Below the pieces are notes generated by a model that was given only the letters and a program-made list of their open reading frames with translations, searched no databases and was not told the origin of the DNA. The translations under genes were made by a program, and so were the position numbers. A stretch of 61,970 nt of DNA, taken from assembly GCA_001724265.1 (NCBI GenBank), contig MEDY01000151.1, positions 1 to 61,970 of the forward strand, given 5' to 3'. Each line of letters begins with the position of its first letter. Position 1 is the first letter of the stretch. This document shows positions 1 through 61,970 of this stretch, one piece after another. Source of the stretch: Rhizaria sp. SCN 62-66. Taxonomy: Eukaryota.

Positions 1-168
1 AGCGGGGCGATCCCAGTGCGTCGTACCAGTGTTGTGATCGATGTAGAAGTCGCGGCCCCAGGTGTCCTTGCGCGCCTCCCAGCCGCGGGGCAGCGCGGGC
101 GCGCCGGGCGGCGGACTCGCGGCCGCAGGGGTGCTCGCGGGCGGAGCGGAGGGCGTGGGGGCTGACAT
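1..168 (-). CDS. WW-domain protein, 5' part only (runs off the window edge)
   Basis: ATG at 168 opens [56 protein letters not shown], a canonical WW motif (LPxGWE...GRxFYIDHNTxTTxWxxP). A pyrimidine tract plus AG near 187-205 suggests an upstream intron, so the start is uncertain. Confidence 0.85.
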
Positions 169-697
169 CAAGGGGATGCGCCGCCCTGCTTGGTAGGAAA
201 GAAAAAGAATGATACAGAGCATCAATAAGACGCAGTTGATGTTGAAACAGAAAAGAATAAATTAAACTAATACTAGCGCTCAAAAACAATGTGTTTCAGT
301 TTAAGTCTCAATAGATGTACGCGTCTACGTGACCAAAATAGGAGGAGAAAACAGCACACCCCATCAACTTGGCGCCCGCAATAAAATCGGCTGCAACGAT
401 GCCAAACCCAAGATTCAAGACTGATAATTAAAACTCAGTTGGCCTTGTTTCAATCATCGCTTAACCACAAACACGCTCTTTCATTAACGGACAAGCCGTA
501 TCAGGAACCAGACTTTTAGGTGCAAGAGAGACCTCTCCTAATCGCTTGACAGGACGGCGCTCTCGTTCCGTTACCATGGTTGACACAAAGAACCGTTACA
601 ACTTGTCCAACTTATCCAGAGTCACTCGCGCGACTGGGATGTCCGTTACGTCGAAAATCTGTATATAAGATAGAACCGACACTTAAATAGCTATACC

Positions 698-3600
698 ATG
701 CCTCCAAAGCCACAGCTGCGTGCGGTGCAGCCGGCTCCACGTCGTCCAGCATCGCGCCCCGCTCAAGCCGTTCCAACCTCTGCCCCCGCACCCCCCGCGT
801 CGACTGCGCTACTTGCATCCGAGTCTGCGCTGCTCGATGACGCCGTCCTGCTGGCGTTGAGCGTTTCACGCGACCTCCCGTGGCTGTCGACGGTCACCCG
901 GCTCAACGACGCCGCTCTGACGGCCACGGCGCAGGGCCGCCACGGGCCCGCGCACGCGCTGCTGCACCGCGCGCTCGCGCTCACAGACCCGCTGCTGGGC
1001 TCGGCCGCGCCGCCGCCCGACGCCGCTGCCGCCAGCGCCGCGGCCGCCGCCGCCGCGGGACTTTGCGCGGGCTCCACCACGCCGCTGGCGTCGCCCTTCC
1101 TGCCCGCGCTGCGCCCGCGCGACAACTACGTCGAACGCTGTCTGCGCGCCGCCACGCTCGTCAACGTCGCCCTGCTCCACCGTGCGCGCGCTGCTGCGGC
1201 TGCATCAGCGGCGGTGCCCGCCGCGAAGCTTGCCTCGTCCGCGACGGCGGCTGCTGCGGCGGCGGCGGCGTCGGCAGCGGCCTCCAACGCCTCCGTGCAA
1301 TGTCTCAATCAGGTCTGTTTTACTCACGACGTCTCTCGACCAGATCACTATTTGAAGAATCACACATGATGTGGGTTGGTTTTGCTTTATCCTCATACGC
1401 ATTATATTTGTAATGAACCTTGGCTTATTTTATTTCCTGTGATACGCTCCATATCTGCTCTCTACTGCAGGCCTGGTGTGCTGCCGACGCCGCGCTGCGA
1501 CTTGAGGCGCCCCTGCCCCCGCCGCGACCCCCCGCGCTGCTGCCGCCGGCCCTGCTTGCGTGCCCGCAGCGTCTGCGCACGGCTGGCGAGTCCGCGGCGG
1601 CCGCGGCGCTGCTGTGCCCGGCCGGCTCTCTCTCCGCGCTGGCCGCGGTGCTCTCGGCGCAGGGGCAGCACACACAAGCGCACGCGCGCACCGAAGCCGC
1701 GCTCGCCGCTGCAGCCACCGCGGTGGGCGACTGGGAGGGCGTGCTTGCCGCGCTCGACGGTGCTGTCGCCGCGGTCAAGCGCGAGGCCCGCCAACAGCGC
1801 CGCGCCTGGGCCGTGCAAGTCCGCCGCTACAACAACATCAGCAACAACAACAACAATGAGAATAACAATGACGGCAAACGCGCCCCTCCCGTGCGGCCGG
1901 CGCTGTCCGCGCACGCGCACCTGCTGCTGAGCGTGCACGCGCTGGCGCGGTCCTCGGCCGTGGCGTCGCTGAGCGCGGCGGCAGGCGCGAGCTACAATGC
2001 CGCGGTCGAGGGCGAGTACGAGGGTCAGGCCGCCGCCGTCGTCGCCGCGGGGCTAGCGCGCGCGCGCAAGCTGGGCAACATGCGTGCTGCCGCCGTGGCT
2101 GCTGCGGAGGTCGAGGCGGAGCGCACGCGCAGGGCCGAGGCGCGGGCGGCGAAGGGGCTTGCGAGCGACGACGAAGATGGCGATGACGACAACGCTGATG
2201 ACGGCAAAGTCTCTGAACCCGGCACGAGCACAGGCAAGAGCGGTGACGACAAGAGTACAACAAAGGCTGCGGTCATTATTGTTGCTGAGGACGATGACAG
2301 CGGCGATGAAAGCGCTAACCGTGCGAAGTTAGCCGTTGATAGCCCCTCCGCCGCAGCCGCTGCAGCGGCTGTAGTGACCGACGCCGCGGCCGACTCCGAC
2401 GCTGACTCTGACGCTGAGTCGGGGTCGGACGCTGGCTCTGAGGCTGACCCTGAGACGGAGCCACATGCCCCCACCAATGACGCGAACGCTGACCCACCGC
2501 CCGCTGCGGACGCCACTGCTCCGCCAGCAAAGCCCGAGTCCACCGCTGTCACTGCAGCTGCGCCCGCACCACCAGCACTGTTTTTCCCCCCGCCTCTGTC
2601 GCTGCGGCGCGGCTTTCCCGCCTTTGCGGCCGACGCCGCGCTGGCATGGACCGCGCGTGCCACCGTGGGGCTGCTGCGGCACCTGCTGGTGCGGAAGTTA
2701 GGCCGTGCCATGAACATTGGTCGCCTGGGCCGCGGCATCAACGCCGCGCGCAATCGCAACAATAACGGCTACGACGACGATGAATTCGACGACTGCTATC
2801 ACGGCAGCCGCGACCACGACGCCGGCCACGACCACAGCGCCGTCGACGGCGAGGAGAGCGACGACGAAGCGACTGCACTGGCCCAGGCCCCCGCGGCCGA
2901 CTGGTGCCCGCTGCTCGGACTCGCCGCCTCGGGCTACGTCGTCACCCCGCTCGTCCCCACGCCAGACGCCCGCCGCGGCGCCGCGAGCATCAGCACCGTT
3001 GACGTCAACAGCAGCGCCGCCGTGGGGCTCAAGTCCGCGAACGACCTCAGCGCGCGCGACGCGACTGCGCGCGCCTCGCGCGGTCGCAGCGCCACCACAG
3101 CACGCAGCGTCGGCGCAGGGCAAAAGGCCGCTGCAAGTCGTCCTGGCACTGCGACGCGGCCGGGCTCCAGTCGCGCTGCGTCCTCCGCGCTGACCGTTGC
3201 GAGCTCCACGGCTGCGAGCGCGAATGCGAGTGCCGTTGTGCAGATTCCGGCAAGCGTGTTGGCGCACTGGTTCGACGCCCTCACGCTGCCGCCGCATCCG
3301 TCGCAGTCTCAGGATGCGTCTTACGCCGCTGCGGTGGCGGCGACGGTCGGGGCGCGCGCGCGTCTGCTGCTTTCTCCGCTGCTGACCGATGTATTGAACG
3401 ATCTCGCCGCGGCCCCGGGTCAGCGCTTCCGCTTCCAGCAACAGCAGCAGCATGAAGTGCCCGAAAACAGCACCGAAGGCAACTGCGACGACAAGAACAC
3501 CAACGGCAGTGAGGGCGAGCGCGGGAGCGCGCGCGCGGTGGCTGGCGCTGTCGCCGCGATGTTGACCTCGATGCGCGACGTGCTGGAGGCCGGTGACGTG

Positions 3601-4029
3601 CGGCTGTACCGCTCGCAGCGCGAGCGGCAGCAGCGTGCGATGGACGAGCAGCACGAGATCCAGACCCGCTACCAGCAAGAGCTCGCCGCGCGCACCGGCC
3701 GCGCCGCGCCGCCGCCGCCCGCTCGCGAGATTGCGCCGCCGCTGTGTTTGGACGACGGTGAGCTTGCCGCGGCGCTCCACGCCCTGCCTGCGTCGTTCGT
3801 GGTCGAGATGCTCACAGTCGCCCACCGCAGCCAAGCAGCACTGGCCGCGCCTGCGGGCGCGCCGCTCGGGGCACCGCTGGGGACGCCCTTCAACCCGCCG
3901 TTGCACACACCGCCGCCACAGCGCGCGCAGACCGGGTTGGGCGAGGTTGCTGCCGCAGTTGGCGTACTGACTACAGCGGCGCGCGCTCGGGCGGGCGTCA
4001 TTGTGGCGGCGGTTGCACGCGGCGAGTAA
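698..4029 (+). CDS. Ala-rich hypothetical protein with TPR-like helical segments; exons 698-1312 and 1471-4029
   Basis: AT-rich phase-0 intron 1313-1470 (GTCTGT...CTGCAG) joins ORFs 698 and 1420 in frame. Segments such as LNDAALTATAQGRHGPAHALLHRALAL and LSALAAVLSAQGQHTQAHARTEAAL resemble TPR repeats. Ends in TAA, which overlaps a possible donor (GTAAGG). Confidence 0.65.
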
Positions 4030-4487
4030 GGTGTCTCTTCAAGTCAAGATCGCAAGGCATACCGCGCGATAGTCAAAATCAACCATGTATATCTAGCATT
4101 TGGAATACCTACATATCTTGTGATTTGCGATAAATTCGTAATACATTCATTTTTTAAGTCATCTGCACGCTTCTTTGCATTTCCCAATCAAGTCTCTCAA
4201 CCCGCACGAGCCGCCAAGGCTCAGAGGGGGCTCGAAGTTTTGAAAAGTCTCAGACCTATATCTCCGTCATCTCTCTGTAGATTTAAATGTTAAGATTATT
4301 TTGGAATAATATCGTTATTATTTGGTTGGGGTCTTGAATTAGAATCTCTTCATTTTATACATGTCTCTCTTGAACCCTCTTTGAAAGCATCTAGTCTGAG
4401 GTGCAGAAAGCATCAGACCTACAGCTCTCTTTCGACCGAACCTAGCTTGCCATACGCGTGCGCTTGAGTGCACGTTCTACATCTAGT

Positions 4488-7400
4488 ATGAGCAGACCTG
4501 CTCTCTATCCGGAAGAGTTGACTGCACTGCCTACAGTGCGGTCTACCCCAACAGATCCCCTTGCGGCGGCCTCAGCCCACGATGCGACCTCATACATGAC
4601 ATCGTCTTCGTCGTCGCGCCCGCATGCTCTTATCTCGCACTCACCCGCACTACACAACGCGCTTTACGTGCCCCGTGAGCGTGTGCACTTGTCTGCGCCG
4701 GCTTTGGACTCCGCAGCAGCCCGCGAGATCCCCTCCGAGGTGTACCACGCCCACTACAACCCGACCCCTTCGCACGCTCTCGCCCCCACGGGCCTCACTG
4801 CGCGCGCGCCCGAAAGCGGCTACGATGGCGTGGGGCGCACCGTTCCCGGCGTCGCGCACGCCGGGTGGCCGCTGGACGCGCCCTCACTGCGCCCCGCGCG
4901 CCACGGCCCCGTGCTGCCCTGGACGTACGTCTCCGCCTCCGCCGCCGCGGCCGCCATGTCTGACGCGCCCTCCTCGTCGCTGCCCTGCGCGCACAGCGCG
5001 GCCGACTCCGCGGCCTGCGGCGGCACGGCAGCCCCGGTGTCGGCGCTGACGGGGGCGCTTGCGGCGGGCACGCTAGGTCCGGTGTCAACTGCCCCGCTGT
5101 CCGAAACAGGACGGATGCTGCTCGCTGCCAACGCAGCCGCTACTCACAACAATCATCACAATCATCACAATCATCTAGGACACGGGCATGGATACATTGA
5201 CCCTCACTCTGTCAGTCGTTTGTCTTTTGGAGGCGCTACCTCGAGTTCAAGCTCTGGTGACAACTGCGCGTCTCACTCTTGCGCTGACTCGAACTCCTGC
5301 TTTGGCGCCAGCTCAAGCACAGGCCCGCGTAACTGCAGCAGCAGCAACAACAACAACAACAACAACCCCGGTGCGATGCCCGCCGCGTCGTCGGTCTCCG
5401 TCTCCAGCCTGGGCTACCACGGGCCACCGCGCGTGTCTGCCGCCTCGGCCGCCGTGACCAGCTCCGCGGCCGTGTCTTCCGCCACCGGGCTCTTCCCCGC
5501 GCTGCCCAGTCCCGACACGGCCGTCGGCAGCGGCTACGGCGGCGGCTACACCGGGAGTGGCAGCTACGGCGAAGGCCTGGCCGTGCCGCTTACCGTCGGC
5601 GCGCCGGACCGCGGCGTGCCGTGTGGGCCGCACGCGCGCTGTCAGCCCGCCGGCTGCGCGCCCGACGGCGCCGCCCGCTGCGGGCTCCATTGCCGCTGCC
5701 ATCTGCACGCGGACGGCTCGCTCTGCGGCGGCGACGACTGTGAGCGAGCCCCCGCGCCGCCGGCCTGTATGCACTGCGGCGGCGCGCGGCGCTGGCGCGG
5801 GGACGCGCGCATGTGCGACTGCGCGGGGCCGCCGCCTGGGTCTCACAGTGAGGAGACGGGGACGCGCGCGGTGAACTGGGACCCTCGCTACGGTGACCCC
5901 GAGCTCGCCACCGCGCACCCACGGTACTCGCTGACCGTGGGCCCACGGTGGACCGAGACCGTGACGCACCGCCCCGCGGCGCCCGCGATCCCGGACCGCG
6001 CCGCGCAGGCCAACACTGTCATCGCGACCAAGGGCAGCGCGGCGGCGGAGTTCGCGGCGGGCGCGGCGCCGGCGACGGGCGCTGGGAGCGTGCGGGCGAG
6101 CCGCGACACCAAGGGACCGTACTCGGCCGCGTCGCGCGCGTGGGGCTACGTCGACCAGGGCTTTGCGGCGTCGGAGGCGGAGGGGGCGGCGCAGGTCAGC
6201 GGCGCCGGGGTGCGCGCACAAGGACTCGCCCCCGGATGCTGTGAGGGCCTTATCATCGCGCCCGCGCCGGCAACCACGTACGTGAATCTGCAAAACAAGA
6301 TATTGATTCTTTTAAATGTTGAATTAGGTTATTTTGTATTTCCTCTGCTTAATTTAGAATCTGCTCACCGAGATATACGGAACCCCTCTCTCATCCGCTT
6401 TCTTTTCCTCACTTCGCAGGCAACGCGCCGTCGAGCCCCGCGGGTCATACCCCGCGAACCGGCAGTGCGGCTGCGACGACTACCACCCTGCGCGTTTGCC
6501 GCACCTCACCTCGCCCGCGTACCTCCGCGCGCACCCGAACCTGGTGGGCCCGCGCTTTGCCGACGCCAGCCAAGCCCCCCGGTGGGCCGAGGTCGGCGCC
6601 GCGGAGGCAGCTCTGTCCGCTGAGACGCGCCTCGCCCTCGCGCGCTCCCGCCGCGGCCGCAGCGCAGGTAACAGCGGCTCCGCAGCGGGGGCGGCGCGCA
6701 CGGTGGACGAGGAGGAGCAGGACGCGATCATCAGCGCACTGGAACGCGAACTGGGGCTCGACATGGGCGCGGAAGCAAAGCCGCGTCAAGATGTTAAGCC
6801 GCATGGCACCGCAGCGCACGCACGCAGCCGGCTGACAGTGCCCAGCTGGGCCGCTGCAGCCGCTGCGGGGCGTCCTCCGAGCCCCGCCGACCCTGAGCGC
6901 GTGCTCGCCGAGGTCGAGGCGAGCATGGCTGGCGCCGGCTCCGGTCTAAGTACCCCCATAGCCGCGAACAAGGGCGAGCGCGAGCGCTTCATGCACCCGC
7001 GCGAGGCTCTGTTCGCCGAGAACTTTCCGCCCGCAGCGGCGCGCGGGTGCGCGCGCACTGCCGTCGACGCGTGTGGCGGCTGCGACGCCGCGGGCGAGTG
7101 CGCGTGCGCCTGCTGCTGCCGCTGCGAGTGTCAGGGAGAGGTGGCCGAGGCGCTTGCGGACCGCCTGCGCCGCGGGCTCGGCAACTTCTACGCGCCCATT
7201 GCCGCCACCGCAGACTCCACCGGTGACGGTGTTGTGGCCGCGGCCGCGGCTGCTGCTGCTGGTGACAGCAGCGAGGCCAAGAGCGACTCTGGCAGCCCGG
7301 GCCCAACAACCGCGTCTGGATCCCCCTCAGCTGGACCTGCGCCCGGGCTCGCCGCCGTGGCCGCGCGGGCAGCGGGCGGCAACTCGGTCCAACTCGTCAC

Positions 7401-10400
7401 TGTCTCCAACGCCAAGGGCAGCGGTGCTGGTAACGGTGAGGCGACTGCGGGCAGCACCAGCGGTGGCGGCAGCGGCAGCGGCGCGTTTGAGCTCGTGACC
7501 GTGGGGACCGTTGACCGCAGCCGCCGCGACCGCTACCGCGCGTGGCCCACGGTCACCCCCGCCGTCTCCAAGCTTGTCGACGGCGCCATCAAGAGCCAGA
7601 GTCAGAGTGAGGCTGCGCCTGACTCCGACTCTGATCCGGCCTCTGATCAGTCACAATCGCAGAGTGTGTCACGCCCGTTCGTCGCCCCCGGCCCCGCCGC
7701 GTCCGCGTGCGCCGCGCAGCCCTCCGCCAGCGCGCCCGCGGCCGGCCCCGGCGCCGCGACGGCGGGCGCAGTGGCCCATTACCTGCGCTACGACGCCGTC
7801 TCCGACGCGGACGTGCTTGTCGCGCTCGAGCGCAGCGTCTACGGCGTGTACACAGCCTCGGTCATTGGCTGGACGCACCACCGCTGCCCTGCCGACAATG
7901 GCAACGGTGGCGCGACGGGAGACGCCGGGGCGCACTCTGCGAGCAGTCCCATCTACGCCGGCCTGCCGCCGATGTGGGCTGGGCCCGCCAAGGAGACTCT
8001 TGGGGCTCCTCAACGCGCGAAAAAGAGCGCTACCACGACTGGGTCTGACGCAAACGCGGATAGTGACAGCAAGATTGGTGCCGACGATGCTGTCACTGAA
8101 GTACAGCAGGAGCAGGAGCAGGAGCAAGTGCGGCACTTGACGCAGTACTCCCGGCTGCACGCGCGGCCGTGCGAGGCCTGTGCGCCGGCGCCGCTGCCCC
8201 CGTCGCGCACCCGCGGCGGCGGCCTCTTCGCGCTGTGCGGCTGCCGCTGCCACGCGCGCGCCGGCGCCGGGCGCGGCCACGGCCACCGGCACCGGCTGCC
8301 CGCGGCCGCGCAGACGCTGGCGTTCGGCACGCCGCTGCTGGTGCCGCCGTCGCAGTTTCGCGGCGCTGCCGAGCACCTTGACTCGCGCGAAGGGCTGCAC
8401 GACCGCATTGTCAAGGCGACGCGCGATCACCAGCTGCACCACCGCAGCCGCGCGCACGCGCAGTCGGTCGCCGCGCTGCAGCAGGCGCGCGCCCAGTCGC
8501 GCGCGCGCGCCGCGGCGCGGGAGCGGGCGGCGGAGACGGCGCGCGGCCGTGTGATGGAGGAGGATGAGGTGGAGAGACTGGAACGCGAGCTCAGCGCAGG
8601 GCCGATCGCGGCGGGGCACTGGCTGCAGCAGCAAGAGCGACAGCAGGAACTTCTGCAACAGCATCAACAGCAACAGCAGCAACAGCAACAGCAGAATAGC
8701 GACGCCAGCACGCAGGCTATCAGTAATGCAAGTGGCGGCGTTGTCGGTGCTGACGCCAGCATGGACCAGGGTGCGCTAGCTGCGCTGCTGAATCCCTCCG
8801 CCGCGGGCCATGACAGTGCTGCTGCCCCTGCGGGTGACAGTGCTGCCGACTTGGCCGCAGATCTCGATGCCCTGCCTCGAGCGGCTGCAAACGGCACCAT
8901 TGCACGCGAGACTTTTGCACCTCCCATGACCACTGCCTCGCAACAGAATGCACCTGCCATGGCGTCTGTTATTGCTCCAGTAGGAAGTGAAAATCTTCCT
9001 GTGCACTATCCGTCCAGCACGAGCGCGTGCGTAGGCCCTGGCGTGACGTCGGTGCTGGGCGGCGACCGCGCCGAGTCCCCCGGTGTCTCCGTGCCAGTCT
9101 GGCGCCGCGCCCGCACTGCGGCCGAGGCCGGCCACTGCGTCACCAAGATGGTCTCCGGCTTTGACGCCGACACGGACCCCATCGCGCGCGCACACGCAGC
9201 TGCAGACTCGCATACGCTACCGCGCGCGAGCTCCGGCTCCCGCCTCGGGCCCGGTGCGCTCGTCTACTCGTCGATGCCGACGTTCACATCGGCGTACCTG
9301 CCGTCGCAGTCGCCTCTGTCGCCAGCGCTGCACGCCGCCGCGCTCGTGCAGCGCGGGGCCGGCACGCGCCCCCACTCCGCCGCCGCTGCAGCCGCGGCCG
9401 CCGCAGCCTCCGTTGGATCTCCAGCGAACGCTGAGCGGATGACTGGTTGGTCCGGCGCAGTGCTGCACACGCAGACGCACGTGCGCGGCCACCGCTTCGT
9501 TCCGCCGCCGCTGGTGCCCTACCAGCCCGTGTCCGCCGCGTCCGCCGCCGCCTCAGCCGCGCGCGCCGCTGCAGCCACCACCGTGGCGACCGCTGCTGCG
9601 ACTGAACGCGCCACGGCCGTGGCGGCGCGCGCGGGCACGTGGGTGCCCGTGGGACAGGGCGTGCGTGTGGGCGCCGCCGCGTACGAGCCCAAGCTCGCGG
9701 TCGGCGAGGCTGCGGGCCCGCTGCGCCGCGGCGCGGGCGAGCGAAGTGCCCCCACCACGCTGTCGCTCGCGCACGCGCTCTCGATCTGCTCCCCCGCAGT
9801 CCCCGCCGCGGGCGCGGAGCTGGCGGTAGCGTCCCCCGCCGCCGTCGCCGGCGCGGTCGCGGCGGGCGTGACCGTGGGCCGCGCGTCGGCCGCGGGCGTT
9901 CCCGCCGCCGGACCCGTCCGCACGGCGGCCGCCGCGGCCGCCGCCGAGGCGCGCGCGCGGGCGAAGCAGACCCGCCCCGCGTCGGCCGGCGCAGTGCGCC
10001 TCCAGGCGCCGGGCGTGAATGAGGTCGCGTCGTTCGTGATGCGCCGGCTGCCCCCCGGTTCCGTGGCGGCGGAGCAGCGCGCCAAGACCAAGGCCGTGCT
10101 CAGCGCCAACGCCGCGGGGGGCAAGAATGAGGCCGCCGCGGCGCCGCCTGCTGCGGAAGCGCCTGCCAAGAGCGTTGCGAAGCCCAAGCCCAAGCCGAAG
10201 GCGGTCAAGGCCGAGAGTGTGGCTAAGAGTGACGAAAAGACGGGTGGCGATAATAAAGATAAAGAGAAGGCCAAGGCGAGTCCTGTGGTGACGAAGAAGC
10301 CTGAGACGAAGCCTGTCTCTAAGTCTGCGACTGCGCCCGCACCTGCTGTGACAGCTCCGGTTTCTTCACGCGACAAGAGCACGCTGAGTGTAACTGGCGA

Positions 10401-12045
10401 GCTGCCGACTGCGCGCACCAAGAGCGGACGCCTTGCCGTGCCTGCGCAAAGTCTAGCCGCTGCCTCACCGAAACCCGTCCCCGTTCCTGTCCCGGTTCCT
10501 GCGCCTGCTCCTGTTCCGCTCCCCGTCTCCGTCGCCGCCGCCGCCACCACCGCCGCCGCTGGCGCCGGCGAAAGCGACGTGGAGATCGACGTCGGGCTCA
10601 GCGGGCTCATCTCGCCACCTTCGCCGCTATCGCCCGCCGCGGACCCCACGGGCTCTGCTCACGGTCACTCGAGCGAGGCGCACCCGCTCGTGCCCGCGCT
10701 CGCGCTGCCGCTGGCGCCCCAGCCCACGGCAGCACCGCCCGTGAGGGGGCCCGCGACTGGGGCGGCGACGCAGGCGGTGCGGCGCCCGTCGCTGGCCCCG
10801 CCCGACATGAGTCTGCCGCCGCCGCCGCTGCCCTCGCCGCTGCCGCACGGGCACGGTCACGGTCACGGACACCCACATGCATCGACGCAGGCCTCCACAC
10901 CGGCGCCCGTGGCGGTCAGCGGCGGCGTCGGCGACGTCGTCATTATCCCGGCACACATCAGCATCCCGCAGCAGGCGTTCAACCCGTCGCAGCCGCCGCA
11001 TGAGCCGCTGCCGTTGGCGGTGGCGCCCACGGCTGGACTTGCCAGCCTCACCGGCTCCGGGCTCGGCGCAGGACTGGGCCTGGGGCTGCAGAGCGCAGGC
11101 CCCGGCGCCGGCGCGGGAGTGGCGGGCATGGAGACCGTGAGCTTCGGCGTCACCCCGCTCTCGCAGTCGCTCGCGCTGTCGCAGCCGAGCGCGCGCCCGC
11201 TGATGTCTAACGCGCTTGGCACCGGCTCGTTCGGCCTCAGCACCTTCGGCGCTTCCTTCGCGCAACCCGCCGCGATCAACAGCCACAGCACTGGAACAGT
11301 AGCATTCGGTGCTGGTTCGTTCGGCGGCCTCGGTAGCAACAACAACACCTTCGGCGGCGGCTCCAGCACCTTTGGCTACCTTGACCGCGCAGGCCAGAGC
11401 CCAAGCGCGGCCTACGGCGCCGGCGCAGGATACGGGGCTACCGGCCCGAGGCCCGGCTTCGGCAGCGGCAGCGGCGCCGGCGCCGGCGGCAATGGCGGTC
11501 TGAATCCGAGTGTCGACGCGGGTCCAGTGTCTGACCGCGTTGCGCCGGCTGCTTCAGCGAGCCCCGCGCCCTCGCTTGCGTCCTCACTGGCCGCGCAGTC
11601 CGCCGCAGGCAGCGCCGCGCCGTCGGGCCTCAACGTGACCCTGGGCGCTGGCGCTGGCGCTGGCACTGCGATGCCGACTGGGCTGGCGAGGTTAAGTCAT
11701 CTGCGCGACATTGCGCGCAAGTACGCGACGCCCAATGGGTCCGTGGTCAGCGGCTCCACCGTCGCGGGCTCCGTCGTGAGCCGTAACAGCGGCAGCAGCG
11801 GCGGCGGCAGTAACATCGGTACGGGACCAACAACAAACCCCAACAATTCTGGCGCGGCGGTTGTGCCGAGCACCGCGCCGGCGAACAGCGGGGCTGCGCC
11901 GAGAGAGCCTGCGCTAGTGCGCGCGCTCAGCACCAACACGCCCGAGCTGCCGCTGCCGTCGCCGCCCGCAGACGCCACGCCGCGTCCCGGTGTGCCAGCC
12001 ACTGCGCCGGAGACCCTGACGGCAACTGTTAGTGCGCCTGTCTAA
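4488..12045 (+). CDS. Very large (~2470 aa) low-complexity hypothetical protein; exons 4488-6277 and 6420-12045
   Basis: Intron 6278-6419 (GTACGT...TTCGCAG, phase 2) joins ORFs 4458 and 6496 in frame. Ala/Pro/Gly/Ser-rich with several Cys clusters; no domain recognised; TAA stop. Confidence 0.7.
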
Positions 12046-12420
12046 TTGGTTTGAAGAGAACTAAAACACGCGTGATATATAGAAATACACTTGATTTAAC
12101 TTGTACTACAATTATTTTTCAATAATAAAATGCATCCCGCCTTGTACACTTGTTGAAAGTGAGCCGCCAGTCAAAAATCAGCTTCGTTGGACCGAAAAAA
12201 GCGGCGGCCACGTTCTGAGAGAAGAAACTGCCACTATGAAAAGTATCTCTGTTTGACAGCTGTCCATCGTAAGTTACTTTGTGGGCGATGTATCATTATT
12301 CTCATATTAATTTTTATGTAACCTGATTTTGTAGCCTCTAGAGACCCGCAATAAGCCTTCCAACGGGGCTCTGACATCAGCAACTAAACTCAGTCAACGC
12401 CCTATCAGAAATCAAGTGGG

Positions 12421-15400
12421 ATGTCTGACCCGCGCTTCGGCTCTGTCCCGCGCTCCAGCGGCGACCCCGTTGCACAGGCCTACGCGCAGCACGCTGCGCT
12501 GCGCGCCCGCCCGCAGCCTGCGCTCGGCCGTGCCATCCTTGATGGCATGCCCCGCGCCCCGCCTCCTCTGTTCGACTCCTTTTCACCCGCCTCTGCTGGC
12601 CCTGCCGCGCCGCCCGGCGGCTCCGGCGTGGTCTACGGCGATTCGGCCGCCGCGGCGACCGCGCTGGCCGACGATGACATGTTTGTTGGTCCCAAGCACC
12701 GCCCCTCGTACCACCTCAGCGCCGCGGGCGCCGATGCCCTGACTCCTTCTTCATCTTCGTCATCATCATCGTACTCGGCATATTCGCGCCAAGCAGGGCC
12801 AGGCGCGCAACAGCAGCAGCAACCGCAGTACCACTATCAGACGCAGCAGCTTGCTCACGGCGCCACCGCGCGCTTTCGCGTGCCCGTGCCCACAGCTTCC
12901 TCAGGCGCGTCGCTCGCCGCCGCCGCTGCCGCCGCCGCCGCCACTGGTCCCGCCTCGGCGCGCCCTGCCAACAACGGCAGCGGCGGAGGCGGGGGGAGTC
13001 CGCGCCTGCGGGCCTCGCTGACGCCGCGGCTGTCCCGCGCCTCACCTGCGCTTGGCGCCCGCTCCAGCTCCGGCTCCGGCTCAGGTCCGCTCCTACTCCC
13101 GCTCGACTCGACCACAGTGAACCCCAGTGCAAGCGCCGGGGCGAACGCGGGCTTCTCTTCGTACCCGGCATCGTCGCGCGCGATGGGGGCCTCCGCGGCG
13201 GCGTCCCCGCCCGTGACGTCCCCGCTGCTGCTGGGGCAGGTCACCGGCGGCTTCAGCTCGCTGCAGCAGCAACAGGCGGCCGCCGTCGCCGCCGCCACCG
13301 CCGCCGCCACGGCCGGCCGCGGGCGCCGCGGGCGCCGCGCCGCAGCAGCAGCAGCAGCAGCCGCGGCAGCCCCGCGCCCGCGCGTGCAGTTCGCGGGCGG
13401 CGCGCCGCTGCCGCCTCCGACGCCGACCGCGCGCGACGGCAACGGGCTCGGTCTGGACGGCAACGATGACGGCGGCGGCGGGCTCAACGACGGCGACAAC
13501 GACGCGGACGCCGACGGCAGCGCGGGATCGGGCTCCGGCAGCGACAGCGGCTCCGAAAGCGACGACGACGACGACGCGGCCGCGGGCGGCGCGGCGGGCG
13601 TGATTGGCTACTACGGCCGCATCCTCCGCACGGCGCGGCGCGTGCAGCAGTGGGTCGAGCGGTTGCAGCAGAGCGAGGAGCAAGCGCTGCTCACCGCGCA
13701 CGAGTACGACGACGACGCCGCCGGCGCCAAGGACGCTACCGCGGTTGCCGCTGCGGCCGCGGCTGCGGCGGCCGCGGCTGCGGGAACCGGGCCCGAGGCC
13801 GCCGTCGCCGCCGCGGCCGCCTCTGCTGCAGCGCTGGCTGCGGCCGCGGCGGGCGGGCCGGGTGGCGCACAGGGCCCCGGCGGCGACGCGGAGGCGGCGT
13901 CCCAGCCCTCGCGGTCGCGCATCGCGGCGCTGCTTAGCACGCTGGACCTCGCCGGCAAGGAGTCGGCACTGGGTGATCTGGGCGCCTACGTGACCAAGCG
14001 CGCGAGCCTCGAACCCCTGGAGCTCAAGCGGCTGCAGCTCGTCGAGCGCGCGCTGGCTGAGACCGAGTCCGAGCTCGAGTCGCATCTCGCCTCCGTCAAG
14101 GGCTCCGTCGCGGACGGCAACGCGGCGTCGGGCCAACGCCTCCAGGGCTACGAACGGTCTCTGCGTGCGTGGCTTGCTAAGCTCAAGGGCGGCTCGCGTG
14201 CCAACGTCTTCGCCTCGCTCGCGGCCGTCGACGCCAGCGCCGACTCCGCGGCTGCCGCGGGCGGTGAAGGCGGCGCCGCGGGAGGCTCCGGCGCCGCCAC
14301 GGGCGCTGGCGAAGGAGACAGCAACAACCCTCGCGCTGCGGCGGCCGCGGCCAACGACTCGCGGCTGCGGCTGCAGCTGCAGGCGAGTGAGAGCCGCTGC
14401 GTCGAGCTGACCGAACAGGTTGGCTGGCTGCGCGCCGAGCTCGAGGCGCGCGCCGCGGCCGCCGGGGACGCGCGCGCCGTCGCCGCCGTCGCCGCCGCTG
14501 GTGCGGGCGCGCCTCTGTCCGCCGCGCCGGGTCTCGCGCTCGTGCCCACATCCTCCGCGTCCGCGGGCGGCGCGACGCCCGGCGGCGGCAGCGCGGGCAG
14601 CGCGAGCTCGGCCAGCGACTCAGCCGCGGCGGCCGCCGCTGCTGCTGCCGCCTCGGCCTCGGCCGCGGGGCTGTCGCAGATGGTGTCATCCGCGCACTCG
14701 GTCGCCGTCGTCACCGAGCTGCAGCGGCGCTTCGCCGCGGCGGACGAAGGACTGCGCGCGTCGCAGGCCGAGGTGGCGCGGCTCGAGTACCGCCTCGTGG
14801 CGCTGGCGCGGCTGGGCGAGCAAGAAGAGCTGGCCGAGGCGCTGGAGCAGGAGCAGCGCGTGCAGCACGAACACGCAGCCGCACTCGAGGCCGCGCGCGC
14901 GGGGGTCGAGACGGAGCGCGCCGGCATGGCGGCTGAGCGACGCCGCCTCATGGCCGCCACCAAGCGGCTCGAGCTCAAGCAGGAAGCGCTGACGCAACAG
15001 CAGCAGCAGGGCGAGAGCGAGCGCGTCCAGCTGCAGCGCGCGCTGCTGGGCTTGCGCCAGGCCGAGGCGGAGAAGAAGACTCTCGAAGCCGCCGTCGCCA
15101 ACGCTAACGCGGCCGCCGCGACCGCCAACGCCGCGCTCACGGCCGCCGCAGCCGCCGCAGCCGCCGCGACCCCCACCGGCACGCCTGCCTCTGCGTCGGC
15201 CGCCGCAGGAGCGGCCGCGCCGGCGCTGAGTCTGGGTGAAGCGAGCGCCGTGGCTGAGGCCACCGCGCTGCGCCACCGTGTCGCCGCGCTCGAGAAGGAC
15301 GTCGCCACCGCCCGCGCCGCCGCCGCCGCCGCCGCCGCCGCGGGGCGCTCTGGCGGAGGCCGTCTGGCGCCGACGACGGCCGCGACGGTGACTGGCGCCA

Positions 15401-18400
15401 AGGCCAAGGCCGCGGGGTCCCCTGTGGTCTCGCCGCGCGCCGTGTCGATCGCCAACGTCGGCCGCACCGCCGCGCGCGGGGTCTCGTCGTCGCCGGCCCC
15501 CGCGCACGGCCTCCCGCGCCACGGCGCCGCGGGCGGCGGTGACGGTGACGAACACGACGACGGCGCCAGCAAGCTCGCCCGCGGCCGCGCGCTGCTGGCC
15601 GAGCGCCAGGCTCAACGCCGTGGTGGGCCCGGCGCTGTCTCCGCGTCTGGCTTTGAGGCTGAGTCGCCGGCCGACACCGAGGCCGACGCCGAGGCCGTGG
15701 CCGCCGCGGCCAAGATCGTGATGCTGGAGCAGCAGGTCGTGCTGCTGCAGGCGCGGCTCGCCGCCGCCACGCACGGTGCCGCCGTCACTGCCGCGATTGC
15801 AGCTGCCAACGCGGGCGCCGGTGGGCGCCGCGGCAGTGCGAGTCTGTTGGCCGCGTCCGCAGTGCCCACGCTGCCCCCGGCCGTGGCGGCCGCGCTGGCC
15901 GCCGAATCTGCCGTAGCGGCCGCAGCGGGCGAGAATGGCGGCGACGCCGACGCCGACTCTGAAACCCGTCTGCGCGCCGTGATCAACGCGCTCGAGGCCG
16001 AGGAGGCCCGCCGCGAGGTCCTGCAGACCGAGAAGGCTGGCTGGGAGCGTGAGCGTGCCACGCTCCAGGGTCAGCTCGCCGCCGCGCTCGCGCGTACGGC
16101 CGCCGCCGTCTCCGCCGCTGCGGCCGCTGGCGCTGCGGACACTGGCGCCGGCGGCGCCGGCGGCGGCCCTTCGCCGCGCCGCCAGCGCCAGCTCCGCCAG
16201 CAGCGCGCACGCGCGCTCACGGCGACCGTGCGCAGCGACGCCGACAGCTCTGCCGCTGCGGCCGCCGCCGGGGACGCCTCCGGCGACGGCGACGCGGACG
16301 CGCCCGCGGGCAGCGACGACGACGCTGGCGCCGGTGGTGACGACGGCTTCGGCGGCGCGCACCTCGCCGATGACGACGACGACGGCATGGCGGGCACCTT
16401 GGTGTTCGACGCCGCCGCCGCGCACGCCGCCGCGCTGGCGGCCGCGGCCTCGGCCTCGCAGACGGGCTCCGCCTCGGCCGCTGGCTCGGTCGCCGGCGAC
16501 GGCGCCACGCCCACGGGCGGCGCGGCGCTGTCATCCGACGTCGCCGGGTTCTCTGGCGTTGCGCGCGGCCGCTCGGGCCACAGCCGCAGCAGCCGGCGCA
16601 GCGGCATGGCGTCGCGCGATCCTGGCGCGGCGGCCGTGCTCGACGCCGGACTCACCGTGCTCACGGCCAACGAGGCGCTGCTGGCCAAGCTGCAGCACCA
16701 CAAGGATGTCAACGAGGACGGCGCCGCGCGACTCGTCAGCGAGTTCGGCGGCGTGCGCGCGCTGCTCACGGTTCTCGGCGAAGAGAAAGCCGCGCTTGAG
16801 GCCAAGCTCGCCGCCGCACTCGCGGAGCTCAGCGCGCGGGACGCCGCCATGGCCGCCGCGGGGGGCGCCGACTCAGGTTCCCCTGTCGCCGGCGGGGGCG
16901 GGGGCGGCGACGCGTCGGCCAGCGCGGCTGCGCTCGCGGCCGCGCGCGCCGAGGCGGCCGCGGCGGCGGCGGTCGAGGCCGAGGCGCTGCGGCGCGCGCT
17001 GGCTGCTGCGGAGATCGAGAACGAGCGTCTGCGCGCGTACATCGCAGAGCTCGAGGCCCGGCTCGCCGCTGGTCTCCCGACCTCAGCCATTTCACCCTCT
17101 TCCGCGTCATCCTCATCGTCTTCTTCGTCTTCTGTAGCGGAGCCCCCCTCGACCGTCGTGTCGCCCGCGGCGGCCGCTGCTGCCGCCGCGACCGCCAACG
17201 CGGCCGCCGCGTCTGCCGCGGCAACTGTGCGCGACCTCGAGTCGTTGCTGGGCGCGCGCGACACTGCGCTCGCTGCGGCGGAGGCCGAGGCCGGCGAGTG
17301 GCGCGGCCGCTACGAAGCGCTGTGGGCCGAGTCGACGAGAGCACGCCTCGCTGCCGACGCCTCCGCTTCCTCGGGCGCGGGCGCAGCGGCAGCGGCTGCT
17401 GAGGCCGCTGTCGCAGGCTACTACCAAGGCGGCGGTGGCGGCGAAGGCGCTGCCGGCGCGGCGCGCGAGGCCGAGACGACTGCGGTGCTCGCGGCCGCTG
17501 CCGACGCAGTGCTTGCCGCCCGCGCGCGCCGCGAGGAAGAAGAGGAGCGCGCGCGCACGTCAGTGCTGCGCCCGTTGCCGGCCCGCGCGCCGCGCAAACC
17601 CGCGCCCGCGGCGGCGCTGCAGCCCGGCGCACAGCGCGCTCTGCGCAGCAGCGGCGGCGACGGCACGTCGTCCCCCGACCGCCGCGGCCGTGACGGCTCT
17701 GCTTCACCGTCGTCCCCGCGCTCGCGCTCGCCCCAACAGCAGCAACAGCAGCAGCAGCTGGCGGCGCCAGCACCGCCGCCGCCGCGCCCGCGCTCGCGGC
17801 AGCAGCTGGCGGCGCTGCAGGCCGGCGCGGCGGGCGACGCGCACCACGCTTTCGTTGCGCGCTTTATGGCTCTTACCGGTCCTGACGGCAGCGATGATGC
17901 AACAGCGTTAAATGTTGACGACACGGATGGTGCAGTGCCTGAGCGCGCGCCCACGCCGAAGCGCGACGCGGCCGCGGCTGCGCAGCGCAAACAGGTTGGC
18001 GCTCTCGCCAAGCAGCTCCTGCGCGACTCCGACTCCGCCAACGCTGTCTCCGCGGATGACGAGAGTCGCGGCGCGCTCGAGTCGCGTGGCGGCGGCGCGG
18101 AGGGCAGCGACGGCGGCGCGGCGCTCGACGGAGCCGCTGACGGCAGCCTGGTCAACGGCGAGGGCGGCGCGAACTCGATCGCGGCCGCCGCGGCGGAGGC
18201 CGTGTCTGCACTGCGGGCCGCGTCGGCCGCGCACTCGCACCGCAGCGCGCGCCAGAGCGCGCATCAGAGCGCGCTGCACAGCTCGCAGCAGTCGCGCGCG
18301 CACTCGCCGACGCCGTCGACAGGCGCCGCGTCGTCTTCTTCTGCGGCCAGCAACACGTCGGCGTCAGGAGCGGCGGCGGCGCTGGCGAGCCCGCGGCCGG

Positions 18401-18699
18401 CGACGCGGCAGGCGGTGGAGACGATCTTCACAGAGCAGGCCGAGGTCGCCGCGGCCGCCATCGCAGTCCCGCTCACTGGTGACGCCGCGGCGGACGCGCA
18501 AGCCAAGGCGCGCGCTGCTGAGGCTGCCGCGCAGGCGGTTGCCAAAGCTGAAGCCGCTACTGCTGCGGCAGCGCAGAAGCAAAAGCAGGCGCAGGCACAG
18601 GCACAGGCACAAGCTCACGGCGGCAAGCCTGGTGACGCAGGCGGGCTGGATATGAGGTCATTGCAGATGACCGACCAGTACGACTCTTACGTTGAGTAA
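12421..18699 (+). CDS. 2092-aa Ala-rich coiled-coil protein
   Basis: Uninterrupted GC-rich ORF flanked by AT-rich DNA, with heptad-like E/L/R/Q stretches (e.g. ELQRRFAAADEGLRASQAEVARLEYRL); TAA stop. Confidence 0.75.
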   Translation: MSDPRFGSVPRSSGDPVAQAYAQHAALRARPQPALGRAILDGMPRAPPPLFDSFSPASAGPAAPPGGSGVVYGDSAAAATALADDDMFVGPKHRPSYHLSAAGADALTPSSSSSSSSYSAYSRQAGPGAQQQQQPQYHYQTQQLAHGATARFRVPVPTASSGASLAAAAAAAAATGPASARPANNGSGGGGGSPRLRASLTPRLSRASPALGARSSSGSGSGPLLLPLDSTTVNPSASAGANAGFSSYPASSRAMGASAAASPPVTSPLLLGQVTGGFSSLQQQQAAAVAAATAAATAGRGRRGRRAAAAAAAAAAAPRPRVQFAGGAPLPPPTPTARDGNGLGLDGNDDGGGGLNDGDNDADADGSAGSGSGSDSGSESDDDDDAAAGGAAGVIGYYGRILRTARRVQQWVERLQQSEEQALLTAHEYDDDAAGAKDATAVAAAAAAAAAAAAGTGPEAAVAAAAASAAALAAAAAGGPGGAQGPGGDAEAASQPSRSRIAALLSTLDLAGKESALGDLGAYVTKRASLEPLELKRLQLVERALAETESELESHLASVKGSVADGNAASGQRLQGYERSLRAWLAKLKGGSRANVFASLAAVDASADSAAAAGGEGGAAGGSGAATGAGEGDSNNPRAAAAAANDSRLRLQLQASESRCVELTEQVGWLRAELEARAAAAGDARAVAAVAAAGAGAPLSAAPGLALVPTSSASAGGATPGGGSAGSASSASDSAAAAAAAAAASASAAGLSQMVSSAHSVAVVTELQRRFAAADEGLRASQAEVARLEYRLVALARLGEQEELAEALEQEQRVQHEHAAALEAARAGVETERAGMAAERRRLMAATKRLELKQEALTQQQQQGESERVQLQRALLGLRQAEAEKKTLEAAVANANAAAATANAALTAAAAAAAAATPTGTPASASAAAGAAAPALSLGEASAVAEATALRHRVAALEKDVATARAAAAAAAAAGRSGGGRLAPTTAATVTGAKAKAAGSPVVSPRAVSIANVGRTAARGVSSSPAPAHGLPRHGAAGGGDGDEHDDGASKLARGRALLAERQAQRRGGPGAVSASGFEAESPADTEADAEAVAAAAKIVMLEQQVVLLQARLAAATHGAAVTAAIAAANAGAGGRRGSASLLAASAVPTLPPAVAAALAAESAVAAAAGENGGDADADSETRLRAVINALEAEEARREVLQTEKAGWERERATLQGQLAAALARTAAAVSAAAAAGAADTGAGGAGGGPSPRRQRQLRQQRARALTATVRSDADSSAAAAAAGDASGDGDADAPAGSDDDAGAGGDDGFGGAHLADDDDDGMAGTLVFDAAAAHAAALAAAASASQTGSASAAGSVAGDGATPTGGAALSSDVAGFSGVARGRSGHSRSSRRSGMASRDPGAAAVLDAGLTVLTANEALLAKLQHHKDVNEDGAARLVSEFGGVRALLTVLGEEKAALEAKLAAALAELSARDAAMAAAGGADSGSPVAGGGGGGDASASAAALAAARAEAAAAAAVEAEALRRALAAAEIENERLRAYIAELEARLAAGLPTSAISPSSASSSSSSSSSVAEPPSTVVSPAAAAAAAATANAAAASAAATVRDLESLLGARDTALAAAEAEAGEWRGRYEALWAESTRARLAADASASSGAGAAAAAAEAAVAGYYQGGGGGEGAAGAAREAETTAVLAAAADAVLAARARREEEEERARTSVLRPLPARAPRKPAPAAALQPGAQRALRSSGGDGTSSPDRRGRDGSASPSSPRSRSPQQQQQQQQLAAPAPPPPRPRSRQQLAALQAGAAGDAHHAFVARFMALTGPDGSDDATALNVDDTDGAVPERAPTPKRDAAAAAQRKQVGALAKQLLRDSDSANAVSADDESRGALESRGGGAEGSDGGAALDGAADGSLVNGEGGANSIAAAAAEAVSALRAASAAHSHRSARQSAHQSALHSSQQSRAHSPTPSTGAASSSSAASNTSASGAAAALASPRPATRQAVETIFTEQAEVAAAAIAVPLTGDAAADAQAKARAAEAAAQAVAKAEAATAAAAQKQKQAQAQAQAQAHGGKPGDAGGLDMRSLQMTDQYDSYVE

Positions 18700-19959
18700 A
18701 TGTCAGCACTGTAAAGCAGCAGTGTAACCACATAACTTATTTTTCATACCGAACTTCGATTTTATAAAGGATACAAAGCATATTGATTATTCAACGAGTT
18801 GTTTTGTATCTTATCGTAACTATGCTGTTGCAATGAGCATTATCATATTCTTTTCCTACTGTAGTTACTCCGTAATATATACTTGTGATTGATCACCACG
18901 CTGCACGTTTTGTAACGAAGAACATGTGCGTGCTTGTGCGTGTCTCCCGCAACGATCAAACCCGAAATGGAACGAGTTGCTAAAACACGACACTGAAAAT
19001 GTTTTAAAATCCGCCAATAACAGCTGTGTGTAAATACATCAATTTTGGCTCACGAATTATGTGAGCGCGACAAAAGTGACTTCCACGCTGTGACATTGAA
19101 GTCGATGTGAGTTAAAGGACGGAGGTGTAATGAACAGTTCAATAATTCACAAGGATATAACGGTATTGTAACAAGGAAAAGAAGCATTCAGACGAAACTG
19201 GCCTGAGAGCAAAACAAAACACTGAGGCAACAAAAACAAGTAAAAAGACATTTGAAGAAGAAAAAAAATCGAGATCAAAAAGCACAGTGGGCGAAGACAT
19301 GGCACGCGAGCATAGACCGCACGGAGCGGCCGCACGCGCACGCGTGTTACCACCAAGACAAGAACAAACAATCAAAAGCATAGCATAACGCAAAAGAAAA
19401 ATATTAAAAAAAATGAAATCTTGATGCGACTGCGGGCGCCATGCAACAACTACGACGCAGGCCGTTTCGCGGCGCTTGCTGTTACTGTTGAGGGCGCTGC
19501 AGACAGAATCGAAGTGGGAGTGATAGAGCTGCAGGGTGGAGGATACGGACAAAGGAGCAATAACGAGCTGATAATGGGGCTGAAGAACAGCAGTGACATA
19601 ACAACGGTGACGCAGTGGTAATGCCGTTTAAGCACCCACATACACAGAGCTGCTGGTTTGAAGAAGACCATATACACTACACAAAAAAATGACAGAACAA
19701 ACTTTCACTAAAAATAGCATAAAAATAAACGCAAACGAAAATCCTTTTTAAAAAAAAATTGTAAAAATACAAGCGGGTTTAAACAAACCTCTTGCACTGC
19801 ACGCAAGCACAGAAACACAGCACAGCAAAACATACTCAAAGCCAGTTCCCAGCCCGCAGCACTCACGCGCAAACACAAACACACACAGCACAATCACAGA
19901 CGCACGCAAACAGTGATGTCTCACGCGTCAGTCATGTCGGTGGGGTTGCGTAGCGTGGT

Positions 19960-22900
19960 TTACTGCTGCTGAGGCTCGAGAGCGGTGGGGCGCATGGAGT
20001 TGATAATGTTGGCGGCATGCTCCACGGTCTGCGCGTCAACATACCCGCCCTGCACGAAGGCCTGCTCAAGCAGCGCGTACAGATACGCCTGCGGCAGCGC
20101 GAAGATCTGCCACTCGGTCTGCAGTCCGTTGTCCGACGCGAAGGTCAGGAAGCGCATCGCCATCGCGGGCGGCAGCGCAGAGGCGAATGACGCGAACTGG
20201 CGCGAACGCTGCACGTCGTCCGGAGTGAGCTTGATGCGGTGCTCGCGGAGGAAGGCCGACGTCTGCTGCTTCTCCAGCTTCAGCCAGCCGCGCAACATCG
20301 ATACCTCCTTGGTGTATCCGCGGAGCTTCTTGGTGACGTACACGCCGGTGATCCCACACAGCAGCAGCGCGACCCACAGGAACGCCGGGTTGAGCAGGAT
20401 GCTGGCGATGACCTTGAGCGCGCCGGGGAGCGCGTTGGCCCAGCGCACAAGCGCAGCGAAAGGTGTGGCGCGCGCGTGCACAGGGTACACGTGGACGCCG
20501 CAGTTGACCGGCGTGCGGAGGAAGAAGCTGAACGGGATGCACACGATACCGAGAGTGACGAGCAGATACGTGCGGAAGCGGTTGTACTGGGACTGGACGC
20601 CCATGGGCTGGAAGGGCAGACACGTGAGGTAGCGCACCTGCAGCGCCTTGGTGCAGATAGCAATCGCCATGTAGACGGCGCCTGCGATGGGCACGACAGG
20701 GCAGAAGGGCAGCGCGGACCACACAAGCGCCTGGCGATACATGATCGAGATCATGTTTTCGGGCAGGCGGAACTCGACCTTACGCAGATCGTGCGGGTTG
20801 TACGCGTTAAGCATCTTCTCGTACTCGTACCGCAGCAGATCCTTCTGCGGCGCGCCCACGGGCGGCGGCACGAGTTTCTTGGGGCCAAGGATCTTGACCT
20901 TGAGGCCGAACACAACCAGTGGGATGAACAGCGAGGAGACGACGTCAATGGCAATATCTGTCAGCAGCATGCGGTAGTAGATCATACCGGTCTGCGTCTG
21001 GAGACACGTCGGGGATTCGCTCTGCGAGAGGGCCTGAGTCTGGAACAGCACGAGCAGCACGAAAAACATCTTCATGACGAAAATGCGGAAGAACTTGTGC
21101 TTGAACTCAAGACTGGCTTTTCGATAGCGCTCGAAATCGACGACGATGTACACGAATTGCGGCACGAGCAGCTTCAGAATGGACACCACGAAGGGCACGA
21201 GGAACGGCGACGCGCCGCCAAGCGAGTCCTTGGTGTCGTTTGTAACCTCATCCTCGTGCACAATAAGCCAGGCGATGAGGAAACCGGAGCCCGCGAGGTA
21301 TGCAAGACTGAGCACGGCGCCGACAAAGCGGCGGAACTTGAGCGCATAGTAACCGTCGCCGACACCGCGCGCCTCGACGTCGGACTTTGCGGCCTCGGCC
21401 TCGTGGACCTCGGTGAGCATGTTGTAGAAGCGCGTCATGAATGACAACGACTGCACCTCGTGCGTCGTCGCCGAGCGGCCGTTGAAGTTGTACCCGGCGA
21501 AAGCGAGGCGTGAGAACTTATTGTTCTCACTCACATCGTCCTCTTCGGAGACGAAATGGAAGCGCGAGAGATTTTCCACCAGCGACACGACAAGCGCGGA
21601 GACGCAGACAAAGATCCACGCCAGATACATGCGGAACCCAGTGGTCGGGTACACGGGCTTGTAGCCGTCGCCGTAGAACATAAACGAGTACTCCATACCG
21701 GTGCCGGTGATGAGCCCCACAAGCGATTGGTGGTACTCGATCTGCGTCTGCTGTCCGCCCACTGTGGTGGTCACCCAGATGGTCGGTGTTGACCAGTCGA
21801 ACGAGATCATGCCGGGCACGTAGATGACGCCCATGACAACCGCGAGTAACACGTTGAGCCAAAACAGTGACTGCGCGAAGTAGAAGAAAGCCACGACCGA
21901 CGGGCCGAACCGCGCCTCAATGCCGTCAAAGGTGCTGCGCCAGATAGGCACCAGGTGGCGCTTGTCAAGCACGTTGGTCTTCCACCACTTGTTGAAGCCG
22001 TAGCAGCAACGCCCACACGCGCCCATTGCGCCCAGCCGTTTGCGCTCCTCGGCGGCCTCGTAGTCGAACTCGGCGCCCGCCTTCTTCATCTCCGCCTCGG
22101 CCGCCGCGTACGTCCCCGCGTGCTCCTGCTGATGACGGGCCAGCTCCACGCGTGACACTGTGCCGCAGAGCGCGGGGAGAGTGACGTACATGCCCTTCCC
22201 CTGCGCGGCCTCGTACGCCGCGGCGTCATCGGCCACCATCCGCAGAACCGTCGCGCAGAAGTCGGCCCCGCGCATCGCCGTGAGGAGGTCCGCGAAGCAG
22301 GGCTGGTCGAGCGCGCCCGCGGGGCAGCCAAACACGGGGTCAGCCTGCATGTCCTCGTACATCGTCCGCAGACAGAAGAAGAGCGCGGGGTCGAAACCCT
22401 GGGGCCGCGGCGCGGCCTCGGCTCTCAGGTAGAACGCGGCCGCACCGCCGCCGCCGCCGCCACCGCCGCTGCCGCCACCGCCGCCGAGGGGGCCGCCGCC
22501 GCCGCTGCTAGGGCTCGGGCCGCCGCCAACGCCGACGCCGACGCCGCCGCCGTCGCGCCCACCGCGGCCGGCGCCGGCCCCCGCCCCCGTACCATTGCCG
22601 CCGACACCCGAGGCAACGGCGTTAGCGGCGGCGACGGCGCCCCGGAGCGCGAAAATAGGTTCCTCCTGTGCGAGGTAGGCCGCCAGCAGCACGTACACGT
22701 CTTGCAGCGTGAGCCAGTCGGGAAACGGCACGGTGTCGCAGCGAAACGGGAGCGACTCGATGGACCGCATGAGGAACTCGGCGACGGGGGGCTGAAACGC
22801 CCACGCCAGGTACACCTCGAGGTGGTACAGCCCAAGCGCGTGCGTGACGGGGTGCGCGAGCTGAAACGGTTCGAGGCGGAAGCAACGCTGCAGCGCCGAA

Positions 22901-23572
22901 TGCACGCGCACGGGCAGGGAGAAGTGCGGGAAGGCCGGCACGGGCACGTTTTCGACGAGACGGTAGTAGTCGAACGCGCGCTGGGACCAGTCGAGCCCGG
23001 CCGCGGGGGCGTCGGCGGGAGGGAGGTCGGAGAGCTGGAGGAACGACGCGCGGGAGCCGTTACTGCCAAGGCTGCTGTTGTTGCCGTTAGAGGGGCGGGA
23101 GTGGCGGACGTTGTAGCCGTTGGCGTCGAATTCGTCGTAATCGTCGTAATTCTCGTCGTCGTAGTCGTTGTTGCCGCCACCGCTGCTGTTGTTGTTGTTG
23201 CCCACGTCGTTGTTGTTGCTGTGGCCATGGTAAATGCGGGGGTCTTCTTCTTCGTCACCATTGCCATTGCCGTTGCCACTGTCGTTGCTGGGGCCGCCGC
23301 GGTCGCGGAGCTCGTAGCCAGATTGCTGCGGGGCGGGGGAGGACTGGTGGTATGCGTAATCCTCCTCGCGAAGAGGCGGCGCCGCGTGGAGCGGCTGTAG
23401 AGAAGAGAATGGTCGAAAGACAGAGACAATGAGTTGTATGCTTCGAGCGTGCTTGGGTGCTTGGGGAAAGAGAAAACTTTAAGTGGGCTGAGGGACGCGA
23501 TGGAGGGGGGGGAATACGTACCAAAAGCTCAATGTTGGGCGCACCGTCGGCACGCCCATCGTCGGAAGACAT
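19960..23572 (-). CDS. Transmembrane channel-like (TMC family) protein; exons 23572-23522 and 23394-19960
   Basis: Intron 23395-23521 (GTACGT...CTACAG, phase 0) extends the ORF to MSSDDGRADG. TMC-type motifs IEARFGPSVVAFFYF, CLQTQTGMIYYRMLLTD and EFRLPENMISIMYRQALVWSALPFCP, plus many TM segments; TAA stop. Confidence 0.85.
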
Positions 23573-24284
23573 GTGTTCCTAAAGACGGAGCTGTGCGCCG
23601 CTGTGAGGGAGGCGAGCGCAGCAGTGCGAGCAAAGTGGAGAGCAAGGTTGGTAACAAGAGGGTGTGAGGAGAAGGAAGAAAAAACACAATAGATAATCGT
23701 CAACGGCAGTGTCTCCGGACTAAAATAGACAATAAACCTCTTTCTATGCTTATCAATCGACTAAATCTTCTTAGATGCAGTAGGTGTCGCGAAAAGGTGA
23801 CTGGTTTCCGAGGGGGCAGCGAGTTAGAAGAGGTGGTGGTCTTAGCGATAAGAAACTGGATCTGCCGCGGTATAAAAGCGCACTCTAGGCTGATTCAAGA
23901 ATAAAATTTGTAAAATAAAGGCCTGAGTACACTATTCATAACAAAATGGTGTCGTTCTCACGCCCGGAAACCGCAATTCCAGGGTGCGAGAACTCTCCGC
24001 CACAACCTGAAAAACGGCACTCAAGCGTTGGACGACTGTGTTTGTAAGAGTATCGGTTCTTAATTATTCCAAATCTCACATACCAAAACAAAGTCTTAAG
24101 ACACATTAACGTCACTTGATGATATCACCCGACGTGAAGTTTACATAAAACGCGTTTTTATTTCGCAAATACTCCAAATAAATAGCCAAATCTCACTAAC
24201 AATCCCTCACCCTCAAGCTTTGAGTCTCTAGCACTCTCTCTCTCTGTCGCCATATGTCGCATCCCGCAGCAATCCTCTGGCCTC

Positions 24285-25760
24285 TCACCGGAGCTCGATG
24301 CCAGGGCGCTGCGCGATGGCCTCGCGGACGGCCTCCTGCCACCCGTTGACCTCCTCGTTGAGCAGCGTCCGCTCGAGCGAGCGGTACGTGATGCGGAAGA
24401 GTTTGCTATGGCGACCAGTCTTAGGGTGTTGGAACTGCGACACGAGCTCCACGTTCTCCACGCAGTCGCCTGCCGTCTCGCGCACCACGGCAAAGAAGTC
24501 GTTGTCGTGGAAGCTCTCAGGGTCGTACCAGAACGACACGTCGCGCGGCGAGGCCGGGTACTTAGAGAAAGGCGCGAACGAGGTGATCTCACCGTCCTTG
24601 AACTGGCCGAGGAAGCGCGCGTCCGTCGACCAGAACAGCCGGATGTCGGGCACACCGAAGAGGATCATGGCCAGGCGGTCGAGCCCGAGCCCGAAGGCCC
24701 AGCCCTGCTGGTCGCCGAGTCCGACGCCCGCGAGGATGTCCTTGTGGATGGCGCCACAGCCGAGCACCTCAAGCCACTTGCCGTTGAACTCGACCTCGAG
24801 CTCCAGCGACGGGTGCGTGAAGGGGAAGTACGCCTCAATCCACCGCATCTTGGTCTCGGCGCCGAAGAGGCGGCGCGCGACCGACTCGAGCGTGCGCTTG
24901 AGATCCGCGATCACCGCCTCCTGGGCGGCGGCCGGGTCCGCGGGCAGCGTGGCGGGATCGAACACGCGCACGCCCTCCATCTGGTGGAAGACTGGGTAGT
25001 GCGAGGCGTCGATCTCGTCGCGCCGGTAGCAGTCGCCGGCGACCAGGAACGCGCGCGCGCCCGAGCGCAGCAGCTGGGTCTGGTGCGCCGAGGTGTGGGG
25101 ACGGAGAATCGCGCCCTCGTTGACGTAGAACGTGTCCGTGGGGCTGCGGCTGGGGTGCGATTTGGGGATCAGCAGGTCGTCGAAGTTAGCCTTGGTGGAG
25201 ACGTAGGGCGCAAACGAGTCGTGTGTGGCGAAGACGCCGTTGTTCTCGCCGTTGATGTGCTCGAAGATGACCTTCTTGATGGTGCAGATAGGGTGGGCGG
25301 GCTGGCGGTGCAGGTCGCGGCCGACCTTCTCCAGCATGCTGAAAACAAGATATAATAGGCAATAAACGGATGGTGTACAGTTAGCGCAAGTGCTCTTCGG
25401 GAATCTTGTGGATAAACATGATCTAAATCTGGTATTGATGTAGTAGATGCTTGCAGAGTTGAAGGCTTAAGAAAGCATTACACTTGCTCGTAAGACAGAA
25501 AGTTGACTATTTAAGCGCGAAGAACGTTGTTCAGAGAGATAATTGCAGTGTCATAGCAAATATTAGTGAGTATTAGTATCATAGACGTACCCCTTGGTGA
25601 TGTTGTTGATGGCTGTGGGGGTGAGGTCGGGCACGGTGTGGACGCCGCGGCCGCTGACGAGAGCAACGGGCGAACCAGTCAGGGAAGCGACGCGCGCGGC
25701 ACCAAGACCGCGCGGCATACCCTTGGCAATTTTAGAGATAATACCACCTTGCTTCAACAT
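24285..25760 (-). CDS. FARS2: Phenylalanyl-tRNA synthetase, mitochondrial/organellar monomeric type; exons 25760-25591 and 25338-24285
   Basis: Motifs NFDDLLIPKSHPSRSPTDTFY, LRPHTSAHQ, YRRDEIDASHYPVFHQME, YFPFTHPSLE, GWAFGLGLDRLAM and a C-terminal anticodon-binding domain. Intron 25339-25590 (GTACGT...TTTCAG, phase 2); basic transit-peptide-like N-terminus; TGA stop. Start ATG not certain. Confidence 0.93.
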
Positions 25761-26236
25761 ATCGAAAACGTGAGTCGTCTCCAATCTGAACGACTGAGCA
25801 TAAAGTTCTGCATGTCTCAAGACTCGCTTCTTGCCCGCCCTGCTGCCCGCAGTCCCGCACCACCACCACAGCACCCAGTTCAGGTAGCATTTTTGAGGCA
25901 AAAACCCATCATAACAGGAAGAAGTAGGTGTGGTTTGTTTAAAAATGTTCTGTATTACTCATAAAATAAGATACTAACGAGTCCTCCAGCCTGTCCTGAA
26001 TTGTTTTACGTGTGCATGCCTCTTCCATCTCGAGCGTAACGCAACCACTCACAAGCACATATGGTTTTGTTCTTGATATTAACTTAGCATTGACCCATTT
26101 TTCGTACTTCATTGTTTTTTTGGATTCCGCCCACCTCTTGTACATACAAATGTGTCTATGACAACACAACAACTATTCTTCAACATTATCGTCTGTCGCG
26201 CTCTGACGACAAACAAGTTCGCGCACACTGCTGCGC

Positions 26237-29200
26237 TCACTTGATGTCGAGCGTGACGCGAATGTTCATCGCAGCGAGCTCGTGTGCAAGGTACAGGAAC
26301 GAGAACGGGATCGCAATCATCGTGCACCCGGCGCCCGAGTTACACATGCGGCACGTGACGTTCGTAGTCGCCTGCACAAACTCGGCCGCCGCCGCCTCCT
26401 CGGGGTTCGCGCCGGCCTTGGCGGCGGCCATCGCGGCAGCGGCCGCGGCCGTGGCGGCGGCGTCGGCCTGCGCGGCGGCCTGCTCGTGCGGCACGGCGTG
26501 CGCCGCGAGCAGCGACCCGCAGTCTTGGCACGCGTACGTCGTGTGGTAGTCTGACGAGTTCATCAGACGGTCGTGCAGGAAGTACGACACACCGTGCGCG
26601 ATGAGCGAGTCACGCTCCATTTCACCGAAACGGATACCACCGTGCTTCTTGCGGCCCTTGACGGGCTGGCGGTGCTCCGACGACACGGGACCCGTGGCAC
26701 GCGCCTGGAACTTGTCTTTCACCATGTGGCGCAGACGTTGGTAGTAGACGACGCCGACGAAGATGTCCGCCATCAGCGGCTCGCCCGAGATGCCCGAGTA
26801 CAGCGGCTCAGAGCCGAGGTAGTTGTAGCCCGCGGACCGGAGCTCCTTGCCGAAGTGGTCCACGGCGCGGTGCTGCTCGTCGAACTGGAACGGAGTGCCG
26901 TCCTGGAACTTGCCGTGCAGTGCGCCGGACTTGCCCGCCATAGACTCGATAAGCATGCCGATTGTCATGCGCGACGGGAAGGCGTGCGGGTTGATGATCA
27001 CGTCGGGCGTCAGGCCAGACTCGGTCCACGGCATGTCAACCGAGGGGAACAGAATCGACAACACACCCTTCTGACCGTGACGTGAGGAGAACTTGTCGCC
27101 GATGCACGGGTTACGGTTCATGCGGAGCCAGAGACCGAGCTTCTGCATCTCACCGTCCTGCACGCCCAGCGCGCGGACCTCCTCCACGTACGCAGGCTCC
27201 GTGTCCTTGAACTTCTCGAAACGCGTGACGCCCGTGACTGAGTTGTTCACCGCAGCCAGGGGCTCCGACGGGTGAACGAGCTGGCCCACGCGCGGGAGAC
27301 CGTCGGCGTCGAGCGCGGGGTTCGCGGCCTCGGGGTGGGACGCGCTGCTGCCCGCCTTGAGGTTCGAAAAGCGGTGGCTGATGGGCTCGCCGCGCTGGCG
27401 GTCCTCGGACAGGTCCACAGTCTAGGGGAGAAGAAAAGGAACAAAAGAACAAAGAGACAAAAGATAAAGTTAGTCCCATGGTACAGAGAGAAGATAGAAG
27501 AAGACTGAGTGTTATAAAGGTCATTTTGGTTTGATATTAGTATAATCGTACCTTGTACTTGTAGACGGAGCCGTGTCCGAAGCCACGCTCGTAGGCAGAC
27601 TTGTTGATAATCATAGCATCTTCCATATCATATCCGGTGTAGGAGATGACAGCGACAACGGCATTGCAGCCCATGGGGTACTCGTCGAAGAGGTACTTCT
27701 GGTACGGCCCCTCGTTGCGCACGATCGGCGTCTGCGGGTTCTGGATGCGGAACACCTTGTTGTCGACGCGGTACGGGTACGAGTGGAATGGCGTACCCAT
27801 CGTCTGCTTACCCATCTGGCAGTTGCCGGTAAAGAAGGGCGACAGACCGCACGCCTGCACGGCATCCTCGTCGTCCCACGCAGCGCGGCGGCGCGTGAGG
27901 AAGTTGCCGGACGGCACGGTGATGCAGTACTTGCGGCCCACGTACTGGCTGAGCACGGGCCGCGGCAGCGCGGCGACGCTCTCGGCCTCGCCCGCCGACA
28001 CCGTGATCTCCCAACACGTGGCCGCGGCGGCGGCGCCGAGCGGCCCCGCGGCAGCGCCCTTCTTGTGGCAGACGCCGACCTGCGGCCGGGCGTCGGCCAG
28101 GAGCGCGAGCGCGGCCAGATCGTTGATCAGCGGCAGACTGCTGTTGACGCCACGACGCACCGACGCGTCCGCGCCCTCCGCGGGCTGCGCCTTGTCGGTG
28201 GCCATAAAGCCCTCGATGAGCGCGCGCGCCTGGGCGCGGCTGAGGCGGAGGCGCCACGCGTAGTGGACCCAGCGGCGGAGCGCCTGCCAGTCGCCGCGCT
28301 CCACGCCCTCGGGCGCGGCGCAGTCAACCGCGGCGCCCGACGCCACGGCGCGGTACACGGCAGCGTGGTCGTACGCCTTGACGTCGGCCGCCGACAGGGG
28401 GTCGTAGCCCACAGCGCCGACGGTCATCGGCAGGAAGAAGTCGTACATCGCGCGGTTCGCGACGCGGTACAGGGTCTTGCCCTCGGCGTCCTGGGACACG
28501 CTGTAAGTGAACGTGTCGGCGGCGACGTCGCGCAGGCGGTTCAGCACGCCCTCGATGCCCGCGCACTGTTGGACAGTGGTGTTGTAGCAGTTGCGTCCCT
28601 GCGCGTCGACAGAGTGCTCGACGCCACCGTCGCCCAGTACGAGGCCGATCAGACGGCAGAAGTCGAGGTTAGGCTCCTCGGCGCCGCGCACGGCCTCGGG
28701 CAGCCAGGCGCAGTCACTGAACGTGTACAGCGGGTTTGCGTTGTGGCCCGTGACAGGCAGACGCTCGGCGCTGTGGTCGCCGTGGTCCCACTGCTCGTTG
28801 GCACCGCCGCAGCCGACGAGCTTGCCGTCGAGCGCGTCCTGCACGGTGCGGTAGCGCCACATCGACGGCGCGTTCGCGTTGCTGAGCAGGAAGCGATGCT
28901 CAGGCGTGCACAGCGCGTCAACCTTCGCGGACTTGAGCGCGTACCATTGACCGGCGTGGGGCTCGTCGAGCTTGGCCGTGACCGCCTCCCAGCGGTGCGC
29001 CAGCGTTGTCGTGTCGGCCACCAGCACGCTGTCGCCGACGCGGACGTCGACAATGGAGCACCAGCCGTGGTTCGTCAGCACGTCGTGGTCGCCGCTGAGG
29101 CACTGATACATGTTACGCGGCGACTGGTTGTGGTCAGAGAAGGGCGTCAGTGACGCGATGACCGAGAGCATCGCCGTGGGGTTGATCTCCTGGTGAGTGG

Positions 29201-31262
29201 TGAGACCGAGCGAAAAGTCCGCGGCCGTGACGGCAATCTCCATCGTCAGCTGCTCCATAGCGCCGATGTACTCGACCACGGGGTGCGGCACGGCGGCCGT
29301 GGGCAGGTAGTACACGGGCCGCTGGAAGCGCGCGGCGGCTGTGGAGAGGATCACGGCCGGGAACATCTTGTCCGCGTAGTCAACCACGGTGAAGATCTCG
29401 AGGTGCTTGTCGAAGGCGTCGTGACCGGAAACCTTGAGGAAACGCACGCGCGCGGCGAACGACGCGGCCTCGAGCTGCGGGACGCGGCCGACGAGCACGC
29501 CGTCGAGCATGACGGGCAGGTCAGAGGCCAGCGCGGGCAGGAACGGGTCGCGCATGCCGATGGCGAAGAGCTGCTTCGTCGTCTGGCGCGGGTCGACCTT
29601 GCTAGGGTGCGTGAGGATCTGGCAGGCGGCGGACAAGTGGTTCAGCAGACCGCAGGGCGAGCCGTCGGGCGTGTGCACAGGACAGACGAAGCCCCAGGAC
29701 TCGGGCAGCAGCTTACGGACCGCGGTGGTCTTCATGGTGGTGAAGAACTGACCACGGTGGATCGAGCGGAAGTGCGACAAGTAACGGTAGTAGTTAAGCT
29801 TCTCGGCGTTGATGGTGTAGCCGGAGACCTGCATCATATCCAGACCGGTGCGCGAGACGAGGTTACCGGTGGTGATGAAGTACGCCAGCTTGCGGCCGAT
29901 CTCGGGCACGCGGTCCGACAGCTTGCGCCAGAAGGCCACGTCGCCCAGCGACGCGCGCGCCGATGCCGAGAGCCGCAGCTCGCGCATGAGGTTGGACCGC
30001 AGCGTGGTGAGGAAATCGTGCACACTCTCCTTGAGCAAGAGGTAGTACATGTGGCCCGGCAGAAGTACTTCGTGCGACGACAGCGCGTCGACGTGGTCGG
30101 GTGTGATCTTGCCCTGCACCAGCAGCAGCAGGCGCTGGATCATGAGGATGACGAGGTCGAACTTGGCCTGGTTGATCGCGTCCTCGCTCGCCGTGGGGTC
30201 GAAGTCCTGCACGTGGATGAAGAGGTACTCGCGCAGCAGCTGCAGACCGACCTGAGCGTCGGACAGATCGCGATCGGCGCGGATCATGTTGCGGAAGTGC
30301 GAGCCAAGGTATGCAAGCACCTCGGACTGGGAGCGAAGACCGAGCATCTTGGACTCGCGCAGCATGAGTTCAGTGCGTTCCGACTCGAACGCCAGCGACG
30401 AGTCCGAAAACGTGATCTTCTCGTAGATCTCGCGGTCCGTGGCGCCCGTGAGCCCCTTGAGCACGAGCACGGCGGGCAGGAACAGCTCCTGCTTGCGCGC
30501 GACGAAACGCAGGTTGACGCCACCCGTCTCGAGGTAGTGCGCCGTGACCGTGATCGACGAGTGGTCTTTGCGCACGCAGCGCATCGTGGTGCCGTACTTG
30601 GTGTACTCGGCGCCACGCGTGAGGAACGACGAACGGATCAGCGTCGAGATGTGGTTGCGGCGCGGCATGATGAGCAGACGCACGCAACGCTCGTTGCCGT
30701 TCATGATGAAGTAGCCACCCCACTCGCCGGCCTCTTCCTTGGCGCAGACAAGCTGCGCGCGCGACATGCCCTTGAGGTGGCAGCGGCTGGAGCGCACCAT
30801 GATCGGCAGACGACCCGAGGGACGCGAGAAGTCGACCCAAGGCGCGGACGAGGAGCCGACGCGGTACTCGAGCTGGAGGTTCAGGGGGGCGTCGTAGGTG
30901 ATACCAAGCTGGCGCGCCTCGGTGGGCAGGAGCTGGTGTGAGGCGTTGGAGGAGGACGTCGGCATGTCGACCTTGATCTCCTTGATGCGGAACTCGACCT
31001 GCGGGTGCGCGGCGGCGCCCTCGCCGGCGGCGATGCGCATGGTAGGCATCGTGGCCACGGCGTGGCTCAGACCGCCTCCGGGCTCGAACATCCAGTCAAA
31101 CGAGTCGAGGTGCGGCTTGACGAGGCCATAGAGGGAAGAAGAGTCGGCCGTCTGGACGTTGTGACTGAACTGGCCCGTGCGGCGCTGCTGCTTGAACTTA
31201 AGCAGGGCCTCCTTGTGCTCGGTGATCAGGTCGGCCGCGAAAATCTCGGTAGAGGAAGACAT
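26237..31262 (-). CDS. RPA2: RNA polymerase I second-largest subunit precursor containing an intein; exons 31262-27552 and 27421-26237
   Basis: Pol I-type motifs GGYFIMNGNER, SHFRSIHRGQFF, VRKLLPESWGFVCPVHTPDGSPCGLLNHL, HNQSPRNMYQ/CQMGKQTMG, GYDMEDAMIINK, GDKFSSRHGQKG, YYQRLRHMV, GGIRFGEMERD and a C-terminal Zn ribbon. Intron 27422-27551 (GTACGA...CCCTAG, phase 0); TGA stop. Confidence 0.96.
27822..29102 (-). mobile_element. Intein (427 aa) with LAGLIDADG homing-endonuclease region, in frame within RPA2
   Basis: Splits the conserved NMYQ|CQMGKQ. Block A CLSGDHDVLTNHGW, block B LCTPEHRF (TxxH), block F YCITVPSGNF, block G FFTGN followed by +1 Cys. LAGLIDADG-like LIGLVLGDGG and LIEGFMATD. Confidence 0.95.
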
Positions 31263-33236
31263 TGCGGAGTGCGGGTGTGAAAAAGTGGGCGCGTTACAGC
31301 ACCAACCAAGAGCGAACAAGCGCGAGAAAGTAACGCGAAATGGAAAGGAGCCGAGACGCGGGTGCGTGTCGTGCGCCAAGAGAAGGCTCCGGGAAGGGCA
31401 GGAGCTGTCTCGCTGGGAAAATGTCCACGCTCAAAGGCTTGTGGGCGCTCGGAACGGAGGGTCTAAAGCGTAAAAGATGTGCAAAAGAAAGAATATATGC
31501 TTTGTAAGCGTATCATTGAAAAGAATTGGCCTAACAATGCGTACAAGCGGAGGAGCTTCGTAAACAAGTCAGCTTGAGTGCGTGCGGGCCTCCTCACTCG
31601 GCTGCAGACGGCTCCTGTTATGCCTTTTGTTAGAGGGGAAGAAACCAATGTTAGCGTAACTAAACGCAACACGCTGTTCATCGGTGAACTTTTCTACTAT
31701 TTTTGTTTAGAAACATTGTAAAACGGCATTCCGCACGTGCAATAACGACTTTTCCCGCTCCCGGCGAACCGACTTTTGCGTGGCCCTGTTCCGTCGTCCT
31801 GTGCGGGAGTTTTTCGGAACTGCAAATGCATTTCCTCGCAAACCAATCACTTTTTCATCGATACAACAGTATTTCATTCATATAAATGCGCACTAACATT
31901 TGCTTGGGCATATTTAAGCTGTGATTTATTTTGTAGTTATGTTTTTGCCGCTTATTTAAGTTGTTAGTTACGTGTATCAGTGGCATTCCCATGTGGCTGC
32001 AGCTGAGATTCAGTCTGTTTCATGTTATTCCAGTGCTGCGACAATCTCAAATGAGCCTAAATTCAGTAATAATTACGATATTTGTTTGCCTTTTGCTCTT
32101 TGGTGTGACTTTTGCGGCGCTCATTGGCGATTTTGTTTTTTAAATCCGTCTTAGAAACATGGATCATCTTTGAAGCTGCGTAAGTACGTGTGTTGGCAGC
32201 GCTAAGATCAGTTATGATCAAAACGCTGACTGCACAATGAAACCTCCATGAGGTTAATGATAAAGCACTTAAACATTTTAACAATATCACTTTGATTTGG
32301 TGCTACGGTGGGCCGTAGTTAATCATGACTTGACGTTGGACAGTAGCCTTTTTGTACTTTGTACGGAAGATACGTCGTCATCTTGAGGTGTCTGTTTAAA
32401 AAGATAAATTTATATGTTAAACATAATTTTTTTTCTTGTTGAATTTGCTATTTTTATGCGTATACTACTAAGATACATTGAGAAATCTTCTGTTTTTCAC
32501 ATTTTATTCATTTTCGTTAAAATTGAGGGCAATTTTGTATATTAAATTCAAATTTACAATTTTCAACATGTCTAAGTACAAGTAGTCTGCAAATAGTGGG
32601 ATAATAGCTTTTAAACACAGTAATAAATATTTCTTGAGAATACATTCAATCCAAGTGATATACAAGCATAAGAGTGATTGCATCTCAAAGACCTCAGATG
32701 TGTCACTTGGACTATGAGACTTGCAGATGTCAGCGTGAACAACTTTGATTCACGCTTTAAGCGATATGCTTACCGAGTTGTTATGTAGCATTGCAAATAA
32801 TGCGTGCCTGCATTGTCCACATGCTGTTTTCATGCCAAACTTTGCTTTGTTCAAGTTGAGATAGACAGCGATCACCAACGCATGCATCTAAGTCAAGCCA
32901 TCGCAGTTTGTGCATAAAGAGCGTTTTGCAATGCGATAGGCACGCACATGGCCGTAATAAAAGCAAACAGCTTGATCTACTAGCGGTGCAGTGCGTGTCA
33001 CAGCGTAGGTTGAGACGGCTAGCGCGACAGCGCCGGTTATTGCATCCCAATGCGTGACATCTTCATGACACTGCTGCGAGCATATCTTTGCCAGTTAGTC
33101 ATCATAGATCGCGTCATCCAGGTGTGATTCGATTAAAAGCAAGACGACAAACCACGCTTTTAAGCGAATTACGTTAAAATGTATGTGCTTTCAAATCTAG
33201 AGGCATGTATTGTCTGAAAGAGATTGTTTAAGTGGC

Positions 33237-33552
33237 GTCCAGACGAGACTTGAAGAATCACTGTTCTTAGAAACAACTACATCTTGAATCCAAACGCTAT
33301 AATGACCTGATATTTTCATGTTTAATTTTAAACGATATCACGAGTTGAATCACGTTAAATCGTTGTCATGCTGATACCAGATGAAGAATGGTCAGTCCAG
33401 AAACGACTTGAAGAGTCACCGTTCTAATAAAAGACTACATTGAATCCAGATGTTATCATGATATAACATTTGTCACATATAATTCTATACGATATAATGA
33501 ATTGAACTTATGTTGAATCGGTATCATGCTGATATTTGATGAGATATGTTAT
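33237..33552. repeat. Diverged tandem duplication, two units of ~158 bp, AT-rich intergenic
   Basis: Unit 1 starts 33237 (gtccagacgagacttgaagaatcactgttct...tcatgctgata) and unit 2 starts 33395 (gtccagaaacgacttgaagagtcaccgttct...tcatgctgata); collinear along their length. Confidence 0.8.
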
Positions 33553-33660
33553 GATCGGCGATGGACCGAAAAATGAAAGTATTTTCTCTGCTGCGGCCTC
33601 GTCGTTCGCTCACGATGAGGTCAGAGGACGATTCGGTTTTGTTCCAAGACAGTGTAAACG

Positions 33661-35223
33661 ATGAGTAAGTTTATCACTTTGGCTGTTATCGCTGCGGCTG
33701 CGATTGCTAGGTACGTTCTTTTCTAATTACATTGCCGATGGACGCTTTTATCATACCTTTTTGACGCTTTGAAGAGCAAGCGACGTCTTCGAAGCAACCC
33801 TCCACGCCACTTATTATGAAACGCCTTGTGTTGGTCTACCAAGGCTTAGCTTGGGAGTTTCTCGATGTGTATTCAGTGCAGAGTGCGTTATTACACGTTT
33901 GGTGTTGCAAATAGCGTAATGCATCGCGTTTTCAACGCGTGAGAGCGCTATGGAGTTTGTCTTAAGAACGCCCACTCCCCCCAAACAAACCGCGCCACGC
34001 TTGATTGTGCTGGCTGATAGGACTCTTCATCGATGGGACTAACATTGTATGCTCAGTGCTGCGCTGTTTGCGCGGTTACACTATTTCTAAGCAGCATTGT
34101 CTCAGTAAACAGCTATACTCAATTCGCCAGGTGTCATGATATCTCACACTCCTCTCTTTGCTCTCTCCGACTACTCACACACAGCGCCCTCGAGATGCCC
34201 GTGTACCGCGCGCCCACGGACATCAACTTCTTCGGTGCTACCCCCCAGTACCGTAGCTACCTGGGTGACATCCCGATCTACAACTTCATGAACGCCCAGT
34301 TCTACGCCAAGGTTTCCGCCGGCACCCCTGCCCAGCAGTTCACTGCCATCTACGACACCGGCAGCTCCAACCTGTGGCTCCCTTCGACCACGTGCGCGTC
34401 GTGCGGTCTCCACCCGCGCTACAACCACGACAAGTCGACCTCGTACGTCAAGGACGGCCGTGACTTCCACATCGAGTACGGATCCGGCCCCGTCAGCGGC
34501 TATTTCAGCCAGGACAACGTCGAGATGGGCGGCATTGTTGTCGACAATATGCCTTTCGCCGAGATTGAGGACGTTACCGGCCTTGGCATGGCGTATATGA
34601 TGGGCAAGTTTGACGGTATTCTCGGCCTTGGCTTCCGGAGCATCTCCGTCGAGGGCATTCCTTCCCCCTTTGAGCTCGCCTTCGAGCAGGGCAAGATCAA
34701 GGAGAACCTCTTTGCCTTCCGCCTCCCCAAGACCACCGAGGAGCTCGGCTCCATCTACGTCGGCGAGTACCCCGACAACGTCTACGCCGGCAACCTCACC
34801 TGGGTGCCCCTCAACAGCAAGACCTACTGGCAGACTGAGCTCAACGGCCTCCGTCTCGGCAGCGACACCATCAAGACCGAGTGCATCCGTGCCATCCTCG
34901 ACACCGGCACTTCCCTTCTCGCGGGCCCCACCGCCGACGTCCGCTTCATCGCCAAGGCTGTCGGTGCCACCCCCCTCAACGAGCGCCAGTACCTCATTGA
35001 CTGCAACAAGGAGCTCCCTCCCCTCACCTTCACCCTCGCCGGCCGCTCCTTCACGCTCGATGACTACCGCATCAACGCCGGCCAGGGCGTGTGCATCCTC
35101 GGTATGATGCCCATCGACGTCCCCTCTGGCGCCATCTGGATCCTCGGCGATGTCTTCCTTGCCAAGTACTTCTCCGTCTACGACTACACCAACGCCCGCG
35201 TTGGTATCGCCCCCGCCCTCTAA
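33661..35223 (+). CDS. Cathepsin D-like aspartic protease (family A1) with signal peptide; exons 33661-33710 and 34185-35223
   Basis: Two catalytic motifs (YDTGSSNLW, ILDTGTSL), flap YGSG, FDGILGLGF and WILGDVFL. Exon 1 encodes signal peptide MSKFITLAVIAAAAIA; intron 33711-34184 (GTACGT...ACACAG, phase 2); TAA stop. Confidence 0.93.
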
Positions 35224-35336
35224 GCGAGCCGGCCCTGTTTCAGCCAGTGACGGCTCGCAAAGAATGCGCTCGTGGTGACACCGAAGTGCCCTTACTATCA
35301 AGTCAAGCCTCACTCAACGACTACACCGCCGCTCTT

Positions 35337-35397
35337 TGTGTGCGTGCGTGTGTGCGTGCGTGTGTGTGTATATGTGTGTGTGAGTATCTGTGTGAGT
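35337..35397. repeat. TG/TGCG microsatellite downstream of the protease gene
   Basis: tgtgtgcgtgcgtgtgtgcgtgcgtgtgtgtgtatatgtgtgtgtgag. Confidence 0.7.
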
Positions 35398-35717
35398 GAA
35401 TGAGTCAAGTGAGTGTTGAATCCCCCCGCCTCGCTGTTGGCGGACGATTATGAGTCTTCAGAACGCGGCGCCGCCAAGTGCGTGCCGCCTTGGGCTCGGT
35501 CCGCCTTCCCCGGGGGTGCTTCATCTTCCTGCCGCTGTGCGCTCGATGCGCGCACGAAAAACATATGTTTTCCGTGAATTGCAGTGCGTTCCGAAGAATA
35601 ACTTCGGTGCGTGTACTATTAATGTAGTTTCGGTCTTTAAATACATCGTTATTCTGTCTTATACTTTCTCCCGCTTTGATTCCCTTCATTAATCGATAGT
35701 TACAATTGCAAAGATTC

Positions 35718-35880
35718 ACGTTTTCGGGATACTCGCCGACGTAGATGAAGCCAAGCTCCTCGGTGGTCTTAGGAAGATGAAAAGCAAAGAGGTTCTCCTT
35801 GCTCGAAAGCGAGCTCAAAGGGGGAAGAGATGCCATCGACGGAGATCGAGGAAAATCCTCGACCAAAGATTCCGTCGAAC
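35718..35880 (-). pseudogene. Inverted, frameshifted fragment of the adjacent aspartic protease (matches ~34609-34782)
   Basis: Minus strand reads FDGIFGRGFSSISVDGISSPFELAFEQ, then an 11-nt deletion, then ENLFAFHLPKTTEELGFIYVGEYPENV; the gene reads FDGILGLGFRSISVEGIPSPFELAFEQGKIKENLFAFRLPKTTEELGSIYVGEYPDNV. Confidence 0.9.
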
Positions 35881-36058
35881 GTGTTGCCGGCAACGCAGGC
35901 AACCTCACATTAATATTGTCTTAAACCTTATTGACTTATTGCGCTCAGAGGACGTAGGAGGAAAAAATAAACTATGTATGAGGAGATGATAATATATAAT
36001 CAAGTACGAGTATGTACAACATCAAAGACCAGATTCTACTGGAACAACGGGGACGCGC

Positions 36059-39000
36059 TTAGCGTGCCGCTGTTGGTTTCGGGAACGCCTCGTTCACGAT
36101 GAGCTCGCACTCCTCCTTGAGGTCTTCTTCACTCAGCGTGCGTTGGAGCCGCATCCTGTGTTTCGTGACCGCGATGGCACTGCCGACGCCGTGGTTGAAG
36201 AACACAGAGTGCACTGTCCCGCTCATGCACAAGTTGACGAGCAGTCGCGGCGGCGACTGGAACAGGCCCAGCAGTGACCGCAGCAGCAGCCACGGACTCA
36301 GCCGCAGCCAAATGCCCTCCAAGAACGCCCACGGCATTGCATGTGTCCACAAGAACGTTCCCCAGCCCTCTGACGTCGCCGCCAACTCCAGCGCTGCAGA
36401 CGCTGCCGCCACAGATGCTGTCGCCTCTGTCGCATTCACTACAGTCGCGGACACTGCTGCAACAGACGCTGCTGCGACAGACGCTCCCGCAGAGCCCGCA
36501 GTGGGTGCGATGGAGGCTGCGGCGGCGGCCCAGGGGCTGGCCACAAAGTTGGGGACCGCGGCGAGAAAGGCCCACGCTTCCGCGCCGTCAAACAGGCGTC
36601 GGGGGTCGGCTAGACAGCGCATCGGCCAGAGTGCGGCGTCGACCGCGTCCGTCAGCGCCGCCGGCAGCAGCGGCGTCGCCAGCTCAGCCGCCGCAGCCCC
36701 CTCAGCCGCAAAAGCCGGCGTGTCGAGGTACGCGGCGAGCGTGGCGCGCACAGTGAGAAGGAAGATCGCGTTGGGAATGACGCGGCGCGCGAGCTCGTCG
36801 TTGTCGTGTTCGCTCAGCGGCAGGAGCCCCCACTTGAGCGCGCGCGGCGCCGTGCACGGCGATTGCACAATCAGGGCGTGCAGCGAGGGACCAACAACGG
36901 CGGCCATCAGCACGGGCGCCATTACGGCCCACGATGACAGCGGCGCGCCGAGGAGCGCGAGACAGATGAGCACGGTCGACAGCGCGCCCGCTACGATGAC
37001 GACGGGGGCGTAGGACCAGGTCGGGAAGAGCCGGCGGCGCTCGGGCGCGGCGGAGAGATGCACTGTGGCAAACAAGAAGAAGAGCGCGACACCGACTGCG
37101 AGCTGCAGCAGCGGCGGCAAGTGGTAGAGGTCGTGGCAGTGCGCGTACCCGAGAGCGACCGTGGGCACAAACACCGCTGCGTGTAGAGCGCGCGGAAACG
37201 GATACATGACCCGCGCGGGCAGAGTTAGATCAGCGCAGAGTGGGAACGGCGCAAGCGGGCGCCGCACTTCAGTAGCGAGCAACAGCGTCGCAGGGTAGTT
37301 GTTGTCGGCACTGCAGGTGAGCGAAACCCGCGACAGCGTCTGCGTCGACTTCGGCTGCGCCGTCGGGTCGACGAGCCCTTCTTGCTTGCGCAGCACCTCT
37401 GCCATCGTCTGGGGATCCATGCCCATCACGTCGGGCGCTGAGGGGCCCGCGCGCCTGTGCAGCCACACCACCACGGCGCCCAGCAGCGTGCCGCAGTGCA
37501 GGAGCCAGAATGGCAGCATCACGAAGAAGAAGCACACTGGCCCGCGCACGCCCGTGACACCGTGGAGGATACGGGAGTGCAGGATGAAGTGATCGAGGAA
37601 CGGGTTCGTCGCCGCGACTTGCGGGAGGCGTCGCATGTGCTCGACTAGCGTCATGCCAGTCCATTTCAACTCCGGCGCCGCGGTCAACAGCGCTCTGGCG
37701 CGCGGGGCGAAGCTGCGCGCGGGCAGCATCGTCGCGGCGGGCAGCGTCACACTGGCGCGGACCCACCCGCGCGGCAGCGGCGGCTCTGCGGACGCGGGCG
37801 CAAGCGCGCGCGGGGTCAGCGCGGTCTCGGTGAGAAACGGAGGCACGGCGGCCCCGAGGCGCGGCACAGTGACGGACACGACGACTGCCGCGCACGGTAC
37901 TCGAGGCACGTGCAGCTGTAAGCGAGGAGCAACACCACCAGCAGCAGCAGCCGCAACAGCAGCGGAGTCAGCCTTTGCAGCGGCCCGGGAAGGAAAGAGC
38001 TCTGCGGCGGCAGCGGCAACTGCGGCGTCGTGCACGGGCACATCCGCGTCGTCCACAGGCACAATCCCCGCGTCTTGGCGGCAGTCACCCGGCCGCATGC
38101 CCCAGCGCAACGCCTGGTGCGCGCGGCGCAGCGCGGCCATTTCGCACGTGAGCCCGCTGCGCCTCCCGCCGCCTCCGCGCAGCGCGTTGGCGATGCCCTC
38201 CGTGGCAACCGCGTTGCAGAACGCACCCGCGGCGGCGGAGGCGTCTCCTGCAGCCAGACGGAATCGCCGTTTGTTGCGAGCCGTGTCGTTGCGGTTGTAG
38301 TGTCCTTCGTTGACGTCCGCCCACGCGTGCGCCTGCAGCGCCGTGCCCAGCGCGGACTGCCACGGGTAAGCGCCCGCAATGCGCGCCGTTTCAGTCTCGG
38401 ACTCCGAGTCAAACTCCGGCCCGGCGCCCTCGTCCTCGCAGTCAGCGGCCTCAGCCCCAAAGGCGTCCGCGCCGGCGTCAGTTTCGCAGCGGCCTCCGCG
38501 AAGACGCGGCACGGCGCCGGGTGCGGGCGCGCTGATGGCCGCGCAGGCTTCGTCGCCCGCGCCGGCCAGCGCCCACGGCAGGCCGCCGGTACCTGTGGCC
38601 ACGTGTGTGCCGGCGGATGGCACGTATAGCGCCGCAAGCAGACCGGGCGCGCACGGAAGCCGGTGGATAAACTCGCGCCGCCGCATGTGGAAGTCACCCA
38701 ACACAGTGTTGTTGAACGGTACCGGTTGCAAGAGCTTGTACGCTGCGTCGCCGCGCCATGACTTCATGTGTCTCTTGGCGACTTCGACGAGGCGGTTGCG
38801 CTCGAAGACGGTCTAGGCCTCAGCAGCCATGGCGAAAGCGCGTGCACTCGCAGCCTTCGCGGCAGCATGCATCCGCAGCCTGAGACGCAAGTGGACGTCA
38901 ACCACGGAGCGCTGGTACTGCCGCTTGGCGCGATTGCGACGCACGTTGCTGGCGTTGTTGTACACTTCTGCGGCGGACTCATCGCTCGTACTGCTGAGTG

Positions 39001-42000
39001 TCGCTTCACCGTCGTCATCATCGCTCGACTCCTCGCCAGCGCGCGGCGCCCGCCGGGCGGGACCGCCACCGCCGCGGTTCGCGCGAGGCCTCGCAGGCGC
39101 ATCGGAGTCAGGCTCGGTGTCATCACCACTATCGGCGAGCTAAGACTGCTTCTGCTTCTGCATTGGCTTGCGGCGCAGCGCGCGCTGTTCGCGCGTATAC
39201 GCGGCTGCGGCGGCGGTGGGGTCAAGCGGCGCCCACCCGCCCTCGCGGTGCGCAACCAGGCGGCGCAACGCGCGTGTCTCGGCCGCGGTGAAGAGGCTGA
39301 GTGCAACAGACTCGTTATCACGCGCCGCACGTGACGCAGCCGTCACAGCGGCCCGCGCGGCGCAGAAGCGCGCCAAATGAGTTTGCGCAGGCAACGGCGC
39401 GCCAGGCGGGCCCCGTGTAAGCACGCGTGGTCGGGAGAACGCGTGCATCTCGCGCACAAGCCGGTACGTCGCGTAGGCACCGAAGTGCGCGGCCGTGGTC
39501 ACGCGAGACCACGCGTCCCGAGCCGCAATCATAGTGCACTGGAGTACAGTGGGCTTAGGAAGCGTTATTTTCTCTGTCTCTTCGTCAGTACTACTTTGGT
39601 CCTCGGGACTCAGTGAGTTTTTGGCACTGGTCTTTGGCAATGATGAAGCACGCATAGTTCGTCCCCTGCAATGCTGGTTTGCTGGATTCTTCGTTGCAAT
39701 CGCACAGTTGTTGGCCGGCAAAGCATCACTACTTGTCGCCATCGCTGTGTTGCAGCTCGCATTGGCATGCGCCGCCAATTCGCAGTCAAAACCCTCCGGC
39801 AGCGGCATCCCCTGCGTGACTGCAGCAAGCTCAGCCGCCGTCATCGCGCCGAACCGGATCAGCGGCAGCAGGTCGTGCAGCTCCAGCCGCACCAGCGCGG
39901 GGTCCGTGTCGTCGAGCCCGTACGCGCGCAGACGGAAGCGGCCCCAGCGCACCACGGCCTGGAACAGCGCGAACTCGCTCCCGCAGTTGAGCTCGTCGCA
40001 CACCAAAAAGCGCCGCAGCGCGGAGCGGGATAGCGCAAGGAACAGGGGCTGCGCCATCGCGGTTCCAAAGCTCACCAGCGCGCGCGACGAGCGCTCGTTG
40101 AACAGACGCAGCCGCTTGTGCCTCTTTTGCTCCTCACTGAGCTGCTTAGGCTTGGAGTCGCGCTGAGGAATCGACTCGTCGCCGTCGTCCGCTGACTCCG
40201 GGTCCGACGGGACAGGTCGGTACGCAAGCGCGTGGGGGCCCGAAACCACTGAATCTGACTCCGCGGCCGTGAGCGCCAGCGCCGCCGCGGCGCAAGCCTT
40301 GGCGGCGCTCTCGGGGACCCCACGGGCCGCGAGCTCCTCGCTCTCCATGAGCTCGCGGATCGACGTCAGCGCAGGCGTGCTATCACCCGCTGCGCCATTC
40401 GCGTTGCGAGTGTGACTACCTCTGGCGTTGCTCCCGCTGGCGCTGCTGTCAAAGAGCTTGTTCCGCGCATCAGCGACCGCGCGCGCGATGGCCTTCGTGG
40501 CGCGCTCGTCCACGGGAACTGGCAGCGGCAGGGACGCCGCAAACGCGGCCTCCAGCGCCGCCTCGGCACGCCGGTGCGCGAACGCCGCATCGGGCGCGGG
40601 ACACCCGTCTGCGCCTGCGCTTGCGCCTCCGCGCGTGTCCTTGACCCTGGCCTTTGCCTCGGCGTCAAGAAACCCTGCCGCAGATGAGAGGCACAAGTAC
40701 CGGTAGAACTCCCCGGTCACCGACTGCACCGCGGCGGCCGCAGCGCCGTCAGAGAGCGCGGCGACGTCGGCCACCGGCAGCACCACAGTGCGCGTCGACG
40801 CGGTGCTGGGTCCGCACTCCACCGTGGCGCGCGAGATGGTCGCGGTGCACAGGGGCTGCGCCATCGACGCCGCAGCGTCGGCGACTGAGGGCGCAATTGC
40901 GCGGTGCGCCGCTGCTGAGAGCTCGGTGCACGCGGCAAACTCAGCTGCCTTAAGCTTCTCAGCTTTAAGATTGTCAGCCTTAATCTGATCAGCCTTCTTC
41001 TTATCAGCCTTAGTCTTCGCACCCTTGGGCTTCGCAGTTTTGGGCTCATCAGTATTGGGCAAGGCGAAATTCTCTGCATCGTTCGGTGTGTTAGCTGGTA
41101 CGCTTGATTGGCCGAGACCAGAGACAGGCGGAAATGGAGTCTCGTCGCAGTAGCGGTCGGTGACCTGCCCACGGTCGCAGTCGCCGGTCCAGACGCTGTT
41201 GCCGTCGCCGCTGTCACCGCTGTGACCGCGTGCATCGTGGCCACACGTCCTACACTTCTTATCCGCCGCGTGTGTGTGCGGTAATATTCTATCTCCATTG
41301 CATTGATCATCATCATCGTCGTAGTCGTCGTCGTCGTCGCCGCAGACGGGGCAGCCCAGCACATAGGGCAGCAACGCCGTGTCCGGATGCGCGGCCACGG
41401 CAAGCCTGCGCTCCGGCGTCAGCCACGAGAGGCCCGCGGCGTCGGAGCGACTCGTGCCCGCCGCGCGCGCGACGGCCGCCGCCACGGCCACGGCGAGCGC
41501 AGCCGCGGGGGTGCGCGCGGGAACCGCGGGCACGGGCGCGAGCGCGGGCGGGCACGGCGGGCCAATAAACGCCGACTGCGCAGCCACTAGACTCGCGTCA
41601 GGCGCGACGGCACTCAGGGCATCAGATTTGGCGCAACTGCTGCTCGATGCGAGGCTGCTGAGTGTGCTGAGTGTGCTGAGTGTATAGAGGGCGTTGTACG
41701 CGTGCGAGCGAATACGACGGGGGTCTGAGAGAAGCTCAAGCCCGGGCGCCGGGACAAAGTTGGGCGGCGCGAATGACGGGCGCGACACGCCGGTGTGCGC
41801 GTATGGCGCGAGAGACGGGTGCGCACAGAGACTGGGGAGCGCGCGGGCCAGGAACAACTCCGTGGCCGCCGCGCGTCCGCCGGCGACGGCTGTGGCGGGC
41901 GCGCTGGGAGACGCGTCGGGGATGTCACAGAGGGACTTAAGCGGCGCGGGGGCAAGCAACGCAGCCGTGTCGCAGGCGAGTAGAGCAGACGGCAGCGGTG

Positions 42001-42154
42001 CTGCGCCAGCGGAAGGGAGCGGCGGCTGTTGTGATAAAGGGATTGATTTGAGGTCGAGACATTCATAAGCAGCGGGCTCCGATGCAGTCAAAGCCACAGG
42101 CTACACAACCTCGGGAGCAAACGAAAAAGAGAAGGTGTCGCTCTATGACCACAT
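36059..42154 (-). CDS. ~2030-aa BACK-domain protein with C-terminal multi-pass membrane region; single reading frame with in-frame TAG codons
   Basis: ORFs 39140-42097 and 36059-38767 share a frame, and the gap holds only TAGs at 39140-39142 and 38813-38815. Two more TAGs (42101-42103, 42143-42145) lead to an ATG at 42154 (start less certain). BACK-like FLALSRSALRRFLVCDELNCGSEFALFQAVVRW...LLPLIRFGAMTAAEL; hydrophobic TM segments near the C-terminus; TAA stop. Confidence 0.7.
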
Positions 42155-43158
42155 CGTGGGACGGTACAAGGTATAATTGCGAAATCTGACAACAACGAGA
42201 TATGCAAAGAGGAGACAGATGAGGTGGAGTGGTGAGTGAGGTGGTGCGCAAAGAAAGTTGTGATACCGGTGTTATTTGAGCATAGTGTGAGATATTTAAA
42301 CAAGATAAAGAGTAAATCACAACGTTGAATTACAAAACTGTGAAATATTTCGTATTGACAATAATTCCGTGCTTCTAACGGGTTGAGGAGTTGCGGCCAC
42401 AAATTTTGGAGAGGGCGAATGGAGAGGGCGTAGACAGACGGGCGATTTGTGGTGGGAACACATTTTGGCGCACACAAGCAAGCAAGGTCGTGCAAGACGA
42501 GGCGATTTTTCATATAACGTTATTCTAGTGAATACTTTGTTATGTATGCGAGATTACTTAAACAATAACCATCGCGCTTTTCTTCGAGAGATCACATGTG
42601 CATGTATCACATGTGCTTGTGTCGTTGCGAGATGAGCATCACAGCGCACCGCAGTCAAGTCAGTCTAGTCATTCAGCCTCCATCGTGAATCAGAGAGGAG
42701 GGAGAGGCTCGAGGCCTCTAACGCAACGTCACTGCTATCACTTCCGCTGATACAACTGCCACCGACACTGCCGCCGCCGTTACCGCCGTCCGCCTGGTCG
42801 CCAAACTAGGGAGTATAAGATAGATACAAAGCCACAGCGCGCTCGAGAGTGAGAGAACTGTGGGGGAGATTAGAAGCAAGTCGTTTGTTGATTCGTGTTG
42901 ATCCGACACAAGTCGAGTCAACGTGGTGATTTAAGTCAAAATGGGGTGAGTTGAGTTGAGTAATGCGAGAGTCGAATCGAGAGTGTTGTGTTTGCATGAT
43001 GGAGTCGTGCGGTGAGTCAAGTTGCGATGTGAATCAAGTCAAGTCAAATCGAGTCGAGTCGACTCGTGCTGTACAAAGGAGGAATTGATTCGACTCGAGC
43101 CCGATCTATAAGCAGAGACAGCGAGAGAAATAGAGTCTACGTGTGCGAACGTGTCGTG

Positions 43159-46100
43159 TTAAACACTGGAGATGACTTGCATTTCCTTCACCGGTTGCGC
43201 ACAAATAAAGCACTGTTTACACGCCGATCCACAATCCTGACACATCACATGCCCACACGGCACAATCACAACCTTAATATCGTTCTCATAGCAAATCTGG
43301 CACATGAGCCGCTCCTTGGCCTGCGTGGCATCGTCCACAGCGGCCTTAAGGCGAGATTGCCAGGACGGCTCCTTGCGCTCCACGCGCAGCGGCTGCACGC
43401 GCACGTGCGGGTCGTATTCGTTTTTAAGCAGCATATCCATCACGCGTGAGATGTCGCTGCACGAGCGCGCGCGGCCCGCGTTATACAACCGCTCGAGGGT
43501 CTGCAAGATATGCCCGCGCTCGTACCCGAATTCGAGCAGCTTATCCAGCAGAGACGTGTCGAACGGGTATACTTCGGTCATATCGCTGTTGTTATCGTTG
43601 CCGTTGCTGTTGCCGCTGCAGCTCTTGTTGCCGTTGGCACACGCACCACGCGTGCCATGAGTACCCTGTGTTCCCGTGGAACCGGTTGCGGTGGACGACG
43701 CAGAGCGGCCGCCGCACACGGAGCCCGAGCAGACGTGGTTCTTCACGCTCACACTGCCACCGCCGCTGCCCGCAGCAGCTGCAGAGGACGAGGACGACGA
43801 GGCAGAGGACGAGGACGCGGAGGAGGCAGACGCGGAGGCAGGTGCGCCGACCTTGGCCAGCGCGGCGCGGGCGCAGGCGTCTCCGCCCTGCGCCGCCGCT
43901 TCGGTCGCCGCGGCAAGTGCTTGCTCTGAGTCATCGTACCCGCGTCCGTCGCAGTGCGAGCAGGGCGGCATGTGCATCGCCAGCCAGCAGGAGCGCGCGC
44001 GGGCGCGGTAGCTGGCGATCTCGTCCTTGGAGCTCGACGCAGTCAGCGGACATCCACGCGGGGCAGACGTCGTACTCGCGGAGCCAGAGCCAGAGCTAGA
44101 GCCGGGGCTGGACGGGGAGGCGGTGGAGGCGAGCAGACGGGCGCGGGGCGCGTCGAGCGTGTCGCAGCCGTGCTCGCGGCACAGGCACCGGTGCGGGTTG
44201 GACGTCTCGTCAGAACCAGAGCCAGAGCCGGAGCTAGAACCGGGTAACGCGGTACTGTTGGTATCCGCGAAAGCGGCCGTCTGTTGTTGTTGTAGTAGTA
44301 GCTGTTGTTGAGCATCAGGCGCAGCGGCAGCGGCAGCGGCAGCGTCAGCGGCGGCGGCGGCGGCCTCGGCGGCGACGGCGGCGGCGTCTTGCGCGAGCAG
44401 GGGGATGATGGCGGCGACATCGCGCGCCTGGCACCGCTGCATCGCATGCGCCATTTCGCGCAACAGCGCAACGACAATGACCGTAGGCACCGTCGGCGGC
44501 AGGACCTGGAGCAGCGCCGCGCCGGGCAGGGCGGACTCGCCGGCCGCGCCCTCAGCGCTGTCGTCGTCGTCGGCGTCGTCGTAGGTCGCGATGAGGCCGC
44601 CCGGCAGTGCGCTATCGGCCGCGAGAGCAGCCAGAGCAAGCGGGCGACGCAAAGTCGTCTCGCCATAGACATTCGTGGCGTCCGCAGTCTTGACAGCAGC
44701 ATTAGCCTGAGTATCGTTAACACCCTCGCCGTCGGCGGGGGTACCACGGCCACGGCGGCCCTCTTGGCCGCCCTCGCCGTCGTCCGAAGCCTTCCTCGTC
44801 GCCTCGTTGTTGTTGTTGCTGTTGCTGGACTCTGAGTGGGACTCGCCGGCGGCGGCGTCGGCGGCGTCGGCGGCGGCGCGCGCGGCGGCCATCCTGCGCG
44901 CATACGCGTGCGCCGCGGGGCTCGGCGCCGCGGCCGCCGTGGACGCCGTAAAGAGGCTCTCGGCCAGCGTCTCCGCCCACAGGCGCGTAGCGCACGGAGA
45001 CAGCGCACCGCGGCCGCCGGGGCAGGAGTTCATCGCCTCGGCCTCAGCGGCGGCCAGCGCGGCGTCGCTAGACGTGTTGTTCGTGCTGTTGCTGTTAATG
45101 CTGCTGCTGCTGCTGCTGCTGCTGGCGGCGCCGCCGGGCGCGGGGACGGAGATGGAGATCCCCGATAGCGTGGAGGCCGCCGAGGCGTTAGACTGTGTGG
45201 AGCGGGACGAGGACGTCGACAATGCAGACGCCGCGGACGCGATCGAGTCGGCTGAGTGGTCGCGACTCGCGACACTCGGCGGCAAAGCGGTCACTGCAGG
45301 CGCAGCGGCCGCACTGGCGCTCTTGCTCTTGCTGTTGTTGCTGTTGCTCTCGTCCTGTGCTTGAGGCGCGGGCGCGGACCGGCGCGAAAAGAGCGCGGCC
45401 GCAACGGCGGAGACTTCGGCGAGAACGCGTGACGCGCGCGAGGCAGAGGTACGCAGTGAGCAGGGACTTAGCGACTCGATCGCAGACTTGGCTGAGTCAG
45501 CAGAAGAAGAGACTGCGTCGTCACTCGTCTCGAGCACGTCAGTCTCACCACTCCCAGCAGCCTCAGTCTCGGGCGCGGACGCAGGAACGGTCGCGGCCGC
45601 AGCAGAGGTGGCGGCAGCGGCTTGTTTTTGGTGGCAGTGGCTGTTGACGAGAGCGCGGAAGCGTGCGAAAGCACCCCATCCGCTGCTGGCCGCCGCCACA
45701 GGCGCGGGCGCAGCGACAGGAGGAGGAGCAGCAGCAGCAGTGGTGGAGTTGTTGGTCGAGAGTTCGACAGCAGGCGCAGGCGCGGGTGCGGCTCCTTCCT
45801 CTTCCTCCTCAGCAGCGCGCTTGCCACCAAGCCCATCACCAGCCTCGCTCTTGGCCTCGGCCGCAGTGTCGTTCTCGGGATCCCCCTCGGTCATGGTCGT
45901 CACAGAGGCCACGCTGACGCCGGCGACCGCGCCCGCGCTGCGCTTGTCCGCGGCGAACACAAGGTCCCGCAGAGTATCGATCGCGGCCACGGTGACGCAC
46001 TGGAGCGACTTGCGCTGCTGCGCGCGCAGCGCCGCTACGGCCCCCGCGTAGCCACACGCGGCCCCGGGCGCGAACAAGCCCTTGATAGCGGGGACAACCG

Positions 46101-48408
46101 CGGCGGCGGCGGCGGGGCGCGGCGGGGCAGGGGCGGGGATGCGGCAGCGCCTAAAGTCGGCGATGCAGCGTGTGCCGTCATATCCGCCGTAGAGATACAG
46201 CGTATCACCCAGGGCGGCGAGACGGCAATACCCGCGGGGCTCGGGGCGGAACTTGCGCTCATCCCACTCACCAGAGCCGGCGGAACCCGCGGAGTTCTCG
46301 GCGGGGGAAGCGACTGAGCGGATGCCCTCGGCCGACGCCGACAGAGAGAGCGAGGACGACGGCAGCGCAGCACGCGTACCAGCGCCGGAACCCGTGGTGC
46401 CCGCGGAGGGCTTCACTGCGGAACGCATGGGTCCGCAGGGCAGCTCGTGCCACGTCATAGTGCTTAAGTCGAGCCGCCAGAAGTCGTCTGCGTGCGACGT
46501 GGTGTTGGTGTACCCGCCGAAGACGTAGAGCGACCCGCGGAGCACGGCTGCCGCCGCGCCGCAGCGGGACGGGGGCGCGGAGGCCAGGTCAGCCGCGGTC
46601 ACGCCGCCCGCACCCGGCTCGCTGTCAGAACCACCAGGGGCGGCGGCGGCGGCGGCAGCGGCGGCGGCGGCGGCGACGGCGGCGCAGGCCGAGTAGCCCT
46701 GTCCCGGCCGCTTGCTCTTGTCCTGCTCCCCCGATGGGGCCGGCGGGGCGAGCTTGGTGGAGACCGTGTGCCAGGTGTTCCACTTCGGGTCGTAGCAGTG
46801 GAGTCGCGGGTCAAACGCGCCGCCCGGCAGCGAGCCGAAGAGAGTGTAGAGCCGGCCACCGTGCGCAAATGCCGCGTGGTACGCAGTCGGGTGTGGCGCA
46901 GGAGCCAGGGCGCGCCAGCGTCGTGTGCGGAGGCTGAAGGCGTGCGCCTGGGCCAGGAACGTGCCTGAGCGGTCGCAACCGCCGACAATGTACATTTCGT
47001 CGTTGAGCAGTGTCGCCGAGTGGCCGTAGCGCGCCGCCGAGGGGCCGACGCATAGTGAGAAGTCGGGGGACGACTGCTGCGGCGTGGTGATGCATTCCCA
47101 CTGCAGCGTCGCCAGGTCCAACGCGAAGACCACGGGCGCGTCGAGGCGGGTGGAGCCGCCGAAGGCGTACATGCGGCCCTCGAACACCACCGAGGCGTGG
47201 AGGTACATGTTCGGCGGCTCCTGGCGACTGCCGCCGCCGCAGACAAGCTGGTGCCACCGACCCGCAGTCGCCGTGTCGCTCGGCGCACTGCTGGCGTCAT
47301 TGCTGTTGTTGTTGTTGTTGTTGTTGTTGCTGTTGTTGTTGTTGCTGCTTGCGCTGTTGCTGTTGGGGCTCGGGGTGAAGCGGTAGACGCGGTTTGAGCG
47401 GATCTTGTCGTCGGAGAATCCGCCAAACATATAGAGGCAGCCGGAGCCCGGGGCGCGCGCCACGACCCCACTGGTGCCGCCGTTGCCGCCGTTGAGCTTT
47501 GCGTCGGCAGCGGAGAGCGAGGTGTCTTCGTATGCTTCGAGACTAAAGTAGGTCAGAGGACCAGGGTTCAAGGCCTCATCAGCAGCCGCAGCGTTGTGGC
47601 CAGTAGCGTTGGCGCAGTTGCTGCTGTTGTTGACAGACTGGCGGCGGCGCGCGGAGAGCCCGGAGAGATCAATGGGTTCCCATTGATACATCCGCTCACC
47701 GTCAACCTCAGTGGCAGCGGCAGCGGCAGCGTTGGCGTCAGAGCCAGAGCCAGAGGCGGCGGTAGAGGCGGTGGCGGCGGCGTCAGGACGTTGGGGGACA
47801 GCATGCGCAGATGTAGTAGTTAACGACCTCGTGGGTTGCGCAGATGTCGCAGCATTGGCGTTTGAGGAGGGCCGGGCGCTGGGAGGGTGAGTGCTTGTCG
47901 CGGTCGCCGCGGCCGCGATTCGGGGCGCGACAACAGACTGCAGCGACAACGAAGAGGACGACGACGAAGACGACGAAGAGGAGGACGAGGACGAGGATGT
48001 TGCTGTTGTGGTAAGGCTTAAAGTTGCGGAGATCGGCGCCGCGACGGCGGTGGTGGAGGCGGCGAGAGAGGCGGGGGAATTGGAATACTGGTGAACATCG
48101 TTGGCGTCGGCGTGGCGCGCGTTGGTAACGGCAACGACGGCGGCCTCGTGCGGGTCACCCACGGCCGCGGCGCGCACAGGTGGCGGCGCAAGGCGAGACC
48201 GTTCAGAGCGCAAGGCGGCGGTGGCGGAGGCTGGGGCAGCAGAGGATGACGAAGAGGAGCCAGAGAGCGAGCGTGACGGCTCAGAGGGCTGGAGCAGCGC
48301 GGCCGGGGACGGCGCAATGTTGGACAGCGGCGCAAGCAGCGCGCGCGGCTGTGGGTGGACAACCGAGGCGAGGGACCCGCTGAGAAGCGGGGGTTGGCTG
48401 GAGGCCAT
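43159..48408 (-). CDS. Kelch-repeat protein with UBA-like segment and C-terminal C3HC4 RING (probable E3 ubiquitin ligase)
   Basis: About six kelch repeats (LYMFGG, MYAFGG, MYIVGG, LYTLFG, LYVFGG, LYLYGG); LLDKLLEFGYERGHILQTL; terminal CQICYENDIKVVIVPCGHVMCQDCGSACKQCFIC; TAA stop. Confidence 0.88.
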   Translation of the reverse strand: MASSQPPLLSGSLASVVHPQPRALLAPLSNIAPSPAALLQPSEPSRSLSGSSSSSSAAPASATAALRSERSRLAPPPVRAAAVGDPHEAAVVAVTNARHADANDVHQYSNSPASLAASTTAVAAPISATLSLTTTATSSSSSSSSSSSSSSSSLSLQSVVAPRIAAAATATSTHPPSARPSSNANAATSAQPTRSLTTTSAHAVPQRPDAAATASTAASGSGSDANAAAAAATEVDGERMYQWEPIDLSGLSARRRQSVNNSSNCANATGHNAAAADEALNPGPLTYFSLEAYEDTSLSAADAKLNGGNGGTSGVVARAPGSGCLYMFGGFSDDKIRSNRVYRFTPSPNSNSASSNNNNSNNNNNNNNSNDASSAPSDTATAGRWHQLVCGGGSRQEPPNMYLHASVVFEGRMYAFGGSTRLDAPVVFALDLATLQWECITTPQQSSPDFSLCVGPSAARYGHSATLLNDEMYIVGGCDRSGTFLAQAHAFSLRTRRWRALAPAPHPTAYHAAFAHGGRLYTLFGSLPGGAFDPRLHCYDPKWNTWHTVSTKLAPPAPSGEQDKSKRPGQGYSACAAVAAAAAAAAAAAAPGGSDSEPGAGGVTAADLASAPPSRCGAAAAVLRGSLYVFGGYTNTTSHADDFWRLDLSTMTWHELPCGPMRSAVKPSAGTTGSGAGTRAALPSSSLSLSASAEGIRSVASPAENSAGSAGSGEWDERKFRPEPRGYCRLAALGDTLYLYGGYDGTRCIADFRRCRIPAPAPPRPAAAAAVVPAIKGLFAPGAACGYAGAVAALRAQQRKSLQCVTVAAIDTLRDLVFAADKRSAGAVAGVSVASVTTMTEGDPENDTAAEAKSEAGDGLGGKRAAEEEEEGAAPAPAPAVELSTNNSTTAAAAPPPVAAPAPVAAASSGWGAFARFRALVNSHCHQKQAAAATSAAAATVPASAPETEAAGSGETDVLETSDDAVSSSADSAKSAIESLSPCSLRTSASRASRVLAEVSAVAAALFSRRSAPAPQAQDESNSNNSKSKSASAAAAPAVTALPPSVASRDHSADSIASAASALSTSSSRSTQSNASAASTLSGISISVPAPGGAASSSSSSSSINSNSTNNTSSDAALAAAEAEAMNSCPGGRGALSPCATRLWAETLAESLFTASTAAAAPSPAAHAYARRMAAARAAADAADAAAGESHSESSNSNNNNEATRKASDDGEGGQEGRRGRGTPADGEGVNDTQANAAVKTADATNVYGETTLRRPLALAALAADSALPGGLIATYDDADDDDSAEGAAGESALPGAALLQVLPPTVPTVIVVALLREMAHAMQRCQARDVAAIIPLLAQDAAAVAAEAAAAAADAAAAAAAAPDAQQQLLLQQQQTAAFADTNSTALPGSSSGSGSGSDETSNPHRCLCREHGCDTLDAPRARLLASTASPSSPGSSSGSGSASTTSAPRGCPLTASSSKDEIASYRARARSCWLAMHMPPCSHCDGRGYDDSEQALAAATEAAAQGGDACARAALAKVGAPASASASSASSSSASSSSSSAAAAGSGGGSVSVKNHVCSGSVCGGRSASSTATGSTGTQGTHGTRGACANGNKSCSGNSNGNDNNSDMTEVYPFDTSLLDKLLEFGYERGHILQTLERLYNAGRARSCSDISRVMDMLLKNEYDPHVRVQPLRVERKEPSWQSRLKAAVDDATQAKERLMCQICYENDIKVVIVPCGHVMCQDCGSACKQCFICAQPVKEMQVISSV

Positions 48409-49323
48409 GGAGCCCGGGGGGGTAAGGCGGAACCGGCTTGCTGGGTTGGCGGGAAAAAAGAAGTTAACACAAGCAACGGGACGGTCTGCAGAGAAAACAT
48501 GAACAACGTGGGAGATGACGATGGGTGAGTGCGATGAAGGCGTGAACGAGGCGTCGGATGCGGAGCAATCACGGATGTTAGACGTCGTTTAAGGGCAGGC
48601 GTCAACCCGTTGCTGCCAGGTCGATTAGAAAGCCCAGTCGCGCGTCAACAGTGACATGAAATATCAAAACGGAAAGAACGAAAAAACATCTGCTTGCACT
48701 CCGAAGATTTGTGTCATCGCCAGGGCTCCTTCGAACACATTCTCACTTTGAAGCACGGTGAAGAAGGGACCAAGCCCGCAGGACCACAAACGAAACTTGG
48801 TCACCTTTCGCGCGCAAGCAAATCAAAACTGAGCTCATGTGGAAGAAGTCACGACACTTTTAGCATGTTTCTTCCCTTTTCAGTATTGCATTACCATAGA
48901 CCACAATGTTTGTACGCAATCCGATGACTTCTCAAGGTGGCATTTCTTCTCGAACTGATCGACCACAAACGCTTTTTGCGTCATGCCGAGTCGCGTGACA
49001 CATTCACGGAGTCTGTGGCCATGCATTCCTTCTGCACAACAGGGGGATGTTTTTGCGATTCATTAGATTTATTGATTTGCCGTATGCATTTTGTTAACGC
49101 TGTTTTGTTTTGGCAGAATGTTTCTTCAAAGTTTAAGTGCGCGGCTGAAAACTGAATTCGTGGTCAGATTGGCTTTTTGCGTCCTAAGGATTCTCAATAA
49201 AGTGTATTTTGCTCCAGAGTTCATAATCAAGCTCTATTTCTATTAATTCCATCGCTAGGTATCACACTGGCCGCGCCAGCAGCGCGTCTCTGCCTTAAGT
49301 CTCACTTTACTCACTTACTCCCT

Positions 49324-51833
49324 TCACTCATCATCGTCATCATCGTCATCATCCGACTCGAACGCGAACGAGCCGCCCGCGGCAGGCGCCGGCGGCCCCG
49401 GGCGCGTCCCCGCGGGCGGGCCCGGACGTGCCGCAGCCGCCGAAGGCCCCGGCCGCGCGCCAGCAGCGGGAGCAGCAGCAGCAGCAGCAACATGAGGGCG
49501 GCCAACGACAATCGGCGCGACACGTGATTGCTGCTGCACAGGAGCCGCAGCCAGAGGAGCCGCAGCAGCAGCGGCGACGGGCGCCGCGCCGTTGGTGTAG
49601 ATGAACGTGGCCTTGGCGACCGCGGCCGCAGCGGCTTCCTCGTCGTCCTCTCGGATCACGCGCGCCTTCCCAGCGCCGGCGCCGCGACTGCCGGCGACTA
49701 TGCGCGCCAGCGCCGCGTCTTCGACAGCCGAGGTCCCAGTCGCAGCGCGCGCGCGGGCAGCGGCAGCGGCCGCCGCAGCGGAGGCAGTGGCAGGAGCTGC
49801 GGTGACGCTGGACATGTCGTCATCATCGTCGTCGTCGCTGTCGCCGACCTTGAAGCTCCCCTTGCCAGATTTTCCGGCTTGACTGCCCGCCTTGGCTTCC
49901 GCCTTGGCCTTGGCCTTCGCGGCGGCCGCGCTGGCGGCGGGGCGGGTGTACGCGTCGTCGTCGTCGTCGCTGTCGGCGGCGTTGCGGCGATTCCGGCGGC
50001 GTCCCGCAACCTCGGGCACTGCTGTTGCAGCGGCGGCAGCGCTCTTTGACTTCGAGTGCATCGCCGCCGCAGCAGCAACGTTGTCTTCGTCGCTGTCGTC
50101 GCCGCGTTTGCTGTTGCCCTTTTTGCCGCCCTTCTTGCCGCCCTTCTTGGTGTTCGCCGCATTGCCACCGCTGTTGTTGTTGTTCTTGATCGCAGCGGAG
50201 ATGTCATCGTCGATGCGCAGAGACAGCAGCGAGTCCAACAGCGCACGCTCACGCGCCCCGTCGTCATCGTCATCGTCGTCGCCCAGCCGACCCTTGCCCT
50301 TCCCCTTGCCCTTGCCCTTCCCTTTACCGCCCGCGCGCGCCGTGGCCGCAGCCAGGATCGCGCTGTCATGGGTCGAGTCGAGCCCGACGTCAATCCTCGC
50401 AGATGCAGCTGCAACAGAGGCTGCGGCAGCAGCGGTCGTGGCGGTGCGGAGAGGCATGTCGTACTCGTCGTCGTCCTCATTCTCATCGTCGTCGCCGTCG
50501 TTATGAGTGATAACGGGCTTCTTACCGGCCTTGGCAGACTTGCCGCCCTTCTTCTTGGCCGCGGCCATAGCAGCGGCAGCGGCGGCGGCAGCAGAGGTTT
50601 CGCCATCATCGTCGTCATCGTCGGTGTCTTCGAAAGCGAAACGGTTCTTGTTGCTGTTGGTGCGCGCAAATGACGTCATCTCTTCTTCCTCGTCTTCCTC
50701 TTCCTCCTCTTGCTCCTCCTCCTCCTCCTCCTCCTCCTCGTCATCATCATCGTCGTCGTCATCATCGCTTTTAGACGACTTGGCACCCTTAGCTGCCTTG
50801 CCCTTACCCTTCGCGCCCGCGGCCAGCTGCGCCTGCGCCTGTGCCTTGGCCCTCGCGCTGGCGCCTGCGCTCGCGCCGCTGACCGCCGCGGCGACACCGG
50901 CGTCGTCGCCGTCAATACGCGCATCCACGATCTCCACGCTGACGTCGGCCGCCGCAACGCCCGCAGCCTGCTGCGCCTCGGTCAGCGCGGCCGCCAGCGC
51001 GCGGTACCGCTCCGGCTCCAGCACCAGCACGCTCTCCCAGAGCCCGGCGCCGCGGTGCGCGGACTCGACCGCCAGCGCCAGCGGCAGCGCGGCGGCCGCG
51101 AGGGCGTCGCCGGCGCGGGCGGGCGCGGTCACGCGGACGCGCATTGGCGCGCGTTGGATGGGGATCAGCGTCTTGAGCTGCGGAATGAGCTCCAGCGCAA
51201 GCTGCTTGGCCGTGCGGCGCTCGGGCAGCGAGACGTGGAGCTGTTCCAGGGCCTTTGCGACGAGACGAGGCGGGAGAGGAAGACGGGTCTCGGAGTTGAT
51301 GCACATCGAGACGATGAGGCTGACGACCTCGCGCTCGCGCTTTTCGCGGTCGTGCGCGCGCTCGCGGTCGGACACCTGCATCTTGCCCTTGTCGAGGATG
51401 AGGCGGCACACTTCGGCCGTGTCGCGGGTGCCGAAAGCCTCTTGCAGGTCCTTGCCAGAGGCGACTTGGCCCTTGGAGACGTTGCGGTACACAGTGTCGG
51501 ACTGAAGCACGTTGGACATGTCCTTCTCACTGCGCAAGTAACAAAAAGCGATGGGGTTTTATGTAAGATACGAGATAAAGCGAAAGAGCGTGAGTTTGCG
51601 GGTAAGATGGATGTGCAGGGGTAGAGACTACAAGATGGTCAGAAGCCGAGGGTGACGACAGCAGAGAGAAGGATACAGGATGAGCTAGGGGCGACGTACA
51701 CTTTACGGCGCCAGTCAAGGACCTTGTTGGGAAAACAGGCAATCTCGAAACGTTGGCCACCAACGTCGTAGCGCACAAACACAATGTTTGTGAGGCGCAC
51801 TTGACCAATGGGCTGCTTGACGCCACTACTCAT
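49324..51833 (-). CDS. SBDS: Ribosome maturation factor SBDS/Sdo1 with long low-complexity C-terminal extension; exons 51833-51700 and 51529-49324
   Basis: QPIGQVRLTNIVFVRY..GQRFEIACFPNKV, EKDMSNVLQSDTVYRNVSKGQVA, AKQLALELIPQLK..IPIQRAPMR. Intron 51530-51699 (GTACGT...GCGCAG, phase 2); TGA stop. Confidence 0.93.
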
Positions 51834-53272
51834 CGGGGAAGTGCTGTTGAGGCAGGCAGACAGAGCGAAGAGAAGGGGTTGAATGGAAGTGTGCAGAATA
51901 AATAGATGAGAAATATGTAAATGCCAACTACACACAGTAAAGAAGGCGACTAAAAGAACGTTGAGATGGAGAGCCAGGAAAAATGCGAGAGCGGAAGCGG
52001 CCCGAAGAGACTCGAGCCGGACAGCGTGTTTGCAGTGCTGGTTCATTGGTCAGATGTCCGTCTAATAAGATACAACTTTAATAAAATAGAGAACACAGAT
52101 ATTGAACTTGTTTCTGTAAATAACATAGCAATCTGTGGTCGGCAAGCCATTTACGCGCTGTATTTTATGTCTCCACCACAAGTTGCTTTTGCGGCAACTC
52201 GCCCATTTTTCGGTCCAAACGGCTCACGACTTGACAAGAAATCCCTGATATCGGAGTCTATTCTATCAAAAAGGGGATTAGTAGCAAACACGTCAATTTG
52301 CCAATGTTAATAGGCTACTTCCACCTGTCTTGCCGACATCAGCTCACGAATCGCGCGCCGTCTGTCACTCTTAGGGCTCTTTCAGTGCTTGAGTGAAGCC
52401 ATGAACGCTCACAAGGGGTCGATCTGTGCACGATATGATCTTAATAAGAACATCAGATTACCATATGATATCCATCACAAAGTATTGCTCTCATCGAGGC
52501 ACATCTTTCATGTGATCGAGGGCTCTCAGGCGAAACAAGCATGGTCCCAGCACCTCAGCAACTACCTTAGATCCGCCATTCAGCGTTCTATATTCATAGT
52601 TTGGAAAAATCCGGCGCATTAGTAGAAATAAACAGCACTATTCATCGCGCCTCAGATATACGTCAACTCTTACGTTGCATTTAGAGACCAAACTACGCGT
52701 AGATGTGGTGTGTCGGACAGAATAAAATGCTTACATTTGCAGTTGCTGTTTCTTTTCTGGAGGCATGGGTTTGGAAAGAAGAAACTAAAAACCTGCAAAT
52801 ATACTTCGCACGTGCGAAATCTCACGCCGTTCCCAACCATTTTTTTCCTGAGGATCTCGCACACTTTCTGTAAAGATGAATATACGCGAATGATACTTCT
52901 CAATAGGGATAAAACACAAACACGATGATGATTCAGGTTGTTTTGTGTTTAGGATTTTTATTGTACATGAAGCGGTGGTGATATAGAAGGCTATAACACC
53001 ATTTAGGTGAATCGCGTCCGTGGCAGAGCTTCGAGGCGAGCATGCCTGCTCGGAGCAGAATTTGAAGAACACCCGACCAACGTTACGGTTAAGCAAGAGT
53101 TCTTTAATTCTAGATTTTTTACTTAACAAACTGTTCTTTTCATGAAGAGTTTTTCTTACAATGTCAAGTGTACCGTGAAATCTATACCGAAACTCACCAT
53201 GCCCCCTTCCAAACAATCTTGACCGTTTCCTGACTCCGTTTTTTGTGATCTCGCAGACAAGTTCTCGCTCCC

Positions 53273-54556
53273 ATGCTCCCCGCCCAGATCAAGATCATTA
53301 AGGACACCATCCCCATCCTCGAGAAGGGTGGTGAGGGCCTTGTGAAGCATTTCTACGGCCTTCTCATGAAGCACGACAACGTTCGCCCCCTGTTCAACCA
53401 GACCCACCAGCGCTCCGGCGCCCAGCCCCGCGCTCTGGCCAACTCGATCCTGTGCTATGCGCGCAACATCGACACCCTGGAGAACCTCGGCCCCCTTGCT
53501 GCGCAGATTGTCAACAAGCACGTCGCCTTCCAGATCATGCCCGACCACTACCCGATCGTCGGCACCTGCCTCCTCCGCTCCATCCGCGAGGTCCTTGGCG
53601 AGGCCACCGCCACCGACGAGGTCCTCCAGGCCTGGGGCGCGGCGTACCTCCAGCTCGCCGACATCCTCATCGCCGCTGAGGCTGACGCCTATGCCGCCAT
53701 CGCCGCCGCCCCCGGTGGCTGGTCCGGCCGCCGCCGCTTCCGTGTCGCGAGCAAGACCGCCGCCAACGCCGCTGGTGATGTCGTCACCTTCGAGCTCGCG
53801 CCCGTCGACGGCGGTCCCGTCCTCCGCGCCAAGCCTGGCCAGTACCTCACCATCGTTGCCGACTCCGTCCCCGGCCAGCCCGACTCTGTCCGCCGCAACT
53901 ACTCTCTCTCTCGCTCTGCCGACGGCTCCAGCTACTGCATCACCGTCAAGCGTCTTAACGGCGGCGCTCTCTCCGGCTGGCTCCACGACTCCGTGGCCGT
54001 CGGAGATGAGCTCGACATCTTCCCCCCCGCCGGCGAGTTCGTCCTCGAGACCCCCGCCGCGGCGTCCAGCGGCTGCCCCTTCACCGGCGCCGGCGCCACC
54101 TCAGGCTCCCCCCGCGGCCTGCTCCTTGTCTCGGCCGGCGTCGGCATCACCCCCACGATGGCGATGCTCGAGGCCGCCACCGCGCCCTCGGCGCCGGCCC
54201 GCCAGACGTGCTTCATGCACTACACTCAGGACGCGCGCACCCACGCCTTCGCCGACCGCGTCGCCGCCATCGCCAACGAGGCCGCCGGCGCGTCCCGCAA
54301 CGGTAGCAACGTCTCGCTCTTCACTGCCTACACCGCGCCCGACGCGACGTCCACCGCGGGCGCCACCGCGACGGGCCGCATCAACGCCGAGCACATCGCC
54401 GCCGCCATCGCTGCCGCCGGCGGCGCCGACAACGTCGACGTCTACGTGCTCGGCCCCACTGGCTTCATGAAGACTGCGCGCGAGCTGCTCTTCGCCGCGG
54501 GTGTCCCCCAGGCCAACGTTAAGCACGAGTTCTTCGGCCCCAGCGAGGCGATCTAA
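53273..54556 (+). CDS. hmp: Flavohemoglobin (nitric oxide dioxygenase)
   Basis: Globin domain (HFYGLL, QPRALANSI, IVNKHVAF, HYPIVGTCLL, AWGAAYLQLADILI), FAD-binding domain (KPGQYL, RNYSLS, ITVKR, LSGWLHD), NAD-binding domain (SAGVGITP, GPTGFM, HEFFGP); intronless CDS; TAA stop. Confidence 0.96.
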   Translation: MLPAQIKIIKDTIPILEKGGEGLVKHFYGLLMKHDNVRPLFNQTHQRSGAQPRALANSILCYARNIDTLENLGPLAAQIVNKHVAFQIMPDHYPIVGTCLLRSIREVLGEATATDEVLQAWGAAYLQLADILIAAEADAYAAIAAAPGGWSGRRRFRVASKTAANAAGDVVTFELAPVDGGPVLRAKPGQYLTIVADSVPGQPDSVRRNYSLSRSADGSSYCITVKRLNGGALSGWLHDSVAVGDELDIFPPAGEFVLETPAAASSGCPFTGAGATSGSPRGLLLVSAGVGITPTMAMLEAATAPSAPARQTCFMHYTQDARTHAFADRVAAIANEAAGASRNGSNVSLFTAYTAPDATSTAGATATGRINAEHIAAAIAAAGGADNVDVYVLGPTGFMKTARELLFAAGVPQANVKHEFFGPSEAI

Positions 54557-55321
54557 GTGCGCTCTCTTTAAGCGCTCGAAGTGAGCTTTAAGCGTGCTCT
54601 AATTTAAGTGCGCTCTAGGCGCGCGCTCTTTCTAAGCGTGCGAGCGAACGAACAGTGACTTATCATCATATTTGTCGAAAATGATGTCGGCTCGGTGTTA
54701 TTGTTGACGCTGTTTGTTGTCGACGTTGCCGTTTTGTTGTTTGTTGAACCTTGAAACCTGCCGATGCCGCCCCTGTTCGTGCGTTGCCGCGCTTCCGTCA
54801 CTTCTACCTGCACGCACCCCTGTCGCTGCCTGGTGCTTTCGCCGTACCGCTTTGTGCGGTGAGCCGACAGTGATTTTTCTTTGCCGCAAGAATTGGTGAT
54901 GGTGATACTATATATTTGGAACCTCATGACAATCCCCAACCGGACCCCCCTCTGTGGGTGATTCCCCACCCTCCTCTGTGTGAAGTAACTTCCGAGAGTG
55001 AGGGCCTAAGATCCACTTCAATCTTGTCTGTTATATCCCTATTTGCACAAATACCAGCGAGAATACATATTTCATTCTGTAAACAACGTTAGTTAAAACT
55101 TGAACTTAATGAGTCAACAACATATTGTTTGATTTAAAGCTTTATTCACAGCACGTATCAATCAAATGCACTACACTCTCCAATTTCGCCGCTGTCGACG
55201 CATCTCACGCCCCTCCGCGTCGTGACGATCTGGCTCCGAGCTGTGTGCCACATTGCCTCGTTGAAATCGTCTGAATACTTTTGTGTAATATTTCCTTGCT
55301 TTACTCTGTTGATTCATATTT

Positions 55322-58300
55322 ATGCCATCCTCTGAATCTTTGTTTCTCGCGCAGATTGGCTTTCGGTCAAAGCCAACGTTTTTTTCCGTATCTCGCTCGA
55401 CCGGGATGCCCTTCTTCCCGGCCCTGGGCCACTCCGGGAGCTCGATGGGAGCCTCAGGTCCCTCTACGTCGGGATTTCTCAGAAGCTCAATGGGCTTTCC
55501 TCTCGCGGACTCTTCTCTGCGACACGATGGTGACGCGCAATCGACCCTAGCGCTGCTCACCTCTCACGACCCTCTGTTGTCGTCCTCCCCGTCCTCGCAG
55601 CAGTACCTGGTTCACAACAGCACCGCTGAGCTTCCCCCATCTCTCTCCAACACACTCTCAGGATCGTTTAACCACAGTCTTGGCTTCACACCGTTTTCAC
55701 ACGCACTCTCGCTGCCCCAACCTCAGCCGCAGCCGTCAGTGAGTCACTTTTCCCCCACAGCCTCTGGGCCACCGCATATGCTTGCGCCGCTTCCCGTGCG
55801 TTTGGACAAGCTGCCCTTGTCGCATTCGCCCTCGCCCTCAGTCGCCTCTACGGCCACAGGCACCGCGTCCGCGTCCGAGCACCCCACGCCCCCACAGCCC
55901 CCGCCAAGAGTCGTTCCTCGACTTGCCGTTGCTTCAGATACAGTCACCTCTGACCCTGCGTTTGGCCGATACGGTGGCGCCACTGGGACTCATGGTGATG
56001 CGGGGGCCTCGCAGTGGTATCCGGGTTAGCAGCCATATTCGTGGCCGCAAGTTTCAGCCTGCAGCGAAAGTCGTCCGAGCGACTGCTACAGCAGCAGCTC
56101 ACAGTGCAACTCTGGCGGCGGCACTGCTGATCTCGGCACGGCGTCAGTACACCAAAACAGTTCCGATACCGGTGGATATATCGGTGCATATAGCGGGGGT
56201 CAGAGGACTGCTACGGCATTTTCTGATGCAATGGTCGCTGCAGACGCTGCTATTGCTGCAGGGGCCGCCATTTCCGCTGTCTCCACAATGCCCATCGCTG
56301 TCGCAGCCTCTACAGCATCACACACAGAACCACCGTGCCGCGTTGCGCGCACGGACTCACGAGCAGCGATGGCCGCTTCTATGGGCCCGGACTCGGGGAC
56401 GGCGACTGTAGCTGTTACTGCACATAGTAGCAATGCTCCAGCGATGGCAATGGAGCTTGGAACAGGTGCGACTGGTAGGCGCGGCGGCGGCCGCGGCGGC
56501 CGCGGGCACAGCGGTGGCGGTGGCGGCGGCGGCGGCGGCAACGGCAGCGGCAGTGACGGCGGAGGACGGCGCGGCGCTGGTTCTGGCTCTGGTGCGCGCA
56601 ACCCAGCGTCAACTACCACGAGCAGCGACGAGGACGAGGACGAGGACAACGGTGAAGCAACTAGCGCGAGCCAGGGCAACAGCAGCAGCAGCGGTGCTGG
56701 CAGTGACAGCGATGATAACGACAATGTAAGTCTCACCACACGTGGCCCCAGCAGAGGCCCAGGCAGCGCGGCTACCGGGATTGTCTCCGGCCCTGCTCAC
56801 GGTCACTACGCCTACGGTCACTACGCCTACGGTCACTATGCCCATGGTCACTATGCCCACAGCCAGCAGAGTTAGCTCAGTCAGCCTGCGGCTTCAGTGA
56901 CGAGCCGCGGCCGCTTGCGCCGTCTCAAACGGCCTGCCGACGCAAACATGAGCACCGTTGCAAACGACGGTGGCAGTGATAGTGAGGTGTCCGGAAGTCA
57001 AGCCGCGTCAGGAAGTCAAGCCGCGTCCGGAAGTCAAGCCGCATTGAGTCGCCGCGATCACATGCATCCCACGACGCGCACACGTCTCGCAAGCTCCCAC
57101 CCTTCCTCCCGCTCAGAGCAATGCCGACCGCAGCGGCAGCAACAACAGCAACAGGAGCAGCAGCCGCGGCCGCTGGGACAGACGATGGTGCTCGGGGCAA
57201 GTCGTGCGTTTAGTGGTGACCGCAGCGGCAGTGACCACGACGGCACCGAGGACACCACTGGCTATGGGTATGACAACAACGTGATCCCGCAAGAGCCCGG
57301 TTACTTTGCGCCTCTACAATATGCCCAACAGCATCAGCAACAACAGTCTCCGCAAAAGCAAAACCAGCAACTGCCCCCTCAAAGTCAAAACGTCACCCGC
57401 AACCATGGTAGCTCGTCTGCGCACGTGTTCAGCAGCAGTCTCTCCGGGCACGGCTATGACAGCCGTGCGGGGTATTCACTGCCGCCGCCCGCCTTGCCCT
57501 TGCCACTTACGCTTCCGCAGCCACAGCCGCCGTATCCGCAACCCCCGTAGCAGCAGTGGCGGGTGCAGCCTCGCGCAGACAGTGCTGACATGAACACTGC
57601 TGCACCTGCACCTGTATCTGTGGCTGTGCCTTCGACGGGGACTGCAACATTGGCAACTGCTCCTGCCGTGGCTGCAGCTGCAGCGACTGCAGCTGCAGCG
57701 GCGTCAACGTCTGTCGCAGCGGGTGGCAGCAGTTCGCGCAGCAGCGCGGGTCTGCGCCCACCGAAGCGAGCCAACAACGCGTACATGTATTACTGCCGTC
57801 TGACACGGCCTGAGCTGCGGCGCGCACACCCAGCACTGCCGTTCGCCGAGATTGGCGCGCGCTTGGGCCGCATGTGGCAGTCGCTGCCCGCGGCCGAGCG
57901 CGCAGAGTTCGAAGAGATGGCGCGCGTCGACCAAGAGCGGTTTGCGCGAGAGGCGGCGTCGCACGCAGCGATGGCCAAGCTTGGCGCATCGCTCATGTCT
58001 CAGCAACAGCAACAGCAACAGCAACAACAGACTGAGGCTGGCGCAACAACTCCGAGTCCGGGGCCGAGTGCGAACATGGCGAACGCTACTCCCATTGCTG
58101 CAGCAGCAGCTGCTGCTGCTGCCGCGGGCCACAGCGGCGGCTACGGCGGCCACGGCGGTGCGTGCGTGTGCGCGTGTGCATGCGGCGCTCGCAGTCCGCA
58201 ACCGCAGCTCCCGCCTCCCGGTCACAGTCCGCGTCACCGCCACAGCTTTGCTCACGGACACTCACAGTCAGAACTATTGCAGTCGCGGTCGATGCCACCA

Positions 58301-58660
58301 TCACCGGCGCTCCCGCCGCCGCTGCTCCCACCAACTCTCGACTCATCACGGAGCGGCGGTGGCGGCAGCGATGCGCACCGGCACAGACAGCGCCACAGCG
58401 GAGACTATAGTCACAACTTTGGTCAGGGCGACAGTCAGCGGGGCACGCGTGTGGCTGAGTCGCATGTGCACGAGCTACAGAAGCAAGTGCTCTTGCTGCG
58501 CCAACAACTTGCGCATGCGCAGGCACAACTGCAGGCACAGACACACGCACATACGCAGACATAGACGCATATGCAGATGCACGTGCCGCCGCGCCTCTAT
58601 GCGAGCCGTGACGACGATGATACAGAGACGGTAGACTCCGGCGCTTTATTTATTAAGTGA
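55322..58660 (+). CDS. ~1110-aa HMG-box protein; single reading frame with four in-frame TAG codons
   Basis: ORFs 55322, 56231, 56897 and 57563 are all in one frame, separated only by TAG at 56027, 56873, 57548 and 58562; the frame ends at TGA 58658-58660. HMG box PKRANNAYMYYCRLTRPELRRAHPALPFAEIGARLGRMWQSLPAAERAEFEEMARVDQERFARE (~57761-57952). Start uncertain. Confidence 0.75.
56801..56860 (+). repeat. 15-nt coding tandem repeat x4 (GHYAY/GHYAH)
   Basis: ggtcactacgcctac ggtcactacgcctac ggtcactatgcccat ggtcactatgcccac. Confidence 0.85.
56991..57042 (+). repeat. 18-nt coding tandem repeat x3 (SGSQAA)
   Basis: ggaagtcaagccgcgtc(a/c) repeated three times, the last copy partial. Confidence 0.8.
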
Positions 58661-60980
58661 GCGCAGCTGGTGCCGTCACTGTATTGAGTTCTGTGCTTTC
58701 TGCTCTATGTTCTGTGCTGTATGTACTAAGCTGTAATCTGCTGTAATCTGTCCAAGCTTCTGGTCCTGTGTGGCCATGACGTGTTTGTACTGAGCGGTAT
58801 TCCTGCCGCCAGCTTCAGCGTCTTTGAGGCCAGCCCTAAGTCATCTGTCTCGCACTGTGTATCGTGTTGTAACATGCTTTTGAGCTTCGTTTGCTTGTCG
58901 AGGCCGCATTGTTTTTCGATACTCAACGACAAGATTCGGTGTACGACTGCGCGAGTCTTTATTCAACTTCATCTCCGACCTAGTTTTCAAAGTGACTTTG
59001 AACTGGGCGCAATTTCCCCCTAGAATTTCATGTTTTAAATGAGTATTTTTTTTCTTTGTTTGTTTCCTTTCAATTCCATTTATTTTTTCCTTTATCATTT
59101 GTTACGAATCTCCCACCGTGCCTGTTCTGAACTTGTCACTCGTGCCTGTGTTGCTCTGCTGCCGTGTCACGACACGGTGCTGTGCCGCCGAGGGCTATAG
59201 GTTGTTTGACGCGCACCCGCGCCGTTGCGTTGCTTGACTCATTTGCTATTACTTGTTGCGCTCGAGTGTATTTTGCACACTCGCCGTCGCACGTACATTC
59301 GCAGTTGCAGTCATGGCGATGTTGAACAGCACGGGTGCGGCCGCCGCCCATATGCCCTCCGCCACGCACGATTATACTTTTCACTCACATACGTTCTCTA
59401 TGTCACAAATGCAGTGTGCGTCTTTGCGTTGTTCACTCCCGTATCAACGCAACGCCCCCACTGCGACGACGTGATTCCGCTCCGTATTTAGTTTTGCAAG
59501 GGAGAGCGTCGAGCTGACCCTTGCTGCAGACTATACAGAGCGAATCAAGTCTCAACTTGGCGCCACGTCACCACACATTGCGATTCCGTCACAGCGTGAA
59601 GCGGCTTTTGATCAGCGTTTCTTCTGCTCAGTTGCCGTGCATGCTGTATCTACACGGCAGTGTTGTCGAGTCGTTGTGTCGTAGCAGAGCGTGGGTGAGT
59701 GTGAATAACTTTTTCCTTAAACTACTTTTATTGTACGAACTACTGTGTTGATTTTTTTTTTGTTTTTGTTAATTTCCTTGTTTTGTCTGTTTTGTGACGT
59801 TTGTTGCTGCCGCCGCTGCGTCTCCGCTGCGCCAATCACCGCGCCCCGCCCCGTTTTGTCCCGCCGTGCTAGTTCCACGCTCTTCTACTATCTGTCCCAT
59901 TCCGCTACACACGTACACCCGTGGCGGCTGTGACGATAGGAACGAGCTTGCACGACGGAGGCTTCGCTGGCAGGGCCGCTGTTGTCGTTGCCGCATTGCG
60001 AGTCCGCTGCCGCCGCAGGAACAGAACGCCACACTTTCCACCCACACCCCTGTAAGAGACTGAGTTAAGCTCCGTTCAGTCGATTCACATCAAGTCGAGT
60101 TAAGTCAAGTCACTCTCGCCTCATCCCCCAGCCTGAGCTGGTTTGAGACAGTATGACACGACACACTCAACAACAACAACGATGACGATATATATATATT
60201 CGACCAGGAGTGGGTGAGACCATCCCCCGGGCCGCAGGAGAGCCAGCGCTCGCACGCACATACCGTGTCTTGACGTGACGGAGCGTGTCGCCGTGCTATG
60301 CGCGCGTTTTTCCTGCAAATGCCCCCGAAGCGCTGATAGCGACGGAAGTATCTTTCTTGATGATGGGTTTTCGCGGCTTTGCGGCAGCAGAGGCTGCTGC
60401 GAAGCGCGGATTAACTTAAATCTAAAATACACCTGAAGTCAGTGCCGCACATCATTGTTTTATCAATATTCAACCTCGCATGCATATGTGGCTATTACTG
60501 TAAGCTTACCTTTCAAAAGAGTCGGCGAAAGAGCTTGCAAGATGTACAACACAAGACACGCCTATTCGGTTCAACCATATCAAACTTGGTAGAAAATCAA
60601 ACACTTCTAAAACAACACACCAGGTGTGTGTGGCAGTTCAGTCTTGATTTAAGACAACTTTAACGGAGAACGAGGGTGAGACGCTCGGGTTCGCGAAAAA
60701 AATAAAGTATTTATATAGGCTGCTCGCCAGCCGATTGTAAGTTGCGCGACGAAAAACGGAGCCGACATATCAGCCTAGGGCGAAGTGCGTTGGGATTGTT
60801 GCGAAACTATATTGGTATTTATAATGTATTCTCTCTTTGCATTCCTCTTGCAGCCCCCTTAATAGCTATTACACGACGAAACCGTGCAGGTGCGAATCGT
60901 CGACTGGTATCCCTCTCGCCTGCCACGCTCACCTAGTTTTCCTTGTTCTTCTCTTTCCAACGGTGTAGGTAGTCAACAAA

Positions 60981-61970
60981 ATGTCCGCTATCGAGGAGGG
61001 TTCCTTCCTTTTCACCTCTGAGTCCGTCAACGAGGGCCACCCCGGTACGTCTCTCTTTCATTTTCCCGCTGCGCGGACATTGGCCCGCTGTTCTCGAAGG
61101 CGACGCGACAGGCGACACACCCGTCACTCAAATTGCTTTCTTGGCGCTCTTGCTCACTATATTCTGTGCATGTTTCTCTCTTTCTGTATTGTGTACCTTA
61201 TCGCATGCTTAGACAAGATCTGCGACCAGGTCTCCGATGCCGTCCTCGACGCTCTCCTTGCCCAGGACCCCCTGTCCAAGGTTGCGTGCGAGACCGTCAC
61301 CAAGACTGACCTCGTCATGATCCTCGGTGAGGTCACCACTAAGGCCCACGTCAACTACGAGCAGGTTGTCCGTGACGCCGTCCTTAAGATCGGCTACGAC
61401 GCCGCTGAGAAGGGCCTCGACGGCCGCACCTGCAAGGTCGTTGTCGCCATCGAGGAGCAGTCCCCCGACATTGCTCAGGGTGTCCACATCAACAAGGCTG
61501 ACGAGGACATCGGTGCCGGCGACCAGGGCCACATGTTCGGCTACGCCACCGACGAGTCCGAGGAGATGATGCCCCTGACCCACGTCTGGGCCACCCAGCT
61601 CGGCGCCCGCCTCACCGAGGTCCGCAAGAACGGCACCCTCCCCTGGGTCCGCCCTGACGGCAAGACCCAGGTCTCCGTCATCTACAAGAACATCGACGGC
61701 GTCCCCGTGCCCCAGCGCGTCCACACCGTCGTCATCTCCACCCAGCACGACGACGGCATCCCTATCGAGACCATCCGCGAGCACCTCCTCGAGGAGGTCG
61801 TCAAGAAGGTCATCCCCGCTAAGTTCCTCGACGACAAGACCATCTTCCACCTCAACCCCTCCGGCCGCTTCGTCATCGGTGGCCCCCACGGTGATGCCGG
61901 CCTCACTGGCCGCAAGATCATCATCGACACCTACGGTGGCTGGGGCGCCCACGGTGGCGGTGCCTTCTCC
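60981..61970 (+). CDS. MAT: S-adenosylmethionine synthetase (canonical MAT), 3'-truncated by the window; exons 60981-61044 and 61213-end
   Basis: [21 protein letters not shown] across phase-1 intron 61045-61212 (GTACGT...CTTAG); [61 protein letters not shown]. Missing from the ORF track. Confidence 0.97.

Follow-up and report, generated by a model that had tools for sequence, protein, structure and literature searches.

An intein of the Phaeosphaeria nodorum RPA2 family in the RNA polymerase I gene of a probable cercozoan

Introduction

The closest described system is the RPA2 intein of the fungus Phaeosphaeria nodorum (Pno RPA2; RPA2 is RNA polymerase I's second subunit). The Pno RPA2 intein is 455 amino acids long, is flanked by cysteines, ends in Gly-Asn, and carries a LAGLIDADG domain that was judged to be degenerate; an ancient origin followed by loss was preferred over transfer (Goodwin 2006, PMC1635734). 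RPA2 inteins that are near-identical in type to Pno, and that are followed by CQMGKQ, are given for Baudoinia and Pyrenochaeta in supplement 2 of Green 2018 (PMC5784728). The same source has this family at the homologous site of RPB2, in Pseudocercospora musae and four Tilletia species, and of RPC2, in Melanopsichium. The word "paralog" does not appear in its main text, and the cross-paralogue occurrence is shown in its table.

Movement of inteins between paralogues, and to non-allelic sites at conserved regions, has been described in Anaeramoeba (Gallot-Lavallee 2023, PMC10710043), along with introns at empty intein sites and proteomic proof that an RPB2 intein is spliced (PMC10710043). Giant viruses and dictyostelids also have RPB2 inteins at the insertion point considered here (QSPRN.YQ, followed by C or S).

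Results

The RPA2 gene and its insert

The window, which is the whole stretch of 61,970 nucleotides that was analyzed, encodes an RPA2 protein on its minus strand. From the start of the gene, the features are:

29103..31262, minus strand: RPA2 exon 1, N-extein; 720 amino acids, last residues NQSPRNMYQ
27822..29102, minus strand: intein, predicted to be of class-1 type with a two-motif LAGLIDADG endonuclease; 427 amino acids
28743..29102, minus strand: N-terminal Hint region (approximately residues 1-120), with Cys1 and, in block B, Thr66, His69, and Arg70
27987..28697, minus strand: LAGLIDADG homing-endonuclease domain (approximately residues 136-372), with a match to I-DmoI and to protein-atlas clusters with LAGLIDADG_3
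28626..28655, minus strand: intact first motif of the LAGLIDADG pair (block C), LIGLVLGD158G
28191..28223, minus strand: second LAGLIDADG motif (block E), LIEGFMATD303K, with the Asp retained and the next Gly changed to Lys
27822..27950, minus strand: C-terminal Hint region; block F with Cys393 (F:4) and Arg405 but lacking His at F:13; block G with Thr425-Gly426-Asn427
27552..27821, minus strand: RPA2 exon 1, initial 90 amino acids of the C-extein, beginning with Cys+1 and QMGKQ
27422..27551, minus strand: predicted RPA2 spliceosomal intron; 130 nucleotides, GT...AG, AT-rich
26237..27421, minus strand: RPA2 exon 2; 394 amino acids and the stop codon

An earlier note on this DNA had described a 1281-nucleotide in-frame insertion that splits NQSPRNMYQ/CQMGKQ (the slash marks the junction). 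Its position is exact: the insert is 427 codons without a stop, runs from CLSGDH to FFTGN and then meets a Cys, and is in frame within a first exon of 1,237 codons. The predicted precursor has 1631 amino acids, or 1204 once the insert is removed. In the exteins, Pfam recognizes domains 1, 2, 3, 6, and 7 of Rpb2 (the RNA polymerase second subunit), and the Pol I-specific family RNA_pol_Rpa2_4 falls just below its cut-off (E = 5.7e-6, 26.6 bits against a cut-off of 27). The best PDB matches for the last 100 residues of the N-extein are human RPA2 and yeast A135. The insertion site is equivalent to Gln718/719 of A135 and to Gln770/771 of Rpb2; the nearby Arg766 of Rpb2 has a role in NTP binding. 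Because the Pno RPA2 site was assigned to a position close to the active site, within the hybrid-binding domain (Goodwin 2006, PMC1635734), the loop at this site should line the active centre of the polymerase. In the source genome (G000) we found a single locus each for RPA2, RPB2, and RPC2, and no spare RPA2.

The insert is real and is absent from most homologues

We compared 119 other RPA2 proteins: in 113 of them the junction NQSPRNMYQ/CQM is contiguous, and the remaining 6 meet probable introns at or near the insertion site. The empty proteins include the closest relative, P0174, which is 81% identical. (Exon 1 ends at the same point in P0174, which supports the position of the RPA2 intron.) The patchy distribution that the earlier note had raised is thus seen even at close range.

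Contigs from a second study (run X3) carry both junctions with 0 differences, in two pieces (27779-28802 and 28929-31500), so the insert is not an assembly artefact. Contigs from run X5 also span both junctions, and those from run X4 span the N-terminal junction. All four of the runs were aligned to the gene, and no contig joint that skips the insert was found among the matches listed; this evidence comes from assembled contigs, in which rare alleles drop out. The runs that hold the gene are from wastewater and bioreactor samples. Two contigs from a polyA library fall within the insert, but that library may hold DNA, so these contigs cannot show transcription.

Protein splicing is predicted here from the sequence and a structural model, which leaves some room for other accounts: the segment could be removed from the RNA, it could be an artefact of assembly, or it could be a dead insert in a pseudogene. 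We consider all of these to be extremely unlikely. The borders of the insert lack GT-AG ends, and the insert is 71% GC with coding periodicity, whereas the RPA2 intron of the same host is AT-rich. These borders and this composition, with the lack of a skipping joint in the contigs of 4 runs, rule out removal as a spliceosomal intron. The junctions recur in another study, which is not expected of an artefact, and a pseudogene is opposed by our finding no second RPA2.

The earlier note had taken the host-like GC content of the insert as a sign of long residence. The composition is indeed host-like (GC3 is 0.918 in the insert versus 0.894 and 0.878 in the exteins). Long residence is compatible with this, but GC does not provide a date, because dating depends on the GC of the donor.

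A Hint and LAGLIDADG fold with class-1 nucleophiles

The earlier note had named the lack of a Hint-domain hit as grounds for rejecting an intein in RPA2. Scans of the insert with Pfam and NCBIfam indeed gave no family match, and a sequence search of the PDB gave marginal matches to mini-inteins only (E = 0.06-0.75). Yet the modelled fold is clearly Hint plus LAGLIDADG, so profile hits would have been a misleading guide. The AlphaFold model of the insert has a pLDDT of 92.5 (from a 37-row alignment), and Foldseek ranks endonuclease-bearing inteins on top (TliVMA at E = 7.7e-12, and also PI-SceI). In a wide structural search, the TliVMA intein matched 315 residues of the model with Z = 24.5. Mini-inteins superimpose on the model over 133-145 residues (rmsd 1.9-2.3 Å, Z = 15-19), and residues 142-375 match I-DmoI (Z = 12.3). 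The neighbours of the insert in a protein atlas are LAGLIDADG and intein clusters (0.91-0.95).

The catalytic positions are Cys1, Thr66 (B:7), His69 (B:10), Arg70 (B:11), Cys393 (F:4), Thr425, Gly426, Asn427, and Cys+1. The Cys1, TxxH (T66-P-E-H69), terminal Asn, and +1 Cys that had been read from the sequence are thus all in place. From the fold match together with these residues, the insert is a full-length class-1-type intein that is predicted to splice; the modelled fold and the class-1 nucleophiles bear out the idea of an intein in a nuclear RPA2.

The usual His is absent both at G:6, which is Gly426, and at F:13. About 5% of functional inteins have no His at G:6, and for the Ssp DnaE intein, Arg at B:11 was proposed to help the cyclisation of Asn in His-free splicing (PMC4031507). 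In the alignment of the insert, 29 of 31 rows keep Arg70 (B:11), and Arg405 is invariant (34 of 34). The earlier note was correct that the penultimate residue is Gly but had presented it as an oddity. It is instead a rule of the family, with Gly in 32 of the 33 family rows that have a residue there and in Pno RPA2 as well. Because the allelic inteins of Pno and Baudoinia RPA2 also end in Gly-Asn, we consider this ending to be a family trait.

Could splicing instead proceed, wholly or partly, through a branched intermediate on Cys393 of block F, as in class 3, with Cys1 dispensable? Class 3 is marked by the lack of an N-terminal nucleophile along with a triplet of Trp (B:12), Cys (F:4), and Thr (G:5) (PMC5222942). 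The insert has the Cys and the Thr (Cys393 and Thr425), and 11 of its relatives have Trp at B:12. However, its own residue at B:12 is Phe71, its +1 residue is Cys, and Cys1, the hallmark of class 1, is found in all 26 of the alignment rows that reach that position. Furthermore, Cys is the second commonest residue at F:4 among ordinary inteins (PMC4031507). Because both Cys1 and Cys+1 are present, we prefer class 1 and regard a block-F route as very improbable.

A family at one site of three polymerase paralogues

A HMMER search with the intein found 375 proteins at E = 0.001, and the best 150 of the 375 were examined. The top match (E = 9e-60) is P0013, a fragment that resembles the Pno and Baudoinia inteins by eye; the insert is about 35-41% identical to this fungal-type fragment. 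Among the matches, inteins at the same site are found in RPA2 (P0005, P0006, P0007, P0015 from Coemansia, P0019, P0028, P0030, and the fragments P0013 and P0016), in RPB2 (P0008, P0014, and P0017), and in RPC2 (P0018). In a tree of 25 rows (LG+G4, also used for the topology tests on inteins), the same-site inteins of the three paralogues, 14 with the window intein counted in, form one clade (support of 98/99). The RPB2 and RPC2 inteins P0008, P0014, P0017, and P0018 are environmental counterparts of the published ones and cluster with the window intein, and a clade of RPA2 inteins only was rejected (p = 0.025). Most members of the family diverge deeply, with 27-42% identity. Near relatives at non-allelic sites are inteins in LysRS and in a HECT ligase.

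The window intein shares with the Pno RPA2 family the C-extein CQMGKQ, Cys1, the Gly-Asn end, a LAGLIDADG domain, and a similar length (427 versus 455 amino acids). The splicing blocks, compared by eye, also share YC.TV..GNFL.RR and PFFTGN. The differences are that the Pno family's RPA2 host is a fungus, while the host here is probably a cercozoan, and that the Pno endonuclease was judged to be degenerate, whereas the window intein retains both of its catalytic Asp residues. The RPB2 and RPC2 inteins of Green 2018 look like the same family by eye but are in another paralogue and are followed by SAMGKQ or CAMSKQ. Since the same-site clade of 14 rows contains the Pno-like P0013, the window intein is, by sequence comparison, a member of the known family: it adds a new allele to a family first published in 2006. 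On the allelic question that the earlier note had raised, the insertion is allelic to the family of P. nodorum.

A separate lineage in giant viruses

The earlier note had also called for a phylogeny that takes in the RNA polymerase inteins of giant viruses. These inteins turned out to share the site but belong to a different lineage. A pattern scan of a viral collection, which required the C-extein xMGKQAM, found 98 loci with an intein that ends at this site (76 with both junctions visible and 22 with the end only). All of these are of another lineage, and none of the 98 is of the window family. The best BLAST match of the window intein to the 76 two-junction inteins has E = 2e-5 and covers residues 1-74 only. 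Although the giant-virus and dictyostelid RPB2 inteins have the same insertion point, they end, for example, in SSN or HN and their block F has the form SDIxV...HSF. Because these same-site inteins form a separate lineage, the site seems, from the sequences, to have been invaded at least twice.

A viral carrier of the window family was not found in the scan of the viral collection, and a viral protein scan with the intein gave 7 candidates, none of which was confirmed. With none of the 98 same-site viral loci in the window family, a giant-virus origin of the lineage is unsupported. A pattern scan of metagenome DNA found at least 118 loci, mostly inteins of phage polymerases and giant viruses; among the loci listed, no more than a single short one (L074) is a possible member of the window family, so the scan added no genomic context for the relatives of the intein or for the sister clade.

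The host is probably a cercozoan

In a tree of the RPA2 N-extein (IQ-TREE, 30 chosen rows), the gene groups with Bigelowiella and Mataza with support of 99/99. FastTree gave the same placement with a support of 100 (101 rows, with 24 near-duplicate or odd rows excluded). On the basis of this one gene, the host is probably an uncultured cercozoan (Rhizaria). Several observations make this placement less certain. A library named Ploeotia (a euglenid) lands in the same cercozoan clade of RPA2, and our guess is that this is due to contamination.

The RPB2 of the source genome is at most 51% similar to any named protein, which is too divergent to inform lineage. Its only 18S is very divergent as well, with motifs that we take to be heterolobosean. 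An insertion at the monomer junction of polyubiquitin is a lineage marker (PMC12930898, PMC13746701); the polyubiquitin monomers of the source genome begin MS-MQIF, and the assembly holds no monomer junction. Sainouroidea are long-branch cercozoans that are common in wastewater (PMC8827150, PMC10770858, PMC5304391), and a host from this group would reconcile the cercozoan RPA2 with the divergent markers.

Unlike Anaeramoeba, whose inteins are a precedent for movement across paralogues, the source genome is not intein-rich. Our searches turned up a single full intein and a VMA1 relic, which are lower bounds. A search with the Intein_splicing profile found no further inteins, and a query with the sister clade (described below) matched only the window intein and the extein of a DNA polymerase delta; these are lower bounds too.

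Horizontal spread or ancient inheritance

Among the matches listed, the nearest intein is P0005, which is 47.9% identical to the window intein (45% across the endonuclease). The adjacent 216 residues of the N-exteins are 45.3% identical. However, the host of P0005 falls among the opisthokonts (96/97), and in the extein tree, grouping it with the window's host was rejected (AU test, p = 0.00017). The next nearest intein, P0030, has a stramenopile-like extein. The same-site intein of another cercozoan, P0028, is 34% identical to the window intein and falls elsewhere in the tree. Together, these comparisons favour horizontal spread of the intein. The earlier note had made such spread depend on a patchy distribution; what indicates it here is the nearest intein's resemblance, which matches that of the exteins, the rejection of a joint host group, and a clade that mixes paralogues.

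Alternatively, the same intein might go back to an early eukaryote, with vertical descent and loss in nearly all lineages since, as was proposed for this group in Goodwin 2006. Such an inheritance would fit with the fully host-like GC3, with the deep divergence of most family members, and with the second cercozoan that has an allelic intein: a clade of the window intein and P0028 was not rejected (p = 0.059, with P0028 covering 30% of the columns). On the other hand, the identity to the opisthokont-hosted intein equals that of the exteins, even over the endonuclease. Also, the family is mixed across three paralogues that are older than the last eukaryote ancestor, and nearly all of the RPA2 homologues are empty, the closest one included. 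We consider vertical inheritance to be unlikely and prefer horizontal spread.

Is the endonuclease still active?

Both catalytic residues of the endonuclease (Asp158 and Asp303) are kept, the frame is open, and the two-domain model is confident. Together with the existence of an empty relative at 81% identity, this would suit an endonuclease that is still active, in a population where some RPA2 alleles are empty and the intein is now homing. But the position after Asp303 is Gly in 27 of the 32 rows with a residue there, and only the window intein has Lys (Lys304). The model has a coil at 302-314, with no strand straight after the second motif, where one is expected. The insertion site is empty in both RPB2 and RPC2 of the source genome, although the host's RPB2 is identical at 44 of 51 nucleotides around the junction (counted by hand). 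Finally, no empty allele was found in the 4 runs, whose contigs lose rare variants. Ongoing homing is a possibility that we take seriously but would not bet on; from the sequence and the model, the endonuclease is probably decaying, a view that we hold with modest confidence.

A sister clade before cysteines in many proteins

At least 47 of the other 149 matches listed, grouped by motif, form a clade that is sister to the RNA polymerase intein family (support of 99, and a split of 100/98 in the 25-row tree). Among the matches listed, about 46 eukaryotic proteins, unrelated to one another, carry such an intein before a Cys. The hosts include TPR proteins, Ssl1/p44, a protein phosphatase, eIF2B epsilon, RRM proteins, USP, and kinases, as well as PRP8, glutamate synthase, SNF2, UBC, RING, FYVE, and C2H2 proteins. 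The 40 complete copies among the matches listed have 399-1000 amino acids and a median identity of 46%. All 40 are followed by Cys, with 19 different residues before them, and most have intact GDG and ADG motifs. A PHD-like pattern lies inside the endonuclease in 11 of the 40, and such a finger could steer the endonuclease to chromatin. The six records of this clade that we checked are singletons from ENA assemblies. No copy was found in the source genome (a lower bound), and we found no description of the clade in the literature searched.

Discussion

We propose, with a probability of roughly 0.8, that the insert is a true class-1 intein belonging to the Pno family that resides in the single RPA2 of a cercozoan, was acquired horizontally, excises itself, and has the codon usage of its host. 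As we found no second RPA2, rRNA synthesis requires removal of the insert. As its motifs suggest, the intein would be transcribed and translated within the 1631-residue precursor and would then cut itself out, following the four-step class-1 scheme (PMC4031507). Cys1 would form a thioester, aided by Thr66 and His69; Cys+1 would take the N-extein; and cyclisation of Asn427 would restore the polymerase subunit of 1204 residues. Since neither G:6 nor F:13 has a His, the cyclisation step would most likely use Arg70 (B:11), perhaps along with the invariant Arg405. Horizontal transfer, and homing driven by the endonuclease, would have brought the intein into the ultraconserved site, and it would have acquired host codon usage after that. 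It would persist because a site at the active centre of the polymerase tolerates only exact removal.

As an element, the intein is a further allele of the 2006 family and is unsurprising alone, and movement across paralogues has precedent. What is new is the probable supergroup of the host, the opisthokont-type host of the nearest intein, and the empty relative at 81% identity. The distribution table of Green 2018 (PMC5784728) has no rhizarian intein, and we found no report of a nuclear intein from Rhizaria in the open-licence literature, by which this would be the first one found. The incongruence of intein and host is clean and extends across eukaryotic supergroups, with no matching viral lineage, and it bears on whether inteins were inherited from ancient times or spread horizontally.

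The sister clade may represent a transposon-like intein that acts at the protein level and has left the allelic rule to insert before almost any Cys codon. The RNA polymerase family, moving among fungi, other opisthokonts, stramenopiles, and Rhizaria, would then be the start of this escape. We hold this idea tentatively, at slightly worse than even odds, from the sequences of the two groups. If it is true, the sister clade, seemingly excised from nearly any flank before a Cys, would put to the test the ways in which inteins take over new sites and would supply protein engineering with flank-tolerant inteins.

Related inteins in other proteins and other hosts

The group of inteins that branches beside the RNA polymerase intein family in our tree, its sister clade, comprises 47 protein ids among the matches listed (P0020, P0023-P0134), and none of these is from G000, the genome that contains the window. 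Among the matches listed, these inteins lie before a cysteine, at both conserved and non-conserved positions, and their hosts are about 46 eukaryotic proteins unrelated to one another. All 40 complete copies among these matches have Cys at +1, while the residue at -1 is of 19 different kinds; 11 of the 40 also carry a PHD-like insert within the endonuclease.

We also observed other RNA polymerase inteins in relatives of the host (P0301, P0304, P0199, P0008, P0020, P0394, and P0404). P0301 and P0304 have an intein in RPB2 at a site like that of Bde RPB2-c, and by eye these resemble the Batrachochytrium intein. The RPA2 intein of P0199 is at a different site from that of the window, and the RPB2 proteins P0008 and P0020 contain two and three inteins, respectively. 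In the viral collection, 98 loci (L145-L242) encode giant-virus-type RPB2 with an intein, ranging from 135-aa mini forms up to 503-aa full forms. These occupy the same site as the window's intein but belong to a distinct lineage.

Probable introns at the RPA2 intein site

In five relatives (P0193, P0194, P0195, P0175, and P0207), the RPA2 frame ends or becomes non-coding-like exactly at the intein site or two codons beyond it. Three of these are the closest kin of P0028, a cercozoan RPA2 with an intein at this site. Judging from sequence, such breaks are the pattern that would be expected of spliceosomal introns, and they resemble the way in which introns and inteins exclude each other in Bathycoccus and Anaeramoeba.

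Other genes of the window and its genome

Window 1417-18699, forward strand: four long open frames (870, 725, 1895, and 2103 aa, stop to stop)
Window 49324-51558, reverse strand: 744-aa open frame with SBDS N and II domains at its start
Window 53249-54556, forward strand: flavohaemoglobin (globin and FAD/NAD-binding domains)
G000 contigs C3, C168, and C182 (loci L002, L005, and L006): divergent monomeric ubiquitin genes
G000 contig C706, 4459-8903, forward strand: 18S rRNA gene (L014), very divergent, with four group I introns
G000 contig C333, 3314-3862, reverse strand: truncated tandem VMA1 copy (L246/L247; Hom_end_hint, E = 2.5e-13)

The four long frames had no Pfam match. The SBDS-containing frame exceeds the usual length of SBDS. 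Flavohaemoglobin genes have often been acquired by protists from bacteria. The ubiquitin genes, several of them near-identical, start with MS-MQIF and end with GG-HPQ.

By eye, the first intron of the 18S gene seems to contain a His-Cys-type endonuclease frame. Some motifs of this gene are reminiscent of Heterolobosea. The gene may have been assigned to the wrong bin, or it may come from a long-branch cercozoan.

At the canonical site, the truncated VMA1 copy still has the N-terminus of a VMA1-type Hint domain, about 55 aa long and with Arg as its first residue. This remnant is an intein relic. Directly upstream is an intact VMA1 whose canonical site is empty, and the pair is possibly a record of intein loss.

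Follow-up and report, generated by a model that had tools for sequence, protein, structure and literature searches.

TAG-only interruptions in two genes of contig MEDY01000151.1 suggest that UAG may be translated, probably as glutamine

UAG and UAA are almost always reassigned as a pair, and in the accounts cited here the cases in which UAG alone is affected are few (PMC5304391, PMC11687900, PMC10553269). One is Iotanema spirale, a fornicate and not a rhizarian, in which UAG encodes Gln and the stops are UAA and UGA; the published description counts 204 UAGs in frame across 126 genes, most of these genes conserved and many of the codons at conserved Gln columns, and terminators made up of 104 UAA, 15 UGA and no UAG (PMC5304391). 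The same source describes Rhizarian sp. exLh, in which UAG encodes Leu (384 UAGs spread over 71 genes, the majority of the codons at conserved Leu; 56 UAA, 15 UGA and no UAG as terminators), and Amoeboaphelidium, in which UAA and UAG are both reassigned (PMC5304391). UAG-specific reassignments are also described in phyllopharyngean ciliates and in an oligohymenophorean ciliate (PMC11687900, PMC10553269). In Blastocrithidia spp., the reassigned stops are reported to be spread non-randomly and to be avoided in highly expressed genes (PMC12153298). A different route is described in Fusarium graminearum, where editing corrects 71 'pseudogenes' with premature stops during sexual development and prefers U at -1, so that UAG is often hit (PMC10776026, PMC11156358, PMC4817773). 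A full-text search of the literature found no report of UAG reassignment in a stramenopile, labyrinthulomycete, bicosoecid or wastewater protist.

Here we examine a stretch of 61,970 nucleotides, contig MEDY01000151.1, which we call the window at its full length. The organism it comes from is contained in wastewater, bioreactor, activated-sludge and microbial-fuel-cell metagenomes of seven studies, and in a single-gene RPA2 tree it adjoins the only named rhizarian of the set. Four introns of the window were verified, with lengths of 130-170 nt and GC of 0.35-0.50, and all 12 spacers have a GC of 0.40-0.50. Searches of the window for tRNA genes and for Rfam families found none of the former and no match to the latter. 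The window holds 12 complete genes:

698-1312 and 1471-4029, plus strand: gene G1, TAA end at 4027..4029
4488-6277 and 6420-12045, plus strand: gene G2, TAA end at 12043..12045
12421-18699, plus strand: gene G3, TAA end at 18697..18699
19960..19962, minus strand: TAA end of a TMC-domain gene
24285..24287, minus strand: TGA end of a mitochondrial-type PheRS gene
26237..26239, minus strand: TGA end of RPA2
35221..35223, plus strand: TAA end of an aspartyl protease gene
36059..42154, minus strand: gene A, a single 2031-codon open frame interrupted by four in-frame TAGs, TAA end at 36059..36061
43159..43161, minus strand: TAA end of a Kelch-RING gene
49324..49326, minus strand: TGA end of the SBDS gene
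54554..54556, plus strand: TAA end of a flavohaemoglobin gene
55322..58660, plus strand: gene B, a single 1112-codon open frame interrupted by four in-frame TAGs, TGA end at 58658..58660

Eight of these genes end in TAA and four in TGA, and our recount agrees with the original prediction that none ends in TAG. UAG thus never ends a gene in the window, where genes are few: if TAG closed 20-25% of genes, its absence from 12 ends would have a probability of about 0.03-0.07 (0.055 and 0.024 for 13 ends). Two further candidate gene ends were rejected, a TAA at 27537 that sits within the RPA2 intron and a TGA at 6623 that falls within exon 2 of a spliced gene but in a different frame. Extending the other genes upstream in frame through a TAG leads into AT-rich non-coding sequence. 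Outside the window, a metagenome scan with SAM synthetase gave 22 loci, none from this organism. The best of them, on a 1.6-kb intron-less contig with 94% identity, ends in TAA, and TAG is the stop in a relative at 74%. Translation of the eight closest loci (L001-L008) showed no in-frame TAG within their MAT frames. Two scans of viral contigs for the organism or its kin found nothing, and a scan of genome contigs returned one unrelated eukaryote-like contig.

Genes A and B are unrelated and lie on opposite strands. The product of gene B is a low-complexity, Gln-rich HMG-box protein; that of gene A matches the BACK domain weakly at residues 680-742 and is hydrophobic in its C-terminal half. The in-frame TAGs and the features that bear on them are:

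42143..42145, minus strand: TAG, codon 4 of gene A, less firm
42101..42103, minus strand: TAG, codon 18 of gene A, less firm
39140..39142, minus strand: TAG, codon 1005 of gene A, context QKQKQS-TAG-LADSG
38816..39139, minus strand: stretch of 108 codons that separates the internal TAGs of gene A, coding-like, GC 0.68
38813..38815, minus strand: TAG, codon 1114 of gene A, within a long helix predicted with low confidence
56027..56029, plus strand: TAG, codon 236 of gene B, context WYPG-TAG-QPYSW
56873..56875, plus strand: TAG, codon 518 of gene B, context SQQS-TAG-LSQ
57548..57550, plus strand: TAG, codon 743 of gene B, context YPQPP-TAG-QQW
57761..57964, plus strand: HMG box of gene B, residues 814-881 (Pfam PF00505, E 4.8e-15), without TAG
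58562..58564, plus strand: TAG, codon 1081 of gene B, filling one position of a CAN-ACN repeat, with 31 more codons before the TGA

It had been proposed that these two genes are interrupted by in-frame TAG only, with no in-frame TAA or TGA, no frameshift and no AT-rich intron, and each part of that description was confirmed. All eight TAGs are present and in frame; over the 3,143 codons of the two genes there are 8 TAG and 0 TAA or TGA in frame, compared with 32 and 62 TAA+TGA in the off frames of gene A and 8 and 26 in those of gene B. We found no frameshift and no intron-like stretch in either gene, and at none of the eight sites did an in-frame GT..AG candidate of less than 50% GC span the TAG. 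The stretches between TAGs have a GC of 0.61-0.69, and frame 0 is the best-scoring frame in every one of them. For the 108 codons at 38816..39139 the score per codon is 0.30 in frame vs -0.34 and -0.83 in the off frames, a score reached by 0 of 20,428 spacer windows and by 19 of 1,905 off-frame or antisense genic windows. UAG therefore stands in frame in what appears to be genuine coding sequence that carries no other stops or frameshifts.

The TAGs at 42143 and 42101 had been called probable, and they are indeed in frame. They are less firm than the other six because both require the ATG at 42154, which lies upstream of the two TAGs, to be the start codon. By eye, the next in-frame Met after this ATG is at about residue 437 of the translation, and no alternative start via an upstream exon was found. 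The two TAGs are separated by 13 codons, whose coding-type score is reached by 247 of 27,268 spacer windows. Further along gene A, an AlphaFold single-sequence model of residues 960-1330 (mean pLDDT 47) has one helix that spans codon 1114, where the local pLDDT of about 51-57 is too weak for use.

No homologue of gene A or gene B was found outside this organism. A search with residues 850-2031 of gene A among 1.84 billion representatives gave two hits, both of them the organism's own two halves, and the ESM Atlas held no usable match to the second half of the gene. For gene B there was no near-length match, and the only shorter match was its own first ORF, in a search that took words from the first 500 residues only and in which low-complexity words took up the 8,000 candidates. 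Because the two genes have no homologues, no TAG aligns with a conserved residue, and in this one window no UAG falls at a conserved single-residue column. Consistent with what had been noted before, no TAG lies in a conserved domain, the HMG box of gene B included.

The surroundings of the TAGs provide a different kind of evidence on the amino acid. A neighbour-context model gives Gln 9.1-9.2 nats at the TAGs, with 2.4-3.3 for the next best residue, 0.5-2.1 for Leu, and -2.4 and 0.6 for Trp, in line with the earlier proposal that the contexts favour Gln. A Gln lies within two residues of the TAG at four of four sites in gene B and one of four in gene A, against a background of 0.21. Judged from these neighbours, the residue is probably Gln. 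The base 3' of the TAGs is C at five sites, A at three and G at none, compared with G after 7 of the 12 real stops; against the context of Gln codons, the base 3' of the TAGs showed no significant difference. Gln-like surroundings are equally expected where TAGs arise as CAG-to-TAG nonsense mutations.

The same TAGs recur in other assemblies. The ORF cut at TAG 39140 (P0004) and the ORF just after TAG 38813 (P0003) were each found letter-for-letter on seven contigs, and the ORF cut at TAG 56027 (P0125) on six, the contigs coming from JGI/IMG, Logan and ENA. A contig from an independent study (X5) matches 58439-58629, which includes TAG 58562, with 0 differences. A contig of a variant strain (X4) matches 54197-56451 and covers TAG 56027, and at least nine of its ten differences lie at other positions; in spacers the X4-type strain diverges by about 0.4-1.7%. 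Runs X1-X3 contain 98-99% of the window. In variant-contig sequence of gene B downstream of the first two TAGs there are two indels, each of 3 nt, and the five indels listed in spacers measure 1, 5, 1, 1 and 1 nt; the in-frame sizes within gene B give a weak hint of translation through UAG. Exact look-ups of the read-through products of genes A and B, in which Q, W, L, E or Y takes the place of TAG, found no match in 9/9 cases, a strict test in which one strain difference is enough to miss, and the public protein collection holds the two genes as fragments only. None of the RNA contigs listed bridges a firm TAG, and the low-complexity depth bins mix other organisms. The only poly(A)-RNA contig listed near a TAG, at 42118-42552, ends 25 nt past TAG 42143.

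The distribution of TAG is very uneven. All eight TAGs are confined to 2 of the 12 genes, and the other 10 gene models contain none in 11,888 codons; the seven genes with conserved domains, with 207 Gln codons, have 0 TAG. If TAG use were proportional to codons, CAG or CAA, the chance of such clustering would be 4.7e-6, 3.2e-6 or 5.9e-4 for all eight TAGs, and 1e-4, 6.8e-5 or 3.8e-3 for the six firm ones. At the rate of genes A and B, 10-13 TAGs would be expected in the other ORFs without a Pfam match (5,301 codons). With P of 3e-6 to 6e-4, this unevenness is at odds with free use of UAG as a sense codon, and in this one window in-frame TAG is confined to a handful of genes rather than spread over all of them.

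The stops of TAG type only, the lack of frameshifts, the coding-like gaps, the absence of TAG ends and the recurrence in other assemblies together favour translation over pseudogenes, separate genes or assembly errors, and the sequence suggests that the organism reads UAG as an amino acid. The original prediction of a code variant with UAG as sense is partly supported by these same observations and is weakened by the lack of any TAG in the 11,888 codons of the other genes. The explanation we prefer, with a confidence that falls a little short of even, is that UAG is translated, probably as Gln, yet is rare and tolerated in few genes. UAG would then be no dedicated terminator in this organism, with UAA and UGA as the sole real stops, and ribosomes would read it as sense, most likely as Gln. 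Its survival would be limited to a few genes that are under weak constraint and lack homologues, as might be expected if the reassignment is young or inefficient and the UAG-reading tRNA still competes with eRF1, so that TAG would be purged from most genes. We infer in turn the translation of UAG, its identity as Gln, the genome-wide scope, a tRNA(CUA) and an altered eRF1.

The rival that survives best keeps UAG as an ordinary stop and takes genes A and B to be dead or null alleles, made by targeted C-to-T change (deamination of CAG or CpA) and not by slow neutral decay. We consider it unlikely but worth weighing in full, since it makes the clustering in two homologue-less genes natural and a CAG origin fits the Gln-like context. 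Gene B, moreover, ranks lowest of all genes in GC3 (0.62) and highest in CAA share, and arithmetic on codon counts gives a TAG-only outcome a P of about 0.06 if only CpA sites mutate. Random nonsense mutation of the two genes, however, leads to TAG in 51-54% of cases, and P(8/8 TAG) is then 0.004-0.007, or about 0.005. Genes A and B show none of the marks of a pseudogene (mixed stops, frameshifts, lost coding signal), with 9.4 kb free of any frameshift, TAA or TGA. Nor do they carry the dinucleotide signature of RIP-type hypermutation, for which the thresholds are TpA/ApT above 0.89 and (CpA+TpG)/(ApC+GpT) below 1.03. The two ratios are 0.60 and 1.21 in gene A and 0.71 and 1.34 in gene B, within the range of the other genes and with neither TpA excess nor CpA depletion; a light dose of RIP-type mutation in these genes could be present. 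Inactivation also leaves the 0 of 12 TAG-ending genes unexplained, and the same TAGs are fixed in six to seven contigs from several sources, with at least one kept in a diverged strain.

Gene-specific recoding, in which UAG is normally a stop and is here edited (A-to-I, of the UAG-to-UGG type) or bypassed by programmed readthrough, strikes us as more improbable than inactivation. It would account both for the TAG-only pattern and for the confinement to few genes, and the edited premature stops of Fusarium graminearum, where UAG is often hit, are a precedent. The base after the TAGs, never G, might be read as a further sign when set against the G after 7 of the 12 real stops, but it is not unusual for a Gln context, and the neighbours of the TAGs support Gln over the Trp that editing would yield. 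In minimum-energy folds the A lies in a hairpin loop at 0 of 8 TAGs, compared with 32% of 76 CAG controls. The window therefore lacks the hairpin-loop part of the fungal editing pattern, and the other part, U at -1, is true of any TAG. With two to four sites in each of the two affected genes out of 12, the density would be far above that of the fungal case. By its sequence the window's organism is non-fungal, and we know of no restorative A-to-I UAG editing system outside ascomycetes.

Far less probable is that every TAG is a true end and that genes A and B are rows of short independent genes sharing one frame. One such piece would make a plausible protein, an HMG-box ORF of ~324 codons under the standard code that runs from a Met soon after TAG 57548 to TAG 58562, and a prokaryote-style gene caller divided both loci likewise. 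The 'spacers' between such genes, however, would have a GC of 0.61-0.69 and score as coding, against 0.40-0.50 in the 12 real spacers. All the pieces share one TAA- and TGA-free frame, several lack an ATG start, and they would be the only TAG-ending genes of the window. Least credible of all is an artefact of sequencing or assembly with TAG in place of CAG, for although the window is apparently a product of metagenome assembly, the same TAG-bounded ORFs occur on six to seven contigs from three sources, an independent run matches TAG 58562 without a difference, and errors in 8 of 84 CAG-type codons of genes A and B against 0 of 324 elsewhere are not believable.

Returning to translation of UAG, a more specific and more tentative form of it is an early or incomplete stop-codon capture, in which UAG would mean Gln, would be unused as an end, and would be costly and present only in a few fast-evolving genes. 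Taken jointly with this, and as tentatively, the organism might be a GC-rich protist of the SAR group that is common in wastewater reactors, and its state a natural halfway point from the standard code to complete UAG-only reassignment, in a lineage without a known case. If true, it would be a further independent UAG-only case, with data on how eRF1 and tRNA separate UAG from UAA, and the genome concerned would be a GC-rich one, in which loss of UAG is not favoured by mutation pressure. The confinement to two genes could add to what the case can teach: if UAG is truly translated, the organism may show the ambiguous-intermediate stage that theory assumes and that is rarely seen. As a practical matter, gene callers that use the standard code break genes A and B into pieces.

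The assignment of UAG to Gln is listed as NCBI table 15 and is the same as that of Iotanema. Among the systems described above, as far as their published accounts go, ascomycete editing resembles the window in that almost only TAGs are in frame and that a small subset of otherwise intact genes is affected; it differs in its product (UGG, Trp), in its hairpin-loop preference, in having usually one or two sites per gene, and in being limited to ascomycetes. Blastocrithidia is a precedent for the uneven use of reassigned codons, but its genome is AT-rich and makes abundant use of reassigned codons, with all three stops reassigned, and the unevenness of TAG in the window is far more extreme. The ciliates with UAG-specific changes would share with the window a meaning of UAG uncoupled from that of UAA, and are unrelated to its organism. 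exLh, which on the single-gene RPA2 tree may be distant kin of the window's organism, would be like it in a UAG-only change, is like it in more UAA than UGA ends and in the absence of UAG ends, and is unlike it in the probable residue, as the Leu context score in the window (0.5-2.1) is far below that of Gln (9.1-9.2). The clustering of TAG in the window sets it apart from the known UAG-only lineages, because those are described as using UAG often and in conserved genes (PMC5304391). Iotanema in particular differs from the window, which has eight UAGs in two homologue-less genes and 0 among 207 conserved-gene Gln codons, and the two organisms differ in lineage and base composition. In other respects Iotanema and the window are alike: UAG alone is affected in the one and would be in the other, UAA ends outnumber UGA ends, no gene ends in UAG, and Gln is the likely meaning.

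The eight in-frame TAGs of the original prediction were all found at the positions and in the frame that it gave, four in each of two genes:

Gene A, 42154..36059, minus strand: 2,031 codons, TAG at codons 4, 18, 1005 and 1114, terminator TAA.
Gene B, 55322..58660, plus strand: 1,112 codons, TAG at codons 236, 518, 743 and 1081, terminator TGA.
HMG box, gene B residues 814-881, plus strand (E 4.8e-15).

As had also been claimed, frame 0 of both genes holds zero TAA or TGA (off-frame, TAA and TGA number 32 and 62 in gene A, and 8 and 26 in gene B), no frameshift is present, none of the eight TAGs is spanned by an intron-like GT..AG stretch and the conserved HMG box holds no TAG. All 12 complete genes of the window terminate in TAA (8) or TGA (4), never in TAG, again as predicted. 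TAA is thus the commonest terminator despite a GC3 of 0.62-0.92, and the base after the true stops is G in 7 of 12. Two candidate gene ends were rejected: TGA 6623 sits within exon 2 of a spliced gene (4488-12045) but not in its reading frame, and TAA 27537 lies inside an intron of the gene for RNA polymerase I subunit 2 (RPA2). The TAG observation is real, and is not due to chance, introns or assembly error.

The window represents part of the nuclear genome of a GC-rich eukaryote. Its long open frames have a GC content of 60-77%, with GC3 up to 0.92, and 12 spacers of 375-2,770 nt have a GC of 0.40-0.50. Introns are few and easily recognised, and four spliceosomal introns (130-170 nt, GC 0.35-0.50, pyrimidine-rich 3' termini; donors GTACG-type in three and GTCTG in one) were verified by the clean frame left once they are spliced out:

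1313-1470: intron whose removal joins 698-1312 to 1471-4029.
6278-6419: intron.
27422-27551, minus strand: intron in RPA2.
51530-51699, minus strand: intron.

Once spliced, ORFs 4488-6623 and 6496-12045 make up a single gene with 2,471 codons. Pfam matches identify a TMC-domain protein, mitochondrial-type PheRS, RPA2, a pepsin-like protease, a Kelch-RING protein, SBDS, flavohaemoglobin and SAM synthetase; three other long genes match no Pfam family at the cut-off, one of them having a single weak LpxD match far under it.

We tentatively favor a reading in which UAG is translated, probably as Gln, UAA and UGA are the sole terminators, and few genes tolerate the codon, which is rare. Such a code would presumably hold genome-wide and involve a suitable tRNA and a change in eRF1. 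The original prediction of a UAG sense code stands insofar as the pattern is real, restricted to TAG and accompanied by gene ends without TAG, but uneven use of the codon between genes, which it had missed, argues against a simple change of code. In the remaining 10 gene models (11,888 codons) there is no TAG, and these codons include the 207 for Gln in the seven conserved-domain genes. The probability that all eight fall in genes A and B is 4.7e-6 if TAGs are proportional to codons, 3.2e-6 if to CAG and 5.9e-4 if to CAA; for the six firm TAGs the same test gives 1e-4 to 3.8e-3. At the rate of genes A and B, 10-13 TAGs would be expected in the other ORFs without a Pfam family (5,301 codons).

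A model of the residues up to three positions from each TAG ranks Gln first (9.1-9.2 nats; runner-up 2.4-3.3, Leu 0.5-2.1), and Gln lies within two residues of the TAG at 4/4 sites in gene B and 1/4 in gene A. The contexts therefore fit Gln, as originally argued, but they fit equally well TAGs born from CAG by mutation, whatever their translational fate. A search for homologues of the two genes outside the window's organism found none, hence no conserved columns, the standard criterion, with which a TAG could align. Since CAG to TAG changes would leave the same Gln-like context, genes A and B might instead be dead alleles produced by a targeted C-to-T process, which we consider a good deal less probable than translation. 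From their codon content, decay would yield 51-54% TAG among new stops, giving P 0.004-0.007 for eight out of eight; frameshifts would be expected too and are missing, and a RIP-like dinucleotide signature was found in neither gene. A strain differing at ~0.4% of sites covers 56027, with nine of its ten differences listed at other positions. Among the differences listed for this strain (public runs X4, X6 and X9), third codon positions account for 7/7 in flavohaemoglobin (53273-54556), 3/5 in Kelch-RING (43159-48408) and the single one in gene A (39932); gene B has one synonymous third-position difference and one His to Arg.

Gene-specific editing or readthrough in genes A and B is unlikely. 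Fungal restorative A-to-I editing leaves a similar picture in DNA, but this organism is not a fungus, Trp scores low in the neighbor-context model, and when the RNA is folded none of the eight TAGs falls in a hairpin loop, versus 32% of 76 CAG controls. The bases after the TAGs (C 5, A 3, G 0) would suit leaky termination; we give them no weight because the same bases follow Gln codons in these genes.

The evidence favors one frame over several genes, and it is improbable that the TAGs are true ends of separate genes. The stretches between TAGs have a GC of 0.61-0.69, outside the range of every spacer, and a codon-usage score trained on the genes other than A and B peaks in frame 0 for each. 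For the 108 codons separating the two internal TAGs of gene A the score is 0.30 per codon, a value reached by none of the 20,428 windows taken from spacers and by 19 of the 1,905 taken from genes off-frame or antisense. Gene B stretches are matched by only 0 to 26 of 7,592-13,098 spacer windows, but off-frame genic sequence scores as high in 4-23% of windows and is not distinguished from them, so the frame of gene B rests on the HMG match and the missing TAA and TGA. The two 5' TAGs of gene A lie downstream of ATG 42154, past which the first in-frame Met comes only near residue 437 (translation inspected by eye), and a search for an upstream exon found none; even so, these two are the least certain of the eight. 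A contig from a poly(A) RNA library covers 42118-42552, an AT-rich stretch just upstream of this ATG, and stops 25 nt past TAG 42143. Possible sources are a gene A transcript with a long 5' leader, a Kelch-RING transcript at its 3' end, or DNA carried over into the library. An artefact is highly improbable, as the TAG-bounded standard-code ORFs recur letter for letter in public proteins from JGI/IMG, Logan and ENA contigs (P0004 and P0003 on 7 each, P0125 on 6), and an independent study's contigs match 58439-58629 with 0 differences.

The first RPA2 exon carries a 427-residue insert (27822-29102, minus strand; residues 721-1147), exactly between NMYQ and CQMGKQ and missing from a 73%-identical relative. 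It begins CLSGD, contains LIGLVLGDGG, which we take to be a LAGLIDADG-like motif, and closes with Asn, followed by Cys. A Pfam search found nothing even at E 10, and 8 of 12 weak PDB matches are inteins (E 0.06-0.32); the insert resembles an intein that carries a homing endonuclease.

Among named sequences, RPA2 (26237-31262, minus strand) best matches those of oomycetes (44-45% identity; environmental proteins 52-73%), whereas two single-gene trees place the window and five environmental sequences beside Bigelowiella natans (SH-aLRT 100 and 93), the sole named rhizarian in the set, and apart from oomycetes and Nannochloropsis. The organism therefore appears to be a SAR-group protist, possibly a rhizarian. 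The locus occurs, whole or in part, in 11 of 13 public runs among those listed, from seven studies of wastewater, bioreactor, activated-sludge and microbial-fuel-cell metagenomes. An intron-less, mRNA-like contig (L001, 1-1592) carries a SAM synthetase gene that ends in TAA and whose product shares 94% identity with that of the window, which points to a close relative in another metagenome; the SAM synthetase gene of a 74% relative (L004, 1-1318) terminates in TAG. Contig L023 (1-21390, 46% GC), titled as a Nitrospirales bacterium MAG, has long non-coding sequence between exon-like pieces of a gene for a eukaryotic RNA polymerase subunit. It is apparently DNA from a eukaryote that was binned with a bacterial genome, and it is unrelated to the window's organism.

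Among known systems, fungal restorative A-to-I editing resembles the window in TAG-only interruptions of few genes. The two described UAG-only protists use UAG often in conserved genes (384 codons in 71 genes and 204 in 126; PMC5304391), unlike the window, whose conserved-domain genes lack TAG. Blastocrithidia avoids its reassigned codons in highly expressed genes (PMC12153298), and so some unevenness has precedent, although the degree seen in the window has no known one.
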